DNA of 63,085 nucleotides, the filler included, from Sanchytrium tribonematis (Eukaryota), in the NCBI GenBank assembly GCA_018985235.1. It is 14 parts of 14 records of this genome, joined end to end, with 100 filler letters (N's around TTAATTAATTAA, not from the genome) between each part and the next. Parts side by side here need not be neighbours in the genome. Positions count along the whole stretch, not along the records: positions 3,241 to 6,365 come from JADGIG010000906.1; positions 6,466 to 9,582 come from JADGIG010000907.1; positions 9,683 to 31,259 come from JADGIG010000089.1; positions 31,360 to 34,471 come from JADGIG010000908.1; positions 34,572 to 37,675 come from JADGIG010000909.1; positions 37,776 to 40,873 come from JADGIG010000910.1; positions 40,974 to 44,067 come from JADGIG010000911.1; positions 44,168 to 47,259 come from JADGIG010000912.1; 6 more parts are not named here. One strand, given 5' to 3'. Under the pieces are notes generated by a model. The model ran no database searches. It was not told the DNA's origin and saw only the letters and a program-made list of their open reading frames with translations. Of this stretch, positions 1-63,085 are shown piece by piece. The position numbers were made by a program, and so were the translations under genes. Each line of letters opens with the position of its first letter. Position 1 is the first letter of the stretch.

Positions 1-34
1 TACAAATACATACCATGCAGGTAAGTCATAATCA

Positions 35-2977
35 ATGACTGACTATCAATCTTTCAAGTCCCAAACCAAAGAAGAAAACTCTATGGATAATTTAAAGAAT
101 GATCCCATGGTCAATAATATATTGAGCGGAATAGACGATTCCTCGAATCAAATTAAAGATTCGAACTTGAGAACTACAAGTCCAAATCTATTAGCAATAC
201 CCCTATCTCCGACTCGAAATAATATCAACAATAATCTCAGTGGTGATGCGAATGATCAGCAGCATCCTAATGCTGGAGGGGGATTGAACAACAACACATT
301 TGAATTAATAGATTCCGACCCTCGTTCATCTGATATGAATGTTATATTTATTAATGATACGTTGCAGTGCTTTAAGCTCGACACTGAAAAAACAGTCCCA
401 TTTAATTCACAGCAGTTGCAACCATTCCAGGTCGGAAATTCTATTATTCGAACGAATGATGATATGAAAAACTATTTAAATTCCTTTCAATCTGGATCTG
501 AGTGTGACCAGTATGCTTTCTATTCTTTGTGCAATACCCTGGTTTCTAGTTCCAAAGTTTGTCACGGTAAACCACTTTGTTACAACGATTGCCAGACACT
601 CAATGATAAACTAAAATCTTGCAACTTCCCCGTCCAAAATTGCTCAAGAACCGAACAACCTTGTACTGGCCTTAATGATACAATCAATGACAATGGTCCT
701 TTTCTAGCCTGGTGGGCTATCTTACTAATTATATTGGCGCTGCTTTCTCCTTGCTTCCTTTGCTTTTTTGGTGTATGTAAGAAGACTGATAAAAAGAAAA
801 CAAAGACTCTACATACTATCAAGGAAAGCTCAAGCTGGGGTTCAAATTCACTCGATAGGTCTGAAGTAAATGCCATGAATCTGGCTGACGCATCTGAACT
901 AGGTTTGAATCATGAGACTTCAAATCCTTCAAGCGAAGATTTTTCCTATACACCTCAAAGTATGGGTCAGGAATTCGCATATACCCCTTCTACACCAGAT
1001 AGTTATGTAGCTCAAAATAATCTTTCAAATATTGCGGATACTCCTCCTATAGAGAATTCTCCAGCGTCCTCAATTATAAGCAAGGGTTTACGAAATGAGG
1101 ATAATTCATATAATACACCTTTAGCAGCTCAAAGTGAAAAACTCGACACATCACTAGCAATCCCTTTGGTTATTGACAAATCGAAAGAAGTGAAAAAACG
1201 TCAAGTAGATCACAAAAACCCTAATTCATTTTTAACGGATGAAGGAAATTCATCAAAAAATTTTAATACTATAGATTCTGCAGGTCCAAATGATTTTATG
1301 AATTTTGAAGAGAAGCCCAACGCCTCTAAATTAGAGTCAGCCGATGATCTCAAGGAGGAAGCTATTCCAATTGTTTCCGAGAATTTGAACAACATGAACT
1401 TAAGTAGTGCACAGTCCGTAATTTCAAGTCGTGTTGTAAGACAAAAATCAATCAAACAAACAAAACATGTGGAGGAATTGGGATCAAAGAATAAGCCTGA
1501 CGAAAGTCAGTTTCATGCAATTTCCTACAAACAATCTTTTGGTGAATCGAGCGTGGTAGAGAAAGATGTCGAGGAAAATGCGCAAGCTGAGCAGTTTACT
1601 GCTGAAAGCTATTATGAAACACTTCTACTTTATGGAACCTTTCCCGCCGATTTGAAAAATATTTATTTAAGAGTGAGCGAGCTAAACAAGGGACAATATG
1701 AAAGCATCTACGATGGCACTTTTGTGTCTGAAGGCACTGTGAATATCTGCCGAATGTCTTATTTGTTTAAGAGACTTCAACTCATAAAGTTGGAACTAAT
1801 AGATTTAGACACAAAGGAAACATTCTCGACGCAATGCCATCTCTCTCGACTTATTACTGCTTCAGAAATAGTCCCATGGAATAATGAAGCTATTGAATTT
1901 CATGTAAAAAAAGAGCCGGCAGAACTTGGTAATATTCGATTTGGAATCAAAGTATGCGAAGTAGAAGAACATCAGGTTGTGCTTCGGTGCTCGGTCGATG
2001 GTAAAGATCTCATATCTGTAGACTGTAAATCGAACGCGATTTCAGAGGGGTACCTACAAGGACTCGTGGAAGAGTCAGTTGTAAAATTTGAACTCGTGAG
2101 AAATGGCACCTCACTCGGATATTCAAACATTCCAATAGTCGATTTGCTCAGTGGTGCTATCAAAGAGATGACCTTGATAAGCTCGCCTGATTCTGAATTA
2201 AAAATATCCTTTGAATATTTTTCTGAAGAGAAGAGAAATAATTTGACTGAATTTTTACAATGCGGTCTCAATTTAAAATTCTCTCTTGGTATAGATTTCA
2301 CATCTTCCAATAAGACTCCTCATAATTCATCCAGTTTACATTTTATAGGTCCTCAGGGTCGTGAAATATCTAAGCTTACAGAATATGAAAAGGCCATCAA
2401 ATTAGTTGGCGACTTAATCTCAAGTTATGGGGCTAACGAAATCACGGCTTATGGGTTTGGTGCAGAAGTTAGAAGCGGCACGAAATATAAAATCAATCAC
2501 TCTTTTGATTTAAGCGAAGAAAAAAACATAGTAAGTGTGGAGACGTTATTGAAAGCCTATCGAAAGAAATTACGTTCCATTAAACTCAGTGGCCCCACAA
2601 ACTTTGCCCCTCATCTTAAATTGGCTTCAAAGATTGCAAGACAATCAAGGAAAGAATACTACGTCCACCTTATCATTACTGACGGCCAAGTAACTGACTA
2701 TCACGAGACTATGGAGGAGTTAATTTCTTGCTCTAATTTTCCAATTAGTGTAATTATTTTAGGAGTGGGCTCTGAAAATTTTACCAAAATGCATAGCTTT
2801 AGTGGTGAAAATGGTTTATTGACTTCCAGAGACGGTTCCAGGAAATCCAGACGCGACGTTTGCGATTTTTACGAGGTTAGCTTGCAAAAAAATCCGGAGA
2901 ATATCCTCGAAAATATTCCTTTTCAAATTTTAGAGTACTTCAAAATGAAAAATTTACAACCTAAAGACTTTAAATAA
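35..2977 (+). CDS. Copine-family vWA protein fused to an N-terminal Cys-rich region and a transmembrane helix (5' end uncertain)
   Basis: C-terminal copine vWA motifs GIDFTSSN..SLH, AYGFGA, LSGPTNFAP, YYVHLIITDG, PISVIILGVG. A degenerate C2-like region lies upstream, there is a TM helix FLAWWAILLIILALLSPCFLCFFGVC, and a Cys cluster sits at about aa 157-210. Confidence 0.75.
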   Translation: MTDYQSFKSQTKEENSMDNLKNDPMVNNILSGIDDSSNQIKDSNLRTTSPNLLAIPLSPTRNNINNNLSGDANDQQHPNAGGGLNNNTFELIDSDPRSSDMNVIFINDTLQCFKLDTEKTVPFNSQQLQPFQVGNSIIRTNDDMKNYLNSFQSGSECDQYAFYSLCNTLVSSSKVCHGKPLCYNDCQTLNDKLKSCNFPVQNCSRTEQPCTGLNDTINDNGPFLAWWAILLIILALLSPCFLCFFGVCKKTDKKKTKTLHTIKESSSWGSNSLDRSEVNAMNLADASELGLNHETSNPSSEDFSYTPQSMGQEFAYTPSTPDSYVAQNNLSNIADTPPIENSPASSIISKGLRNEDNSYNTPLAAQSEKLDTSLAIPLVIDKSKEVKKRQVDHKNPNSFLTDEGNSSKNFNTIDSAGPNDFMNFEEKPNASKLESADDLKEEAIPIVSENLNNMNLSSAQSVISSRVVRQKSIKQTKHVEELGSKNKPDESQFHAISYKQSFGESSVVEKDVEENAQAEQFTAESYYETLLLYGTFPADLKNIYLRVSELNKGQYESIYDGTFVSEGTVNICRMSYLFKRLQLIKLELIDLDTKETFSTQCHLSRLITASEIVPWNNEAIEFHVKKEPAELGNIRFGIKVCEVEEHQVVLRCSVDGKDLISVDCKSNAISEGYLQGLVEESVVKFELVRNGTSLGYSNIPIVDLLSGAIKEMTLISSPDSELKISFEYFSEEKRNNLTEFLQCGLNLKFSLGIDFTSSNKTPHNSSSLHFIGPQGREISKLTEYEKAIKLVGDLISSYGANEITAYGFGAEVRSGTKYKINHSFDLSEEKNIVSVETLLKAYRKKLRSIKLSGPTNFAPHLKLASKIARQSRKEYYVHLIITDGQVTDYHETMEELISCSNFPISVIILGVGSENFTKMHSFSGENGLLTSRDGSRKSRRDVCDFYEVSLQKNPENILENIPFQILEYFKMKNLQPKDFK

Positions 2978-2996
2978 AAAAATCATTTTATTGAAA

Positions 2997-3140
2997 TTAA
3001 AAACTTTTAAGTGATGGGGTCTGAAGCCCATCCACACTTGTGACTTCATTGTTATTTACCCATTGGTCGACGTAATTTCCCTTGGCATTTATGGTTTGCT
3101 CTAATGTTTGCTGCACGACTGCAGAAATTGTAGGAACTAA
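2997..3140 (-). CDS. C-terminal fragment of an unknown gene, truncated by the contig end
   Basis: Open frame from the contig edge, LVPTISAVVQQ...TPSLKSF*, followed by AATAAA on the minus strand. Confidence 0.4.
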   Translation of the reverse strand, partial: LVPTISAVVQQTLEQTINAKGNYVDQWVNNNEVTSVDGLQTPSLKSF

Positions 3141-3240
3141 NNNNNNNNNNNNNNNNNNNNNNNNNNNNNNNNNNNNNNNNNNNNTTAATTAATTAANNNN
3201 NNNNNNNNNNNNNNNNNNNNNNNNNNNNNNNNNNNNNNNN
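3141..3240. other. Artificial contig linker (44 N + TTAATTAATTAA + 44 N), first of 13
   Basis: The identical 100-nt linker also occurs at 6366-6465, 9583-9682, 31260-31359, 34472-34571, 37676-37775, 40874-40973, 44068-44167, 47260-47359, 50444-50543, 53614-53713, 56776-56875 and 59931-60030. The 12-mer gives TAA in all six frames. Confidence 0.99.
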
Positions 3241-3949
3241 CCTAAATTTCCTGGATCGGTGAGGATGTTGTTCTTAAAGAAAATCAAGCACTCTTTCATG
3301 CACCCACAATTTCAAACGGACGTTGTAAAACCACTTAAAATTGACCACCTTCTAGACAATGAAGTTCAAACTTTATCTGGAGGAGAACTACAAAGAGTTG
3401 CCATTATTTTATGTCTGGGTCAAAGCGCTGATATCGTACTTTTGATTAATTTAGTATTTAATTGACGAACCTTCGGCTTACTTAGATTCCGAGCAACGTA
3501 TTATTGCTGCTAAAGTTATTAAGCGTTTTATCATTCATTCTAGAAAAACTGCCTTTATTGTTGAACATGATTTTATCATGGCAACGTATTTAGCTGATAG
3601 TGTTATTGTCTATGATGGTTCTCCAGGTATTGATGCACATGCTAATACACCACAACCACTTTTATCGGGAATGAACGCGTTTTTGAAGACATTGGACATC
3701 ACTTTTAGACGTGATCCCACAAATTTCAGACCTAGAATCAACAAATACGAATCTCAATTAGACAAGCAACAAAAATTAAGTGGTAATTACTTCTTCTTAG
3801 AGGATACGCCTGATAATGCTCTTCAAAAGACCGGAAAGGGAATAACAGAAGAAACTGAGAAAAGGAAGAAGAAGCAAAAACAAAAGATTCAATCTAATGA
3901 AGACAAGGAAGTCAGCGAAGAGGATGATTCTGAAAATTCATCCGAATAA
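3241..3949 (+). CDS. RLI1: ABCE1/Rli1 ribosome-recycling ABC ATPase, C-terminal part; exons 3241-3435 and 3455-3949
   Basis: [11 protein letters not shown]...ADI joined to [25 protein letters not shown]...[13 protein letters not shown]...[16 protein letters not shown] once a 19-nt intron is removed. Confidence 0.95.
3436..3454 (+). other. 19-nt spliceosomal intron (phase 0) in RLI1
   Basis: GTACTTTTGATTAATTTAG. Removal restores the conserved Walker B region ADI|YLIDEP. Confidence 0.93.
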
Positions 3950-3982
3950 ATATTTTTGCATTATAAAGCATAGGAGTCTCGA

Positions 3983-6365
3983 ATGAAATTCTGGCCAGAA
4001 GCGTTCGTCTTTATTTTCTTGATGGTGATGGCGTCTCTTTCACAGCAGAATTGGACCTTCATACTTTGCTATACCATTATTGTCCTTATGAAATTAGATG
4101 TTGTAAAATTTGATGAAAAAAGTGGCACAGAATTTCCAAGGATAATCAATTGCTTTTATTTGAGCAGCAAAATGAATGCTCAACCACCGCTTTATATGAT
4201 CCAAAATCAAAATATAACTTTGGAGTATGCAGAGTTTCCGCCTAGTAAGGTAGAAGTATCAGGTAAATTAACCGATAAGCCTAAATATTCTGACATGTTC
4301 GTCAATGCCAGAATTGCCGACCAGCCAAAAAACTGGTTGAATATAAGCAAACCAGAATCTGTATTAGAATCACTATACCGTCAATTTCAAAAATTTTATT
4401 GGAGCATGATTCTTTTTACATTGATTTTCAACATTGTATATGTTATTATAAAATCGTTACAGAATAACACAAGTATTATCGATAATATGTCAATTGCGGC
4501 TTGTTGCTTATTTTTATGTGTACCTTGGCACGTCTCACTAGTTCCTCTAATTAGCCATGGTGCAAGTACTTATCTCCACATAACCTGGCAAAAAGTTCAA
4601 TTGCTTCAAAAAAAGGAGCGAGAGTTTGACGAGGAATATCACAGGAAAATAACCTTGTCTTTGTGGAATGTTATCAAAAATTCATTTTCTAAACACCCTC
4701 GTCAACTAGTCGAAAGATTGGCAAACATTAGTATAATTGCAGCTTTAGATAAGACAGGAACCATTTCTCACAATCATCCTTCCATGTTTGAGTTGATATT
4801 ACCTCATGACCAAACTTTAGAAATTCAAACGTCTGAGTCAGGGGTTCGCTTCAGCAGTCCAGATTGGGAAAAATATACCAACAGTTTGCGCCCCATTGGA
4901 TTAATATTACTGATGAATACCAATTGTCATAAAACTTCGAATCTCCACTATAGGGAACTCAATTATAATGCTGCTAGTCATCAGGTTTCTTGTTATTGTA
5001 CTTTGGCTAAGGAAATAGGTTTTGATTCTAGCCATAATTTATCGGCGAGACAATACTTCGATCTTTTCATCACCCTTCAGGAAGACCACGCTCATTCGAG
5101 AGTTTATCAATACTCAAAAGGCAACGATCAAATAGTTATTGATGGCGATATCAATATAATTTTAAGCATGTGTTCCGATTACTGGGATGGGGAGGATATT
5201 TTCCCCATATCGGAAGCAATGAGAAAGAAATTTACAGATATTTATACAAACTGTAAAGCCAATGATATTGGTGCCATAGCATATGCCTATTCACCAGTAG
5301 ATCAAAATATATTAGATGCACTACAGCCACTTTTTGGCAAGAGCTACTTTTTATCCATGGAAACTGGTCTCTTTCCTCGAGAACAAGAGGCATTTGAAAA
5401 AATTATTCGCTCGAGACTTTTGTCTGGCTTAATTTTTCTAGGAATTTCTAAAATTTCACACAAACCAAAATCTCATGTGCGTGATTTAATTGAAGAGTTT
5501 AATCCATCCTCGATCCGATTTGTTTATTTTTCGCCAAAAGAAGAACGGCCTTCAAAAGCTTTTGCCGAGCGGCTGGGACTTGAAACCGATTGGAACTCAT
5601 ACTTATTACTTTCAAATCCCGAGGAGACAAATGTCGGATACCAAGAAGAACACGACATCAAAGCACAATTACCGCGCGGTATTGCAGCAATCAAAGAGCA
5701 TTTGCGAAACGTCGATGATATACCATTACATGTTTCTTTATTCGCAGAAGCCAGTCCAACATCTATAACAGAAATGCTTGGTATTTTTCAGTATTGGGGA
5801 GAAAGTGTTGCTGTGCTAGGGTCTTGTTTAAATTCACGTTTTTTGCCATGCTTCGCTGCCGCTGATATCTCAGTTGGACTTGTTCCAAGAAGCATCGATT
5901 TAAATTCGGAAGAAGGGAAATTGATTATGCACAGCAATCATTTTGTAGATTTGTTTCTGTCATATGATGCGAGTCTGTTTGCTCTTTATGACGTAATTAA
6001 AGATGCAAGAACTATTTCATCTAATTTACAAATGTTTGTAATTTATGGTTTTTTAATTCAATTAAATATGCTCTGTTCCGCACTCATCATACAGTGCTCA
6101 GACTATCAGTACCGCTTTACGCTGAATTCGTTGGTACCGATCAACATAATTATAATTCTGCAGTCTCTAGCATTTTTGTCTCTGGAAAATGAGAATTCTA
6201 TGAAATTGTATATGAGGAGAAATAAAAAGCAACGAAAAGAAGTTGCCAGCCTTCTACTAGCAGTTATACCTCGTAGTCTGGTTTTTTTAATATTCGATTT
6301 AATTAATTACATAATGTACTGGTCACTAATTTAGGTCCTTTCAGTATTTAAACAGTCACATTTTA
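3983..6365 (+). CDS. TMEM94: TMEM94-like P-type ATPase-related protein, 3' partial; exons 3983-6315 and 6335 to contig end
   Basis: LANISIIAALDKTGT, SLRPIGL, CSDYWDGEDIFPI, IRFVYFS, KAFAERLGLETDWN, KAQLPRGI..IKEHL.NVDDIPL.VSLF are TMEM94-family blocks. Confidence 0.85.
6316..6334 (+). other. 19-nt intron (phase 2) in the TMEM94-like gene
   Basis: GTACTGGTCACTAATTTAG matches the consensus. Removal eliminates the apparent TAG stop and leaves the frame open to the contig end. Confidence 0.75.
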
Positions 6366-6466
6366 NNNNNNNNNNNNNNNNNNNNNNNNNNNNNNNNNNN
6401 NNNNNNNNNTTAATTAATTAANNNNNNNNNNNNNNNNNNNNNNNNNNNNNNNNNNNNNNNNNNNNA

Positions 6467-7117
6467 ATTACCACATTTTCTATTTATATCCAATTAAGGA
6501 GTCTCAAATTACTGACTAGAAATGAAAAAAGATTTGGATATTTAGGACATTTATTGTTATTTATTCGCATCTTTATCAAGCATTTACCCATTCCATCTAT
6601 ATTTATTATCGAATTAACATTATATATCCTCATTATTATTCCACTTTTTGCTTATATTTTAAATTCAGTCAAAATCATTAAATTGATAGATTCGAATCCA
6701 GTTGCAAATGGAAATCAAATTAGACAACGACGATTGACATTATTCATTGTGATTATGGGTCCTATTACTATTATATCCACTACTTTATTCTCAGCATTGC
6801 CAACTTTGAGTGAATACGATTTCATGGCATTTGTGATTATTGCAATGACTGGATTATTATTGAATGTGGCTGATTTCTATACAGAATATTACAGAAATAA
6901 ACAAGAAGAAATGGTGGTATGGGATACATTGATAGAAACAAAGCGAGAAAGTGTGATTTTGAGAAAAATGAGTTTTCCAAAAAGAAGATCAACCGAAAAG
7001 ACTGCCATTCAAATCCCTATTCATTTGTCACTGGAAGATATTAAAGATGAACCAATTCATAAAACCAGTCATAATAGAAGTAGAAGACCGAGTTTGATGA
7101 ATTCATCCTCGTTTTAA
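6467..7117 (+). CDS. Multi-pass membrane protein, 5' partial, unknown function
   Basis: The frame is open from the contig start, with several hydrophobic helices and a polar C-terminal tail. AATAAA follows shortly after the stop. Confidence 0.6.
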   Translation: MTTFSIYIQLRSLKLLTRNEKRFGYLGHLLLFIRIFIKHLPIPSIFIIELTLYILIIIPLFAYILNSVKIIKLIDSNPVANGNQIRQRRLTLFIVIMGPITIISTTLFSALPTLSEYDFMAFVIIAMTGLLLNVADFYTEYYRNKQEEMVVWDTLIETKRESVILRKMSFPKRRSTEKTAIQIPIHLSLEDIKDEPIHKTSHNRSRRPSLMNSSSF

Positions 7118-7357
7118 AAAAATAAAATTTATTTTATCTCATTTGAAATCTTGTAGCGATTCAAGTTGAATCTGCAGTAATTGCATTTCCAAACATCTTC
7201 CGTATTGCTGCAATACAAGTTGCATTATCGTGGTTCTTGGCCATTCCAATTTAAATTTAGCTAGTACTTGTCAAAATACTTTAATCATGCATGCCCAACG
7301 ATGTGCTTCAAGATTAAATACCATTTTGTCACTAAATAAATCAAATTTTTGACTTCC

Positions 7358-7366
7358 CTCCTTGAA
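7358..7366 (+). promoter_or_regulatory. CTCCTTGAA start-proximal element (representative copy)
   Basis: Exact copies sit just upstream of ATG at 7358, 14497, 19649, 22610 (+) and 34939-34947 (-). Variants occur at 17164 and 30285-30293 (-), and reverse-orientation copies at 54381 and 9415. Confidence 0.6.
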
Positions 7367-7371
7367 ACCCA

Positions 7372-8187
7372 ATGAATGTTCCTTTGGTCCTTGATCCGTC
7401 TTTAAAACAATCCATATTATCACTCAACAACAATGGAATGTTTATCAGAATTGAAAATGAATCATTTTACAAAGTCAAAGATCTAGAATCCACCAAGTTG
7501 GATTTAAATCAAAATGGATTTATTTGTTTTCATTCGAATTCATTATTTATATACAATTATGTACCAGATAATACACCTGTTAAAGATAAATTATTATATG
7601 CTAATGGGGAAATGGTATTATTAAATCAATTAAACACACACGTGCAATTTATTAATAAATTATCAGATGCGACATTTAAAATGGAAGAGAAATCAAAAGT
7701 ACTGACTCATGATGAGTTGCATCAAATGCACGTACGTAAAGAGGAATTACTGATGGATTTGAGCAAGGTGAAATTGATTGGAGGGAATGTGGAAGCAAAT
7801 ATTGCAAATTCACTAAAAAGTAAATTAAATGAGACTGGGTTGATTATGACTATTAAAGAAGAAGTAATTGAACTTGTGCAAGTGTGCGGTGGATTTAATG
7901 AGTTGATTGATGGATTAAAATCATCAAAAATGCCTGTTTATGGATTTTGGAGACCTACAAATTTATTTGTATCTTATTGCCCACAGGAAGCAACGATTAA
8001 AGATAGAATGATATTCACCACATTCAAGAATCATGTGCAATCCTTGTTTAGTGGAGAATTGCAGAAAATAGAAGCATCAGATCCATCTGAATTGCCAAAT
8101 GTAGAGAAAGAAGAAGAAATGGAGCCTGTCAAGAATAATGCACCTAGAAAGAAGATTGCAGCACCTGGTAAACGAACATTGATTTGA
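7372..8187 (+). CDS. TWF1: Twinfilin-like protein (two reduced ADF-H domains)
   Basis: YNYVPDNTPVKDKLLYA and FVSYCPQEATIKDRMIF are the paired ADF-H motifs, followed by KIEASDPSEL and a basic tail ending APGKR. Confidence 0.75.
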   Translation: MNVPLVLDPSLKQSILSLNNNGMFIRIENESFYKVKDLESTKLDLNQNGFICFHSNSLFIYNYVPDNTPVKDKLLYANGEMVLLNQLNTHVQFINKLSDATFKMEEKSKVLTHDELHQMHVRKEELLMDLSKVKLIGGNVEANIANSLKSKLNETGLIMTIKEEVIELVQVCGGFNELIDGLKSSKMPVYGFWRPTNLFVSYCPQEATIKDRMIFTTFKNHVQSLFSGELQKIEASDPSELPNVEKEEEMEPVKNNAPRKKIAAPGKRTLI

Positions 8188-8269
8188 AATAAATATGATT
8201 GGATTGAACGTCTAAAATTTCTGAGATTTCTGAGAATTGGGTCAAAAACAGACAGAGGTCTTTGACATC

Positions 8270-9076
8270 ATGACACCGCAACATGACTTTGCAGTGGATG
8301 ATTCTATTTTAATAGTCGGCTTAATACTCAGCTATATATCATTTCTAATATCAATATACTCCATTTACAAATTATACATGAGGATGGATTTTAAATGGAC
8401 CAGATTTCATTTATTAATGTGGATTATCGTCATCTTAGAATTAATGAGCTCATTATTATTCTTTATACAGAATATTTGTGACTCTAAATCATTTGGACCC
8501 ACATATTGCACGCCTATTATGCAAATATTAACAGAAATCATGTGGATTACTGGATATGTCATTATATTTCTACTATTATTGAATGCTGTTAACAAATACA
8601 AAGCAGTGAAATCATTATACCATTGGAAATATAACCTCAAATACATTTTGCAGTTGGTTGGATTTGCATTTTTGATGACCATCATTATTATACGATTATT
8701 CTACCCAGATATACGACAACGCACTTCTAAATATACCATATTGGCTTATCTCGTATACGTCTACTTCTTTGACGCATTGATGGAAATATTATTAATCAAA
8801 ATATTGTTTCACAGTCGATCTCGATTCTTTAAGATGCCTACAAACGTGAAGAATGCATATTTATTCACGAGGCATTCTATCACGACATATTTGCTAATTA
8901 TACCCGTGCTGATCGTGTCTTTTTTGAATACTTCTGACAATCCTAATTTATTCCACTTATTTCAATATATCATCTATACGCTGTTGAGTTTCCATATTTA
9001 CTTTAATATTTCATCCATGATCTTTATTAGAATGATATGTTCAATTAATCCAACTCAATATGAATTGAATCCGTGA
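8270..9076 (+). CDS. Multi-pass (about 7TM) membrane protein, unknown function
   Basis: About seven hydrophobic segments. First ATG is at 8270. Confidence 0.6.
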   Translation: MTPQHDFAVDDSILIVGLILSYISFLISIYSIYKLYMRMDFKWTRFHLLMWIIVILELMSSLLFFIQNICDSKSFGPTYCTPIMQILTEIMWITGYVIIFLLLLNAVNKYKAVKSLYHWKYNLKYILQLVGFAFLMTIIIIRLFYPDIRQRTSKYTILAYLVYVYFFDALMEILLIKILFHSRSRFFKMPTNVKNAYLFTRHSITTYLLIIPVLIVSFLNTSDNPNLFHLFQYIIYTLLSFHIYFNISSMIFIRMICSINPTQYELNP

Positions 9077-9244
9077 GATCAGGGAATTTAGATCAGCATG
9101 AAAATGACCCAATCGGAATCTGTCATTTTCTCGATCTGCAAATGCTACGATCGCGATATTCCGTTAGCTAAGGTTCCCGAGATCAATTTTTACCGACCTA
9201 ATTGATTTAAAAGCTGTAATTCAGTAATCCAGTATAGTAATTAC

Positions 9245-9382
9245 ATGCCAACAAATTACATACATCTTTTGAAGCCGGTCAGAATATTTGCTTGCGAGTT
9301 ATGCGGTACGAGATTCATTACCATACATCATTCAAGAAAACATTACGAAATACATCATAGGGATCAGCTTGATGTCATTTAA
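9245..9382 (+). CDS. 45-aa single C2H2 zinc-finger microprotein (not in the ORF track)
   Basis: MPTNYIHLLKPVRIFACELCGTRFITIHHSRKHYEIHHRDQLDVI* has F-x-C-x2-C-x3-F-x8-H-x3-H. The stop is in TAATAAA. Confidence 0.55.
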   Translation: MPTNYIHLLKPVRIFACELCGTRFITIHHSRKHYEIHHRDQLDVI

Positions 9383-9429
9383 TAAATTAATTAAACTACA
9401 ATTTTATTATTTTATCAAGGAGAATCTCC

Positions 9430-9582
9430 ATGAAATCCAAAAATCAAATGGACCCATCTGCATTTAAACAGTATAAATTAAAAAGAAAGTATTATGAATT
9501 AAGTAATTTAAAGCGTAAAATGAAATCTATCACTAAAAATACACCAAAAATAGAGAATATCCCACAAAAATCAATAAAATCA
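9430..9582 (+). CDS. Basic protein, N-terminal fragment truncated by the contig end
   Basis: ATG-initiated open frame to the contig edge, with TCAAGGAG upstream. Confidence 0.4.
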
Positions 9583-9739
9583 NNNNNNNNNNNNNNNNNN
9601 NNNNNNNNNNNNNNNNNNNNNNNNNNTTAATTAATTAANNNNNNNNNNNNNNNNNNNNNNNNNNNNNNNNNNNNNNNNNNNNCTTGACCCAAATTTTGGG
9701 CATTCCCTTCAGTCCCATTTGTGACAAGGATAAGTGAAA

Positions 9740-12700
9740 TCAATTTTTATTCAACTGGGATAAAAGAAGATTTTGGAGCTCTTCAAGAATAGATGCTTCA
9801 ATTTTAGGGAATAGGTAATTTTTGTTTAGCAATGCATAGCGAGGATGTAAACCAAAGTAATAAGAATCTTGCTTAAATTCGTAAATATACCTAGAAGCCA
9901 TCGATATCGGAATTTTAATACCTTCAGCATAAAGACTCTCAAAAACACTGTCACAATTTGCCTGACTATATTCTTGATTTAAGGCAAGCACTTTGTGTAC
10001 CCATGTATCTCCATTGATTTGCCCTTCTAGCTGCTTTTCAAATGGGTCCTCAGTTTTAATATTATGTAGAAAAAAAGTTAATAATACGTAATATGTGGCA
10101 TAAGTTCCAAATGTGTTATTAATTAAGCTGTATTTTATGGAATCTTGCAAAGACGGAAATCCATTTTTTAATAAAATTTGTAGAGCTTTCAGTAAAGCTT
10201 CCAAATTTTCTGGGTAAATAGTTTCAAGAGAATGACATTTCCAACCAATCGATCTTAACAAGGTTAGTGTGAAAAGATTTAAGACGTCTACTTTTCGCTC
10301 AGTGTACTCAGTATTCACAAACTCCATTATCTCTGCGGGCTTTCTTTTTCTGATAAGTTCTGAGAAGCAGTTCATGTTGTGCTCCAAATCAGTACTTTCC
10401 AAACAGTTTTCTATTTGTATTCTAAATGGGTTGATATTTTGAAATTCTTTTAGTATTTTCTTGTCCAAAATTTGATCGTTCTGCAAATACAAACGACTCT
10501 TTAAGCTGAGATTATAAATTTCATCAAAATACGATTGCTTTTTATAGTTTTGATTAGGGATAATAATGCTATCATTTGATGAGTTTTTGGGAAATTTTTT
10601 GAGAATATAACTTGAATCCATTCCATGCAATTTGCATATGATGGGCACCAGCGATTGGTGCTCATTTAAAACTGAAATAGTTTTATCTTCATCATAGTTA
10701 AGCAGAACTAGAAGGTCTGAGAAAGAAATTTGAAGTTTTCTTGATTGACTGAGTACTTCTAGCAGGTCTAAAATCAATTCTTGGCCCGTACAATTCATTA
10801 ATTTTTCACTATATTAATGCAAACTACTATTTTGTCCAGACTAACTCTGGCATTTGAAATAAGCTATAAATGTTATTCAAAACAATTTGCTTAAGGGAAA
10901 CTAGTTCCGTGGCCTGCAAAAATTTAACCAAATATTGAGAATATTGCAAATGAAATTTGTTTCTACAAAATGGGACTAAACTCAGTTGTACAATTGATAT
11001 TTTAAAAAATTGCATACTATTAAGAAAAGATTGCTTTTGTGAATGTAAATTTTCAATTTTAGAGTACAGCTGAAGCAAAAAATTGTAGTCACTCTCTTGA
11101 AGGTCTTTGAGAAAATAGTTTTTAAGCTCTGGTAAAATGCGTTGGATCATTTTAAAAGGATCTTCGATTAATTTAGATTTTAAATGCACATGATGATGTA
11201 ACAACATCAAAATTTCTAGAAATTGATATTTTGGCTCACTTTTATAAATAGCGAATAATGGCTCCAAGTAAAAATTACTTAGCTGGTCAAGACTAAGTTC
11301 ACTGCAGCGCTTATAAATGTTTGGAGCTAAAATTTTCGGGTCAATCGTAGTTGCAATTCTTGCAAATATCTCGGGGCTAAAGGGTACACATTTAACGACT
11401 TGGATCACTTCTTCAGTATTTAATTCCTTCAAAATATCTTCAAATAGAGGTTCTTGGATTTTGACTATTCCAATTGCCAGAAGTTCAATGTCTGACATTT
11501 TCAACAAATCTCGAGAAGTCTCATTAACACTCAAGGCAAAGTCTAAAAAAATACCATTTTGAGTTTGATTCAAAACATGCTTGAGTTCAGTTGTTGGAAA
11601 TTTAGACGAAAAACAAGCTTCAGCGCACTTTACTTCTTGAGATATTGGCAACAAGTTTCTAGTATCTTCGGAGCTAAAACTTAACTTGAAAATATCCACC
11701 GCGAAATTATATGCAGATACTTGCTGGGTTAAAGAGAAATAGGTCATCAACTCCTCGATTGAATATGAGCGAAATACACTGAAATATAGCGAAAAGTCAC
11801 TTGAATCATTTAAAAATTCAAGTGGGTCATAAATATGATTCAAAGGAATTTTTGGAATGTTCGTCTTTAAAAATTTTAGCCTTTTTTGAGAGTCTAATAA
11901 TATGGATTCAAACTTATCAACATAAATTTCATTCGTATTCAAAAGCTCTAGACCATATTTAATAAGTAATAAACATGATTCTAATGAATTTGGGACTCTC
12001 TGAATGGAAGACTGCAGTCTATATTCAATATCATCAATATTTGACAATAGTTGCGTGATACTTAATTCTGTGACGGCTGTTTGTTGCCATTGGACTTTCA
12101 ACACCTCACTTTGACTGATTCCCAATTGCTCTGCCATTTTTAAAGCCTCTCCATAATTTTTCGAAGATAATAATGACTCGTATATTTTATATGGGGTAGT
12201 CATCCCAACATCATAGATCTCATTTTCGTGTGTATAAATGTCATCGCGACTATTATCATCAAATTGCCATAGTAAAATAGAAATGATATATTCAAAAATG
12301 TAAAATATTAAATTATACAGCGTGGTTTCTTCTTCCACAGACTTTAAAATAGAATGGGAATTCCAAAAATATAAGTTTTTTCCAGATAAGAATTTTTCAC
12401 CATTGAGCTCGATATTGCTAATAAAATCTATCTCTTCAAAATTTTCATCAAGCATTACCAATGGGCTAGAATCGTTATAGTTTAAAAATTTTGAATCAAT
12501 GGGAAATAGTTGAGAATACTTTAATTTTAATTTTTGTTCGCCTTTAGACACAAATTCATTAACACAAAAATATCCATCACCTATAGACGAACTCATAGAA
12601 TTTGTTGGAATGCTCAATATATTTAATGGATCCAAGTGATATGGATACTCTAATATCAAATTGTGCATATTTTTGATATCTAATTGCAAAATTTCACTGT

Positions 12701-13358
12701 TTTGCAGCGACTTTAGATTTTTAGCAGTAATCAGATTTAATTTATCGTCTTTGATGGATGAATTTAGAATAAACATGTCTAATTCGTAGATTCCTTGTAG
12801 AAGTGGTACTTCATAAGTTATGCCTAACCACAAAAGCTGTCCTGCATAAGTTGTCATGATGAGGTCATTTTCAAGCCAGACTAGATGCACAGGGCACGTA
12901 ACTCGGCTAAATCCCTCTTCAGCTTTCGTCAAATATTTGTTTACCAATGTCAAATAGACATTGACTTGATACAATAATTTGGCTGTTTCAATAATGTAAC
13001 ACTTTAAATGCCCAAGACTATTGATATATATAAATGAATCATCTTTAATAATAATTTGAGCAAATTCTGGAAACGGATCAATATCGATGGCAATATTGTG
13101 CAATGTGTACCATTTATCTCGTTTTCTCGCCTTAACCACTAGTTCCTCAACACTAGCAATGATAACAAGCTCATTAGTACTAGCAACTGGATAAGGTGTA
13201 CTCGGAACATAAAATGGTGCGATGCTTGAAAAATTGTATCTTTCAAATGTCCTCCAAAAATTGCTTTGCTTATATTCTTCAAACTGAAGTTTCAATTTTG
13301 CCTGATTTGCCGTTGATACGCTAAATTGAAATTTCTTGGAGATTTCTAAATAAGACAT
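9740..13358 (-). CDS. NBAS: NBAS/Sec39-like ER-tethering protein, about 1199 aa; exons 13358-10828 and 10808-9740
   Basis: YESLLSSKNYGEALKMAEQLGI..VLKVQWQ...QRVPNSLESCLLLIKYGL resembles the NBAS core. The two track ORFs join in frame through a 19-nt intron (3600 nt total). Confidence 0.75.
10809..10827 (-). other. 19-nt intron (phase 2) in the NBAS-like gene
   Basis: GTAGTTTGCATTAATATAG. Splicing gives WTK-Y-EKL-MNCTGQ, fusing the 862-aa and 352-aa ORFs. Confidence 0.85.
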
Positions 13359-13377
13359 GGGGTTTAACTGAAGCAAA

Positions 13378-14454
13378 ATGGACAAGGATCTTTTATTGCG
13401 AATTTCAAAGATCAAAGCAATTCAAATATTATTAATGCTAATAATTTCACTGTCAATTGTGCCTTTTGACAGGTCTAAGGATGGACTACTTGTTTGGGAC
13501 GCAATTCATTTTAAAAACATACTAATGCATGGATACGAATTCGAACACGCATTGGCTTTCATGCCAGGACTTCCTATTTTGGTATTTGCGATTCATTCAT
13601 TCTTTTGGTATTTTCCAATCATTTTAGTTGGAATAATCATTGTGAATATTTGCCATGTATTAGCTGCCTATGTCTTGCAAAAACTTGCAGAAAAATTAGG
13701 CATAAATGGAAATGTATGGATTCTTTACTTATTCACACCGCAAGTGTACATATTAAGCACTCTATATTCAGAGTTCCCATTCTCATTGGTAACCTTTTTA
13801 GGTATATACGCAATCCATTCCGGAAAATTGCTTACTTCTATTTTGTATTTTACTCTCGCGAGTGCTTTTAGATCAAATGGAATAATCAATTTGGGTTTTA
13901 TCATTTGGTATTTTTTGAGTCGAATTTTGAAAAAGTCTGTGACAATATCAGATTTACTTTACTTTTCCATTGGTAGCATCCTTATACCCATGCCTTTTAT
14001 TGCTTTTCAATATTACGCTGCTTTGATGTATTGTCCTGGGCGTCCTTGGTGCGAAAATTTATTTTCTTATGGATACATTCAAAATCACTACTGGCAATCT
14101 GGATTATTCATGTATTTCACAAAAAACAACATACCTATGTTTTTAATAGTAGCACCGATACTTTTTGTAATTTTATGGATATTGCCGTACTTTGCCAGAC
14201 TTCATTACAGAGCTTGGAACTTAGCAATGTTATTTTGTAATCCATTAACTCCACATGTTGTTCTCTTATTGTTTCTTTTGATTTATGGCACTTTTGCAAT
14301 GCACGTTAATACCTTGCTGCGCTTGCTCACCTCTATTCCATCATTTTATTTCATATTGAATTCAGCGATTAGCAATTATAGGGTAAAATTACTGTATAGC
14401 TTATATTTTGGACTTACTATGGTAACGAATGCTGCCTTTCTTCCGCCTGCTTAA
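13378..14454 (+). CDS. GPI18: GPI mannosyltransferase II (PIG-V/Gpi18)
   Basis: WDAIHF, YEFEHALAFMPGLP, LYSE, FRSNG, YIQNHYW..GLFMYF..NNIPMF, C-terminal AFLPPA. Confidence 0.92.
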   Translation: MDKDLLLRISKIKAIQILLMLIISLSIVPFDRSKDGLLVWDAIHFKNILMHGYEFEHALAFMPGLPILVFAIHSFFWYFPIILVGIIIVNICHVLAAYVLQKLAEKLGINGNVWILYLFTPQVYILSTLYSEFPFSLVTFLGIYAIHSGKLLTSILYFTLASAFRSNGIINLGFIIWYFLSRILKKSVTISDLLYFSIGSILIPMPFIAFQYYAALMYCPGRPWCENLFSYGYIQNHYWQSGLFMYFTKNNIPMFLIVAPILFVILWILPYFARLHYRAWNLAMLFCNPLTPHVVLLLFLLIYGTFAMHVNTLLRLLTSIPSFYFILNSAISNYRVKLLYSLYFGLTMVTNAAFLPPA

Positions 14455-14518
14455 ATAAATTATGGTTACCAGATAACTACGAGCCGCAGTTTAAATCTCC
14501 TTGAACTCTTAAAAATAA

Positions 14519-16267
14519 ATGTCAAACTTTTTTTCAATAGATGTAAAATTTGAAAAACATTCTATCATACACATTAAGGATCCTACTGCTAAAGAACTTC
14601 ACGAGGATGAGATTGATAAATTAATCAAAAGGGTTGATATTGAGGAAGAATTAGGAGGATTTGTAGAAGATAAAAAAGTTACATCAGTCAGCAATGAATT
14701 CAATCGATTTTTTGCTTGGAAAGGTTCAGGTCCTATTAAGATGGGCAAAAACATCAAGGGACAAAGCATCGAAGATATTCCTCCATTACGTCAAATTAGC
14801 CTAGAATATGATTTAAATAAGCCAATGAAGCGAATAAGAACGCCTGAAGCTCCTGATTCTACAGAAGCTCCTTTGAAAAAATTGAAAGTCTCTCAGGATT
14901 CTGACCATACTGTTGCAACTCCACCTTCAAACAAAGTTGTTGAGAGTAAAAATAAGCCAAAAGAGAGCCTACTCCAAAGGCCTAAAAAAATAGCGAAAAA
15001 ACCTGTAGTTAAGAAAAAAACAAATGGGGATAAAATTGGAAAATTTATGAATTCCCTGAAAAGCGATAAATTACAATTGCCTCCTACTGAAATCCAAAAA
15101 GTACATAATACAAGTGCACCAATACCGAATGAAAGCAAAATACCACTACCACCACTGGATGTTCAAATAGATGAGAAAAGAAATTATGCTGCTAAGAAAA
15201 ACCTACAGCGGCCAAAAGGTTCTTTAACGCCACTCTTACCGAAAAAGAAAGAATCTCCTATTAAATCTATGGACCAAAAAACACACAAAGATAAATTTGA
15301 AGATCTGATAACTATCGCAGAGTTGCTGGAAGAGTTCGATTTCAAGTATAGTAATTTTTCACATATGACAGTCGAGATAGAGAATGCTATAGATGGTCTG
15401 ATTAAGAGACTCATTACTTCTATATATGAAATTCCATCTATTTTATTTGAAAGATTAAGTTCAATATCAGCAATTCCCAAAGAATCGCTCTCAAGATACA
15501 TATGTGATAAGTCAGTTCAAAAGTTTGCAAATAGTGTTGAAAGTGAACTCCAAGAAGCATTGACCCTTCTCGAACGACATTTGAATTCATTTGCACAGAA
15601 TCAAAAGATCAAATTAAGTGGTGAAATCCGCACCGTAGCTCTGAAAGTTGTTCAAGGATTTTTAGCTTTTATTTATCTAAAGTCTTGTGCCAACTGCTAT
15701 GAAAATGGGGTCTTTGTGCTTTACAATGATCGAAAAATAAGGCAAAATGCAATTGATGAGGCATTTGAATATTTCAAAAATCACGTGGAACGAAAGCGAC
15801 TGCAGAAGCTCTTGAGTGAGGAAAAAAGGAAATACAAGAACCGTTTTACTGATCAGGATTCACTGCAAAATTCTTCCATGAACCAGGATGTTGAGCCTTC
15901 TTCACCTTTTAAAATAATGACTGGTATTAAAAATGCAAATACATCTCCGTCGCAACTTAAAAATATGCAACAACCTATCGCACCTTTCAAATCTACCGCA
16001 ACGGGACACACTTTGCCTGTAGAAAAAATTGCCTCGGCTCATGATGAATTTGGTGACAATTCAAGTCTTCCCACTTTCCAACAAAACATTAGTCCTTTGC
16101 CACCATCTACGTCAAATTCACACAAAATTTTAGACGAGATTGATAAATATAAAAAGAACGCACAGCAAAAGCCAACCCAAACTCTACCACCTTATGCTGC
16201 ATTTGCTGTAGAAAATTTGAGGAAAAAGAAATCTAAAAAGCCCAAAATAATTGATCTTACAAAATAA
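14519..16267 (+). CDS. Hypothetical Lys/Pro-rich, probably nuclear protein
   Basis: 582-aa ORF with basic NLS-like stretches. CTCCTTGAA lies upstream. Confidence 0.7.
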   Translation: MSNFFSIDVKFEKHSIIHIKDPTAKELHEDEIDKLIKRVDIEEELGGFVEDKKVTSVSNEFNRFFAWKGSGPIKMGKNIKGQSIEDIPPLRQISLEYDLNKPMKRIRTPEAPDSTEAPLKKLKVSQDSDHTVATPPSNKVVESKNKPKESLLQRPKKIAKKPVVKKKTNGDKIGKFMNSLKSDKLQLPPTEIQKVHNTSAPIPNESKIPLPPLDVQIDEKRNYAAKKNLQRPKGSLTPLLPKKKESPIKSMDQKTHKDKFEDLITIAELLEEFDFKYSNFSHMTVEIENAIDGLIKRLITSIYEIPSILFERLSSISAIPKESLSRYICDKSVQKFANSVESELQEALTLLERHLNSFAQNQKIKLSGEIRTVALKVVQGFLAFIYLKSCANCYENGVFVLYNDRKIRQNAIDEAFEYFKNHVERKRLQKLLSEEKRKYKNRFTDQDSLQNSSMNQDVEPSSPFKIMTGIKNANTSPSQLKNMQQPIAPFKSTATGHTLPVEKIASAHDEFGDNSSLPTFQQNISPLPPSTSNSHKILDEIDKYKKNAQQKPTQTLPPYAAFAVENLRKKKSKKPKIIDLTK

Positions 16268-16277
16268 TTAATTATAT

Positions 16278-16634
16278 TTATGACGTCATTGAATCATTTT
16301 TAAAATTTTCGGTTGCCAAACCGACTGCTAATTCTGCTTCCTTCTGAGTATATGCTCCCTCTTTAATCTGTTTCAATCTGCGCTTATGCGGTTTGCCTTT
16401 TGTGTGCTTTTCAAGTGTAAATTGATCCAAGAAGCAACGGTCACATTCTACGCATGGGTATTCTCCCATTCCAACTTTTTCCAGATCTTTGTATCCTTCT
16501 ATAGCCTTTGGTTTGTTTTGCAAACGCTCTGAAATCTGGTCTATATCCATTGTTCGTCGTTTTGTTTTGTTTCTTTTATAAACTGCACGGATACTAGCAC
16601 CTGTTTTCTTTTTTCTAGATTGAGGTTTTCCCAT
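16278..16634 (-). CDS. BUD20: Bud20/ZNF593 60S biogenesis zinc-finger protein
   Basis: KTKRRTMDIDQI, GMGEYPCVECDRCF, HTKGKPHKRRLKQI..AYTQKEAELAVG. Confidence 0.93.
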   Translation of the reverse strand: MGKPQSRKKKTGASIRAVYKRNKTKRRTMDIDQISERLQNKPKAIEGYKDLEKVGMGEYPCVECDRCFLDQFTLEKHTKGKPHKRRLKQIKEGAYTQKEAELAVGLATENFKNDSMTS

Positions 16635-16782
16635 GTGATCTCCGTGATAAAAAAAATTAATTATTAGGAATTCTAATTAAAGATGTTATGGCACTATGCT
16701 TATTGTAAATGTTATCAATTGGCTATCAATAAATTGAATTGTAAGATTTTAAACTACTTGTAGCTTTCAACCACTTCAAACA

Positions 16783-17124
16783 ATGTTTAGGCGATTTCTT
16801 AGTGATACAACTAAGTCAAAAATCGAGAATTTAATTAAATCAAATGACGTGTTTGTGTTTATGAAAGGTGTTCCAAGTGCGCCAGCTTGCGGGTTTTCCC
16901 AAGCAGTCATTCAAATGTTAAAAGCGCACAATATTACTCCAGCATATTTAAATGTCTTAGAAGATGATGATGTTCGAGAAGGCATCAAAGAATTCAGTAA
17001 CTGGCCCACAATTCCTCAAGTCTTTGTTAAGTCAGAGTTCCTAGGGGGAACTGACATTTTGTTGTCAATGTTTAAAAGCGGCGAATTGGAAGATTTACTG
17101 AAGGAGAAGAAGATCATTAAGTAA
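16783..17124 (+). CDS. GRX5: Mitochondrial monothiol glutaredoxin Grx5
   Basis: VFVFMKG.P..P.CGFS and [16 protein letters not shown], with a short Arg-rich presequence. Confidence 0.95.
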
Positions 17125-17174
17125 TTAAGCGAATCGTCTTAGTATAATAAATATTATATAATCCTCCTTCGAAC

Positions 17175-19052
17175 ATGACAACTAATCTTTCCAATCTTTT
17201 CTCATCCGATCTTGAGATACAGAAGCAATCGATTTTATCTCTGCAAACGAATTTAGAATCTAATTCTGACAAGAGAAAATATGTTAAAATTTTGATGCAT
17301 TTAACCTTAGAATCCCGTCAAGTTATTCGCAGAATGGCTGCTAATGCAATTGCAGCAATAATTCCAACTCTTGACATATCAAACGACTTTAAACAACTTG
17401 AGTCATTAGCTCAACATTTCATATTACAGACAAGCCCGGCTTGCCGAATCGCGGCCATAACAATTTGGTTTACAATGGCTAAACAGTCCAAATCCTCCCA
17501 CATTATTGATTTCCTCTATGACACAATATCAAATGTCGCACTTGATCCATCAATATTGGTCAGAGAGCATGTTTATGAATGTCTTTCCAATTTTACAGAT
17601 ATAACCGAAAGCTACAAGCTTTACACAATAGAATTTCGTCCTAGAGAACGGGAATACGTCAATATGAAGGGTGACTTGAGAAAGCAAATTCCGGAACTAT
17701 CGAACCCGGGCTTGTTTGGCGTAATTTTACAAGGCTTGGAAGATGAATCTGTTAAAGTACGCATGTTTGCATTAGAATGCATCGGAAAACTTTGCAAGAG
17801 CTCTGAAAACTTTACAAGTGAGGTTTTATACCTTGTTATTGACCAATTCGGCGACGCCAATCATTCTGTTAGAATCAAAGCTTCTGAGATATTCCTATTT
17901 GTAATGAAATCCTACAAATTAACTTTATTCCCTGATGACATAGACCCTATGAGTAAAGTGATTAGATCCCCACTGTTAGATTTGCGTCAAAACATTATGA
18001 ATTCGCTCAAGTACGCTAAATTATGCTCCTTTGAAGATCTTCTTGATATTATAAATAGTCTATGCTATGCTGCTCAACTGCACACTAGTGAAAAAGAATC
18101 ATTTATGCGATGCGCAAATTTTTTAGGAAAGAACAACCCCCAATTGGCTCCCAGATTAATTGCTGAATGTAGAAATATCAGGGAAACATATGACTTAGAT
18201 TTAATTTCAGACCTTATACCACTTGCTGCATTTTTTAATATCAGTGAGAAGTTTTGCCATGCTTATGAAGGGGAATTTTTGGTATTTAAGTCAAAATATC
18301 CAAGTTACTTGTCTGATAAATTTTCAGACACAACATTACAAAGATACATTTACTCGTTGAACAAATACCATTTCGATAACGACAAAGGAATATTGATTGA
18401 TGTACAAGAGCAAATTTTCGAGAACCCAAGAAACAAAGATTCATACAAATTTCTCATCTTAATAATTGAAATGCTATTAGATTGGGAAGGTTATCTAGAG
18501 TATTCGAATTCAGCAATATTTTGCTATTATAATTGCAATAGAGTATTGGAAATTTTTGAGGTGCTCATCAAGGAAAATGTATCTCAAATTGATTTTGTTT
18601 CCCGATTATTTCCATTGAAAAATGACATATCAGAAATTAGAAAATATGAGATCGACTTTGATTATAAAATGAGTAGTGACATAAGCCCAATACAAATGTA
18701 CTACTGCTTGCCAAATTCAATGGACTTTACAGTTTTAGTACCGAAACATTTTCAAAAATTGGAAATCTGTTGCAGATTCTCAATCGAAGACACCGAACTT
18801 AAATATAGCCCAAGGTGCCGAAAGATTAAATTTTCAGGAGAGATAGAATATAATTTTAGAATTCCTTTGAAATTTGATAAACCCACCTTTGGAACAATTA
18901 TAATATCGACAACCTTTTATTGTTCTGAATCTTTTGATAGGCATATTCAACATATTTCTTCAGTCACTTCGTCTACTATAAGTGAATACGAGCGCTCATG
19001 GTTCCCAATTGCAGAGAGAATCGACCACTTTGTAATTGCACATCCAATTTAA
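17175..19052 (+). CDS. INTS4: Integrator subunit 4-like HEAT-repeat protein
   Basis: GVILQGLEDESVKVRMFALECIGKL...LVIDQFGDANHSVRIKA matches the INTS4 GLEDE..EVR / LVDMFNDE..VR block. Confidence 0.7.
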   Translation: MTTNLSNLFSSDLEIQKQSILSLQTNLESNSDKRKYVKILMHLTLESRQVIRRMAANAIAAIIPTLDISNDFKQLESLAQHFILQTSPACRIAAITIWFTMAKQSKSSHIIDFLYDTISNVALDPSILVREHVYECLSNFTDITESYKLYTIEFRPREREYVNMKGDLRKQIPELSNPGLFGVILQGLEDESVKVRMFALECIGKLCKSSENFTSEVLYLVIDQFGDANHSVRIKASEIFLFVMKSYKLTLFPDDIDPMSKVIRSPLLDLRQNIMNSLKYAKLCSFEDLLDIINSLCYAAQLHTSEKESFMRCANFLGKNNPQLAPRLIAECRNIRETYDLDLISDLIPLAAFFNISEKFCHAYEGEFLVFKSKYPSYLSDKFSDTTLQRYIYSLNKYHFDNDKGILIDVQEQIFENPRNKDSYKFLILIIEMLLDWEGYLEYSNSAIFCYYNCNRVLEIFEVLIKENVSQIDFVSRLFPLKNDISEIRKYEIDFDYKMSSDISPIQMYYCLPNSMDFTVLVPKHFQKLEICCRFSIEDTELKYSPRCRKIKFSGEIEYNFRIPLKFDKPTFGTIIISTTFYCSESFDRHIQHISSVTSSTISEYERSWFPIAERIDHFVIAHPI

Positions 19053-19226
19053 AATCTGTATATCTTGCATACCTGAATCTTTTCTACATATAATTGCAAA
19101 AAGACTGTCCGGCTGCTGAAAGTAAAGATGATTATATGAAAACTATTGATCAATTAGCGCAAAATAAAAATAAATGTATTTGTTTACAAACAACCTCCGC
19201 AAAATGCTGGTTAATTTTGATTGGGC

Positions 19227-19273
19227 AAAAACACGTGAAGTAAATAATGCTTCAGTAAAAACACGTGAAGTAA
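19227..19273 (+). promoter_or_regulatory. Direct repeat AAAAACACGTGAAGTAA x2 (E-box CACGTG) upstream of RPP1
   Basis: Identical 17-mers at 19227-19243 and 19257-19273, with a 30-nt period, ending 32 nt before the RPP1 ATG. Confidence 0.6.
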
Positions 19274-19305
19274 GTCGTTGTCAGCGGTAGCTTAAATAGA
19301 TTACG

Positions 19306-19626
19306 ATGGATTCAAAAGGAAAAGCTTGTGCGTTAGCTGCATTAATCTTACAAGATTCAGGAATTGATGTAACCTCAGAAGGTATTTTATCAATCTTAAA
19401 AGTTGCCAAAGTTGAAGTTGAGCCAATTTGGGCTAACATCTTTTCGAAAGCATTAGATGGTGTGGATGTTAAAGAATTATTATCCAACTTTTCAAGTGCT
19501 CCTGCCCCTGGTGGTGGCGCTCCTGCAGCCGGTGGTCAAGGTGCAGCCCCTGCAGCTGAAGAGAAAAAAGAAGAAGAAGCAAAAGAAGAATCTGACGATG
19601 ATATGGGATTCGGATTGTTTGATTAA
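19306..19626 (+). CDS. RPP1: 60S acidic ribosomal protein P1
   Basis: [20 protein letters not shown], Ala/Gly hinge, C-terminal [13 protein letters not shown]. Confidence 0.97.
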
Positions 19627-19658
19627 ATAAATCTTTAAATATACATTTCTCCTTGAAT

Positions 19659-19820
19659 ATGGCCAAAAAAAGACTGAAGACTATGTTTGTTCAGCTAATT
19701 TCAACTGCAAAGACGGGATATTCTTACACAACTAAAAGAAATCGACTAAAAGATAAATTAGAACTAATCAAATTTGACCCGATGGTAAATAAGCATGTTG
19801 TTTTTAAAGAAAAACGATAA
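19659..19820 (+). CDS. MRPL33: Mitochondrial ribosomal protein bL33m, 53 aa (not in the ORF track)
   Basis: MAKKRLKTMFVQLISTAKTGYSYTTKRNRLKDKLELIKFDPMVNKHVVFKEKR* is a typical bL33. CTCCTTGAA precedes the ATG and the stop is in TAAATAAA. Confidence 0.92.
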   Translation: MAKKRLKTMFVQLISTAKTGYSYTTKRNRLKDKLELIKFDPMVNKHVVFKEKR

Positions 19821-19833
19821 ATAAAAAGTTTAA

Positions 19834-21100
19834 TTATGCTGTAATAATATCTCCAAAATTATCTTCTTGATGAAGATCAAAATTTGAGCTAAGCAAATTC
19901 ACAAAGGCACTGGCTGCCTGAAAGCGAGAAAAGTTCTTTGTTCTTTCAAAAAAGGAATCACCTTTACACCAATTTAAATTTTCTTTTGTCAAAGGAACAG
20001 TCATCAAAGGGTTATCTAGAGCAGTCTTATTTTCCAAATTAGCCGTACCTATTTCAAAAGCATCTATTACAGAGCTTGAAATTGGCTCTGCAAAGTCGAA
20101 TTGCTCTTCAAATGCAGGCAATTCAATTGAATTTTCTGATTTTTGGTGTGCATCTGTCAAAAATTCCTCAATCTGGCGATACGGTCGATGGGTCATATTT
20201 TGACCAAATTTTTTCAAATTTAACAATTCCATACTTTGATCGATGTTAAGTGGATCAAAAAGTGAGACTTCTGCACCTAGATCTATAGTGACAATTTTTT
20301 CAATGATTTTATCAAAATATTTCCTGCCTACCGATCCGCTTTGCTTCGAAATGGTTCTTTTTCTTTTCTTGTATTTTTTAGAGTTGCTAAATTAGAAAGA
20401 AAAACCTATCAATATTTTTTAAAAAATTGTTCGACTTGAGGTCGTCTGGAATCCCAGATATTTTGGAGATCTCAAGTTGCAAATCTGGCAATGATTCTTG
20501 AGTAGATTTTAGCTCGGAGTGAGCCCTTTCTTCAGAGAGAAGTTGTTGCTCCAGGTCCAAAGGAATGGGTAATATACTGTTGTCCGGCAAATCGAAGACT
20601 GGTAACGCTTCTCCCACTGAACCTCGTCTTCCAACTTCGATCGAGTCGTCGTTTTTGGTATTTCCTAGACTCAAATCAAAATTTAACTGCTCGTCATTCA
20701 AGTCAATACCTCGATTAATTTCAATACTGGGTAAGGATTTTGCAGACAAGCTAATAGATTCTAGCAGCTGGTCGTCATCTATTTGGAGTTGACCCTCGCT
20801 TAAATCAAAATCAAGTTGAGGCATATGTTTTTCCTTTTTTCTTTTACCAAACATACTACGATCGGTAGCTACTGTACAATCATTCAGCAAAAATGCAGCT
20901 TGTTTTTCGTATAATTTATGTAAGCCCAAAAGTAAATATGCGCTAAGTCTTAGCGCAAATGATCCCGAAATAATATCTTTACATGCGGTATCAATATCGC
21001 AATGTACCGCTTCTTTCTTTTTGATCGATTTTGTGTTGTGAGCGGCTAACCAAATTAGCGAAAGCGAGCCATCGCCAATTAGATGGCTGGTATAAAACAT
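19834..21100 (-). CDS. RAD21: Alpha-kleisin cohesin subunit (Rad21/Mcd1/Rec8 family), 415 aa; exons 21100-20406 and 20386-19834
   Basis: N-terminal MFY...LSLIWLAAH...ALRLSAYLLLGL and C-terminal SRFQAASAFVNLL...HQEDNFGDII, joined in frame by a 19-nt intron. Rad21 versus Rec8 is not resolved. Confidence 0.85.
20387..20405 (-). other. 19-nt intron (phase 2) in the kleisin gene
   Basis: GTTTTTCTTTCTAATTTAG. Removal opens 51 further codons that run in frame into the C-terminal ORF. Confidence 0.88.
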
Positions 21101-21138
21101 TTGTTTCGAAAATTTTGGCAAATTTGAAATATTATTTC

Positions 21139-22296
21139 TTATTTACTTAACACTCTGAGATTTTCTTGAATAAGTTTTCTAACCTTTGTCATGAAATTTT
21201 CAGGACGTTCCTTTGTATTATCAAAATTTTTAGACTGTTCAATGCTTTCAATAGGCGAAACCATATTCGATTTGGACAATCTGTTTGCTTTAGATTGTTG
21301 TTTACGCCGCCTTTTAGCTTTTACTGGCGAAGATTTAGTCGGCGACCGAATAGAAATCGACTGAGTACATTGCTCAAGTTGATTTAAATCTGGCTGATTA
21401 ATGTGAGTATCGATTGTCAACGCAGGTTTGGTTTTGTCGAGATTTTGTGATTTGACTGGTACTGCTTTACTTGTTTTTCCATTTCCGTGAGATCCTTTTC
21501 TAGATTTCTTGGATATACTTTCAGAAGATTCACTAAAAGAGAGTTCGTCTCTGTGTCGCTTTTTAGCTTTTCTCTCATAAAACACGACATATGGCTTGTA
21601 CCTTCGCACATCCGCCTCGCTCAATTTCATAATTCTACTGTCATTACATTCATACCAGATGCCATTTTTCTTAACAATAGCAATATAATGCCCGCAATTA
21701 TCACTACCAAGATGAACTATCATACCGACTAAATTGTAATGTTCATTTTCTCCATTAAATGCAAACGATAATGGAACTGTACTTTTCTTTCTATAAGCAT
21801 TAATGGACAATATCAAGAGCTGGGGATGGCCATGTACTTCGTCAACTTTTGTTGCGCCCCTTCTATGGCATTTTTCGCATTTGTAATCACTCAAAATTGT
21901 TGATTCAGGTTCCAGATTTTTTTCTAAAGAGACTTTTGGATTGATAAATAACATATTAGACTCGTGCTTTGAATTAGATACATATTTACAATGGCGACAC
22001 TTTATGTTAGACGACATAGTAACTTGAAAATTTGAACCTTTTATATATCCCAATAAAAACAATAGTAATTCTTGAGCATCCCCTTGCTTATTCTTTTTAA
22101 AATGCTTCTTGTTTTTGGACAAATGGGATATCAGTGGTTTAAGCTGATTGTCATGGTATGCTGCTTTAATTAATTTGTTCCATTTATGGTCGCCGTCTAT
22201 CGGAAAATGTTCAATATTATGGAGTATTTGTAACACACTATTAATATAGCAGGTATTACCAAAATTACGCAAACCCATCAAGTCCAAATTGGGCAT
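21139..22296 (-). CDS. Ubiquitin-specific protease (USP/C19)
   Basis: Cys box GLRNFGNTCYINSVLQ, QGDAQE, His box HLGSDNCGHY, WYECNDSRI. Confidence 0.92.
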   Translation of the reverse strand: MPNLDLMGLRNFGNTCYINSVLQILHNIEHFPIDGDHKWNKLIKAAYHDNQLKPLISHLSKNKKHFKKNKQGDAQELLLFLLGYIKGSNFQVTMSSNIKCRHCKYVSNSKHESNMLFINPKVSLEKNLEPESTILSDYKCEKCHRRGATKVDEVHGHPQLLILSINAYRKKSTVPLSFAFNGENEHYNLVGMIVHLGSDNCGHYIAIVKKNGIWYECNDSRIMKLSEADVRRYKPYVVFYERKAKKRHRDELSFSESSESISKKSRKGSHGNGKTSKAVPVKSQNLDKTKPALTIDTHINQPDLNQLEQCTQSISIRSPTKSSPVKAKRRRKQQSKANRLSKSNMVSPIESIEQSKNFDNTKERPENFMTKVRKLIQENLRVLSK

Positions 22297-22374
22297 CCTC
22301 GGAAAGTCGAAAGGGGAATTCTGATTTTTTTATTAATCCTTTCCACCAATCAAAAACGTTTCAAGCGTAATTTA

Positions 22375-22596
22375 TTAGTTTTCCCAGTAATATGGCTTCA
22401 AAGAGAGAGTTTTCGGCACAACATATTGTATTCTTTTTTTTGGGTCCAAAATATATTTTCTATGCAAATTTGGAAATTTAGGATCATTGACGAATGCACC
22501 CATCGTTGCGGAGCCAACACCCTTGTAAAAATTTTTATTACCTTTCTTTGAAATTAAAGGCCGCCTTCTTGCACCAAAGAGGATTCTAGAGATCAT
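22375..22596 (-). CDS. MRPL41: Mitochondrial ribosomal protein mL41 (yeast MrpL27 family)
   Basis: RRPLISKKGNKNFYKGVGS..MG...YVVP...LKPY. Confidence 0.88.
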   Translation of the reverse strand: MISRILFGARRRPLISKKGNKNFYKGVGSATMGAFVNDPKFPNLHRKYILDPKKRIQYVVPKTLSLKPYYWEN

Positions 22597-22621
22597 TGTG
22601 TCAAACTACCTCCTTGAACCA

Positions 22622-23518
22622 ATGACGAAATCCGTACAATTATTTTACGCTGAGTGGTCTAAGCAGTCAATGAACTTGCTGAAAGTTGCGGAGGTATGGA
22701 AGAAAAAATATGGTTGTATTCATTTTCAATTTATAAATGTGGACGAAGAAGACATTGATGTTCAAGGTGTACCAACAATAAAATTGACAGATTCTACAAA
22801 GTCTCGTGAGTACATAGGAGCAAATGTACAAATTATAAACAAGATGCTCGAGGAATTGAATTCCTCAGAAGACTCAATTCCAACTGACAAAGATGAGCCT
22901 TACAATGAAACTATTTTAAAAGATTTGGTAAACTCTGCACCGGTCATGTTGTTCATAAAAGGCACTCCATCACAACCTAAATGTAAGTTTACTCGTGAGC
23001 TTCTGGAAATTTTCAAAGAACTTAATATTACATTTTCACATTTTGATATTTTGTCAAATGAATATGTTCGCTTACATCTAAAGCAATTTGGTGAATGGCC
23101 GACTTTTCCCCAAATTTGGCTTCATGGTGAGCTTTTAGGAGGGTTGGATATCATCAAAGAGCTACGAGATAGTCAAGAGCTTCAAATATTGCTAAAAGAC
23201 TATTTAGTTGAAACTGTCGAAAAGTATTGTGAAAGAATTGTAAGCGAATCGCAAGTAATGATTTTCATAAAAGGAACTCCTTTAGAGCCAAGATGTGGAT
23301 TTTCTAAAACTCTGGTGGGCTTGCTGAATGATAAACAAGTGGATTACAAGTTTTTTAACATTTTAGAAAATGAAGAAGTGAGGCAAAAAATGAAAGAAAT
23401 TCACGAGTGGCCCACATATCCTATGGTTTTTGTGAACAAAGAACTAGTGGGTGGTCTCGACATAGTGTCAGAAATGATTAAAACCGGCGAATTTGACGAT
23501 CTCATTAAAGAACAATAA
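22622..23518 (+). CDS. GRX3: Multidomain monothiol glutaredoxin (Grx3/4, PICOT type)
   Basis: Degenerate thioredoxin domain (FYAEW, VPT) followed by two Grx domains (PKCKFT..WPTFPQ and PRCGFS..WPTYP). Confidence 0.9.
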   Translation: MTKSVQLFYAEWSKQSMNLLKVAEVWKKKYGCIHFQFINVDEEDIDVQGVPTIKLTDSTKSREYIGANVQIINKMLEELNSSEDSIPTDKDEPYNETILKDLVNSAPVMLFIKGTPSQPKCKFTRELLEIFKELNITFSHFDILSNEYVRLHLKQFGEWPTFPQIWLHGELLGGLDIIKELRDSQELQILLKDYLVETVEKYCERIVSESQVMIFIKGTPLEPRCGFSKTLVGLLNDKQVDYKFFNILENEEVRQKMKEIHEWPTYPMVFVNKELVGGLDIVSEMIKTGEFDDLIKEQ

Positions 23519-23523
23519 ATTAT

Positions 23524-24930
23524 TTAATTAGGTCGCTTTTCAAGATGAACCACTACACCTGGTGAAGGTCTTTGAGTAATGTTTAACACTGTCTCGATCT
23601 CAAGAGTTTCCTTCACTTGAATTACTTTGTAATTTTTATATAATTTAGCAACCATGACCTTCAGTTCTGTTAAAGCTAATTGTTTTCCAATACAGCCTCT
23701 AAATCCTAATGAGAATGGAATGAAGTCATATTGGTCAATATTGGCATCCCATCTCTCGGGAATAAATTTGTCTGGGTCGTGAAAAACATCGGGATTTCGA
23801 TTCATACCAGAAATATTTATCATAAAGAATGTGTTTTTCGGTAGAATCTGGCCTTTGTATTCCAAAGGCTTTGGAAGCTGTCGCGCTAAAGACGCTGCTG
23901 CAGGTTTTAATCTAATAGCTTCATTTATGACATTTGAAAGATATTTGCAATTGTTAATTGACTCTGAAGAATCTAAATCAACTTCCATTAAACTCTCATA
24001 AAGCTTTTCTTGTTTTTCAGGATTCATTGCCATGAAATAGGCAAGCCAGCCTAGAGTTGTGGACGTGGTCTCGTTGCCTGCCATAATGAAAGTGCAGATC
24101 TGATCTCTAATTTGTTTGTAGCTCTTTTTCTTTCGTAACATAATTCCAAGCAAATCTTCGGTGTATCCTTTTCTTTCTTCTATTAGTTTATGAATAAATA
24201 TATCCAACAAAGCAAGCAGCTTTGATCTTTTTATATTATTTGGAAATGGCAACTGATAATAGTATGGCAATACTGATGCAAGTACGTCAACATTATTAAT
24301 GGTACTAAACGCTTGGCTAATCAAATTTGAAATGTCGTTTTCTTTTTCCAATGAGTTCAAATTATAGTTAAAGCATAATTTACAAATAACATCAAGAGTG
24401 TACTGTCCAAACAGCGGTTGTAAATCAATCTTTCCAGGGATCAGTCTCTTTAAAAGTGCCTCTGACCTATTCAATAGAAACGGAAATAATTGCTGCAAAT
24501 TTGTAGAGCTAAATAAAGGCAAAAATAATTTTTTATCTATAGAATGATCTTCGCCTTCCAAGACCAGTAAACCATTTCCAAGTAGCGGCCGAAGCATATT
24601 GCTTATAAATTCCGCTCTAATGGTGTTTTTGTTTTGGTCAATTAATAAGAACTTACAAATCTCAGGATCAATTGTACTAACACCAGGCCACCAGAGAAAA
24701 TTGTAAACATAAGTTTTCCCATACTTCAAGTGCCATTGATTCATAATGATTGTGTAATCTTGATGTTTAGAGATGTCTCGTACTTGTCCAAAGAAATACG
24801 AAGTCCAATCATTCGAAATAGGTGGGAAAAATTTTATCAGTTGACTTCTCATTTTAATAAAATTGAACAAACAAAAACCCAGGTACGATATCCCAAAAAA
24901 TGTAAAGAGTTTCAATAACGTAAGAATCAT
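23524..24930 (-). CDS. Cytochrome P450
   Basis: N-terminal membrane anchor, AGNETT, EAIR (ExxR), PERW, heme motif FSLGFRGCIG. Confidence 0.96.
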   Translation of the reverse strand: MILTLLKLFTFFGISYLGFCLFNFIKMRSQLIKFFPPISNDWTSYFFGQVRDISKHQDYTIIMNQWHLKYGKTYVYNFLWWPGVSTIDPEICKFLLIDQNKNTIRAEFISNMLRPLLGNGLLVLEGEDHSIDKKLFLPLFSSTNLQQLFPFLLNRSEALLKRLIPGKIDLQPLFGQYTLDVICKLCFNYNLNSLEKENDISNLISQAFSTINNVDVLASVLPYYYQLPFPNNIKRSKLLALLDIFIHKLIEERKGYTEDLLGIMLRKKKSYKQIRDQICTFIMAGNETTSTTLGWLAYFMAMNPEKQEKLYESLMEVDLDSSESINNCKYLSNVINEAIRLKPAAASLARQLPKPLEYKGQILPKNTFFMINISGMNRNPDVFHDPDKFIPERWDANIDQYDFIPFSLGFRGCIGKQLALTELKVMVAKLYKNYKVIQVKETLEIETVLNITQRPSPGVVVHLEKRPN

Positions 24931-25048
24931 GTATCAAAAATCTCCGCAACCTATAATCTAATTTTATGGTTAAAAATGTTCAAAAATAACTTTTGGCCAG
25001 TCTCTAAGTAATAATAGTTCATTTTTTGCAAAATACATTTTTAGTTTC

Positions 25049-28000
25049 ATGAAACACTCAAGTGATTTTTTGAACGTGATAGAAAATCCTACTGAAAATC
25101 AGCAAAAGCTTCAATATTATTTAAACTTTTATCAAAATAGGAAAGAGACTCTGCCTCTTTTTGCGGATAAAATTAATTCTGCCAACAAGGCAATTATTCT
25201 ACTTTTTCTAAATTTAGATCATGGTGCCATTAATGCACAATACCTATATGAAAATCAATTTGAAGAATTTTTTGATTTTGTTATTTCCAAGCATGAATCT
25301 GTCGACTTCCAAGATCTAGAATCTCATTTTGACGTTTTCGTGAAACATTCCAGTAAAATTGTCACATTGGAATCAAATAATATTGCAATAGGAATTGCCA
25401 AAACGGTCATCAACTGTGGGCCAATACTGGATGAAAGATTGCAGCAGATGACCAGGATGTATTATATACAATGTGTAGAAATAATCACAAACCCTGATTC
25501 TAAAAACTTATTAAAATTGAAAGACTCTTGTAAGATTATTAAACATTCGGAATATTATGATTTTGGATACGTCTTGAAGATTTTATTTGCACTTACTAAA
25601 CAAACGAAACATTACACTACCACTTGCCCATTGGTTTGTGAATTAATTCTTAATATATTAGAAAAATCTACATTTATCCAGCATTATAATGTTCTGTCTT
25701 TGTTTTGTAAGTCAACTTTGGCGAAGCCAATTTCTCCTAGTACTCGAGAGCTCGTATTTAAAATTTTGTACATTTTGTTCAATTATCAAGTCACCTTGAA
25801 GCAGTTTCAGGAATTTCTACTAGTTTTTAAGGATGTTGACCATTCGTCTATACCATTTGCTTACAACGCTGCTTGTCTTGCACTTGATAAAATAGATGAG
25901 CCTCCTACTTCATTTCATTCTTTACTGGAGCATGAACATTATCTAGCTAGACTGCTCGGACTCAAGATTTCCAAAAAATTCAATTTGGACATTTTTACTC
26001 ATATGTTAATCGCAAGCTGTGATTCTCATCCGATAATCAAAGAAGAAGCTGAAAAATTTTCATCTGAGTTTGAGAATTGGAATCTCGAAAAACAATTGAA
26101 ATGTCCCACAGAAATCTCTGACAGCAGATTTGTTGAATACCTTTTGGAATTGCTGTTCAAAATTCAATTTCCAGCTAGAGTTCCGATGCTTTGCGCGTTT
26201 GTAGAATCTTGCATTTATAAAAATTGGTATTTATCAACTTTGTCATTACATCAATTCGTGTTTGAAAACCTTATAAGTTCTCCTGTTCACAACAACACGG
26301 CCGCTGAAATTTTCAAGAATGCCATCCTAAACAGTCAAAAATTGAATCAAGAGAAGAAAAATTATTTGACTTTAGCCTTGTTTGTGATAACTCAAGCAGA
26401 CATAGTCCAAAATTATTTAAATTCATTAATTTTCTTTAAAAACATTGATCCTCCAATTTTACAGAAAGATGTTTCTTTGCTTTTTGCAATATGTAGACAA
26501 TTAGTTATACGACCAACATCCAAATCCTTAGCGGTATCAGAATCGCAATTGTTACAGTATATTGATAATCATGATTCTCTATACGTAAAATATTATATTT
26601 TCATTTACTTGCACCAATTCAAGTCATTTGAAAATTTAATCAAAGCCAAAAACGAAATGAAATTACATGCCATAATTTTAAACATTTGCAAATACTACGG
26701 AAAACGACTACACTCGGAAATGTGCTTCAAAAACGATGAGTACATTTACAAAATTGATTCTTCTGCGCTCACATCTTATTTAGAACTCATAAGTGGGAAG
26801 TCATTATCAAACTTATATTTTATTAGACATAGTTTGGAATTCAATATAAATTTACCAATGAAACATCTATTTGACATTTATATCAAAAACATGGATTTTT
26901 TAAGCTCTGATTATGCAGATATTTACTTTAATGCCTTTTCATATTTTTCCAAGCTGCTTGAACGTGATTTATGCCTTGAATTTGTCAACATGTTTGGCAA
27001 AATTAAATCATCAAATAATGTGTACTATCTGTTTTTCAAACAAATTGTAAGCATGACTCAATACTCTAATAATGTTGAACATTTATTCAAGTTTTTTAAC
27101 TCCGAACATGAAATTTATTATTTTTTTACCAAGCATGAGAATGACCAAGTCTCAAAATTGATGCCAAAGCACGTGCTTCAAGGTAATTTTCTGCAACACT
27201 GGATAAAATTTCTCTATTCATTTGATGGCGATGTGAGACTAATAGGACTTTTGAATGCTGCAGATGTTTTTAAAAGTGTCACAATGGAAGAGATACTGCA
27301 ACTGGATCCTTCATTTTGTAAGGGAATACCAAGATTACTAGATGACCCGAATCCAAATTGCCAAAAATATGCAATTTCAACTTTGCAATCATTTCTGAAC
27401 TTTGATTTATCACTTGAAAATGCTGTACAATTTTCGGATACACTCTTATTATATGGTGTTGCCAATAAGCAAACTAATGTCCGCGTGGTTAGTATATCGC
27501 TTTTAATTAAAATTATCAAAAAATTTAATAACCACGAGACCTTGATTCCTATTCTTTTAGAATCCCTGAATCATATAGAAAAATTCTCGGGTTTAGAGGG
27601 TGATGATTTGATTCATTTTATACAAAAGTACACGCTTCGCCTGATTGAAGTCATAAAATTTCAGGGAGATCTAAATGATGTTATTTCATTAATGATTAAA
27701 ACATTTCGAATATCAGATTTGCCACCAAATCGCGAATTTATTTTACAACTTTTAATCAAATGTCAAATTGACACCAATAATTTATCTTTTAGAGAATTGC
27801 AAGATTTAGTAATAGCTCTAAGAGATTCTGATATAGGATGGATAAATATTATCCTTAAAAGTCATTTTGAAAGGAGCAGCAAAGACATGAAAAAGTTTTG
27901 TGACTTCCTAATTGATACTTGGGCTCACTCGTCTTCCAAAGTATTGGACCAATTCATTGTATCATTTTTGTATAAAAATGAGTTTAAGACACTACACAAT

Positions 28001-28345
28001 TTGTTGAATGAATCAAATTATGACCAAAATTGGAATACTTTTGTAAAATATATTTTCAAAACTGCAAACCCTGAGAAAATCAGATTATTAGAATCTAAAT
28101 TAATAGGAATGCCTGATTTTGAGATATCTGCATTTTGTAATTGTCAAATTGAGGTCTTTCTCTTCAAGTATATTGAGAAGTACAACTTAATAATAGATGC
28201 AAATGACATTTTGACTTACGCCAAGCCAACTCATTTTATTTTGCAAGTTGCATCAAAATATTTGCTGAATGATGAAAACTATGAAAAATATGCAGCTTAC
28301 GCCGTTGAAGAAAAGATGGATAATATCAAGTTAAATAAACTTTAG
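25049..28345 (+). CDS. Large HEAT-repeat protein, probably a divergent Ecm29 proteasome adaptor
   Basis: 1098-aa helical ORF. MLIASCDS and GV....NVRVVSISLLIKI...LIPILLESL resemble Ecm29 blocks; the identity is tentative. Confidence 0.55.
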   Translation: MKHSSDFLNVIENPTENQQKLQYYLNFYQNRKETLPLFADKINSANKAIILLFLNLDHGAINAQYLYENQFEEFFDFVISKHESVDFQDLESHFDVFVKHSSKIVTLESNNIAIGIAKTVINCGPILDERLQQMTRMYYIQCVEIITNPDSKNLLKLKDSCKIIKHSEYYDFGYVLKILFALTKQTKHYTTTCPLVCELILNILEKSTFIQHYNVLSLFCKSTLAKPISPSTRELVFKILYILFNYQVTLKQFQEFLLVFKDVDHSSIPFAYNAACLALDKIDEPPTSFHSLLEHEHYLARLLGLKISKKFNLDIFTHMLIASCDSHPIIKEEAEKFSSEFENWNLEKQLKCPTEISDSRFVEYLLELLFKIQFPARVPMLCAFVESCIYKNWYLSTLSLHQFVFENLISSPVHNNTAAEIFKNAILNSQKLNQEKKNYLTLALFVITQADIVQNYLNSLIFFKNIDPPILQKDVSLLFAICRQLVIRPTSKSLAVSESQLLQYIDNHDSLYVKYYIFIYLHQFKSFENLIKAKNEMKLHAIILNICKYYGKRLHSEMCFKNDEYIYKIDSSALTSYLELISGKSLSNLYFIRHSLEFNINLPMKHLFDIYIKNMDFLSSDYADIYFNAFSYFSKLLERDLCLEFVNMFGKIKSSNNVYYLFFKQIVSMTQYSNNVEHLFKFFNSEHEIYYFFTKHENDQVSKLMPKHVLQGNFLQHWIKFLYSFDGDVRLIGLLNAADVFKSVTMEEILQLDPSFCKGIPRLLDDPNPNCQKYAISTLQSFLNFDLSLENAVQFSDTLLLYGVANKQTNVRVVSISLLIKIIKKFNNHETLIPILLESLNHIEKFSGLEGDDLIHFIQKYTLRLIEVIKFQGDLNDVISLMIKTFRISDLPPNREFILQLLIKCQIDTNNLSFRELQDLVIALRDSDIGWINIILKSHFERSSKDMKKFCDFLIDTWAHSSSKVLDQFIVSFLYKNEFKTLHNLLNESNYDQNWNTFVKYIFKTANPEKIRLLESKLIGMPDFEISAFCNCQIEVFLFKYIEKYNLIIDANDILTYAKPTHFILQVASKYLLNDENYEKYAAYAVEEKMDNIKLNKL

Positions 28346-28438
28346 TGATCCATTTTATGGTCTTTCAATATCAATCTTGTATTTGATTGGTGCAAATATA
28401 TGAATGCTTTCATAAAAGTCTTGCAGAGATAATTCGAA

Positions 28439-28927
28439 ATGCATCAAGTTATAATTTATGTTCACCCTTTAAAAAGTGATAGTGAAGAAGTCGTGCTTCT
28501 ACCTGTGTCTTTAAATGATACAACACTTGATGTCATTCAGATCACCTTAGATCACTTAAAAATACCCTTTCATCCCAAATACAAACTATACGAATCCAAA
28601 TTTGTTCCTGGGAAATGCGCAACTTCTAATTCAAACTCTTTGAAAAAACCAAACCGTCAATTGCTCAGAGAGTTGCATGACACAGAATGCCCATTGGTAA
28701 TACTTTACAGTTGGTTTGCCAACAAAGATCGAATGCTTATGAACCTCATACTAAAGCCATGTGAAGGTTCATTGAAGCATGATAAGCTATATGAAAAGTT
28801 GCCATTGGAATCTTTAAAGAGGCGATTAAACGTTTTAGAACGTGAAGAAGAAAAGCGACTTAGTGAAACCAAATTAAAATACGAAAATATGAGACGAATG
28901 ATTATACGACGATTATCTACATTATAA
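28439..28927 (+). CDS. RA-domain + SARAH-domain protein (C-RASSF-like)
   Basis: RA-like VLLPVSLNDTTLDVIQITL...YKLYE...RELHDTECPL, then SARAH-like LPLESLKRRLNVLEREEEKRLSETKLKYENMRRMI. Confidence 0.75.
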   Translation: MHQVIIYVHPLKSDSEEVVLLPVSLNDTTLDVIQITLDHLKIPFHPKYKLYESKFVPGKCATSNSNSLKKPNRQLLRELHDTECPLVILYSWFANKDRMLMNLILKPCEGSLKHDKLYEKLPLESLKRRLNVLEREEEKRLSETKLKYENMRRMIIRRLSTL

Positions 28928-28928
28928 A

Positions 28929-30279
28929 TTATTTATCTTCATCTGTTTTCAGTTGAACCTGAATACCAGCCTTGTTCAACCTCTCAAATAAGACAAAAAG
29001 TTTTTCAGCTTCGATTTCCTTTTCCTCGTCAGTCATTTCACTTATAAAAGAATCTCGCTCTTTCTGTCCAGTTACAAAGTTCCATTCTCCATGCGTTTCT
29101 TTACTATATTTCTCTTGAAGTTGTGAAGATAAGAGCCCATGGTTAACTAAATACCCCATTACTATACCCAAACCGGTATAATTAACCATTTCCTCAACTT
29201 TATAAAAAACAATTACCTTGCTGATCGAATAAAGAAAAAACTAGTTCTTGAATTCGTTCACTTGTGAATGCAGTCATCGGAGGTGGCCTTACCTGTCCCT
29301 CGCTGATAAGCCCTACTTCTTCTTTCGTAATTCCTAGACCTGCAGTTGCAGAGAATGCACTTATAAGCCTGTGAGGCAAAGATATGCCAGCTCCCAAAAC
29401 TTCTGCTCGATCAACGTCATCTGGCAAAAGCTTTTCCTTTAAATATATTCTCCATGGCTTTTGTTTTCCCAATGAGCTTATTTTGAATTCTAAAGTACAC
29501 ATCCAAGTGAACAGATAAGCAATAATTCCAAAAACAGTGCCAGTCACTTCATTGTCATGAGTAAATTTGGTGTCCAAATAATTAATTAGGAAGTCGATTA
29601 ATATTTTGTCCTTCTTTTCAACATAAACATTCTCATATAATGCAACTCCATTTTCAATCGACATAACACTTTCAAGCTCACTCGCCAAAAAATCTTTAAA
29701 ATGAAGTAACGCATTTAAAGCGTGACTAGTGTGGGTTTCATTCAAAACTAAGCGCCTTAACTTTTCATATAACTTGGGTATAGATATGTTTTTAGATTCA
29801 AAGAGTTTGCCCCGTTCTTTATCATTAGTTTGTACAAGATCGTAAAAATTAAGAAGATTATAGAGACACTTTAAGCATTCGTCAAGAACGTCATCCTTAT
29901 CACAATCAAGTGATTCATAGATTTTCTCAACCAAAGCAACTCCGTATAACCGAATTCTTTCATGGTATTCTGTAGTAGCCAAAAAGAAAATTCTAAATAT
30001 CACAAACAAATGATCTGAATGAAGCTGATCTACGACTTTGAGATCAATTTTTTCCGCATAGTATGTATGAGATCCATATAATTTGAGGGTATTAGCAACA
30101 CATTTCAACTCATCTAATTTGCTGAGATCTAGTTGTGACAAGTAAGGACTCATATCAAATATTCGGGATATTGCGAGTAATTGATCAGATCTCTTTTCTT
30201 TAAAAAACAAGGTGACATACTTTTCAACTTCCGAAGATTCAAGAGAATTAATGTCTATGTTAATATCTAAATTTGACAT
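28929..30279 (-). CDS. RIC8: Ric8/synembryn G-alpha GEF and chaperone, 443 aa; exons 30279-29217 and 29197-28929
   Basis: ECLKCLYNL, LKEKLLP..VDR..VLG, ELVFSLFDQQ|VEEMVNYTGLG..MGYL, NFVTGQ, EMTDEEKEIEAEKLFVLFERL. Confidence 0.92.
29198..29216 (-). other. 19-nt intron (phase 1) in RIC8
   Basis: GTAATTGTTTTTTATAAAG. Removal joins the two Ric8 halves in frame. Confidence 0.88.
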
Positions 30280-30603
30280 AAAGTTTCAAGGAATTTACGA
30301 ATAAATGTGCACATTTAAGTGAACTTAATCATCTGTGTGCCAAATAAGCATTTCCTCGTTTGCTTGGCAGGCTAATATGCATTTATAAAAGAGGAAGCCT
30401 ATGAAATTTTGACGGAGAACTGACTTAGTCGCCATCTCGCTAATTTTATTATTTTTGAAAATAAGATATTTACATTAGCAGCGTCCAATTATGCACTGTT
30501 GTATAGGTCAATTCAAGTGTGAATCAATGCCGCAATACTAAAAGGTCATCCAACTATTACTGCAACTGCCAAGGCTACGAAATTTTCAAAATTAAAAAAG
30601 AAA

Positions 30604-31227
30604 ATGATTAAAATGACTGTTGGAAGTAAAGATCAATTAGATTTAAAACCCAAAAGTATTATTGAAGCCAATTCCATTTCTGATGATTTATTGTGTGATG
30701 GTGATTTTGAACTCTTAAATGATTACGAAGAATCATACGAAGCGTACCAACAATTAAAGAGAGCAAAAAGCTTTGAAGATTTAGAATTAAAGCTGGAACA
30801 ATTTGAACTTGTATCGGACATGGATTTGTTATCAGAAAGTGAGATGGATCTTGTTGACGATTATTACGAAGTTCGAAATATTAACTATATTCGACAATAC
30901 TACGCTCCTGTATCAAGATTCAATTTGTCGTCACTTCAAGGCCCAAAATTTTCTGTGCTAAGCACTGACAAACTTGATTTTGTTAGTATTTTAGATTGCT
31001 GGTCAATAGCAAGATTCCACAATCTGACTCAAGATGTGTACAGAAATACTAAAAATATATTGATGAATATACACATAGAATGTCTGCTTGCGACTTTGAT
31101 GTTAGAAAATTCCAAAAACATATTTTGTACTTTGCGACATATAAACCAATCTTTCTTAAATATAGAATATTTCTGCCGTTGCATCAATCATATTTCGATC
31201 ATTATATGTTTAAGTGTTCTTTTTTAA
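30604..31227 (+). CDS. Hypothetical acidic protein
   Basis: 207-aa ORF followed by AATAAA; no family recognised. Confidence 0.5.
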   Translation: MIKMTVGSKDQLDLKPKSIIEANSISDDLLCDGDFELLNDYEESYEAYQQLKRAKSFEDLELKLEQFELVSDMDLLSESEMDLVDDYYEVRNINYIRQYYAPVSRFNLSSLQGPKFSVLSTDKLDFVSILDCWSIARFHNLTQDVYRNTKNILMNIHIECLLATLMLENSKNIFCTLRHINQSFLNIEYFCRCINHISIIICLSVLF

Positions 31228-31360
31228 TAGATTAAAACAATAAATTTGTTTTCACTTGTNNNNNNNNNNNNNNNNNNNNNNNNNNNNNNNNNNNNNNNNN
31301 NNNTTAATTAATTAANNNNNNNNNNNNNNNNNNNNNNNNNNNNNNNNNNNNNNNNNNNNA

Positions 31361-34300
31361 TATATCTGTGCAATGAATCCTACTAGTGGTAATTTCACTA
31401 TCAGCAAGAGATTACAACGACATTTTAGCATTTTAGTGTTAAATTCACCAAATGATGCAGATTTAAATCATATTTATGGCACTATTTTAAAGCAAGGCAA
31501 TCCTTTTTGTCAATCTAATACCACTCAAATACTGAATAGTGTCTTGAATATCCATAAAAGAGCCTGTATCCAATTTCTACCCACTGCTGTTAAATTTCAT
31601 TATATTTTCAATATGAGAGAATTAAGCAATGTGTTTCAAGGCATATTAGAAGCACCAGCACAAAATCAATCTGATATAATGAATATTGTACATCATGAAT
31701 GTATGAGAGTGTATTCAGATAGAATGATGACCAAGGAAGATCAAGAATCATTTTATAAATTAAATACTGAAATTATTTCTAAAGAATTTAATGATAAATT
31801 AACTAATGGCGTATTTAGCAAGTTTGCAAAAGGATTAGGAGATGGTAAATATCAACAATCTACTGTAGAATTGATTAGAAAGATCATGGAAGATGGATTA
31901 AATAATTATAATGAAATTAATTCACAAATGAATTTGGTGCTATTTGAAGACGCCATTAAGCATGTATGTCGCATTAATAGGATATTAGAATTCAATAGAG
32001 GGAATATTGTATTAGTTGGAGTTGGTGGAAGTGGCAAACAATCCTTGAGCAGATTGGCAAGTTTTTTAGCAAATCGAAATATTTATCAAATTAGTTTGAA
32101 AAAGGGATACAATGTGGTTGATTTTAAACTAGATTTGGCACAATTATTCATGAAATGTGGATTAAAAAAGCAACAAATGACATTTTTAATCACTGAATCA
32201 CATTTAATTGATGAAAAGATGTTAATTGTTATTAATGACTTTTTAGCCAGTGGAGATGTCCCACAACTATTTCAAGACGATGAGATTACTAATATTATTA
32301 ATGGGATGCGTACAGAAGTCAAACAAAAGGGATTAATGGACACCAATGAAAATTGTTGGAAATGCTTTATTGACACGGTCAAGTTGAATTTAAGATTGAT
32401 TATCTGTTTAAGTCCAGTGGGTGACAAATTAAGAAGGAGATGTAGAAGATTCCCTGCATTATTGAGCACCTACATGGATTGGTTTCATGGATGGCCAGAA
32501 GAAGCACTTTTCAGTGTGGCTCAGAAATTTATCAGTGAGATTGAATTGGTGCCATCTAAAATGAATGCAGTAGTGAGTAAATTCATGTGCTACTGGCAAA
32601 TGACACTAGATGACACAAATAAGAAATATTTGCAAATTGAAAAGAGATATAATTATGCAACTCCAAAATCATTTCTAGAGTATATTAATCTATTTAAAAT
32701 ACTATTAGAGAAGAAATATAATGAATTAAGTAAAGGTAAAGAGAGATTAGAGAATGGATTAAGTAAATTAAAAGCAACTTCAGAACAAGTGGATATTTTA
32801 AAGATGAAACTGGCAGATCAAGAAATAGACTTGAAAATCAAGAATGAGAATGCTGAAAAATTGATTAAAACTGTGGCTGAGAATACAGATAAAGTTAATA
32901 TGGAGAAAGCATTGGCAGATGAAGAAGAAAAGAAAGTGCAAGAATTTACTAAAATAGTGGAAGAAAAGAAATCTCAGTGTGAACAAGACTTGAAAGCAGC
33001 TGAACCAGCATTACAATCTGCTACAGAAGCATTAAATACTTTAAACAAATCCAATTTAACAGAATTAAAGTCATTTGGATCCCCATCTCAAGAAGTCGTG
33101 GATGTGGCTGCTGCTGTGATGATTTTACTGAGTCCTGCTAATAAAATAGCAAGAGATAGATCATGGAAAGCGTCAAAGGGAATGATGGCCAATGTAGACA
33201 GATTTCTAGATTCTTTAATTAATTTCAACAAAGAAGCGATAGATCAGTCAAATTTGGACGCATTGCAGCCCTATTTACAGAATCCTAATTTCAATGCTGA
33301 ATTCATCAAGAGTAAATCACAAGCAGCTGCTGGTTTATGCGGATGGGTGGTGAATATTGTAATTTATTATCATGTGTTTTGTGATGTGGAACCAAAGAGA
33401 AAAGCATTAAAAGAATCTACTGATCAATTAAATGAAGCACAGAGTAAATTGCAACAAGTTAAAAACAAGGTACAGCAATTGGATAATGATTTAATTGAAT
33501 TAAGAAGGAAATTTGAACAAGCCACAAATGATAAATTGAAATGTGAGCAAGAAGCCAAATCAACTCAAGAAACATTAGCACTAGCAGATAGATTGGTGAA
33601 TGGATTAAGCAGTGAAAGAAGCAGATGGGGAGATTCTATAGATTTATTCACTAAGTTGGAACAAACATTAGTTGGGGATGTTTTAACAAGTGCTGCATTT
33701 TTAGCAAGTGCGGGACCATTTACCAAGTACTATAGACTAGAATTATTACAGAAATATACTGCATTTCTTAAATCTGTGAATATCCAAACATCTGATAATT
33801 TTGATTTGATTAAATTTCTAGCAAATGAAGCAGATGTGGCTAAATGGAATAATGAAGGATTACCAAGGGATCCAGTGTCAATAGAAAATGCCCTCATGTT
33901 TACAAATAGCAGTAGATGGTGCTTGTTTATTGATCCACAGTTGCAATGTATTAATTGGCTAAAAAATAAATTACCAGATGCCCATTTAATACGCATTGGA
34001 AGCAAGGGATATCTGGATAAGATTGAGAAATGTGTAAGTGAAGGGATTATTTGCATTTTAGAGGATGTAAATGAGCAATTAGACCCAGTTTTAGATAATA
34101 TTATTTGTAACAATAAAATCAAGAAAAATAGATATTACATTTTAGGAGATAAGGAAGTGGAAATACACCCACAATTCAAATTGATTTTACAAACAAGACT
34201 GCCAAATCCACACTACACACCAGAGATACAAGCGCAAACTTGTTTAATTAACTTTACAGTCACTTTGGAGGGATTAGAAGATCAATTGCTTGCTGATGTA

Positions 34301-34471
34301 GTAAATGTAGAGAGAAGTGAATTAGAACAAAGTAGAGCTGAATTGACAAAACAACAAAATGAATTTAGGATCAAATTATTGGAGTTAGAAAATAATCTAT
34401 TAAATAAATTAAGCAGTGCCCAAGGCAACTTTTTAGGTGATACGACATTGGTAGAGAATCTAGAGATCACT
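31361..34471 (+). CDS. Axonemal dynein heavy chain, internal fragment (outer-arm beta, DNAH9/11/17-like)
   Basis: AMNPTSGNFTI, FLPTAVKFHYIFNMRELSNVFQG, AAA4 P-loop LVGVGGSGKQSLSRLA, stalk with DRSWKASK, FIDPQLQ, HYTPEIQAQT. Confidence 0.95.
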
Positions 34472-34571
34472 NNNNNNNNNNNNNNNNNNNNNNNNNNNNN
34501 NNNNNNNNNNNNNNNTTAATTAATTAANNNNNNNNNNNNNNNNNNNNNNNNNNNNNNNNNNNNNNNNNNNN

Positions 34572-34930
34572 TTATCTTTTAATAGTCGAATGGCTTCTAA
34601 ATATTGCATTCCAACACACTTCATATCTTGGGATCCTCTGGCATATATTTTATTATTAGAAATGGTGGCATCAAATGGTGGAAATGACCAATGTTCTTCA
34701 CTAACAGGGACGACATCTGTATGAGAATTGAATATAATGGATTGTTTGACTTGACCAGGCCAGATTAGTAAAATAATGGGCTTATTTTTCACCAATTCAA
34801 TGACTTTGTAGTCTAATCCGATTTCAGATGCTTGTTGTTTAAGAAATGATGCACATGATTGATAATCTGGATTTGGTTGGACTGTTTTGATTTGTAAATA
34901 TTGTTGAAATCGTTGAATGGGATCTGTCAT
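34572..34930 (-). CDS. ACY1: Aminoacylase-1 (M20), N-terminal part
   Basis: FQQYLQIKTVQPNPDY, NSHTDVVPV, IYARGSQDMKCVGMQYLEAIR. Confidence 0.92.
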
Positions 34931-34973
34931 TTTGATGCTTCAAGGAGTTGAATTGAAATAGCGACAAATAAAT

Positions 34974-36500
34974 TTATTCTTCCAATTTCCGCTTGCTATT
35001 GCCATGAATCCCTTCTGAATACGCTTCTTTCATACGTACTTTATTTTCATTGCTGGCTTCTTTATGATCTACCACTGGATTTGGATATTTGCAATCTGAT
35101 CCGTCTCCAATCAAGCAATTCCATTTCTTCTGCAAGTCTTTAGGTGCCATCCATGGATTATAAATATATTTAGCATTATAATCTTTTAATTGTGGCAAAT
35201 ATTTCTTGATAAATTCACCATTTTTATCATATTTTTGACCAAATGTAATTGGAGAATACACTCGGAAATACGCACTAAAATAAGCAGATGCACTCAACCA
35301 CATCCAATTTCCACCATTCATTGCAAAATCATGATCTACTAGCCACTTTTGGAATACTTTTAAACCGCCCTCCCAATTTTGATAGAGATCTCCTCGTGTC
35401 AAAAAACACGCTACAGAATGTCGTGCCAAATGATGAATCCACCCTTCAGTACGTAATTGAATCATAATAGCATCAATCCATGGAAATCCAGTTTGCCCAT
35501 TCGTCCATTTATCCAAATATTCCTGATTATCATCCCATTTAATTTGCAAACAAATTGGATTATCCTTCATTTTGTTATAATTTGGAATGGCATATGCTTG
35601 AGAATGAAAGAAATCCCTCCATAATAATTGCCCAATTAAACTCACAGGTGGTTTTGAATGATTTGAGTGATTTTCTAATATATCATTGACTTGCCAGTAA
35701 AATTGACGCACACTGAGAGATCCCCATGTTAAATGTGGGCTCAATATAGTAGTAGACGCATCTTTAATAAATCTAGCTGGACTCGTTTTGGGTTTCTCGA
35801 AATTGGCAACTTGTTTTTGATCTTTGCAATATTTGGTTAATTGCTCTAATGCCAGTGATTCTCCACCATGTAAAGATGTTGTAGGAGTTTCTTTAGTAAA
35901 TTCATCAATATTAAATAATGAAAAATCATGTTTTGGACCACTAAATGGCTTTGTTTTTTCATTTTTCAATAATTTGTCCATTTCTTGTGGTAATTGAGGA
36001 ATATTTGGAATTGGCAATGGATGGTCTGGAACGGGTAATTTATTCACTATAGAGCAAAATGATGCATATGTTTTTGGTAAATGCCCATTAAATTGAATTA
36101 CTTCTGCTGGTTTGTATAATAATCTGCCATGTGTCTCAATCACTTGAATATCCATTGATTTGCAAATATTAATGATTTTCAAGTCTCTATCACGCCCATG
36201 CATCTCAGATAACCCATCAAATGCCAAATGAGTGATTTGCCATTCTTTTAAAATGCATTTCAAGACATCTATCGCATCACCACGTGCTATAAATAACTTG
36301 GATTTGGATTTCTCTAATTGCTCATCCAAATTCTGTAAACATTCCTGTAAAAATTGCCATCTATTTGGCCCAATAGTAGTATGTTTACTCTGATGAACAA
36401 TATATAAAGGAATGACTTGTTCTGCTTGTTTAATTTGATGTAAAATCAGATTATCATGAAGTCCTAAATCACGACGAAGCCAATAAAGCACCCGTTTCAT
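34974..36500 (-). CDS. (6-4) photolyase / animal-type cryptochrome family protein
   Basis: WLRRDLGLHDN, LSPHLTWGSLS, SLIGQLLWRDFF, TGFPWIDAIM.QL..EGWIHHLARHSVACFLTRGDL, GNWMWLS. Confidence 0.95.
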   Translation of the reverse strand: MKRVLYWLRRDLGLHDNLILHQIKQAEQVIPLYIVHQSKHTTIGPNRWQFLQECLQNLDEQLEKSKSKLFIARGDAIDVLKCILKEWQITHLAFDGLSEMHGRDRDLKIINICKSMDIQVIETHGRLLYKPAEVIQFNGHLPKTYASFCSIVNKLPVPDHPLPIPNIPQLPQEMDKLLKNEKTKPFSGPKHDFSLFNIDEFTKETPTTSLHGGESLALEQLTKYCKDQKQVANFEKPKTSPARFIKDASTTILSPHLTWGSLSVRQFYWQVNDILENHSNHSKPPVSLIGQLLWRDFFHSQAYAIPNYNKMKDNPICLQIKWDDNQEYLDKWTNGQTGFPWIDAIMIQLRTEGWIHHLARHSVACFLTRGDLYQNWEGGLKVFQKWLVDHDFAMNGGNWMWLSASAYFSAYFRVYSPITFGQKYDKNGEFIKKYLPQLKDYNAKYIYNPWMAPKDLQKKWNCLIGDGSDCKYPNPVVDHKEASNENKVRMKEAYSEGIHGNSKRKLEE

Positions 36501-36596
36501 CCCAAATGCATTTTAGAGATGATTTTAAATCAATCATCGGCATGCATTCACGGGGTAAATTCATTCATCGACTATTTATTAATTACACATTGAGTG

Positions 36597-37061
36597 TTAC
36601 ATATTAAGTGTTTCTTGTGACAAATTACTACATTTCTCATTAATTGTATCATCTGATTTCATCAACCAACTCAATTGTGAGTGATATTCAACAACACATT
36701 GCTTATACAGTGTCATGCCATATCCAAATAACCCAGTTAATCCAATAAATCGCATTAATCCTTCTCCAAATTGCTGATTCATTTCACATTCCATCCCATT
36801 TAAAATCAACACCAACCCCACCAAATTCATCAATATGAATCCAATCATCATCCATTTCAATCGACATAACACGTAAATTAATTTATATTGTCTCATTTTA
36901 TAATTTCCATAAATACCCACAGATATTAAAAATAAACTTGAAATGATATTTAATGCTCTAAAACATGAATATTGGAACATATTTAATAGTCCTAATGATA
37001 TCATGCTTGTGTTGATGATGTAAATAGCATATTTAAGATCTGAGATATTCCAATCTTCCAT
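36597..37061 (-). CDS. Small four-TM hypothetical membrane protein
   Basis: 154-aa ORF with four hydrophobic segments. Confidence 0.55.
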   Translation of the reverse strand: MEDWNISDLKYAIYIINTSMISLGLLNMFQYSCFRALNIISSLFLISVGIYGNYKMRQYKLIYVLCRLKWMMIGFILMNLVGLVLILNGMECEMNQQFGEGLMRFIGLTGLFGYGMTLYKQCVVEYHSQLSWLMKSDDTINEKCSNLSQETLNM

Positions 37062-37106
37062 TTAAACTAATTTGAGACAGTGTTTTGAATTAAGATGGTA
37101 AATTTA

Positions 37107-37675
37107 TTAGACGCGAATTGCTCGCCCTCTTTGTTCCCCTAATGGTTTCTCGGGTTCTGATGGAAGATCGTTAAAATCAGGATCGGTAACCCCAGGCCTA
37201 TTCCAATTCTCCGAACCAATGTCTGGCGAATCACCAGCCTTCGATTGTGGCGAAACATTTTTCAAGTAAGTTTTGAAAGCTTGATGTCGATCAAAATCCA
37301 GATCTGCTGATAACGACAATTTTGATAGATACCCATAAAAGTTTGTTTTGATTTCATTATCTTTTAATTTTTTTACCAATTCGATATTTTTACGGTCTTC
37401 CGACTCATGATTGGTAATAAAAGCTTTATATGAGTCCCTATCCTTATCTGTCAATTTCGTACCTTGACCTAATACTTTTTTTCTGTTTATTTCAAGATTT
37501 GTGTAAAGATTTCCATAATATTTTATATTAGCATTTGCTTCGATCAATTGATGTGGATCGTCTTGAATCAATTTTAATATTTCAACTTTAACTGCCCCAA
37601 TTTTCATATTAAAAACTTTTTGGATCAACTGAGTATCAGAATAACTTGTCAAAGGATCTGCTGGTCGAATCAGGC
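37107..37675 (-). CDS. Hypothetical protein, 5' partial
   Basis: Long open frame near the contig edge. The stop is in TAATAAA. Confidence 0.55.
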
Positions 37676-37893
37676 NNNNNNNNNNNNNNNNNNNNNNNNN
37701 NNNNNNNNNNNNNNNNNNNTTAATTAATTAANNNNNNNNNNNNNNNNNNNNNNNNNNNNNNNNNNNNNNNNNNNNTGAATTGCTAGATCACGTAAAGCTT
37801 TTCTTTTAGTCTTTACCGGTGTCTGCTTTTTGTTTGCCATTTGTTTGTTACAAAAAATATTTACTGGATGGGTAAACACTTTATAAGTAAAAC

Positions 37894-38379
37894 ATGAATG
37901 TAATGAGTATATTGGAAAATATATCACATAAGAAAAGATATATCCCATTTTTCTTTGCATTTCAGTATTTTCGATATACTGATAATCCCAATGGAAATGC
38001 GCCTATTAAAGGCCATAATTTGTTGGATTGGGTTGCATGGATTTGGACTCAACACAGAAATGACATACCAGAGGAAGATAGAAATATCAATTTGGAAACA
38101 ATTGTTTTGATCTTTTCCAATTTATCTGTTCATTGGAATTCGTTTAGATTAACATATTTGGGTCTAAATGAAACTGAACCGGTAAGAGTTGAAGTATATC
38201 GCAAAGTATATTTGTTTTTGAAAGAAAAAGAAGAATTAGATCAGGTAATCTTAAAAATTGTCTGTCCAAGAGGTGGTCCATTTCAATGGACTTTGTCTTT
38301 AAGTTATTTCCAAAGACAAGTAATTCAATTTGAAGACAATGTCCAACCTGGTATCGGGGAAAGTGATGACAATGAATAA
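37894..38379 (+). CDS. Orphan hypothetical protein
   Basis: 161-aa ORF with the stop embedded in AATAAA. Confidence 0.5.
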   Translation: MNVMSILENISHKKRYIPFFFAFQYFRYTDNPNGNAPIKGHNLLDWVAWIWTQHRNDIPEEDRNINLETIVLIFSNLSVHWNSFRLTYLGLNETEPVRVEVYRKVYLFLKEKEELDQVILKIVCPRGGPFQWTLSLSYFQRQVIQFEDNVQPGIGESDDNE

Positions 38380-38398
38380 ATGCAGAATAGCAATTCAT

Positions 38399-38836
38399 TT
38401 ATTCTTGACATTCATCTGCATAGTGTCCATCTTGGTTACATCGATAACAAACAATAATTCTTTTACCGTTTGCATACGTTTTGGCTATACAGCTTCCAAT
38501 AAAATGACCAATTCTAAAACATCTCAAACAAGCATCTTGGGATGCTGCAATTTCTCTAAAGATTGCTAATTCGCTTGAAACGGGTAGTTCTATTTGAACA
38601 TAAGCACCTCCTCTGACATTTTCAATACCAAAGTCTCTCATGTACTTTTTAACCATGAAATCCTCATACAATTCATCTACGTTTTCAACTGTTTCTATTG
38701 TTTCTAATGGCTTGTATAACATTGTCCACTCGCATCCTTGGGTATTAAAATGTTGTTCAATTCGTTTTTCTAAATTCTTTGTCTTGCCAACGTAGTATTT
38801 ATCTTGATCAAGTTTCAATACGTATACGCTGGTCAT
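38399..38836 (-). CDS. GIY-YIG nuclease-domain protein with CCHC zinc knuckles
   Basis: VYVLKL..DKYYVGKT.NLEKRIEQH, KKYM..FGIENVRGG.Y, then CLRCFRIGHFIGSC and CYRCNQDGHYADEC. Confidence 0.88.
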   Translation of the reverse strand: MTSVYVLKLDQDKYYVGKTKNLEKRIEQHFNTQGCEWTMLYKPLETIETVENVDELYEDFMVKKYMRDFGIENVRGGAYVQIELPVSSELAIFREIAASQDACLRCFRIGHFIGSCIAKTYANGKRIIVCYRCNQDGHYADECQE

Positions 38837-38954
38837 TGGAATCTTCCCGTGTTTTGAAATGCTTAACTTCTTTTAAGCCCTATCCAGTGGCTTAACGTTG
38901 GAAGAAGAATACAAAGAATGAATCCAAGGAGGATATATTGAGACTGATAAAAAG

Positions 38955-39182
38955 ATGGATGAATTGAATGATTTAATAATCAAGAAACCTTTTCCATATT
39001 TCGAGACCGCATCGTTGCCATTACTAACAGTATTCCTGCAAGTAACAAGAGATAAACGAGAATTGATAAGAAAATATTATTTATTGGATAGCAATGTAGT
39101 TAGACCAAAAGAACGATTTGCATTTTACAAAGCTGCAGGTACACTGGTCGAGGAATGCCGGGTCAATTTTCAAATCTTTTAA
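38955..39182 (+). CDS. Small orphan ORF
   Basis: 75 aa with the stop in TAATAAA. Confidence 0.4.
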   Translation: MDELNDLIIKKPFPYFETASLPLLTVFLQVTRDKRELIRKYYLLDSNVVRPKERFAFYKAAGTLVEECRVNFQIF

Positions 39183-40973
39183 TAAATCTTATCTTTATTT
39201 TCGTTTCATTCCACGAATAAAAATCCATCCATTCCTTGCAGCAGCAACACCTCCCAAGGCACCTGATAAATTTAACTACATACTTAGTTTATATTTCAAC
39301 CAATATTTCATCTTTTCACAACAAGAAAGATCGCTTTTAAGAACTTCTTTAGACCAAAATGAATAATGCGAAACTGCATTGGTAGCTTTGGATAAGTTCT
39401 CTTCAATAATATGATGTTCGATAATCTCTTTATATGCAAATTTTCCCATTAATGTGATTTCTCTTAACTCTTTAACTTTTGGATGAATATCATCACATAC
39501 TGCTGGGTCCCATGAAATGTATAGATTCTGAAGTTTTGATTGAGATTTCAAATTTTTTTTCGCACAAATCCCATTGCAGATTGACAATATGCACAGATTT
39601 CCCTTCATCAAATCTATCCACTAAAAGAGATTTAGCTTCTTGTCAACCACTAAAAGGTGTGATTTGTCTCAAGCTCTTCTGGGAGAATTGCATCGGCTTT
39701 TCCAAGATATTCGGTCATGTTTAAATGTTGAAAATGAATTACCAAAATCTAGCTTACGCAGCGCAATCGACATGAAATCACCCTGGTCTAGCTTCCACAA
39801 TGTAAAAGCCATTAAAGTGTATAAACGGGTACACTGGGCTTGGAAATGGTCCCAGGAGTAAATTTTCGTGACTGGAGTAAACTTGGAGACTTGGTCTTTT
39901 AATTAAACGTGTATTTATTTTTTCAAAACATTTGACCAGACTCGATTTCACAGAGCGTGTCCCTATTATGTTGCAGGTTGAGGACTATATCTATCATCAT
40001 TCGATTCAAATTGCATCCGTCTTTCCTCAAAAATGAAACCTTTTGAAAACTAATTTAAATGATTTCATGGCATAAATACAAAGAGATATTCACCATAATA
40101 GAGAGTATTTTCAAAACAAGAAATTGTGATGCTAAAGTTCGTAATTATGTTCTTCACTGGGCACAGCAAGGATGCTTTGATGGTACGCCACTGCGACACA
40201 CCTTAATAATTGATATTGGATGCCATCGGTGCAAAAAATAGATCCTCGTCCAAAATTTATTTTTTATCAATGATGGCAAAAACGAATATTAAAAGGAGGT
40301 TCGAATGAATTGGAGACGAATTAAATACAAGTTCAGCAAGGGGCATACGATTGTGTTACAAATTCCCTTAATCAGCTATTAGACAGATGGGATACACGAC
40401 GAAGTGGAATGATAGAATCAATAAACGCTAACAATACAGTCACAATCAAGAGGCGTGGATTGTTAGAAAGAATCAATTTGAGCGATTGACTCTTGGTGAG
40501 GTCAGAGAGTCCCTAGTGAGTCAAATGACTCAAATGATACAGGGCTTGACGAAGAGGATTGATTGGATATACCACATAGGAAAAATTTGATAGATTAAAG
40601 GTAAACCAATAGTATTTATTCAGCAAACAAAATAAAATATATTTTCTTTATTGCGATAACGAGCGCTTGAAATGAAATTCAATAGCTTGAAGTTTTTGCT
40701 AGATGTCAAGTATGCGCACATCTCCAATTTATGTTTTTGTTGGTTTTGTCTTTAAATTTGTACAACTATTTGAATATCTCTAGCACATATTCAACTATTC
40801 TTGTAGCTGGGAAAATTTCGTGCTATTTGCTCGATGAACGCTGTATGTCTCACTATTTAGAAAGAATGGCAGGNNNNNNNNNNNNNNNNNNNNNNNNNNN
40901 NNNNNNNNNNNNNNNNNTTAATTAATTAANNNNNNNNNNNNNNNNNNNNNNNNNNNNNNNNNNNNNNNNNNNN

Positions 40974-41284
40974 TATAAATATGTAGTATCAGAGGTCCTT
41001 AAATAATAATGATAATATAGCTGGCCAATTTTAGATGCTATTTCTCCAATTTCGTATCTCTTTAGTTGGTATTCGTCATTTAAAAGTTGTCGATGCACTT
41101 GCTGAAATCTCCAAAGCCTTGAAAAAAGCTCAAATGTTTTTTGAAAATACGATTGCCACTGCTTATTCGTGCTTAATGGGCTTAGATCTCGTAACTGATT
41201 GAACAATTGATGAGATTTTTCGAGCATGTAGGTAAACTCGGAAACTATTTCGTTGCTGGCTTCCTTTGAATTTTCCTTCGACAT
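40974..41284 (-). CDS. SCAI: SCAI homolog, N-terminal part
   Basis: LEKSHQLFNQLRDL...QWQSYF.KTF..F.RLWRFQQ.HR...LKRYEIGEIASKIGQLYYHYYLRTS. Confidence 0.93.
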
Positions 41285-41322
41285 TGTATTAAAAATTAAT
41301 AGCCAAAAATTTATTTGATAAT

Positions 41323-41523
41323 TTACTTTCTTCTAAATTGCTTTAAATCTATATCGTAATTTTTTCTTATCTCATCGATGGGTTTTCTTCGATAAAAATT
41401 ATTATTCCAATCTAAATTGTATAGCTTACACACTGTATGAGCAGCTACAGGCGAGTCGGATTGAGACAAACCCATTGATTTAGTAAATTCTATTTGTGGT
41501 TGATTGAACGCATTTTTCAACAT
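41323..41523 (-). CDS. Possible 66-aa small protein
   Basis: An ATG at 41523 opens MLKNAFNQPQ...KQFRRK*. It fills the gap between SCAI and the next gene, and AATAAA follows. Confidence 0.35.
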   Translation of the reverse strand: MLKNAFNQPQIEFTKSMGLSQSDSPVAAHTVCKLYNLDWNNNFYRRKPIDEIRKNYDIDLKQFRRK

Positions 41524-41557
41524 TGATCTCCAAAGTTTGATATTCCTCCCGAAACGA

Positions 41558-42385
41558 ATGTCTCTTTCTTGGACTGAAATTGATGATGATACCGCACTAC
41601 CGAGCTTTACCACCGAGGAGAAGAACGGAAATTTTAAAGCGCCATTGAAAAAACCATCAAATTTGAAGCACGGGAAAGACAAGTTTGAAAAAGTGGATAA
41701 AGTTCAAAAAGAGAAGGAGGAATTTCAAAAATCATTAGAGGAAGAAATAATAAAATTAAGTACAGATACATCGAAGGAATCCTCAATCTCTAGCAGTAAG
41801 AGTCCTCCGAAAGAACCTCTGCAAGGATCACCTGCTAGGGAAAATCGAAACTTTCGGAACCGTAGCAATTCAAGAGAATCCGGACACAACCAACGAGGAA
41901 GGCGCCACAATAGGGGTAGAAATAATAGTCACAGAGGTCGTGGCCACTCATCTCCACAACAAGTTACGACAGGATGGACGACTAGAACATTTTCTGACAA
42001 ACATACGTCACCTATAAAAGAGTCTGAATCAAATCAGGTCTCCAGCCAATCTGTACCTATGATATCCTTGCAAGCAAATGGTGGTATTTTCAATTCAGTT
42101 GGAATTCCACTTCGTAGATCTGATATTGATGAAAAGACTTTATGCCAAGACCTTGGTGAATTAAGACTTGGAAAATCTAGGGAAGCAATTCAATTAAAGG
42201 AATTCATATCTGAAAGTAACGAGATCAAAGTTGTTCCTTTATACATCATCGATAAATCTGACCCGGCTGTTAAGGATTTGAAAACTGGTTGGCATTTTGT
42301 AAACTTAACGATTGATAATCGTGTCCCTATTACTGAAGGTGTATCTACTAACTTAAGTTCGATAGGCAATCAAAACAAAAAATAA
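41558..42385 (+). CDS. Hypothetical low-complexity protein with an RG/RN-rich tract
   Basis: First in-frame ATG is at 41558 (MSLSWTEIDDD). The stop is in AAATAAATAAA. Confidence 0.65.
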   Translation: MSLSWTEIDDDTALPSFTTEEKNGNFKAPLKKPSNLKHGKDKFEKVDKVQKEKEEFQKSLEEEIIKLSTDTSKESSISSSKSPPKEPLQGSPARENRNFRNRSNSRESGHNQRGRRHNRGRNNSHRGRGHSSPQQVTTGWTTRTFSDKHTSPIKESESNQVSSQSVPMISLQANGGIFNSVGIPLRRSDIDEKTLCQDLGELRLGKSREAIQLKEFISESNEIKVVPLYIIDKSDPAVKDLKTGWHFVNLTIDNRVPITEGVSTNLSSIGNQNKK

Positions 42386-42450
42386 ATAAATAACTTGATT
42401 GATTGGGTCCATCTTAATTTTGGAATTGTATAAATTACCCCTTGCACTCA

Positions 42451-44067
42451 ATGGGGATTTTTGCAATGAACAAGAAAACCTCGCATTTAAAATATGTGGA
42501 ATATCAGCGTCAACGACAATTAGAATTATTGAATTATATTAAGACATTTAGATTAAATACGATCCAAACAAAGAAATCGGTTCAAAATATCGTAGAAACA
42601 ATTCGCCTTGACCAGCAGCATATGAATCAAACTATTTTGCCTTCTCTTGACAAGGCAACTTCGATAGATCCTTTTATTGATGAATCTGTGCGATTAAAAC
42701 TTTCCGAAAAAACTTCTGAAAAATATGCTCAAACTCCTTGGATTGATGTTGATGATACTTTTGACACAATTAAAAATAGACATTCTGTTTCAAATGCTAC
42801 CAATCCAGAGGCTTTTTATTCAGAATCCAAGCTGAGGTCTAATGACTCTTCAACTGACGATGACTGTATATCTGAAAGTGATTTAAAAATGTATAAAGTT
42901 CTAAGAGAGGCTTCTAAATTAAGTATTGGAAGGTCTCTTGAGGGAAGCTCTGTCGTTAATTTCAAAAAGAAACAGGAAGTTGCTGCTTCCAAACAAAGTT
43001 TTACTGATTCAGCCATAGTGTTGAGTCAACAAAGTAGTTTATATAATCTTAATTCTTCGCCTTCAAATGATGTCCTTTATGAAGATTCTAGGCATTTGGA
43101 TGATGATTCGAATATCGAGAAAATAATAGAGAGCTATAGTGAACCAAATTCTCCAACAAAATCGGAAACGGAAATTGAATTACCACATATTGCGACTCAA
43201 AATCTTGTCCTAAAAAAAGAAAATAATATTAATATTAATGAAAAATACCCTGAAAATCTAAATGAAGATACTTCGAATATTCCAAACAATCCTGAATCCC
43301 TTTTACAAGAGTCTGATATAAAGGAAGGCGACCCTTTCGAGGAGCTGAGTCTTCAAAATATAAGAAATTCTATTTTTTCAAATTCGCAAAAGTCGGAATC
43401 CTCGATTTGCGGCTCTTCTAAGTCTGTATCTCCAACTTCGCTATCCACAGATTTGGAAAATTCAAATCAGCAAAGCCCGCAGTCTTCATTAACTAATTCC
43501 AATTTCGATATCTTTTTTCCAAAAGAAGACATTCTGCCTTTTCCAAGCGTAGATGGCGAAATCGAAAACCTAGAAGGATCAAATGGCCCAAACATTCAGA
43601 TATTGAAATTGGTAAAATGCGACAGGAGTATCGAAAAATCTAAGTTACCATCTCCTAGTAAAGAGGCGCTCTCATGTTCAGAAAGGAATAGCATTATTTC
43701 TAAGAGTGAAAATATAATAACTCTCTCCAAAGCGACCGATTTGAGAGTTAAGAAGCCTATCACACATGTCAATTTTGTCGATAAATCGGTCTTGTCAGGA
43801 ATTGATAAGAAGATTCCGCAATTAGCTGATGTTTCCATCGAAGAGAAGTCAACATCACTGGCAACTGCCGAGAAAGAATCTAGAGACGTTAAAATCGTTG
43901 AAAATCGAGAATCATCAACCGTGAGTAGTGGTGATGTTGAAAAAATATCGCAATTAGCTAGTGACGTGAAAATTGTTGAGAATCCAAAAACATCAACCTC
44001 GTTTAATGCCGATGAAAAAGAATCTCAATCATCTGCTGACAAGACTATTACCGATAATCCACATTCA
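42451..44067 (+). CDS. Hypothetical Ser/Glu-rich disordered protein, 3' partial
   Basis: Long ORF with imperfect internal repeats near the end (DVKIVEN x2, EKES x2). Confidence 0.65.
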
Positions 44068-44167
44068 NNNNNNNNNNNNNNNNNNNNNNNNNNNNNNNNN
44101 NNNNNNNNNNNTTAATTAATTAANNNNNNNNNNNNNNNNNNNNNNNNNNNNNNNNNNNNNNNNNNNN

Positions 44168-45599
44168 CAAGTATGAGTGAACCAGCATTTCAGGTTCTGG
44201 AGTAGACTCTTGCGATTCTCCAATCAATAGCGATATATCCTGATCGATGTCACAACTGTTGTTCTCAGACTCGTAAAATTCATGAACTTCAGTAATAGTG
44301 CTTTTGGAAATATCGGTCAAGTCCAACAGTGTATTTTCTGGCAAACGATTTTCTACATTATTTGAATATTTAGAACTATTGCTATAAAATGAGGTAATCT
44401 TAAGATCCCTTGATGACGTTCTTTTAAATTCAGATGGATAAGTGTTTGTTTTGGCTGTTGAGTATTTTGCAATCAAGTCTTGAAAGCTTCTTTTTTGAGG
44501 AACAGCGTGAGAGGCACTTTTGGGGCTGACCAATCGAGACAAAGTGCTTTGACTAAGAGTTGAAGCATCATCTAGTACGTTGACCTTAAAAGGTCTTGAT
44601 TTTTCAACAAACTTAATTTTGTTTTCTAGTAGAGTTGATATTATGTTTAATACTTTGTCTTCACAAGATATAATCACTTCCTTTTTACTAGGATGTACGT
44701 TAACGTCTACAACCTGAGGCTTAATTTGAAGACTCAAATAACAAAAAGGTAATTTTCCTTTTGGCAAATAACTTTCAAACATCCCGATAACAACCCTCTT
44801 AATACTAGTGGAATTTACTAATCGATTGTTAATAAACAATATAAACGGAACCTGAGAGGTTTGAATGGAAAGCATTGGGTGTGATGAAATGAAAATAATA
44901 CTCTTTACAATATCATGATTATTCAGAGGAGCGATAACTAACTCATCTACTTCTTTATCTTCTACGTGTTCTTCACCACTATGATAGAGTGCAATAAATT
45001 CTTCAAATTTACAAATTGATTGTATTCTTGAAAATCTTGATGGCTTGTTCGCATTAAATATGGGACCTTTGTGTTTAATTCCTTTTTTCAAACTGAAATT
45101 GATTTTGGGATATTCCACGGAATAGCTTTGAACCATTTTCAGACAAGAATTGTATTCGGCACTTGCAGATCTTAACCCTGACTTTCTATTTGGCAAATTG
45201 TAAAATAAGTCCTGACATATTATAGTAGTGCCAGTATTCATTGCCTTTGGGACGCAACTAACCAAATTATAATCCGAGTACTCGCATAAATTACCAACGG
45301 TATCATGCTCGTATTTTGTTTGTATTTTCAACTTACTGACACAAGAGACAGCACTTAGGGCCTCACCTCGAAAACCAAACGAAGATATGCTGAGAAGGTC
45401 CTCATATTTAGTGATTTTGGAGGTTGTAAACCTGTTGCACAAAATTTTTAAATCTTCCTTCAAGAGATATTTCCAATTTTGTACAGCCAGCATCTATGCT
45501 ATTTTCAATGAGTTCCTTAATAACACCAGTTGCACATACAATAACTTCTCCAGCACTAATTTTTCTCTGGGTTTCCTGATCAAGAAGCTGAATTCGCAT
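44168..45599 (-). pseudogene. MLH1: MLH1 mismatch-repair gene, 3' partial, with an internal frameshifting deletion (pseudogene or assembly/amplification artefact)
   Basis: KISAGEVI..KELIENSIDAG lies in one frame and EDLKILCNRFTTSK..SFGFRGEAL..DVNVHPSK in another. The intervening DNGxG motif is absent and there is no GT-AG intron at the junction. Confidence 0.75.
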
Positions 45600-45746
45600 T
45601 TTCTGGAACAAAGGAGCACACCTGTTCTAAATTTAATGTTATACATCAATAACCGCCAAATTAGAATAAAATGAAACTATAAGAACATGAACAAAGTTTA
45701 TTTGAAAGTCTAAATGAATCTGAAACAACTATATTAAAGCCATTTG

Positions 45747-46461
45747 ATGAAAATTAAAAATTTCTTATTTGGTTTGATAACAGCTGCCATACTGTTCATA
45801 ATTATCTTCGCTACTCACAAAGATGATGTTATACGAATTTTGACAGATTTTAAATTATGGTTACGCGAACATCCTGCTGGTCCAATATTGGTGTTTTTCT
45901 TAATAAGTCTAACAGCATGTCCTCCCACTCCTGGATATTCTACTCTAGTAATATTTACAGGGTTTGTTTATGGCATGAATGGCTGGTTCATTGCTTCTAG
46001 CGCTGCTGTTTTTGGAGCTAGTTGTGTATTTATAATTACGAGAAAATTTAAGATAGGTTTTACAATGGATAGAAATTGGTTAACAATCTCTAAGGTTGTA
46101 GAAAAAAAAGGACTTTGGTTTGTGCTGCTTTTAAGGCTTGCACCAAGTCCATTTAATTTGTCTAATGTTATCTTTGCAATTACTAAAGTGAAATATACCA
46201 CGTTTGCTCTTGCCACGGCCATATCTACGCTCAAGTTGCTTATGCATGTATATCTAGGTAAAACCATCTAACTAAGGCGCGTGTATGGGAGCTCATTTTG
46301 AAATCAAATCCGAGGGATCATTATTATTTGTAAGCATAGCATTTTTTATTGTGGCAAGCGCAGTCTGCTACAAAACTGTTCAGAATGAACTCATCAAAGA
46401 AAACGCATTAGGAGAAGAGGAGCTGTTAAGTGTACCAGCAAAAGGGGTCGATATTGCCTGA
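45747..46461 (+). CDS. TVP38: Tvp38/TMEM64 (DedA/VTT family) membrane protein, 231 aa; exons 45747-46257 and 46277-46461
   Basis: PP.PGYS, GFVYG..GW, LLRLAPSPFNLSN, KLLMHVYLG. The spliced exon adds a final TM helix and ends in TGA followed by AATAAA. Confidence 0.85.
46258..46276 (+). other. 19-nt intron (phase 1) in TVP38
   Basis: GTAAAACCATCTAACTAAG, with a canonical CTAAC branch motif at positions 11-15. Confidence 0.88.
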
Positions 46462-46477
46462 GTTAATAAATCAAAGT

Positions 46478-47149
46478 TTAAGACCCCATATCAGGAATGC
46501 TTTTTAAAGACCCCATTGACGAGCTGGCAGATCGAATTTCCAGTCTGTGTTTGCTAATTGACCTAGAATTTTCCATTCGAAGTTCGGCATTATTTAATAG
46601 AATGCTATTAAAATGAAAGAGTTCTTCAATCACTTCGTCAATAAAAACATTGATTTTTGGCATATTTGACTCAACTGATAGAGGATCTAATAAATTTAAA
46701 GCTACTTCTTCGATATTATGAATTACAGCATATTTAGAAACATCTGCAGGCGCCTTTTCGTAAATATCTATTTTCGAACTAGTTATAAGTACAGGATATT
46801 CTTTAATCAGATTTTGCTGAGATTCAGAGTACGATTTTGAACTGTTTGATATTGTATGCATCGAATCGATGACTGAGGTAAATTGATTTACAATATATTG
46901 GTTTAAATCAAAAGCCTCGATAACAATGACTACCGCATTGCAAGTGTTTAACAAAAATTTTAATGTTTTTTCGCTTTTTAAATCCGGAATCTCAAGCCAT
47001 TCGACATAAAAGTTTTTGTTGAATTTCTGGCTAAAATGTAAACTAAGATTGCAAATGCCAGAATCGTTAGAGCTCATCTTTTTAATAAAAGTTGATTTCC
47101 CACTTTTTCCACTACCCCATACTGCAATTCTAATTTTCTCCAATGACAT
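46478..47149 (-). CDS. Divergent small GTPase, RABL3-like
   Basis: MSLEKIRIAVWGSGKSGKS P-loop, FYVEWLEI where the DxxG is degenerate, and an SKID G4-like motif. Confidence 0.6.
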   Translation of the reverse strand: MSLEKIRIAVWGSGKSGKSTFIKKMSSNDSGICNLSLHFSQKFNKNFYVEWLEIPDLKSEKTLKFLLNTCNAVVIVIEAFDLNQYIVNQFTSVIDSMHTISNSSKSYSESQQNLIKEYPVLITSSKIDIYEKAPADVSKYAVIHNIEEVALNLLDPLSVESNMPKINVFIDEVIEELFHFNSILLNNAELRMENSRSISKHRLEIRSASSSMGSLKSIPDMGS

Positions 47150-47359
47150 TTGAAACAAGGTTTTGCAAAATTATTTTCTTGATTTTTTCAATTTCAAGCC
47201 ATATAAATATTAGCTAAATTTCCTAGCAACAGCGTTTTTATGAAAATCATTCATCCACGNNNNNNNNNNNNNNNNNNNNNNNNNNNNNNNNNNNNNNNNN
47301 NNNTTAATTAATTAANNNNNNNNNNNNNNNNNNNNNNNNNNNNNNNNNNNNNNNNNNNN

Positions 47360-47776
47360 TATTTCATGCTCATTTCATTTCCCAATATCATATTGAGTGT
47401 CTTATCAGGCTATTTGGTGGATAGACATCCTCCTAAAATCATTATTGGATTGGGCATTATTTGGAATTTAGGGAGTTTTGCATTTTACCATCAATATTTC
47501 AATGTGATTGTGGGCATGTTTGGTATAGCAAGTAGCTATGGGTGGATGTTGACTACTGTGCCTTCTTTATTGACATGTGATCGATTGCCAATCTTTATTT
47601 GGTATAACTGTGTGATTGGGCTTGCTACAGTCGCCACGCCTGTCTTGACGATGATTTATCAATTAAATGGATGGGATGGGGTGTTTTTTGTGTATTTGGT
47701 GTGTACTTTATTGATGGGAATTGTCCATTTTGTATTTTTGAAGAAAAATAAGCAAATTAATAAATTGCCATTGTAA
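47360..47776 (+). CDS. MFS-type transporter, C-terminal fragment
   Basis: SGYLVDR motif and multiple TM helices. Confidence 0.7.
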   Translation, partial: YFMLISFPNIILSVLSGYLVDRHPPKIIIGLGIIWNLGSFAFYHQYFNVIVGMFGIASSYGWMLTTVPSLLTCDRLPIFIWYNCVIGLATVATPVLTMIYQLNGWDGVFFVYLVCTLLMGIVHFVFLKKNKQINKLPL

Positions 47777-47777
47777 T

Positions 47778-48737
47778 TTATTGATAATGTGGTGGTATAT
47801 TGTTGGCTATTCTGTTATTTGTGACTTTAGAATTGATTTTATCCAAATGTGCAAATTCTAGCAACTTCGATGAAACATCTTCTTCTCCCAAAGATAAGTA
47901 AATAGCAGCCACACCAGCTACATAAGCAGCAGCTGCAGCAGTCCCTTCAACATCTTTATGGCGAGATGCTTCAGGTGCATAAATATGTGGTATTTTAGAA
48001 TCTGATATTTTGGAGACTCTGTTGTGTCTGTCCACAGCACCCACTACGACAATATTGTTGATCAAATTAACAGTATCTTCCATAGCATCTTGTTCATTTC
48101 CAGCTGCTTTGACAACAACAGCACCCAATTTAGTCAACATTGCAATTTTCTGATTTAATAAACGACTCTTTTCATCGACATTGAATGACAATTGGACCAC
48201 TGCTGATTTTTGATGCAATTGAATATCCTCAATTACATAATCTAATCCATCAATCACTTGTTTTAAAGTGGATTTTGGTGAAATAACTTTGACACTCACT
48301 ATTCTAGCATGTTTGGCCACACCATATCGTTTACCGGCTATTAATGAAGCAATATAGGATCCATGACAATGTAGATCATCTGGAGTGGTACCCGTCAAAT
48401 CTACACGGCGCACTGGCTGCAAATATTCATCACGCCCTAAAGTGAAACCAGAACCTAATAAATACACATTGACATCTTTGCCACCTTCTTCTGGATAAAT
48501 ATAATCAGCAGTCTTTTTGATGATACTAGATGAGCCAGTATTCAAATGACCTAGTGCCCAATGCCTCGATTTAGCAGTTTCAATGGCATTTAATGGCGCA
48601 CAGTTGGATCCACGATTGCCAAATGGATTGGGTGGATGCGCAAATGCCAATGTGGATGCTTGCTGGCTCAAGTAAGCGGATTGTTGTTGAGCCATATATC
48701 TCGTCATGAGTGCGGAAATTGATACGTACAAGAGCAT
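47778..48737 (-). CDS. Secreted subtilisin-like (S8, proteinase K type) pseudo-protease
   Basis: WALGHL, GKDVNVYLLGSG (catalytic D to G), HGSYIASLIAG..YGVAK, AAGN, VEGTAAAAAYVAGVAA (catalytic S to A). Confidence 0.85.
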   Translation of the reverse strand: MLLYVSISALMTRYMAQQQSAYLSQQASTLAFAHPPNPFGNRGSNCAPLNAIETAKSRHWALGHLNTGSSSIIKKTADYIYPEEGGKDVNVYLLGSGFTLGRDEYLQPVRRVDLTGTTPDDLHCHGSYIASLIAGKRYGVAKHARIVSVKVISPKSTLKQVIDGLDYVIEDIQLHQKSAVVQLSFNVDEKSRLLNQKIAMLTKLGAVVVKAAGNEQDAMEDTVNLINNIVVVGAVDRHNRVSKISDSKIPHIYAPEASRHKDVEGTAAAAAYVAGVAAIYLSLGEEDVSSKLLEFAHLDKINSKVTNNRIANNIPPHYQ

Positions 48738-48904
48738 CTTTACTAATCTGCATAAGTTGGTTCTATCGCTATTTATGTGATTTGATGTGGGCTAATATGG
48801 CTAATATGGCTAAAATGGAATCATTTTTGGCACTTGAACAAATATGATTGCGTCATCATGAAGGCGGGGTAACTTTTACGTCTATTATTTTTTATTCATA
48901 AAAT

Positions 48905-49399
48905 CTATTGAGTTGCAGTTGTATTCGCAATATCAGTGGTATTTTGAGCCACTTCTGTTGTATTCTGAGCCACTAGTGTTGTATTGACTGCTGTGGTATT
49001 GTCTACAGTTTGACCACTGCAAGGTGCTCTGACCCAAGATACGCCAGTTCTTCCCACATCTTCACTGCCAACAACTACAGCAAACATGGCTGGTGACATA
49101 TCTACTGCGCCAGTTTGACATCCCATGCATTTATCTTTCACGTGTCCCAATTGAGATCCTTTTGGACCAGTCACCAAAATGCATTCATCACAAGATGGAG
49201 ATCCATTGCTTCCAGGTCCGAAATCAGCCACACTTAATGCGACTACCATGTTACTATTGCTTTCTTGAGTGCCACATGCAGTTAATCCACTATTCAAATC
49301 ATAAAATGTGCCATCTCCGGATGATCTTTTAGAGATTTGAGCATATCCATATCTTTCAGTTTTCAAAGCAAGGACTGGTAAAGTAAATAACATTGGCAT
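48905..49399 (-). CDS. Secreted RlpA-like/DPBB (expansin- or loosenin-like) protein
   Basis: Short hydrophobic leader, GDGTFY...GLTACG, VVALS, VKDKCMGC...VDMSPAMF, and a Thr/Asn-rich tail with VAQNTT repeats. Confidence 0.85.
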   Translation of the reverse strand: MPMLFTLPVLALKTERYGYAQISKRSSGDGTFYDLNSGLTACGTQESNSNMVVALSVADFGPGSNGSPSCDECILVTGPKGSQLGHVKDKCMGCQTGAVDMSPAMFAVVVGSEDVGRTGVSWVRAPCSGQTVDNTTAVNTTLVAQNTTEVAQNTTDIANTTATQ

Positions 49400-49654
49400 T
49401 TGGGAGTGGGGTCGCTATTTATACCTCTGTCTAATGACGAAAAGGATGCAAAGATCAAGTGCACAGATCATTTCGTCGCAAATTCGATTAATCGCCGTTA
49501 TCAACGTCGCACACGATTAAAAGATCAACCGATCACGTCGCACCAGCAATTTATGAGGATTTGTAAAAGTTTATCCTCATAGTAACCAAGACATTTTCTC
49601 ATAAAAAGAATGCCAAATGCAAAATGCAATTTGAAGTTGCACAGGGTGAAACAA

Positions 49655-50443
49655 ATGTCATTTCTACCTGCAAAGCGTATTTCCAATGAATTAATTGATT
49701 GCTGGTCAGTATTCACTCCATTAGCCAATAAAACAGCTAATTGTATTAATCTTGGTCAAGGATTTCCAAGTATGCCTCCTCCAAATTACATTTTAAAGAA
49801 TGATTTGCCATTGACGGGTCATCAATATTCCCCACCCAGTGGTATCCCATCATTAAAATCAACATTATCCCAATACTACCAATCCAAGGGTGTCGAGGGT
49901 GATGTATGCGTGACAGCAGGTGCAAATGAAGCCATTTTTGCAACTTTAGCTGCATTTATCAATCCTGGCGATGAAGTCATTGTATTTGAACCATTCTTTG
50001 ATCAATATTTAAGTAATATCACATTTCAAGGTGGTAGTGTCAAATCTGTCCCATTATCTCTCCCCAATTGGGATATCCCATTTGATTTATTAAAATCCGC
50101 TATCTCCAATAAAACCAAGATTATCATATTCAACACCCCTCATAATCCAAGTGGCAAAGTATTCAATCACTCAGAAATGTTAGAATTATCCAAAATCATC
50201 AAACATCACAATATTCTAGTCATTTCTGATGAAGTTTATTCAGAATTAACATTTAATGTCAAACATATCCCATTTTGCACATTGCCAGATATGCATGATT
50301 ACACAGTCACCATTGGAAGTGCCGGTAAGATGTTCTCAGCCACTGGTCACAGAATTGGATGGGCCATTGCAAAATCGGAGATTCTAAAACACATTTTAAT
50401 CGCACATTCTCGCATCGTATTCTGTCCCAATCAACCCCTCCAA
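49655..50443 (+). CDS. BNA3: Kynurenine aminotransferase (Bna3/KYAT1) family, 3' partial
   Basis: INLGQGFP, VTAGANEA, FEPFFDQY, NTPHNPSGKVF, SDEVY, GSAGKMFSATGHRIGW. Confidence 0.9.
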
Positions 50444-50699
50444 NNNNNNNNNNNNNNNNNNNNNNNNNNNNNNNNNNNNNNNNNNNNTTAATTAATTAAN
50501 NNNNNNNNNNNNNNNNNNNNNNNNNNNNNNNNNNNNNNNNNNNCCTGAAGAGTTACGAGATTGACGCTTTAACCAATGATTTATTGAGTTACTGGGCTGT
50601 CATTCTACCCAATTAGAATTACCTCAAGTCATCTGGTACATTTCGTCTCTCAAAGGGGGATCAGGAGTTCTCCTTGGGGTAAATCTATTTTAGAAATGG

Positions 50700-52181
50700 C
50701 ATTTAATAGACACATACCTTTGCTTTTGTTGTGTCAATGGAATTATCCCGATCGAATGGACAGATTCCTCAATTATCGAAATCTTCAAAAATAAGGGGAG
50801 CATTGAAAATCCCATGTTCTACAGGCCAATAAGTCTAAATTGTGTTCTCAGAAAACTTTATGAGAAGCTACTTTATTATTAACTTCTAAAAAATGAGTTG
50901 ATACCATCATACAGGCAACATGGCTTTGCTTTTAGTCGCGGAACTCTTACACAATTGCATTTAGCTTTAAATTTAATGGGTGGTAAAAATGGCAATTTTT
51001 ATATGGGATCTGTAGATTTGAGCAGTGCATTTGACACTGTGAACTGGAATGACATTGAAAAATCTACCCAAAATAATTTAAAACCATGGGATTTAAATGC
51101 ATTAAGATCACTGATTGTGAATCAATCACTACATTTAAAACGTGATTCAAATAAAACGCAAGTAAAATTAAAACAAGGTGTACCTCAAGGAGGGACCTTA
51201 TCGCCTTTATTTTTTTCTTTTATCGTTGACAAAATCATTTCCGAGCTGGAATTTGATGAAAATTGACTCAATTTTTGCTTATATGCTGATGATATTTTTG
51301 TAATTTCAAACTATAAAGAGTATTTACAGGAAATACTTGTCAAATTGACAGATTTATTAATGCGGCATTCATTTAAAGCCAATCCACAAAAGTACCAAGT
51401 TGTGGCATCTGAAAAGGTAGAAATTGTAATACAAAATCAAACCCTTCAACAATGTAACTTTATGCGATATCTTGGCGTTCATATTAACAAAGATGGCATT
51501 GATTATGAGCAAGAAATCAAACACAAACAAAACAAAATTAAAATGGTTCAAGCCAAATTGAATAACGGATGTGCCAAAAAGCTCTTTCAAGGAAAATCAC
51601 TATTTGTAAAAGACATAATTGATACCATTTTATCGTATGGATTGTCTCTATGGACTCCAAAAGAATTAGACAAACTGGAGAAATTAAGAAAATACACCAT
51701 TAATAAATTATTTGGAAATACTAGACTAATACATAAATACCTCTGTGGTTTTTTAAATGCTATCGAATTATATCAACGAGCAAGAATTAGTCATGAAAAT
51801 CAAATAAAAAACATCATTTTTACTTTGGAACAGCAAGATACGCCCCAAAATTACTTAGAATTGCTTAAACGTGATACATCAATGGCCTGCAATATTAATG
51901 ACTATATCCCTCTTGATACAGGGACTTCAAATGAGCTGATGGAGAGAAATGAAGAGAGATTGAAGGAGATGTGGAACACAAATCCGGCGGAAAGAGGGAG
52001 TAGATTGGATACTGAGAGCAATCTAATGAAACTACTGAAGAGCAACAAGTATACCAGAGTGTATACTCATCATGTTTTAAGACTGGGACTGCTTTTTATG
52101 GGAATTATCCCATATAAAACATACAAAACGCGATCCCTCCGATTTGCTATTTCAAAAAGAAACACGCGAAAGCATCAATAA
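50700..52181 (+). mobile_element. Decayed non-LTR (LINE) retrotransposon reverse transcriptase
   Basis: One frame carries P.EW..S.I..IFK.KG...YRPISL, QHGF, DLSSAFD, GVPQGGTLSPLFF, YADD and RYLG. In-frame stops are TAA 50880-50882 and TGA 51264-51266. Confidence 0.9.
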
Positions 52182-53613
52182 AAGAACAAAATACGTCCGT
52201 GAAGAATTAATCATTCAACCCTCATTATCCCACCAACAATTATCACTCCCAAGATATTCTATTATTTACATCTCCGGATTCAAAACCATTTTCAGAAATA
52301 TTCCAGCCGCTATCCAGATTATGATTGATGGCATTGCCCAAATTATCCAAAAGAACATCCCATTTGATACTATCCAGGACATTCGTCCATTATTATTGAA
52401 AAAAGGAATGACCCCCGAAGATGTGATCTGGGAGGTCATTGTTGACAGATTATACTTAGATTCATTTAAGCAGTCATTAATAATTGATAGAGCATTGATT
52501 AATGATGCTAATAAATATCAATTTATTCCACTTATTCGATTTATTCAACAACTAGATCATTTATCTACATCTGCGATTCCAGCTCATAAACAGTATGCTG
52601 AGTCACAATTGTCATTATTAACTGATGATTTTAAGAGTAAATGTGAGGAATCATCTTGTAATCTCTACGCAAGATACTTAAATACTAAATATCCCAAAAT
52701 TCATTCCCGTGAGCAATATCAGCTGCACTTAAAGCATATTGAACAGGATTTACAGGATTTAGTCAATCAAGAAGCCATTCAGAACCACCATTTATTGAAG
52801 AATTCGATTTGGAAATTTTCAGACTTCTTTTTATGTTATTCGAAAGCATATTACACGATGCTTGAAGGACAAACTAGTATGTCGTATGGTGAATTTGTAC
52901 TCTCATTGTATATCAATGGGGTGAATAAAGCCATTAAAGAGTTTAAGTTGAAAACAGAGCCAAATTTTATTTTGGAAGAAAAAGCATCAGAATTGGATAT
53001 GTCCATGTTATCTAATCAATTGAAGTATTTGGAGACATCCAGCAAGCCACTGTTCACGCAAGAGTTGAAAAAAGAAGTCAAAGATATGGAAATGGAAGAA
53101 GTTGTTGAATCCAAATTTGTAGATGTTTTTCATGACAAATCGAATGGGAAATGCGAGTCAGTCAAGGTGACTAGAAATGATACAGTAAAGTCTTTGGCAA
53201 CCAAATGCAACATTGGTATTGATGAGAACATGGTGATTTTCGTGGATGGTCAATTATGGCCATTAACAAAATACGATGAATTTATTATTTCTCATGGATT
53301 TGTCGCATTTATGGGCAGTCAGATGGTTTCCACCAATGTATCAATTCACCATTATGATAACAAAGATGTTGTTAATGCTCAGGTGCCATTGACATTAAAA
53401 ATGTTGGATACTTTGATTGCTCTTAAAATTGAACATGAAAATTGTGATTTTGTATTGAATGAACACCCAGTTAGATTTGTGCCAACAAAAACGTGGGAAA
53501 AGGTGTCCAATGTGTTAAAGATTGCTCAATACGGTATGAATGAATTATCTTTTAACTATTTATATTTATTTTTCATCTTCTTCAATATTCTTGCATTTTG
53601 GACCTTGATGCCG
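52144..53613 (+). CDS. Hypothetical protein abutting the LINE remnant; start uncertain, runs to the contig end
   Basis: About 490-codon open frame with the first ATG at 52321; no family recognised. Confidence 0.55.
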
Positions 53614-53713
53614 NNNNNNNNNNNNNNNNNNNNNNNNNNNNNNNNNNNNNNNNNNNNTTAATTAATTAANNNNNNNNNNNNNNNNNNNNNNNNNNNNNNN
53701 NNNNNNNNNNNNN

Positions 53714-54200
53714 AACGATCTGATGCCTTTTGATATTTGACAAAATTAATAGATGGGAAATCTATTGTATATTTCTTTGTGGTTTCAGGCTCGTCATGGA
53801 TTAGTTGTGACATTTGCTTAATGTGAAATTCATTAGAATCAATATAGTAGAAATTGATAGAATACACGTCATATGATGATACATAATCTTGAATCACACT
53901 TGCAATATTTATAAATACAGCTTCACAAACACCAGTCTCTTGTTTCAAATATGCGAGAATATTTTTTAAATCATTGATTTTAAATTCGTTTTGTATTCCC
54001 TTTTGTTTAAAGAATCTAAAGAATTCAACTAGTAGTGGGTCATTAAAGTACTCTTCAACGCATATATTACCCGGATCTTTTCCTTTAAGATGGTTGGAAA
54101 TCTGAAAAAGGACTTTTGCATCATCTGGTGGAAAATTGTCAAGTCTCTGGTCCCAATACAGACTATACAACGAAAATAATACAAATAAAAGAAGCAACAT
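53714..54200 (-). CDS. Hypothetical protein with N-terminal signal or anchor, 3' partial
   Basis: Begins MLLLLFVLFSLYSLYW and is open to the contig end. Confidence 0.55.
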
Positions 54201-54405
54201 GGGATGTTTAGAGGAGGATCATTTTAGATTTAACGTGGAGATATTTGTGCAATAATGTGCAACATTTTGAAACTGCTACATTCCACAGCATCAAAATCAT
54301 TTTCATCTTAAAGAATTAATGAGCATTGGTTCAAAATGACCATGAAATTTATGATTTCCCAAATTCCATTTGAAACCAATTTCAAGGAGCATATGGGTCA
54401 GACAA

Positions 54406-56338
54406 ATGTCAACAGATCACACCAAATTCATTTTAATCACAGGTGGCGTATTAAGTGGCATTGGTAAAGGTGTCATTGCTTCATCTACTGGATTCTTATT
54501 GAAAACATACGGATTGCGAGTCACAGCCATTAAAATTGACCCATATTTAAATATCGATGCTGGCACATTATCTCCATTAGATCACGGTGAAGTATTCGTA
54601 TTGGATGATGGTGGAGAAGTCGATTTAGATTTAGGGAATTATGAGAGATTTCTAGATGTGACATTAACAAGAGATAATAATATCACAACTGGTAAAGTAT
54701 ACAGAAAAGTGATTGAAAAAGAACGTAAAGGGGATTATTTGGGCAAGACTGTGCAGATTATCCCACATGTCACAGATGAAATACAAAATTGGATTTTAAA
54801 TATTGCCAGTAAATTGGTATCTGATCATATTCCAGATATTTGTATGATTGAATTGGGTGGGACTGTAGGTGACATTGAATCTGCACCTTTTATTGAAGCC
54901 ATGCGTCAATTTCAATTCAAAGTAGGTCCTACTCGATTTTGTTGCATTCACGTGTCTTTAATTCCTGTTGTAGGTGCTGTTGGGGAACAAAAGAGTAAGC
55001 CGACTCAAGCTAGTGTCAAATCATTGCGTGGATTGGGTTTATCTCCTGATATTTTAGCATGTCGATCTGCCAATCCATTAGATGAGACTGTGAAACAGAA
55101 ATTGGCGATGTTTTGCCATACGCCAGTAGAGAATGTTATTGGCGTACATGACTGTGCGAGTGTCTATCATGTGCCTATTTTATTAAAGAATCAAGGATTG
55201 TTGACTATTTTAGAGCGTAAATTGAATTTATTGCCATTGGTGGAACATCGTAGAAGTATTGAAGGGACTCAATTTGTAGACCATGAGAGTAGTTCATTAT
55301 GGATCAGATGGCATAAAATGGCCATGAGACAATCTCATTTACAGAATAGTGTTGAAATTGCATTGGTTGGCAAATATACGACTTTGCATGATTCATATGC
55401 AAGTGTGTTGAAATCATTGCAACATGCTGCATTGAGTTGCAATTTAAAGTGTAGTGTGAAGTGGATTGAATCAGATGATTTAGAATTACAAACAAAGATA
55501 GATTCTCCTAAAAAGTATCACGCTGCATGGCAATCCCTAGTAGATGCAAATGGAGTCTTAATCCCTGGTGGATTTGGTGTGCGTGGTACGGAAGGGATGG
55601 TAGAAGCAGCTAAATGGGCAAGAATCAATAAGAAACCATTTCTTGGGATTTGTTTGGGATTACAAATTGCAACAATCGAATATTCCAGAAATGTTTTAAA
55701 ATTAGAAAATGCAAATAGTGAAGAATTGAATGAGAATGCGCCTCATAAAGTAGTCGTATTCATGCCAGAAACATCAAAAACACAATTAGGTGGTACCATG
55801 AGATTGGGAAATCGTAAAACATTATTTCAAAATGCAAATTGGTCCATTATTCGTATTTCCAACTCATTTAGATGCATTATATGACCATAAACCAGAGATA
55901 TTTGAAAGGCATCGACATCGGTATGAAGTCAATCCTGAAATTGTAAATGATTTAGAAGCAAATGGCATGATTTTTGTAGGAAGAGACGAAACAGGCAAAA
56001 GAATGGAAATTATGGAATTAAAACATGATCCAGTAGATCAATGGGAAATGATAGACGGTAAAATGCAACCAAAAGAGGGTCACCCATATTATGTCGGATG
56101 TCAATTTCATCCAGAATATTTGACGCGTCCCCTTGTCCCATCTCCTCCATTTTTGGGATTGATTTTAGCGAGTGCTGGATTAACCCATCAATGGTTTGAA
56201 GCTAAAAAGAATCATATTGGTGAATATGGATCAGATTCTACTTCTGATTTAGAAGAATCTCCAATCATGTTAAACAAAGACCCCTATACGATTCATCCGA
56301 TTAGAGGCACCCAAATGGAAGTGAAGAAGGATTATTAA
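54406..56338 (+). CDS. URA7: CTP synthase, 637 aa; exons 54406-55852 and 55872-56338
   Basis: [56 protein letters not shown]...[16 protein letters not shown]. Confidence 0.97.
55853..55871 (+). other. 19-nt intron (phase 1) in CTP synthase
   Basis: GTATTTCCAACTCATTTAG. Removal restores the conserved WS..x.LY...ERHRHRYE spacing. Confidence 0.93.
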
Positions 56339-56461
56339 GCAAGAATAAATGTAGTCATCAATTTAATAAATGGGAATCATGGGATTTGCGCACTTCTCCA
56401 AGTTTTATTCTATCACAAATTGAGAAATTCAATCAAGATTATCCTTTAAACTTCGATAATT

Positions 56462-56658
56462 AAAATAAGATATATCCCGAGGGGAATGATGGATTTATCA
56501 ATTCATGGAAATCGGGTTACAGGAAATGTTCCAATTTACCAGATTCGATGCAAAAATTAGATTTGCCAAATAATAGACTAGATGGGTACATTCATAGATT
56601 CCCAAATGCGCTTACTAGACTTGACATTTATTACAATTTGGCAATCTTACAAATATAG
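56462..56658 (+). pseudogene. Frameshifted leucine-rich-repeat gene remnant
   Basis: IPRGMMDLSIHGNRVTGNVP in one frame and NLPDSMQKLDLPNNRLDGYIHRFPNALTRLDI in another (LxLxxNxLxG pattern). Confidence 0.55.
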
Positions 56659-56894
56659 AATTGTCAAATTCCATCAAAACATTGGATTGGTACTAGTCAA
56701 GACACCAGTCCATACGAAAAGAGAAAAGCATTTGCCTCAATACTCTTTGAATTCTCAATAAAATATTTGTTTTATNNNNNNNNNNNNNNNNNNNNNNNNN
56801 NNNNNNNNNNNNNNNNNNNTTAATTAATTAANNNNNNNNNNNNNNNNNNNNNNNNNNNNNNNNNNNNNNNNNNNNCGAAATAAATTAATATTAT

Positions 56895-59655
56895 TTATTG
56901 ATTTATAATTTCTAGCAGCAGACTGGAAATATTGGCAGTAAGGTCGCCATGAGTACATTTGACTGCAATTTTAAGTGACTAAATAAGTTAAAATTACTTT
57001 TTGATTCAAAATAAGTTTTAAAAGAATACCAATTCTTAAGTTGGCACAATTAACGATGGAAGCGCCTGTAAACACGTTTTGATTCAAGAGATCTGAATTG
57101 ATAGTTGAAAATTTGAGTGCTGTAACTTTTTGGATAAGTGATTTAATATCTCCAAAATAGTTGGTGTCCATGATGAAACTTTGGTTTGGCGCAACTAATT
57201 TTAGTGCTCTCTGGTTGTAGTCAACATCTGATAATTGTAGAGCAGTTTGAAATCTAAATAAATGAACTGGGAGTTTTGTTGAGATTTCCACCTCACCAAT
57301 GTTGTTTCGATATGAGATTGTCATTTGTGGAATTGCGTAAAAGACATTCAAGGCCTGAAAATCTAGAACATGTCGCATTTGGGATCCAGCAGGTAATAAA
57401 TTTGGAAATTGTTCTTTAACTTTAATTGTCAACCCTTCCACATTTGTAATGTCGATTACAAAGTTATTGTAATTTGAACTTGATTTGTTACCGATATATA
57501 AGGAAAGACCACCAAATGCATTCTCATATTGAGATTTAATTCCGAGCTGAAGTTCTTGATCTTCATATAACAATCCTTCTCCATTTACAAGCAAATTGGT
57601 GAGCAACTTATTGTCAACTACCTTGTTGACTTTTTGAGGGACAGATTTTGTTATTGAGCCATTTGAAAATCCAAAAAGATCATCGAGATTGCTTGAAGGC
57701 CTTTGTGTTCCAACAGAATTTGGCGCAGGTGTAGGTTCACCAAACAAATCCAGCAAATCATTTTTTGGCTCGGGTTTTTTGGCTTGAGGTAAGTCTCTAT
57801 TAATTGTTTGAACTGTAATTTCTGCAGGAGTTGACTTTGTTAAACTTCTGGCAAGATTGTCGGTAGTCAGATTAAACTCTGGCATTTCATCGCACACTAC
57901 TTGGAGCATATCCCTATTTTCTGGCTGAAGTAATTCATAGTATTCGCACGATCTTTGTTGAATTTCAACATCCAAATCCTGCATGTGATTTTTAAAAATA
58001 TTTTGAATGACTGAGGTAGTTTGAGGAAACAAATTAGCTACTTTCAAATAAGCAGTGAACATAATAACTTTAGTGGAGTTTGGAGATATCTCAAAATTTT
58101 TATGGATTAAATTCAATTGCTCGTTTGGAAAATAGCCAGGTTTGTCTGCCAACAAATGACCATATTCACCAATGATATAAGCACAAACTTTTAAGAGACT
58201 ATCAGAAACCTCGTCTCTTTGTAGACAATCGATGCAGTGTCTCACTGCAAATTCCTGTATATCAAGATTATTGACTGCAATATGGATAGCTTTAAACCAA
58301 ACATCATTGGCCACATCATCTCCTCCAATGTCTATTAAACTGAAAACAGTTGTAAAATACCAACTGATATCTTTAGCAAAATTTTCAGCCAAGATGGCTA
58401 TTTTTAGAATGAGTTCGCCTTTAAATTCTTCTTCTGTCACATTTAAATGATTTAGTAGCTCCAACACGATAACATCATAGTTTCCGCTATCACATATAGC
58501 AAATAATAAATCGACTGCTTCTTTCTTAACGGATGTATCTGTGTCTCTTAACAATTCAATTATAAGTTCCTTGTGCTTTTTTATTCGGTTCAAGCAGTGC
58601 TCAATCTTAGTTAATTTGGTTAAATTTTCAAGTGCTAAATATCTTGAATTAGTTTCATTAGATACTAAAAATCCATGAAGGACGTCAATTGCGCTGTCAA
58701 GCATTTCAGAATCTGGCATGATATCTGAAATCAAAGAAATTGCAGTTAGAAATATCGCGTTGGAGGTATTGTTTGATTGTTGGTTTTTCTGAATTACTTT
58801 ATGGCTTCTAATAATCTCGGTTAAGATTGATTGTAATTTTGACAAATTGAAATTTCGATTGCTTGGACATAGTTTTCGTAAAAGATCTAATAATTTAATT
58901 TGTAACCAAGGTGCAGGAATTTTGTAATATAAATAGTCAGCAGGACAGATTTTTTCGAGTACAATATCGGCTAACCGATCAATAAAGACATTTGCACTTT
59001 GTAAAAATTCATGTCGGAATTCGTTGCAAAGTTCGTCCACAAAACTGCTGATTGCCATCAATATTCCTATGTCAGAAACACGCAATAGTTCCTTAATCTG
59101 AGGAATCCATTCTCGAATAGGCACGCAGCTCGGATATTGCCTGTAGAGGCTCAATGCAGTCAGGGCAGCCTTTTTCTTTACAAAATCACTAGATCCTTTG
59201 TTATAAATCACCTTCCACACATCAACAATTGCTGCCTCTGTAAGCTCTAATCCACCGATATTTGCAATGCATTGTAAAGCCAAACTAGTGAAATGCATAT
59301 TTGAATCGTTCAGATCTTTTTTGAGCTGATTAATAATTAAACGAACTAATTCTGGAGAGTTTTGTAATAATAATGATGCTGCTAAATATCCCAATTGCTT
59401 TTCCGAAAACTTAGTGCTCCCACAAAGCCCAACAGCTTCTGCATGACCAAAATCGATGTCATATCCTAGTAGATATATAAATAAGATTTTAGATACATAT
59501 TTCTTTTTCTGATAAGAGTTCAAAGATCCACCTTTGAATTTCTGACGAATATTGGTCAGTTCCTTATTAACGCGCTTCTCCTCTTCGTCATGAGAATGGC
59601 AAGCTCTAATATCACCAATAAATTGTTGAAGTCCTCTCATTTCATTCGAAATCAT
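56895..59655 (-). CDS. AP2A: AP-2 adaptor alpha subunit, 913 aa; exons 59655-56998 and 56978-56895
   Basis: MRGLQQFIGDIR, EEEKRVNKEL.NIR.KF, FSEKQLGY, PAPWLQIKLL, DVEIQQRSCEY. The last exon completes the appendage domain (SLKIAVKCTHGDLTANISSLLLEII). Confidence 0.96.
56979..56997 (-). other. 19-nt intron (phase 0) in AP-2 alpha
   Basis: GTAATTTTAACTTATTTAG. The 27-aa terminal exon ends in CAA TAA ATAA, with AATAAA over the stop. Confidence 0.88.
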
Positions 59656-59694
59656 GTTTTATTTTTAAGCCACGACTGGTTCAAACAAAATTTA

Positions 59695-59930
59695 TTAGAC
59701 TGGATTAACATTTAAAGAGTTGCTGGATTTTTTTAAAGAATTCACATTTAAAGAATTATTGGATTTAGCTAGAGAATTAATAGAGCTTCCTTTTGGCGCA
59801 GCAATGGAATTCCAACTCCCAAATATCATCTCCAATGACGATTTTCGTTTTATTTGCCTTGGGGTAGAAGCACCATGATCCTCCATAATGTATATGCTTG
59901 GAATGCTATTGTTTTGGTTGTCTTTTCTAA
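59695..59930 (-). CDS. C-terminal fragment of a Ser/Asn-rich protein
   Basis: Open frame near the contig edge with an NSLNVN repeat. The stop is in TAATAAA. Confidence 0.4.
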
Positions 59931-60030
59931 NNNNNNNNNNNNNNNNNNNNNNNNNNNNNNNNNNNNNNNNNNNNTTAATTAATTAANNNNNNNNNNNNNN
60001 NNNNNNNNNNNNNNNNNNNNNNNNNNNNNN

Positions 60031-60519
60031 TATTGTGACCTGACTGTGAATCCTGAAAGCAAATCCGAACATATTTGTCACAAGGGCTACCTAACAATTT
60101 ACCCACTTATGTTGGGACTTATTCCCAAAAAATCCGATCATCTAAAACCTGTGTTAGAATTTATTAAAAGTGAACAAGTTTGGACCAAATATGGTATACG
60201 ATCTTTAGCGCTAACTGATGAGTTTAGTCATCAAGGCGAAAATTATTGGAGAGGTCCTATTTGGATTCAAATGAATTATCTGATTGCAGGAAGCTTGTTC
60301 AAGAATTACATAGACTCAAATGAAAAAGATTTAGCATTATCAATTTATAATGACCTTCGTTTGAATGTTGTCAATAATGTTTTTAAAGAATTTAAACGAA
60401 CAGGATTTTTTTGGGAGCAATATAATGATGATAATGGACAAGGGCAAAGAGCAAAACCTTTCACAGGATGGTCTGCTTTGGTCTCCTTGATGTTAATGGA
60501 GGTGTATGATGGTTTGTAA
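60031..60519 (+). CDS. CWH41: Mannosyl-oligosaccharide glucosidase I (GH63), C-terminal part
   Basis: CHKGYLTIYP, WTKYGIRSL, ENYWRGPIWIQMNYL, TGFFWEQY..G.GQR..PFTGW. Confidence 0.95.
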   Translation, partial: YCDLTVNPESKSEHICHKGYLTIYPLMLGLIPKKSDHLKPVLEFIKSEQVWTKYGIRSLALTDEFSHQGENYWRGPIWIQMNYLIAGSLFKNYIDSNEKDLALSIYNDLRLNVVNNVFKEFKRTGFFWEQYNDDNGQGQRAKPFTGWSALVSLMLMEVYDGL

Positions 60520-60558
60520 TAAACGAATTTGGTTTTTATCTTCTCTTATATTTGAAAC

Positions 60559-62533
60559 ATGGATCTCATATTGAAATTAAAAAAGGACTTCGATGAGAAC
60601 ATATCAATTTTTGAATTATATGGAGAATATAAAGGCCCTGATTTTCTTAAATTGTTTAACAGAATACTGAAGAAGTTGGTGCTAAAGGCCAAGGATATGA
60701 CCTCTAATGGCCTTTATGTAGAAACGCATTACGATTATTTAAAAGATGAATCAGACATAAATTCAAATTCCGCGCATATAGTGGATGTCTTGGGTGGTGT
60801 ACTGCAGATGCCAATTTCCCATGAGGAGGCAACTGAATTGCAGACTAATTTACTCATAACATCCGATAAAGAGAAGCTTAATGAAGCATTGAGATTTCTA
60901 TTATCAGACCCAGCCGAACATTCGAAAAAACTATATTTGGGAGCCTATTTAGTCCCTGTCGATGTACCACCAGAATTTAAGTCTTTGGGAGTGATTCAAC
61001 AATTGCAAACTCAACTAAATCAATTAACAGAAGATTTTGTCACTATTCACAGAGAATACTCGCAGAAACACAATGATTTAGAAGTTTTAAAGCAATTGGA
61101 AATCTTGACCACGCAAAAAGAAGATGATAAAAGGGTTTTACAACAGCAAATTAAGGTTTTAGAGACTAAGTATGATAAATCTTCAGAGTCAGATTCTTGG
61201 CTAGAACTTTGCAAAGCCTACCATCGAGAAAATCAATTATTTATAGAGGCAAAAGCGAAAATTCAGGAACTTCAAAATATTCAAATCCGGGAGTGCGATT
61301 TTAATAAAGAAAAAAAGGACTCTGAAAAATTTAATGCAGAGAAGCGATTAGCTTCTCCAATATCAGAAATTTTAAATGAAATGGAGAACGAATTGCACAA
61401 AGCCGAATATTTTTTACAATCTTCTCAAAAAGATTATGAATTTCAATCGAAAGTTCTTAGCACATTGCAGCAATCACTAGGTAAAAACATCACTAGATCA
61501 GATGTTATAGGCGTCGAAGATTCTATTTCAAGACTTAACGGTGATTTGAATGAGGCTACGCAGACGCTGTTATCGAATGGGTATATTTTGCTTACTTAGG
61601 TTTACTGATAAGAAAATTTCCGAGCAGCAGTATATTGGCCTTAGCAACAAAAAGCAGCAGCTTATCGAATTAATCAAGTCTGTAGAAAAAGATGAAATTG
61701 AGATTCAAGAGTCACTTGACCATTTCAAAGAATTAAGAACTCAATACAAATCTAGAAAACAAGAAATCAATAGTTTGGAAGCGGAAAAGGCTATGCTGTT
61801 AGAAAATATGTCCAAGTTGAAATTAAATTTTGGTGAGAAGCTGAGTGCTGTTACTCAAAAGGAACAAAAGGCAGGGATAGTCGGCTTTTCCAGGATGAAG
61901 GATGAGCTTATGAAGCTTTCCAATACAAAATCGAATTTAGACAGTGTTAAGATGAACACACTAGAAGAAGTATCAGTCTTAGTTAAAGAGATTAACACCA
62001 AAATTAATGAAAAAAAATCTATAATTGGCCCAAAGTCCAGCCAACTCAAAAAATTAAGAAACAAAATTGCAAAACAAGAAGAAATTATAAATGAAAAACA
62101 ATTTGCTTATGATGCAAAAATACTTAATATAAAAAAGGAAGTTGAAGAATTATCTAAGTCCAACACTCTTCTTCAAGAGAACATTATTCAAAAAGAAGAT
62201 CGGCGTGAAGAACTTGAGGATCTAGTTGAAGTTGCTAAGGAACATCTAAATTTGCTTCAAGAAGAGAAAAAAAAGTATTCCAGCAAAAGTGAAGAATCAC
62301 TTGGAACTATTAAAGAGAAATTAAAAAGAAAATTGTATGAGCTGGAGACAAAATATGGTGATCTTTCTGAGGAGGAAACTAATTTGAGAAGTGCAATTGA
62401 ACCCAACAAAAAAATGATTGCCTCTTTCGAGATTATAAACAAAATATTAGAACAGAAAAAGATGGACAATGATGATTCTTTGAATGCTTCATTAGAAGAC
62501 GCCAAGAATTTGGAAAATAGAATGATATTATGA
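60559..62533 (+). CDS. IFT81: Intraflagellar transport protein IFT81, 651 aa; exons 60559-61580 and 61600-62533
   Basis: KKLYLGAYLVPVDVPPEF, EQKAGIVGF...LSNTKSNLD..KMNTLEEVS.LV.EI..KINEKKS, C-terminal ENRMIL. Confidence 0.88.
61581..61599 (+). other. 19-nt intron (phase 2) in IFT81
   Basis: GTATATTTTGCTTACTTAG. Removal fuses the two IFT81 halves in frame (SN-G-FTDKK). Confidence 0.9.
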
Positions 62534-62624
62534 TTCGGAATAAAGGAAAGATTTTTTTATATTTGTTCTAGCAATTTCTCCCAGATTCAAAATATTTTCT
62601 TGATTTTCTGCTCCTAGTTTTGTA

Positions 62625-62906
62625 ATGGACCTTTGTGATGAGTTGCTACAACATATTACAGCTATTGACAGGCACTACAGTAAAATAATTAAGAATTATA
62701 AAGAAGCAAATAGAAAAGAATTGGATCATCTAACTTTGCACAATCCTGAATCCTCCATGAATTCTGCGGAATTTTTTCGAGAGAGGACAATTAATATTAT
62801 GGACCAAATGAATGATGACTTGGAACTTTGCTCCCAATACCTCAGGGCTCAAATAAAGCAAGCCACAGAAGATGAAAAATCCAAATTTGAATTTATTAAA
62901 AATTGA
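62625..62906 (+). CDS. Small helical hypothetical protein
   Basis: 93-aa ATG-initiated ORF with CTCCT upstream. Confidence 0.5.
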   Translation: MDLCDELLQHITAIDRHYSKIIKNYKEANRKELDHLTLHNPESSMNSAEFFRERTINIMDQMNDDLELCSQYLRAQIKQATEDEKSKFEFIKN

Positions 62907-63085
62907 AATATTTCAATGTCTAAAGTTCTTTAAATACTTGATTAACATAATTATCGATTCTTCGCTTAACTTCTTCTTTCTTTCGCTCAGTCTTTAATTG
63001 CTCCTGATTGATTTGCTCGCATTGAATGGACTGATTGATGACAATATTTTCCAATGCAGCTAAAATTATATCTTTAAATTTCAAG

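Follow-up and report, generated by a model that had tools for sequence, protein, structure and literature searches.

Candidate 19-nucleotide spliceosomal introns in genes of the sanchytrid fungus Sanchytrium tribonematis

Nine inserts of exactly 19 nt interrupt genes in the 63,085-nt stretch of Sanchytrium tribonematis DNA analysed here (14 contigs separated by Ns; hereafter, the window). Judging from sequence, they are most probably conventional spliceosomal introns of the major (U2) class, reduced almost to the predicted minimum spliceable length (probability about 0.85); few known fungal introns would be as short. An earlier note on this DNA had described nine GT-AG segments of 19 nt on six contigs, and its coordinates, strands, lengths and ends proved right in all nine cases. 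Its reading of the segments as spliceosomal introns is likewise favored by the GT..AG ends, the sense orientation, the branch-like block and the restored frames.

Nine interrupted genes

The inserts, which lie on contigs 2, 4, 9, 12, 13 and 14, are as follows.

3436..3454 (+): RLI1/ABCE1 candidate intron, 19 nt, phase 0, in the second ATPase domain (Walker B region)
6316..6334 (+): TMEM94-like gene candidate intron, 19 nt, phase 2; motif and frame rescue only
10809..10827 (-): NBAS/KNTC1-like gene candidate intron, 19 nt, phase 2; frame rescue and motif
20387..20405 (-): Rad21/Rec8 kleisin gene candidate intron, 19 nt, phase 2, GTT donor; frame rescue and motif
29198..29216 (-): RIC8 candidate intron, 19 nt, phase 1; homolog spacing
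46258..46276 (+): TVP38/VTT-domain gene candidate intron, 19 nt, phase 1; frame rescue and motif
55853..55871 (+): URA7 (CTP synthase) candidate intron, 19 nt, phase 1; best-scoring length
56979..56997 (-): AP-2 alpha (AP2A) candidate intron, close to the gene 3' end, 19 nt, phase 0; homolog register
61581..61599 (+): IFT81 candidate intron, 19 nt, phase 2; exact homolog junction

All nine are sense-oriented within protein-coding genes (five on the plus strand and four on the minus strand), affect 9 of the 45 genes in the window, and always lie past the midpoint of the coding sequence, on its 3' side. As the earlier note had claimed, excision opens a single continuous frame across each of them. 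Because 19 is 3n+1, retention leads to a stop within 0–10 codons in every case, so that decay of unspliced RNA is possible. The standard code (table 1) yields long ORFs throughout the window, and an alternative genetic code is unnecessary.

Excision restores the homologous protein exactly in four of the nine genes (RLI1, IFT81, AP2A and RIC8), and 19 nt is the best length in URA7; the evidence at the TMEM94-like, NBAS-like, kleisin and TVP38 sites consists of frame rescue and the motif. In RLI1, the upstream piece corresponds to residues 424–488 of yeast Rli1 and the downstream piece to residues 489–606, with zero residues lost or gained. The spliced IFT81 product (651 aa; the name is supported) aligns along its length with the 654-aa IFT81 of Amoeboradix gromovi (43% identity) and is gapless at the junction, and the last exon of AP2A is in register with fungal C-termini. 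The Ric8 Pfam model matches at positions 40–316 upstream of the RIC8 intron and at 343–432 downstream. In the spliced product, 16 residues separate the E-x-x-F-x-L stretch from the Y of YTG, the same as from E429 to Y445 of Ric-8B; this spacing was taken from a PDB search with the downstream part, and a PDB search with the 100 residues upstream of the intron gave no match. For URA7, an HMM of 116 homologs ranked 19 nt above all other 3n+1 excisions (145.1 bits, compared with 138.4 for 1 nt). The GT..AG 19-mer itself scored 143.5 bits, 1.6 bits below a 19-nt excision shifted by 1–3 bases, and the next GT..AG candidate scored 122.4. The motif spacing that the earlier note had reported as restored in RLI1, RIC8, AP2A and URA7 stands as an exact junction in the first three and as the best-scoring length in URA7.

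At the remaining sites, excision links 843 and 356 codons in the NBAS/KNTC1-like gene, where retention leads to an immediate TAG, and 231 and 184 codons in the kleisin gene, with Rad21_Rec8_N upstream of the intron. In the TVP38 gene, the VTT domain stops at the break, and excision extends the frame by 61 codons that include a hydrophobic helix. The TMEM94-like intron lies 31 nt from the contig end. The name TMEM94 is supported (atlas 0.94), whereas the gene previously called NBAS may be either NBAS- or KNTC1-like.

Splice-like signals and a single length in the window

The inserts share G1 and T2 (9/9), A3 (8/9), T5 and T6 (7/9 each), and none has G at +5. Toward the 3' end, Y11, T12, A14, Y15, W16, W17 and the terminal AG are each invariant. 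Positions 11–15 form a branch-like YTHAY block with A14 at -6 in all nine, and the first AG thereafter is at positions 18–19. U12-type (minor-class) introns have a long conserved donor and branch consensus. The nine inserts, with variable, T-rich donor positions 4–8 and no extended consensus, were not assigned to this class.

A generic motif (GTA plus YTNAY-NN-AG, both strands) gave 10 matches at 19 nt, compared with a mean of 1.37 (sd 1.35, maximum 6) at lengths of 22–80 nt. Fifteen motif/spacing combinations were tried, one of which gave a small bump at 18 nt with spacing 5 (5 matches against a maximum of 3). On the sense strand of the 45 gene regions (53,743 nt), the length scan with GT[AT]..YTHAYWWAG peaked at 19 nt only, with nine matches, none at 17, 18, 20, 21 or 22 nt, and at most three at each other length between 12 and 60 nt; the antisense control gave one match at 19 nt. 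GT[AT] occurs exactly 19 nt back from 9 of 24 sense 3' motifs, where 0.54 are expected (P ~1e-9, a value that is partly circular because the 3' motif was derived from these nine inserts). With a leave-one-out matrix, each insert scored above all 164 other sense GT-N15-AG 19-mers. Run with a flat length prior, a codon-model gene finder located seven of the nine break regions but chose the exact 19 nt at only two, so the coding signal alone does not set the length. With a lax penalty it predicted 18 introns, two of them exact and five at known breaks with other boundaries; the other 11 joined neighboring genes or involved antisense frames, a retroelement or MLH1.

The earlier statement that no convincing intron of another length is present held in the recognised genes of the window, where no further motif-bearing, frame-rescuing candidate was found; from 9/9, the 95% lower bound on the 19-nt share is ~72% of frame-visible introns. 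One 37-nt candidate (39096, +) lies between weak ORFs, the upstream of which has no Pfam match. Among conserved genes, the frame is otherwise broken only in MLH1 near 45460 (-), by a deletion rather than an insert, and excision of a 31-nt candidate intron there would remove even more conserved sequence. A 21-nt in-frame candidate in a P450 gene (23993, -) and a 19-nt candidate at a GIY-YIG start (38821, -) were read as coding, and a 19-nt candidate at 62649 (-) does not rescue the frame. Decayed retroelements are also present in the window.

Homologous breaks in relatives and the lineage's spliceosome

The suggested placement of the host among the fungi was borne out, as an early-diverging member, and narrowed to the sanchytrids, which parasitise algae. 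In the URA7 tree, it groups with A. gromovi and one ENA protein (100/100), and this sanchytrid group adjoins Blastocladiomycota (81/72). The RLI1 piece is identical over 65/65 residues to the protein that EukProt labels S. tribonematis, and the GC content of the window is 33%. The description of the organism as flagellated needs qualification: a flagellum exists, but in sanchytrids it is reduced and non-motile (PMC8371127).

Truncated proteins of relatives end at the same sites. The RLI1 break is common to four sanchytrid-like relatives, the URA7 break to A. gromovi and two ENA proteins, and the AP2A break to all three ENA relatives; the A. gromovi IFT81 gene is uninterrupted. Decoding the protein tails, from which both the relatives' intron lengths and the reading of Val as GTN were inferred, gave 19 nt for five (including A. 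gromovi and S. tribonematis) and most simply 20–21 nt, or longer, for three others; the A. gromovi URA7 tail was assigned no length. In all five 19-nt tails, nt 13–15 encode N, H or Y, so that position 14 must be A, a constraint obtained without reference to the window. Among the RLI1 tails, the residues read through differ but the shifted frame is always Y-L-I. The tails of other lengths end in a stop that is most simply the acceptor TAG, and their branch positions are still at -8/-6. Hence, 19 nt is a mode and not a clade-wide constant, and the proposed single-length class stands for the window (9/9) but, on the simplest decoding, not for all relatives.

Beyond the sanchytrids, 0 of 117 other listed RLI1 homologs break at the intron column; most are annotated products, so this count is uninformative. 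At the AP2A column, 62 homologs were examined by protein read-through, of which 24 lack the anchor motif. Among the 38 scorable ones, 22 leave the alignment with Val, including Paraphysoderma, and 16 continue. The AP2A position thus appears to be common to other fungi, and at least this intron likely descends from an old fungal one, whereas the IFT81 intron is, by these comparisons, a lineage-specific gain or loss. Of 80 metagenome loci retrieved with the ENA URA7 relative as query, none was sanchytrid-like, and the best full-length matches were at 57–61%; two partial matches of higher identity (L039 and L072) have 43–45% GC and stop before the intron site.

The A. gromovi eggNOG table lists Prp8, Brr2, Snu114, SF3B1, U2AF1, U2AF2, SF1/BBP and U1-70K, with no U1-C among the entries listed (PMC8371127 supplement). 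SF1/BBP is represented by two adjacent ORFs in A. gromovi. No snRNA genes were found in the window (Rfam, 0 matches).

A probable length floor and its significance

We propose that the weak GUA donor, which has no +5 G, would be docked by U1, and that the block at positions 11–15 would be read by SF1/U2AF and then U2. Attack of A14 on G1 would leave a lariat with a 14-nt loop and a 5-nt tail. The AG would be chosen at a set distance from the branch point, making total length the sum of the smallest workable loop and a constant tail. In this compact parasite genome, deletion bias may press introns onto this floor; relatives would tolerate one or two more bases on the 5' side of the branch point. 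The fixed spacing and minimal loop would account for the length, and the special ruler implied by the earlier term 'ruler-like' is not needed. A new spliceosomal ruler that measures 19 nt from the donor, blind to all else, is improbable in our view: it fits the one length in 9/9, and the weak donor would require spacing to carry information, but a strong branch block occupies a fixed place in all nine inserts, and 15 of the 24 sense 3' motifs lack a donor 19 nt upstream and presumably go unspliced. In relatives, the branch position stays at -6 as total length varies, which points to a branch-anchored 3' end and a minimal loop, comparable to Stentor introns of 15 versus 16 nt.

A more serious alternative, which we nevertheless consider unlikely, is that the introns are real and 19 nt is simply the commonest length in a broader distribution whose longer, in-frame (18/21-nt) and UTR members are under-sampled in 63 kb. 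The lengths decoded for three homologous introns of relatives agree with it, in-frame introns without a stop cause no frame break, and only nine introns were seen; against it, neighboring lengths yielded no sense motif matches, an intron of 20 nt would show up just as readily as one of 19 nt, and AP2A and URA7 of the window carry no 6–7 residue insertion relative to close relatives. There is very little to recommend a ribosomal frameshift or hop over the insert in unspliced RNA. A 19-nt insert does correspond to a +1 shift, but such a shift would put six extra residues into Walker B of RLI1, a region in which the yeast protein is gapless at 488–489; in URA7, the 1-nt excision scores 5–7 bits below the 19-nt ones, the NBAS-like insert opens with an in-frame stop, and the conserved letters are splice signals. 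We give just as little credence to assembly or amplification errors, pseudogene insertions or elements excised at the DNA level. The MLH1 deletion and the decayed retroelements indicate that damage or artefacts occur here, yet contigs of run X1, which may be the assembly source and hence not independent, are free of indels at the NBAS-like, kleisin and RIC8 sites (depth ~74–84). Moreover, the uniformly sense-oriented inserts have no target-site duplication in their flanks, RLI1 and URA7 are core genes, and identical breaks recur in separately assembled relatives, a cross-species conservation that largely refutes this alternative.

The closest parallels to the candidate U2 introns come from other lineages. 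The earlier suggestion of an independent origin looks correct. Stentor coeruleus introns (15–16 nt), in an unrelated lineage, are similar in their GU..AG ends, GUA donor, branch A with a 5-nt tail, AU content (75.6%; 75% here), proportion of genes affected (18%; 9/45 here) and extra base 5' of the branch point, but have a 10–11-nt lariat loop (14 nt predicted here), a weak branch block rather than a clear YTHAY, and a 5' bias (PMC9505925). Chlorarachniophyte nucleomorph introns (18–21 nt, median 19, mean 19.1) share the modal length and the 19–21-nt range decoded across relatives, but are described as dense (>800 in ~300 genes) and without a branch signature (PMC2483917; PMC10245619), whereas the inserts here occur at 0.17/kb with a strong branch block in the main nucleus of a fungus. 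The 16–17-nt introns of Mikrocytos/Paramikrocytos also combine a parasite genome, near-single length and conserved sequence, and are explained by a floor and deletion bias; these organisms are rhizarians with shorter introns, a strongly reduced spliceosome (A. gromovi keeps U1-70K, U2AF1/2 and SF1) and, as described, no introns in metabolic enzymes, while CTP synthase has one here (PMC10245619). Among opisthokonts, the holomycotan parasite Encephalitozoon cuniculi has a TAAYTT branch hexamer that matches the 3' block, but very few, 5'-biased and longer introns (median 32 in one table; miniature class ~1/3 of 76 nt) with strong GTAAGT-type donors (PMC2483917; PMC6349667). Since sanchytrids are sister to Blastocladiomycota, their shortening would be independent of the microsporidian one. 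Yarrowia shares the 2-nt spacing between branch point and AG (PMC2483917). Parasitic myxobolids and dicyemids have introns <30 nt at conserved positions, but with shortest medians of 22 bp, reduced splice motifs and no single length (PMC13644364). A near-fixed length below 22 nt characterizes the inserts of the window (9/9 at 19), and the lengths decoded from relatives' protein tails (19–21) are compatible with it.

No description of sanchytrid introns was found in the literature searched, which mostly excludes subscription papers and genome-portal statistics. Phrases on 19-nt introns were nucleomorph-related only, and 'intron' occurs in PMC8371127 and PMC10459994 only in the reference lists. 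The two published sanchytrid proteomes were produced with TransDecoder on genomic contigs (PMC8371127). As the earlier note had anticipated for standard gene finders, EukProt entries marked 'type:complete' (A. gromovi URA7 and RLI1, S. tribonematis RLI1) are cut short by intron read-through. With core genes apparently truncated or split in these proteomes, presence/absence and reductive-evolution inferences drawn from them need re-checking. Extrapolating the density in the window to a 10.5–11.2 Mb genome would give ~1,500 introns (~700–3,100, the Poisson range on nine).

We lean slightly toward a reading, taken as a whole, in which splicing of 19(-21)-nt introns extends to all Sanchytriomycota, whose modal length would be the lowest in fungi and probably in opisthokonts; with near-complete U1/U2AF/SF1, they would have arrived independently at the spliceosome size floor, with loss of the +5 G and an unusual 3'-half bias, and ~1,500 introns per genome would be unannotated and about one-fifth of genes split in public proteomes. 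The inserts would add to the heterotrich, mikrocytid and nucleomorph cases a separate origin of introns below 20 nt, the first found among fungi proper. The spliceosome's minimal substrate would become testable by comparison with Blastocladiomycota, which are close and normal relatives, and, given the CUAAY-like branch block, with minigenes in yeast or S. pombe. If the reading for the whole phylum is true, loss of the +5 G predicts changed U1/U6 pairing in sanchytrids, and some gene losses published for the phylum would be artefacts.

Nine 19-nt segments and their shared motif

The window comprises 14 contigs of about 3 kb each, except one of 21.6 kb, separated by N spacers, with a GC content of 33%. 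Its genes can be read with the standard code and are densely packed, with 45 gene regions occupying 87% of the contig bases. Nine GT..AG segments of exactly 19 nt had been proposed in an earlier note, and all nine are present as written, on the gene sense strand:

3436-3454 (+), in RLI1
6316-6334 (+), in TMEM94
10809-10827 (-), in an NBAS/KNTC1-like gene
20387-20405 (-), in a kleisin gene
29198-29216 (-), in RIC8
46258-46276 (+), in TVP38
55853-55871 (+), in URA7
56979-56997 (-), in AP2A
61581-61599 (+), in IFT81

Excision reopens the frame in nine of nine cases, as the note had claimed. When all GT/GC..AG joins of 12–60 nt that rescue a frame were enumerated, seven of the sites were recovered; those in TMEM94 and AP2A were missed because the last piece is too short. 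The assertion that no convincing intron of another length occurs also held, the lone full-score candidate of another length within 12–60 nt in the window being one of 37 nt at 39096, flanked by weak ORFs. A codon-model gene finder without a length prior found seven break regions and the exact 19 nt at just two, so the length must be fixed by homology.

Alignment of the nine segments reveals a YTHAY block at positions 11–15, with invariant T12 and A14, followed by WWAG. The donor is GTA in 8/9; T occupies +5 and +6 in 7/9, and G is never found at +5. Motif tests are partly circular because the motif was derived from the same segments. The generic motif gave 10 matches at 19 nt, compared with 1.37 on average and at most 6 across 22–80 nt. 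On sense strands, the specific motif gave 9 matches at 19 nt and none at 17, 18, 20, 21 or 22 nt; the antisense control gave one at 19 nt. With a leave-one-out matrix, each intron scored above all 164 other sense GT-N15-AG 19-mers. A 17- or 20-nt GT..AG stretch carrying the 3' motif lies upstream of the MLH1 start (45710-45729, -); it may represent an intron in the 5' UTR or a chance match.

All nine introns lie in the 3' half of the coding sequence (0.52–0.97; RLI1 at 0.75, TMEM94 after codon 777), which has a probability of about 0.002 under a uniform model and runs counter to the 5' bias that introns of Stentor and yeast are reported to show. Whole-window motif scans yielded no candidate near a gene start, where short first exons could escape notice. 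Intron density is 0.17 per kb in the window, compared with 1.30 in Allomyces and 3.93 in chytrids (PMC8476143).

Junctions compared with homologs and relatives

The claim that excision restores homolog spacing was borne out. In RLI1, one piece matches yeast Rli1 residues 424–488 and the other 489–606; in RIC8, the conserved Glu and the Tyr of YTG are separated by 16 residues, matching Ric-8B 429–445; and the 27-codon last exon of AP2A is in register with the C-termini of fungal homologs. For URA7, 2,182 frame-restoring removals of 1–79 nt were scored with an HMM of 116 homologs. The best, in a region of variable length, was 19 nt (145.1 bits); GT..AG boundaries scored 143.5 bits, a 1-nt removal 138.4 and the next GT..AG candidate 122.4. 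The Amoeboradix gromovi ortholog of IFT81, 654 residues long and uninterrupted, lacks the intron; the spliced product from the window (651 residues) is 43% identical to it, and their alignment has no gap at the junction. The TMEM94, NBAS/KNTC1-like, kleisin and TVP38 sites are based on motif and frame rescue.

The sole other break in a conserved gene, in MLH1 at ~45460 (-), was rejected as an intron and is a deletion. About 15 ATPase-domain codons (MutL residues 50–64) are gone, with a frameshift, and the two pieces overlap by ~8 nt; this is either an artefact or a damaged mismatch-repair gene.

Relatives' proteins (EukProt or ENA metagenome, P numbers) end in intron read-through, which can be decoded because they were predicted without introns. 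RLI1 of S. tribonematis (P0236), A. gromovi (P0356) and ENA P0238 fits 19 nt, with Y-L-I in the shifted frame; for ENA P0237, 19 nt is impossible and 21 nt with a terminal TAG fits. AP2A of ENA P0123 and P0125 fits 19 nt, their read-on of 11 and 6 residues agreeing with the last exon in the window, and that of P0124 fits 21 nt. For URA7 of ENA P0002 and of P0121, its cluster mate, the fit is 20 nt. A. gromovi URA7 (P0003) has its stop at nt 12–14, the place that a CTAA branch block would occupy in a 19-mer. Among the nine tails (eight distinct cases), five give 19 nt, three give 20–21 nt as the simplest fit, longer introns being possible, and P0003 does not single out a length. The codon at nt 13–15 is N, H or Y in 5/5 relatives decoding to 19 nt, and A14 is therefore forced in them.

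Of 62 AP2A homologs examined from beyond the sanchytrids, 38 could be scored. Among these, 22, including Paraphysoderma, exit the alignment with Val at the intron column and 16 continue, so this position is likely that of an old fungal intron.

Proposed branch-anchored splicing and its alternatives

We hypothesize that the nine segments are spliceosomal introns with a branch-anchored 3' end and a minimal loop (probability about 0.85). U2-type splicing would use A14 as the branch point, producing a lariat whose loop spans 14 nt and whose tail spans 5 nt; function would set the floor on length and deletion bias would erode introns from above. This reading is preferred over a new ruler because of parallels elsewhere and the annotated spliceosome of A. 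gromovi, with Prp8, Brr2, Snu114, SF3B1, U2AF1, U2AF2, SF1/BBP and U1-70K (PMC8371127, supplement file 4). In Stentor the tail is likewise 5 nt, whereas the loop is 10–11 nt, and the extra nucleotide of the longer intron class sits on the 5' side of the branch point (PMC9505925). Yarrowia is known to have a branch point-AG spacing of 2 nt, and TAAYTT occurs in the introns of E. cuniculi (PMC2483917). A functional floor with deletion bias, proposed for mikrocytids (PMC10245619), would suit the 19-nt introns as well.

The earlier note favored an independent origin of a ruler-like class. Its independence stands, as a separate member of the tiny-intron kind, but a ruler counting 19 nt ranks below the branch-anchored floor and appears improbable. 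Less improbable, though still unlikely, is that 19 nt is one mode of a wider genome-wide spread: the single length holds for nine of nine introns in the window but not for the three relatives' introns that decode most simply to 20–21 nt. Retention of a segment leads to a stop after 0–10 codons at all nine sites. Recoding instead of splicing is scarcely credible. An artefact is just as hard to credit. The indel errors suggested as a check are absent from contigs of X1, a DNA sequencing run that may be the window's source, over the NBAS-like, kleisin and RIC8 sites (depth ~74–84). Elsewhere, X1 contains two variants at 12132-12246, with four differences and depths of 59 and 35, as well as another four differences at 11046-11094, reflecting heterozygosity, mixed strains or a repeat.

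The host and annotation of its genes

The closest URA7 proteins are one from ENA (79%) and that of A. gromovi (78%), followed by blastocladiomycetes and chytrids (64–68%). In a tree of 30 proteins, picked from ~120 so as to span phyla, the window, ENA and A. gromovi sequences group at 100/100, and Blastocladiomycota adjoin at 81/72. The RLI1 piece is identical at 65/65 residues to a protein labelled Sanchytrium tribonematis. These results place the host among the sanchytrids, as S. tribonematis or a species close to it. Between window 3241-3465 and P0236, the exon protein is identical, but two residues of the read-through differ, neither of them affecting the spliced product; the source is a second copy, an allele or a close relative. 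ENA metagenome assemblies contain at least three sanchytrid-like organisms (P0002, P0123-P0125, P0237, P0238), and the phylum is therefore sampled beyond its two described genomes; their AP2A proteins are 68–76% identical among themselves and to the window.

Two further features were recognized:

50544-52181 (+), remnant of a decayed non-LTR reverse transcriptase, interrupted by an in-frame TGA (51264) and by more breaks upstream
38399-38872 (-), small GIY-YIG and zinc-knuckle protein on contig 7, adjoining ORFs without a Pfam match

The latter kind is frequent in large DNA viruses and mobile elements. A low-coding stretch of contig 7 (39860-40873) may be similar to the non-LTR remnant.

Sanchytrids are parasites of algae with genomes of 10.5–11.2 Mb and ~35% GC; the note's term 'flagellated' applies to them with a reservation, as their flagellum is reduced and non-motile (PMC8371127). 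The text of that paper says that they lack axonemal dyneins, although its eggNOG table has at least three K10408 rows. Contig 5 in its entirety (31361-34471, +) encodes part of an axonemal dynein heavy chain of the outer arm; its 1037 codons are intact and free of introns, with host-like GC. The chain is of the DNAH9/17 type, scoring 1152 and 1141 bits, versus 834 for the Chlamydomonas beta chain.

Tiny, near-fixed introns are already known from heterotrichs (15–16 nt), mikrocytids (16–17 nt) and nucleomorphs (18–21 nt) (PMC10245619). Introns have a median of 22 nt in myxobolids (PMC13644364) and measure ~25–32 nt in microsporidia and ~30 nt in Rozella (PMC6349667, PMC2483917). Our literature searches, subscription papers and genome-portal statistics aside, found sanchytrid introns nowhere described, in accord with the note's impression; in the accessible text of PMC8371127 and PMC10459994, 'intron' is confined to reference lists. 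The observation is real. As judged from sequence, the 19-nt introns are a new, independent case of a known kind and apparently the shortest in fungi.

The sanchytrid genome paper ran TransDecoder on genomic contigs (PMC8371127), and the predicted mis-annotation is evident in the RLI1, AP2A and URA7 proteins of relatives, which run on into introns. In its supplement file 4, A. gromovi SF1/BBP is listed as two adjacent ORFs (NODE_116 p11 and p12) and Snu114 occupies at least four rows; both are likely genes split by tiny introns. The 19-nt introns thus have direct consequences for the annotation of sanchytrid genes.

Follow-up and report, generated by a model that had tools for sequence, protein, structure and literature searches.

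Candidate 19-nt introns with a putative branch site fused to the acceptor in the sanchytrid Sanchytrium tribonematis

A TVP38-family gene of Sanchytrium tribonematis is broken at 46258..46276 by a GT-AG segment of only 19 nt. Is this segment a spliceosomal intron and, if so, has the spliceosome that removes it been remodelled? An earlier note on this DNA argued for remodelling, from a branch A fixed at +14, the lack of G at +5 and the lack of a pyrimidine tract. We analysed the whole stretch of DNA containing the gene (63,085 nt, from here on the window). It consists of 14 contigs, mostly of ~3.1 kb, with ~33% GC and a gene-dense sequence holding 44 open frames of at least 150 codons; recognised genes include dynein heavy chain, IFT81, ABCE1, CTP synthase, AP-2 alpha, Ric8, Rad21 and MLH1. 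The contigs are joined by 13 linkers (3141 to 60030; N44, a 12-nt all-frame stop and N44), and contigs adjoining across them are not real neighbours. Sanchytrids are a fungal group of algal parasites. The nearest named relative was Amoeboradix gromovi (78% CTP synthase identity), and in a CTP synthase tree (a single gene, 26 of 120 matches listed) the window protein, A. gromovi and one further protein grouped together (100/100), with Blastocladiomycota adjoining (89/78). This grouping indicates that the window organism is a sanchytrid.

The features of the TVP38-family gene are as follows.

45747..46257, plus strand: exon 1, 170 codons; PF09335 match, relatives ~80% identical
46258..46276, plus strand: candidate intron of the TVP38/TMEM64 (VTT domain) gene, 19-nt GT-AG, phase 1
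46268..46276, plus strand: putative fused branch-site/acceptor element of 9 nt, with an A column invariant in 9/9 introns
46277..46461, plus strand: exon 2; the spliced product has 231 aa and no internal stop

The intron carries C11-T12-A13-A14-C15 and ends in TAAG, and its branch A is predicted at 46271 (+14, which is -6 from the 3' end). A contig of DNA run X1 spans the segment with zero differences inside it. A protein search returned the window's own TVP38 protein and four relatives at ~80%; three relatives terminate at the intron site, 3-5 residues beyond the same Gly. The A. gromovi protein (P0126) shifts frame ~28 codons before the junction. When the tail was decoded in that frame, a 22-nt intron emerged with a score of 145 (runner-up length, 35; 300 shuffled tails, mean 45, maximum 73). 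In the decoded protein, 33 residues match the spliced TVP38 of the window, five of them beyond the junction, and the site equivalent to 46258 has GA instead of GT. As A. gromovi has GA there and reads on like exon 2 of the window, it is without the 46258 intron, and the joint is confirmed. An intron gain or loss within sanchytrids is also apparent at this gene: P0126 lacks the 46258 intron and has its own 22-nt intron ~28 codons upstream, which is absent from the window.

Eight further candidate introns of the same length were located in the window.

3436..3454, plus strand: ABCE1/Rli1 intron, 19 nt, phase 0; the exon junction corresponds to yeast Rli1 residues 488 / 489
6316..6334, plus strand: intron of a membrane-protein gene, 19 nt, phase 2, after 777 codons; placed by motif and frame only
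10809..10827, minus strand: intron joining frames of 843 and 356 codons, 19 nt, phase 2; placed by motif, frame join and coding score
20387..20405, minus strand: intron of a Rad21/Rec8-family gene, 19 nt, phase 2; the sole intron with T at +3
29198..29216, minus strand: Ric8 intron, 19 nt, phase 1; both exons match PF10165, in order
55853..55871, plus strand: CTP synthase intron, 19 nt, phase 1
56979..56997, minus strand: AP-2 alpha adaptin intron, 19 nt, phase 0
61581..61599, plus strand: IFT81 intron, 19 nt, phase 2; homology supports the exon order only

The column counts given for the nine introns proved exact: A at +3 in 8/9, T (7) or A (2) at +5, Y11, T12, A14 and Y15 in 9/9, and an acceptor of TAG in seven and AAG in two. 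These counts are partly circular, since the earlier note had supplied the pattern, and the junctions were therefore tested independently of the motif. Homology without the motif placed five of the nine: ABCE1 exactly, the TVP38-family gene via its intron-less relative, and three (CTP synthase, AP-2 alpha, Ric8) as the best joint. In CTP synthase the 19-nt joint was the best of 27 against 117 homologues (260, next 237, unspliced 110), and in AP-2 alpha the best of 26 against 116 (44, next 36, unspliced 33). In Ric8 it was the best of 44 against one full-length homologue (207, unspliced 98), where it narrowly beat a 13-nt alternative (202). Two CTP synthase relatives terminate at the intron site, three AP-2 alpha relatives terminate at theirs or just beyond it, and the Ric8 relative P0247 terminates at its own site too. 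A junction test against P0128 was uninformative, because the P0128 protein is itself unspliced. The two IFT81 exons align in order with a single IFT81 chain, covering its residues 85-322 and 402-579.

Three of the nine introns (6316, 10809 and 20387) were placed by the motif and frame joining only. The gene at 6316..6334, which we take to be TMEM94-like, had no match in a Pfam search, and its exon 2 is truncated where the contig ends. At 10809..10827, presumably a Sec39/NBAS-like gene, the family search gave no match confirming the joint. At 20387..20405, exon 1 matches Rad21 and a family search with exon 2 gave no match. Contigs of run X1 span both of these last two introns, and four of the nine introns in all are spanned unaltered; X1 is possibly the source sample, hence not independent support. 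One X1 contig matches exactly up to the Rad21 donor at 20405 and then diverges, as if a near-identical intron lay elsewhere; the match table holding this case also has other short chance matches.

The pattern GT-N8-YTHAY-WWAG occurs 10 times in the window at 19 nt, against 2.1 ± 1.5 expected from 30 order-3 Markov simulations, and 0-5 times at every remaining length between 14 and 40 nt (26 lengths). Nine of the ten matches join open frames; the tenth (61978-61996, minus strand) lies antisense inside IFT81. A weight-matrix scan over 14-40 nt gave 10 GT matches at 19 nt and 0-3 elsewhere, no second length class, no credible intron in a 5' coding region and, for GC donors, scattered matches only; such a scan could miss UTR introns, as well as 3n introns that contain no stop and have weak motifs. 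A motif-free search for frame-joining introns was noisy: it displayed five of the nine 19-nt joints, did not list the other four and produced no convincing alternative length. In metagenome scans, the TVP38 alignment yielded 203 pattern matches and zero relatives, and the ABCE1 acceptor pattern yielded no matches. Each of the nine introns, if retained, would bring a stop codon no more than 32 nt from the donor. Judged from sequence, the 19-nt GT-AG segments in these nine genes are very likely introns.

We regard it as extremely unlikely that the segments are not spliceosomal, that is, assembly errors, frameshifted pseudogenes or sequences excised at the DNA level or by some non-spliceosomal route. 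One assembly error is indeed present in the window, where 44 nt of MLH1 have collapsed. Against such an origin stand the GT-AG ends, the branch-type motif and the single length shared by nine unrelated and partly essential genes, the four introns carried unaltered by DNA contigs (possibly of the source sample) and the spliceosome annotated in A. gromovi. Moreover, relatives have intron positions in common with the window and keep them with different sequences.

Public sanchytrid ORF calls are unspliced, so the C-terminal tails of the relatives' proteins are intron read-throughs. We back-translated ten such tails, leaving out P0121, which duplicates the P0002 tail, and obtained intron lengths. 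In seven of the ten, every one of the nine positions in the 3' element is satisfied at a length of 19-22 nt (chance ~2% each): P0002, P0123, P0124 and P0247 at 20 nt, P0128 and P0130 at 19 nt, and P0126 at 22 nt. The four 20-nt cases assume a TAG stop codon, which is invisible in the protein; the two 19-nt cases are also fixed by exon 2 decoding. In P0003 and P0125 the four testable positions fit at 19 nt (chance 9-13%). The P0129 tail fails the strict element and fits a relaxed pattern only, at 21 or 26 nt. These lengths go against a branch A fixed at +14: introns of 19, 20 and 22 nt carry the same 3' element, so that what stays constant is the distance of the A from the 3' end (-6), and +14 follows from the length in this species. 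What stands of that proposal is the fusion of branch site and acceptor in one 9-nt element and, for the window species, the predicted lariat loop of 14 nt. With a total length that varies (19, 20 or 22 nt) and a branch-to-end distance that does not, two constraints can be told apart, the donor-to-branch loop and the branch-to-acceptor spacing. The public proteins P0001-P0003, P0122-P0130 and P0247 are truncated or frameshifted at unspliced introns, and gene-loss counts for the sanchytrid phylum may therefore be inflated.

The lack of G at +5 had been read as exclusion. The P0124 donor, however, has G at +5, because its first read-through residue is Met. In the window, 0/9 introns have G5 (P 0.19-0.35 from composition alone) and 0/9 have CAG (P 0.19-0.25), so both absences fit composition and the positions look released, not counter-selected. 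All nine are 19 nt long, with T at +6 in 7/9 and a mixed +4; the T at +5 and +6 is near the intron background, and with canonical U1 the donors could form 4-7 of 8 pairs. A G5 donor is not obligatory, as the accessible parts of the accounts of Stentor (PMC9505925) and myxozoans (PMC13644364) illustrate. As for the pyrimidine tract, there is indeed no room for one between branch and AG; upstream of the predicted branch site, on the other hand, lies a U-rich stretch (52% T at positions +4 to +10). Most fungi are described, in the excerpt available to us, as having no 3' pyrimidine tract (PMC2483917).

Potential pairing with U2 GUAGUA amounts to 4-5 of 6 pairs per intron, with G-U counted. The conserved Y11, T12, A14 and Y15 form the pattern expected from this pairing, which argues for an unchanged U2. 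The concern that U1 and U2 would be crowded is fair, the two pairing regions (-2 to +6 and +9 to +15) being only two bases apart; they do not overlap, however.

This closeness gives some weight to an alternative that we consider unlikely: that the introns are real and the snRNAs co-evolved with them, either through U1 and/or U6 altered for U at +5 or through a U1 stripped of U1C and Prp39, with Slu7 and Prp18 lost. The canonical G at +5 is replaced throughout, U stands at +5 and at +6 in 7/9 each, and compensating U1 changes occur in Entamoeba and Mastigamoeba (bioRxiv 10.1101/2022.06.08.495308, as excerpted). In intron interiors of 52% T, however, T in 7/9 has P ~0.11, and one relative has G5. 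According to the same excerpt, compensating U1 changes are real but rare, and U1 is unchanged in 69/69 Saccharomycotina candidates, Thecamonas and Mamiellales despite atypical donors. The 15-nt introns of Stentor without G5 likewise run on canonical U1 and U6 in the available account (PMC9505925).

An Rfam scan of the window gave 0 matches at E up to 1, with no snRNA there, and a domain search found no spliceosomal protein genes in it. The protein inventory is that of a relative and not of the window species, taken from the available part of the A. gromovi eggNOG sheet (PMC8371127, supplement 4; 3,755 rows). It lists U2AF1 (E 7e-57), U2AF2, SF1 (as two adjacent ORFs), U1-70K, U1A/U2B'' (twice), Prp8, Prp40, Prp17, Prp22, Luc7, SF3B1, Brr2, SNRNP40, cactin, Cwc25 and Isy1. 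U1-70K is also among the 171 rows listed of the S. tribonematis sheet. In the 3,755 A. gromovi rows, Slu7, Prp18, U1C and Prp39 had no entry by KOG or KEGG id, and Slu7, Prp18 and Yju2 had none by name.

The predicted loss of U2AF is thus contradicted, U2AF1, U2AF2 and SF1 all being in the A. gromovi annotation. The expectation that a fixed branch-acceptor spacing goes with U2AF loss is also the reverse of what is reported for yeasts, in which U2AF1 accompanies a tightly constrained branch-to-3' distance (PMC8496845, excerpt). A stripped U1 sits poorly with an annotation that, as far as it is available, holds U1-70K, U1A/U2B'', Luc7 and Prp40, although the unlisted U1C and Prp39 could mean more change in U1 than assumed. 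Loss of Slu7 and Prp18 is possible, neither being in the sheet; according to the accessible text of PMC10158995, Slu7 is not needed if the branch lies 9 nt or less from the 3' site.

Absence from this sheet is weak evidence, with about half of the proteins annotated and the ORFs called unspliced. A spliceosome that is fully canonical, Slu7 and Prp18 included, with both missed through fast evolution and fragmented gene calls, is nevertheless very unlikely in our estimation. Annotation did cover 3,838 of 7,220 proteins (BUSCO 92%), the ORFs came from TransDecoder on genomic contigs without splicing (PMC8371127), and SF1 itself is split over two ORFs. The similarly divergent Cwc25, Isy1 and Prp17, however, did get annotated, and the joint absence of both partners parallels Stentor and Cyanidioschyzon.

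On balance we think it probable, from the comparisons above, that the 19-nt segments are sanchytrid U2-type introns recognised mainly from the 3' end, with the A at -6 fused to the AG, and are removed by a conventional spliceosome that is modestly reduced. In its favour are the length-specific motif excess, the junction tests, the placement beside A. gromovi, the relatives' tails, the branch pattern suited to a canonical U2, the A. gromovi annotation and the parallel with Stentor. Of the remodelled spliceosome, then, the arguments from U2AF, G5 and +14 fell, and the loss of Slu7 and Prp18 is still plausible.

In the mechanism that we propose, SF1 and U2AF would hold the fused element and U2 would then bind, so that intron definition would start at the 3' end, with U2 GUAGUA pairing to +9 to +15 and bulging A14. 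The donor would have worn down to GTA with a weak U at +5/+6, since in an intron of so short and nearly fixed a length there is just one GT within reach. That GT would be attacked by A14, giving a loop of 14 nt here and of 14-17 nt in the relatives, and the AG five bases downstream would dock without Slu7 or Prp18. With branch and AG so close, these two factors would be dispensable and may be lost. For U1 and U6 we predict pairing sequences of the usual kind. Binding of U1 and U2/SF3b to 19 nt would probably be sequential, not simultaneous.

We compared this arrangement with the closest known intron systems, as described in the available portions of the papers cited. Stentor coeruleus resembles the window in its near-uniform length (15-16 nt there), an A at -6, a GUA donor and a commonest intron without G5, and resembles A. 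gromovi in keeping U2AF1/2 and SF1 with Slu7 and Prp18 undetected (PMC9505925). Its U1, U2 and U6 motifs are canonical; it differs in being a ciliate with a 10-11-nt loop, no strong branch consensus and a 5' positional bias (PMC9505925). The sanchytrid window, in contrast, has a clear YTHAY, 19 nt, a predicted 14-nt loop and a 3' positional bias.

In Encephalitozoon cuniculi the branch motif reportedly abuts the AG. This organism is also an intron-poor parasite belonging to the fungal lineage, with a TAAYTT/CTAAYTT branch motif that resembles the 3' element of the window (PMC2483917) and a stop or frame shift in every intron (PMC2483917, PMC3629993). Its introns differ in their variable length (22-76 nt; PMC3629993), a strict GTAAGT-type donor and, at first annotation, a location mostly in ribosomal-protein genes; ~30 spliceosomal proteins are reported, with U1 snRNA not found (PMC2483917, PMC3629993). 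The window, by comparison, has a uniform length and a weak donor, and U1 proteins are in the A. gromovi annotation. The sole ribosomal-protein gene recognised in the window (P1, 19303-19626) has no intron.

Yarrowia lipolytica shares the missing 3' pyrimidine tract and a branch motif 2 nt before the AG with the A at -6, and differs in its long introns (median 204 nt) and strong donor (PMC2483917). Myxobolid myxozoans and dicyemids, opisthokont parasites with a GTa donor, have a canonical U2 branch-pairing region and keep both U2AF subunits; they differ in a median of 22-27 nt and in a weak A stretch that recedes from the AG with length (PMC13644364), whereas the sanchytrid A remains at -6. A very narrow ultrashort class also occurs in Mikrocytos (16-17 nt; PMC10245619) and in the Bigelowiella nucleomorph (18-21 nt; PMC6009652); the introns there are as short or shorter, but neither lineage belongs to the opisthokonts. 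The Mikrocytos spliceosome has 17-19 proteins, with U2, U4 and U6 alone found (PMC10245619), and in the Bigelowiella nucleomorph no branch A is discernible (PMC6009652). The recurrence of -6 in Stentor, Yarrowia and sanchytrids suggests a physical floor.

We found no prior description of sanchytrid introns in the openly accessible literature; neither the main text of PMC8371127 nor PMC10459994 contains an intron analysis. A length of 19 nt is shorter than the typical length that we found reported for any fungus or animal. Each feature listed has a precedent, and as far as searched the lineage, the 19-nt fungal class and the combination are new. A fungal phylum thereby joins the few lineages whose spliceosomal introns approach the minimum size, and a clear branch motif coincides with a fairly complete spliceosome annotated in a relative.

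The positions of the introns along the CDS are 0.52, 0.56, 0.70, 0.74, 0.76, 0.80 and 0.97, with ABCE1 at ~0.75 in yeast numbering. Thus all eight measurable introns lie in the 3' half (one-sided P 0.004), a bias noticed post hoc in a single window; the ninth (6316) comes after 777 codons in a gene that runs off its contig. Introns of intron-poor fungi lie nearer the start codon according to the part of PMC8476143 available, and the 3' bias, if genome-wide, would not fit this usual pattern. A bolder reading of all these data seems doubtful to us. Under it, sanchytrids would have the shortest introns of the opisthokonts (19-22 nt, species-tuned) and a spliceosome that has shed Slu7, Prp18 and part of U1 (U1C, Prp39) and defines introns by a length ruler together with one 3' element bound by U2/U2AF, U1 or U6 perhaps being re-paired to U at +5; retention or gain of introns would be confined to the 3' halves of genes, contrary to the pattern in other intron-poor fungi.

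Several minor observations concern the rest of the window. MLH1 (minus strand) has a frameshift at 45459-45462 with a missing ATPase-lid segment. An intron reading was rejected; the frameshift most likely reflects the assembly collapse, because an X1 contig carries 44 more bases that would restore the frame. In the short gap upstream of MLH1 lies a GT-AG segment of 20 nt whose 3' element is good (45710-45729, minus strand), possibly a 5' UTR intron or a chance match. Run X1 shows short bubbles with two versions ~4-5% apart at comparable depth (44231-44357, 45528-45733, 47003-47066, 11579-11692 and 12132-12246), and the sample is heterozygous or of mixed strains. A reverse-transcriptase (RVT_1) frame at 50883-52181 (plus strand), with one in-frame stop at 51264-51266, is probably a decayed retroelement. 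A small GIY-YIG nuclease with zinc knuckles lies at 38399-38872 (minus strand), on a contig with few recognisable genes. A dynein heavy chain fragment (31360-34471), intron-free along its 3.1 kb, and a divergent IFT81 (60556-62533, plus strand) are both retained; sanchytrid flagella are reported to be non-motile. A photolyase/cryptochrome family gene is present at 34974-36512 (minus strand).
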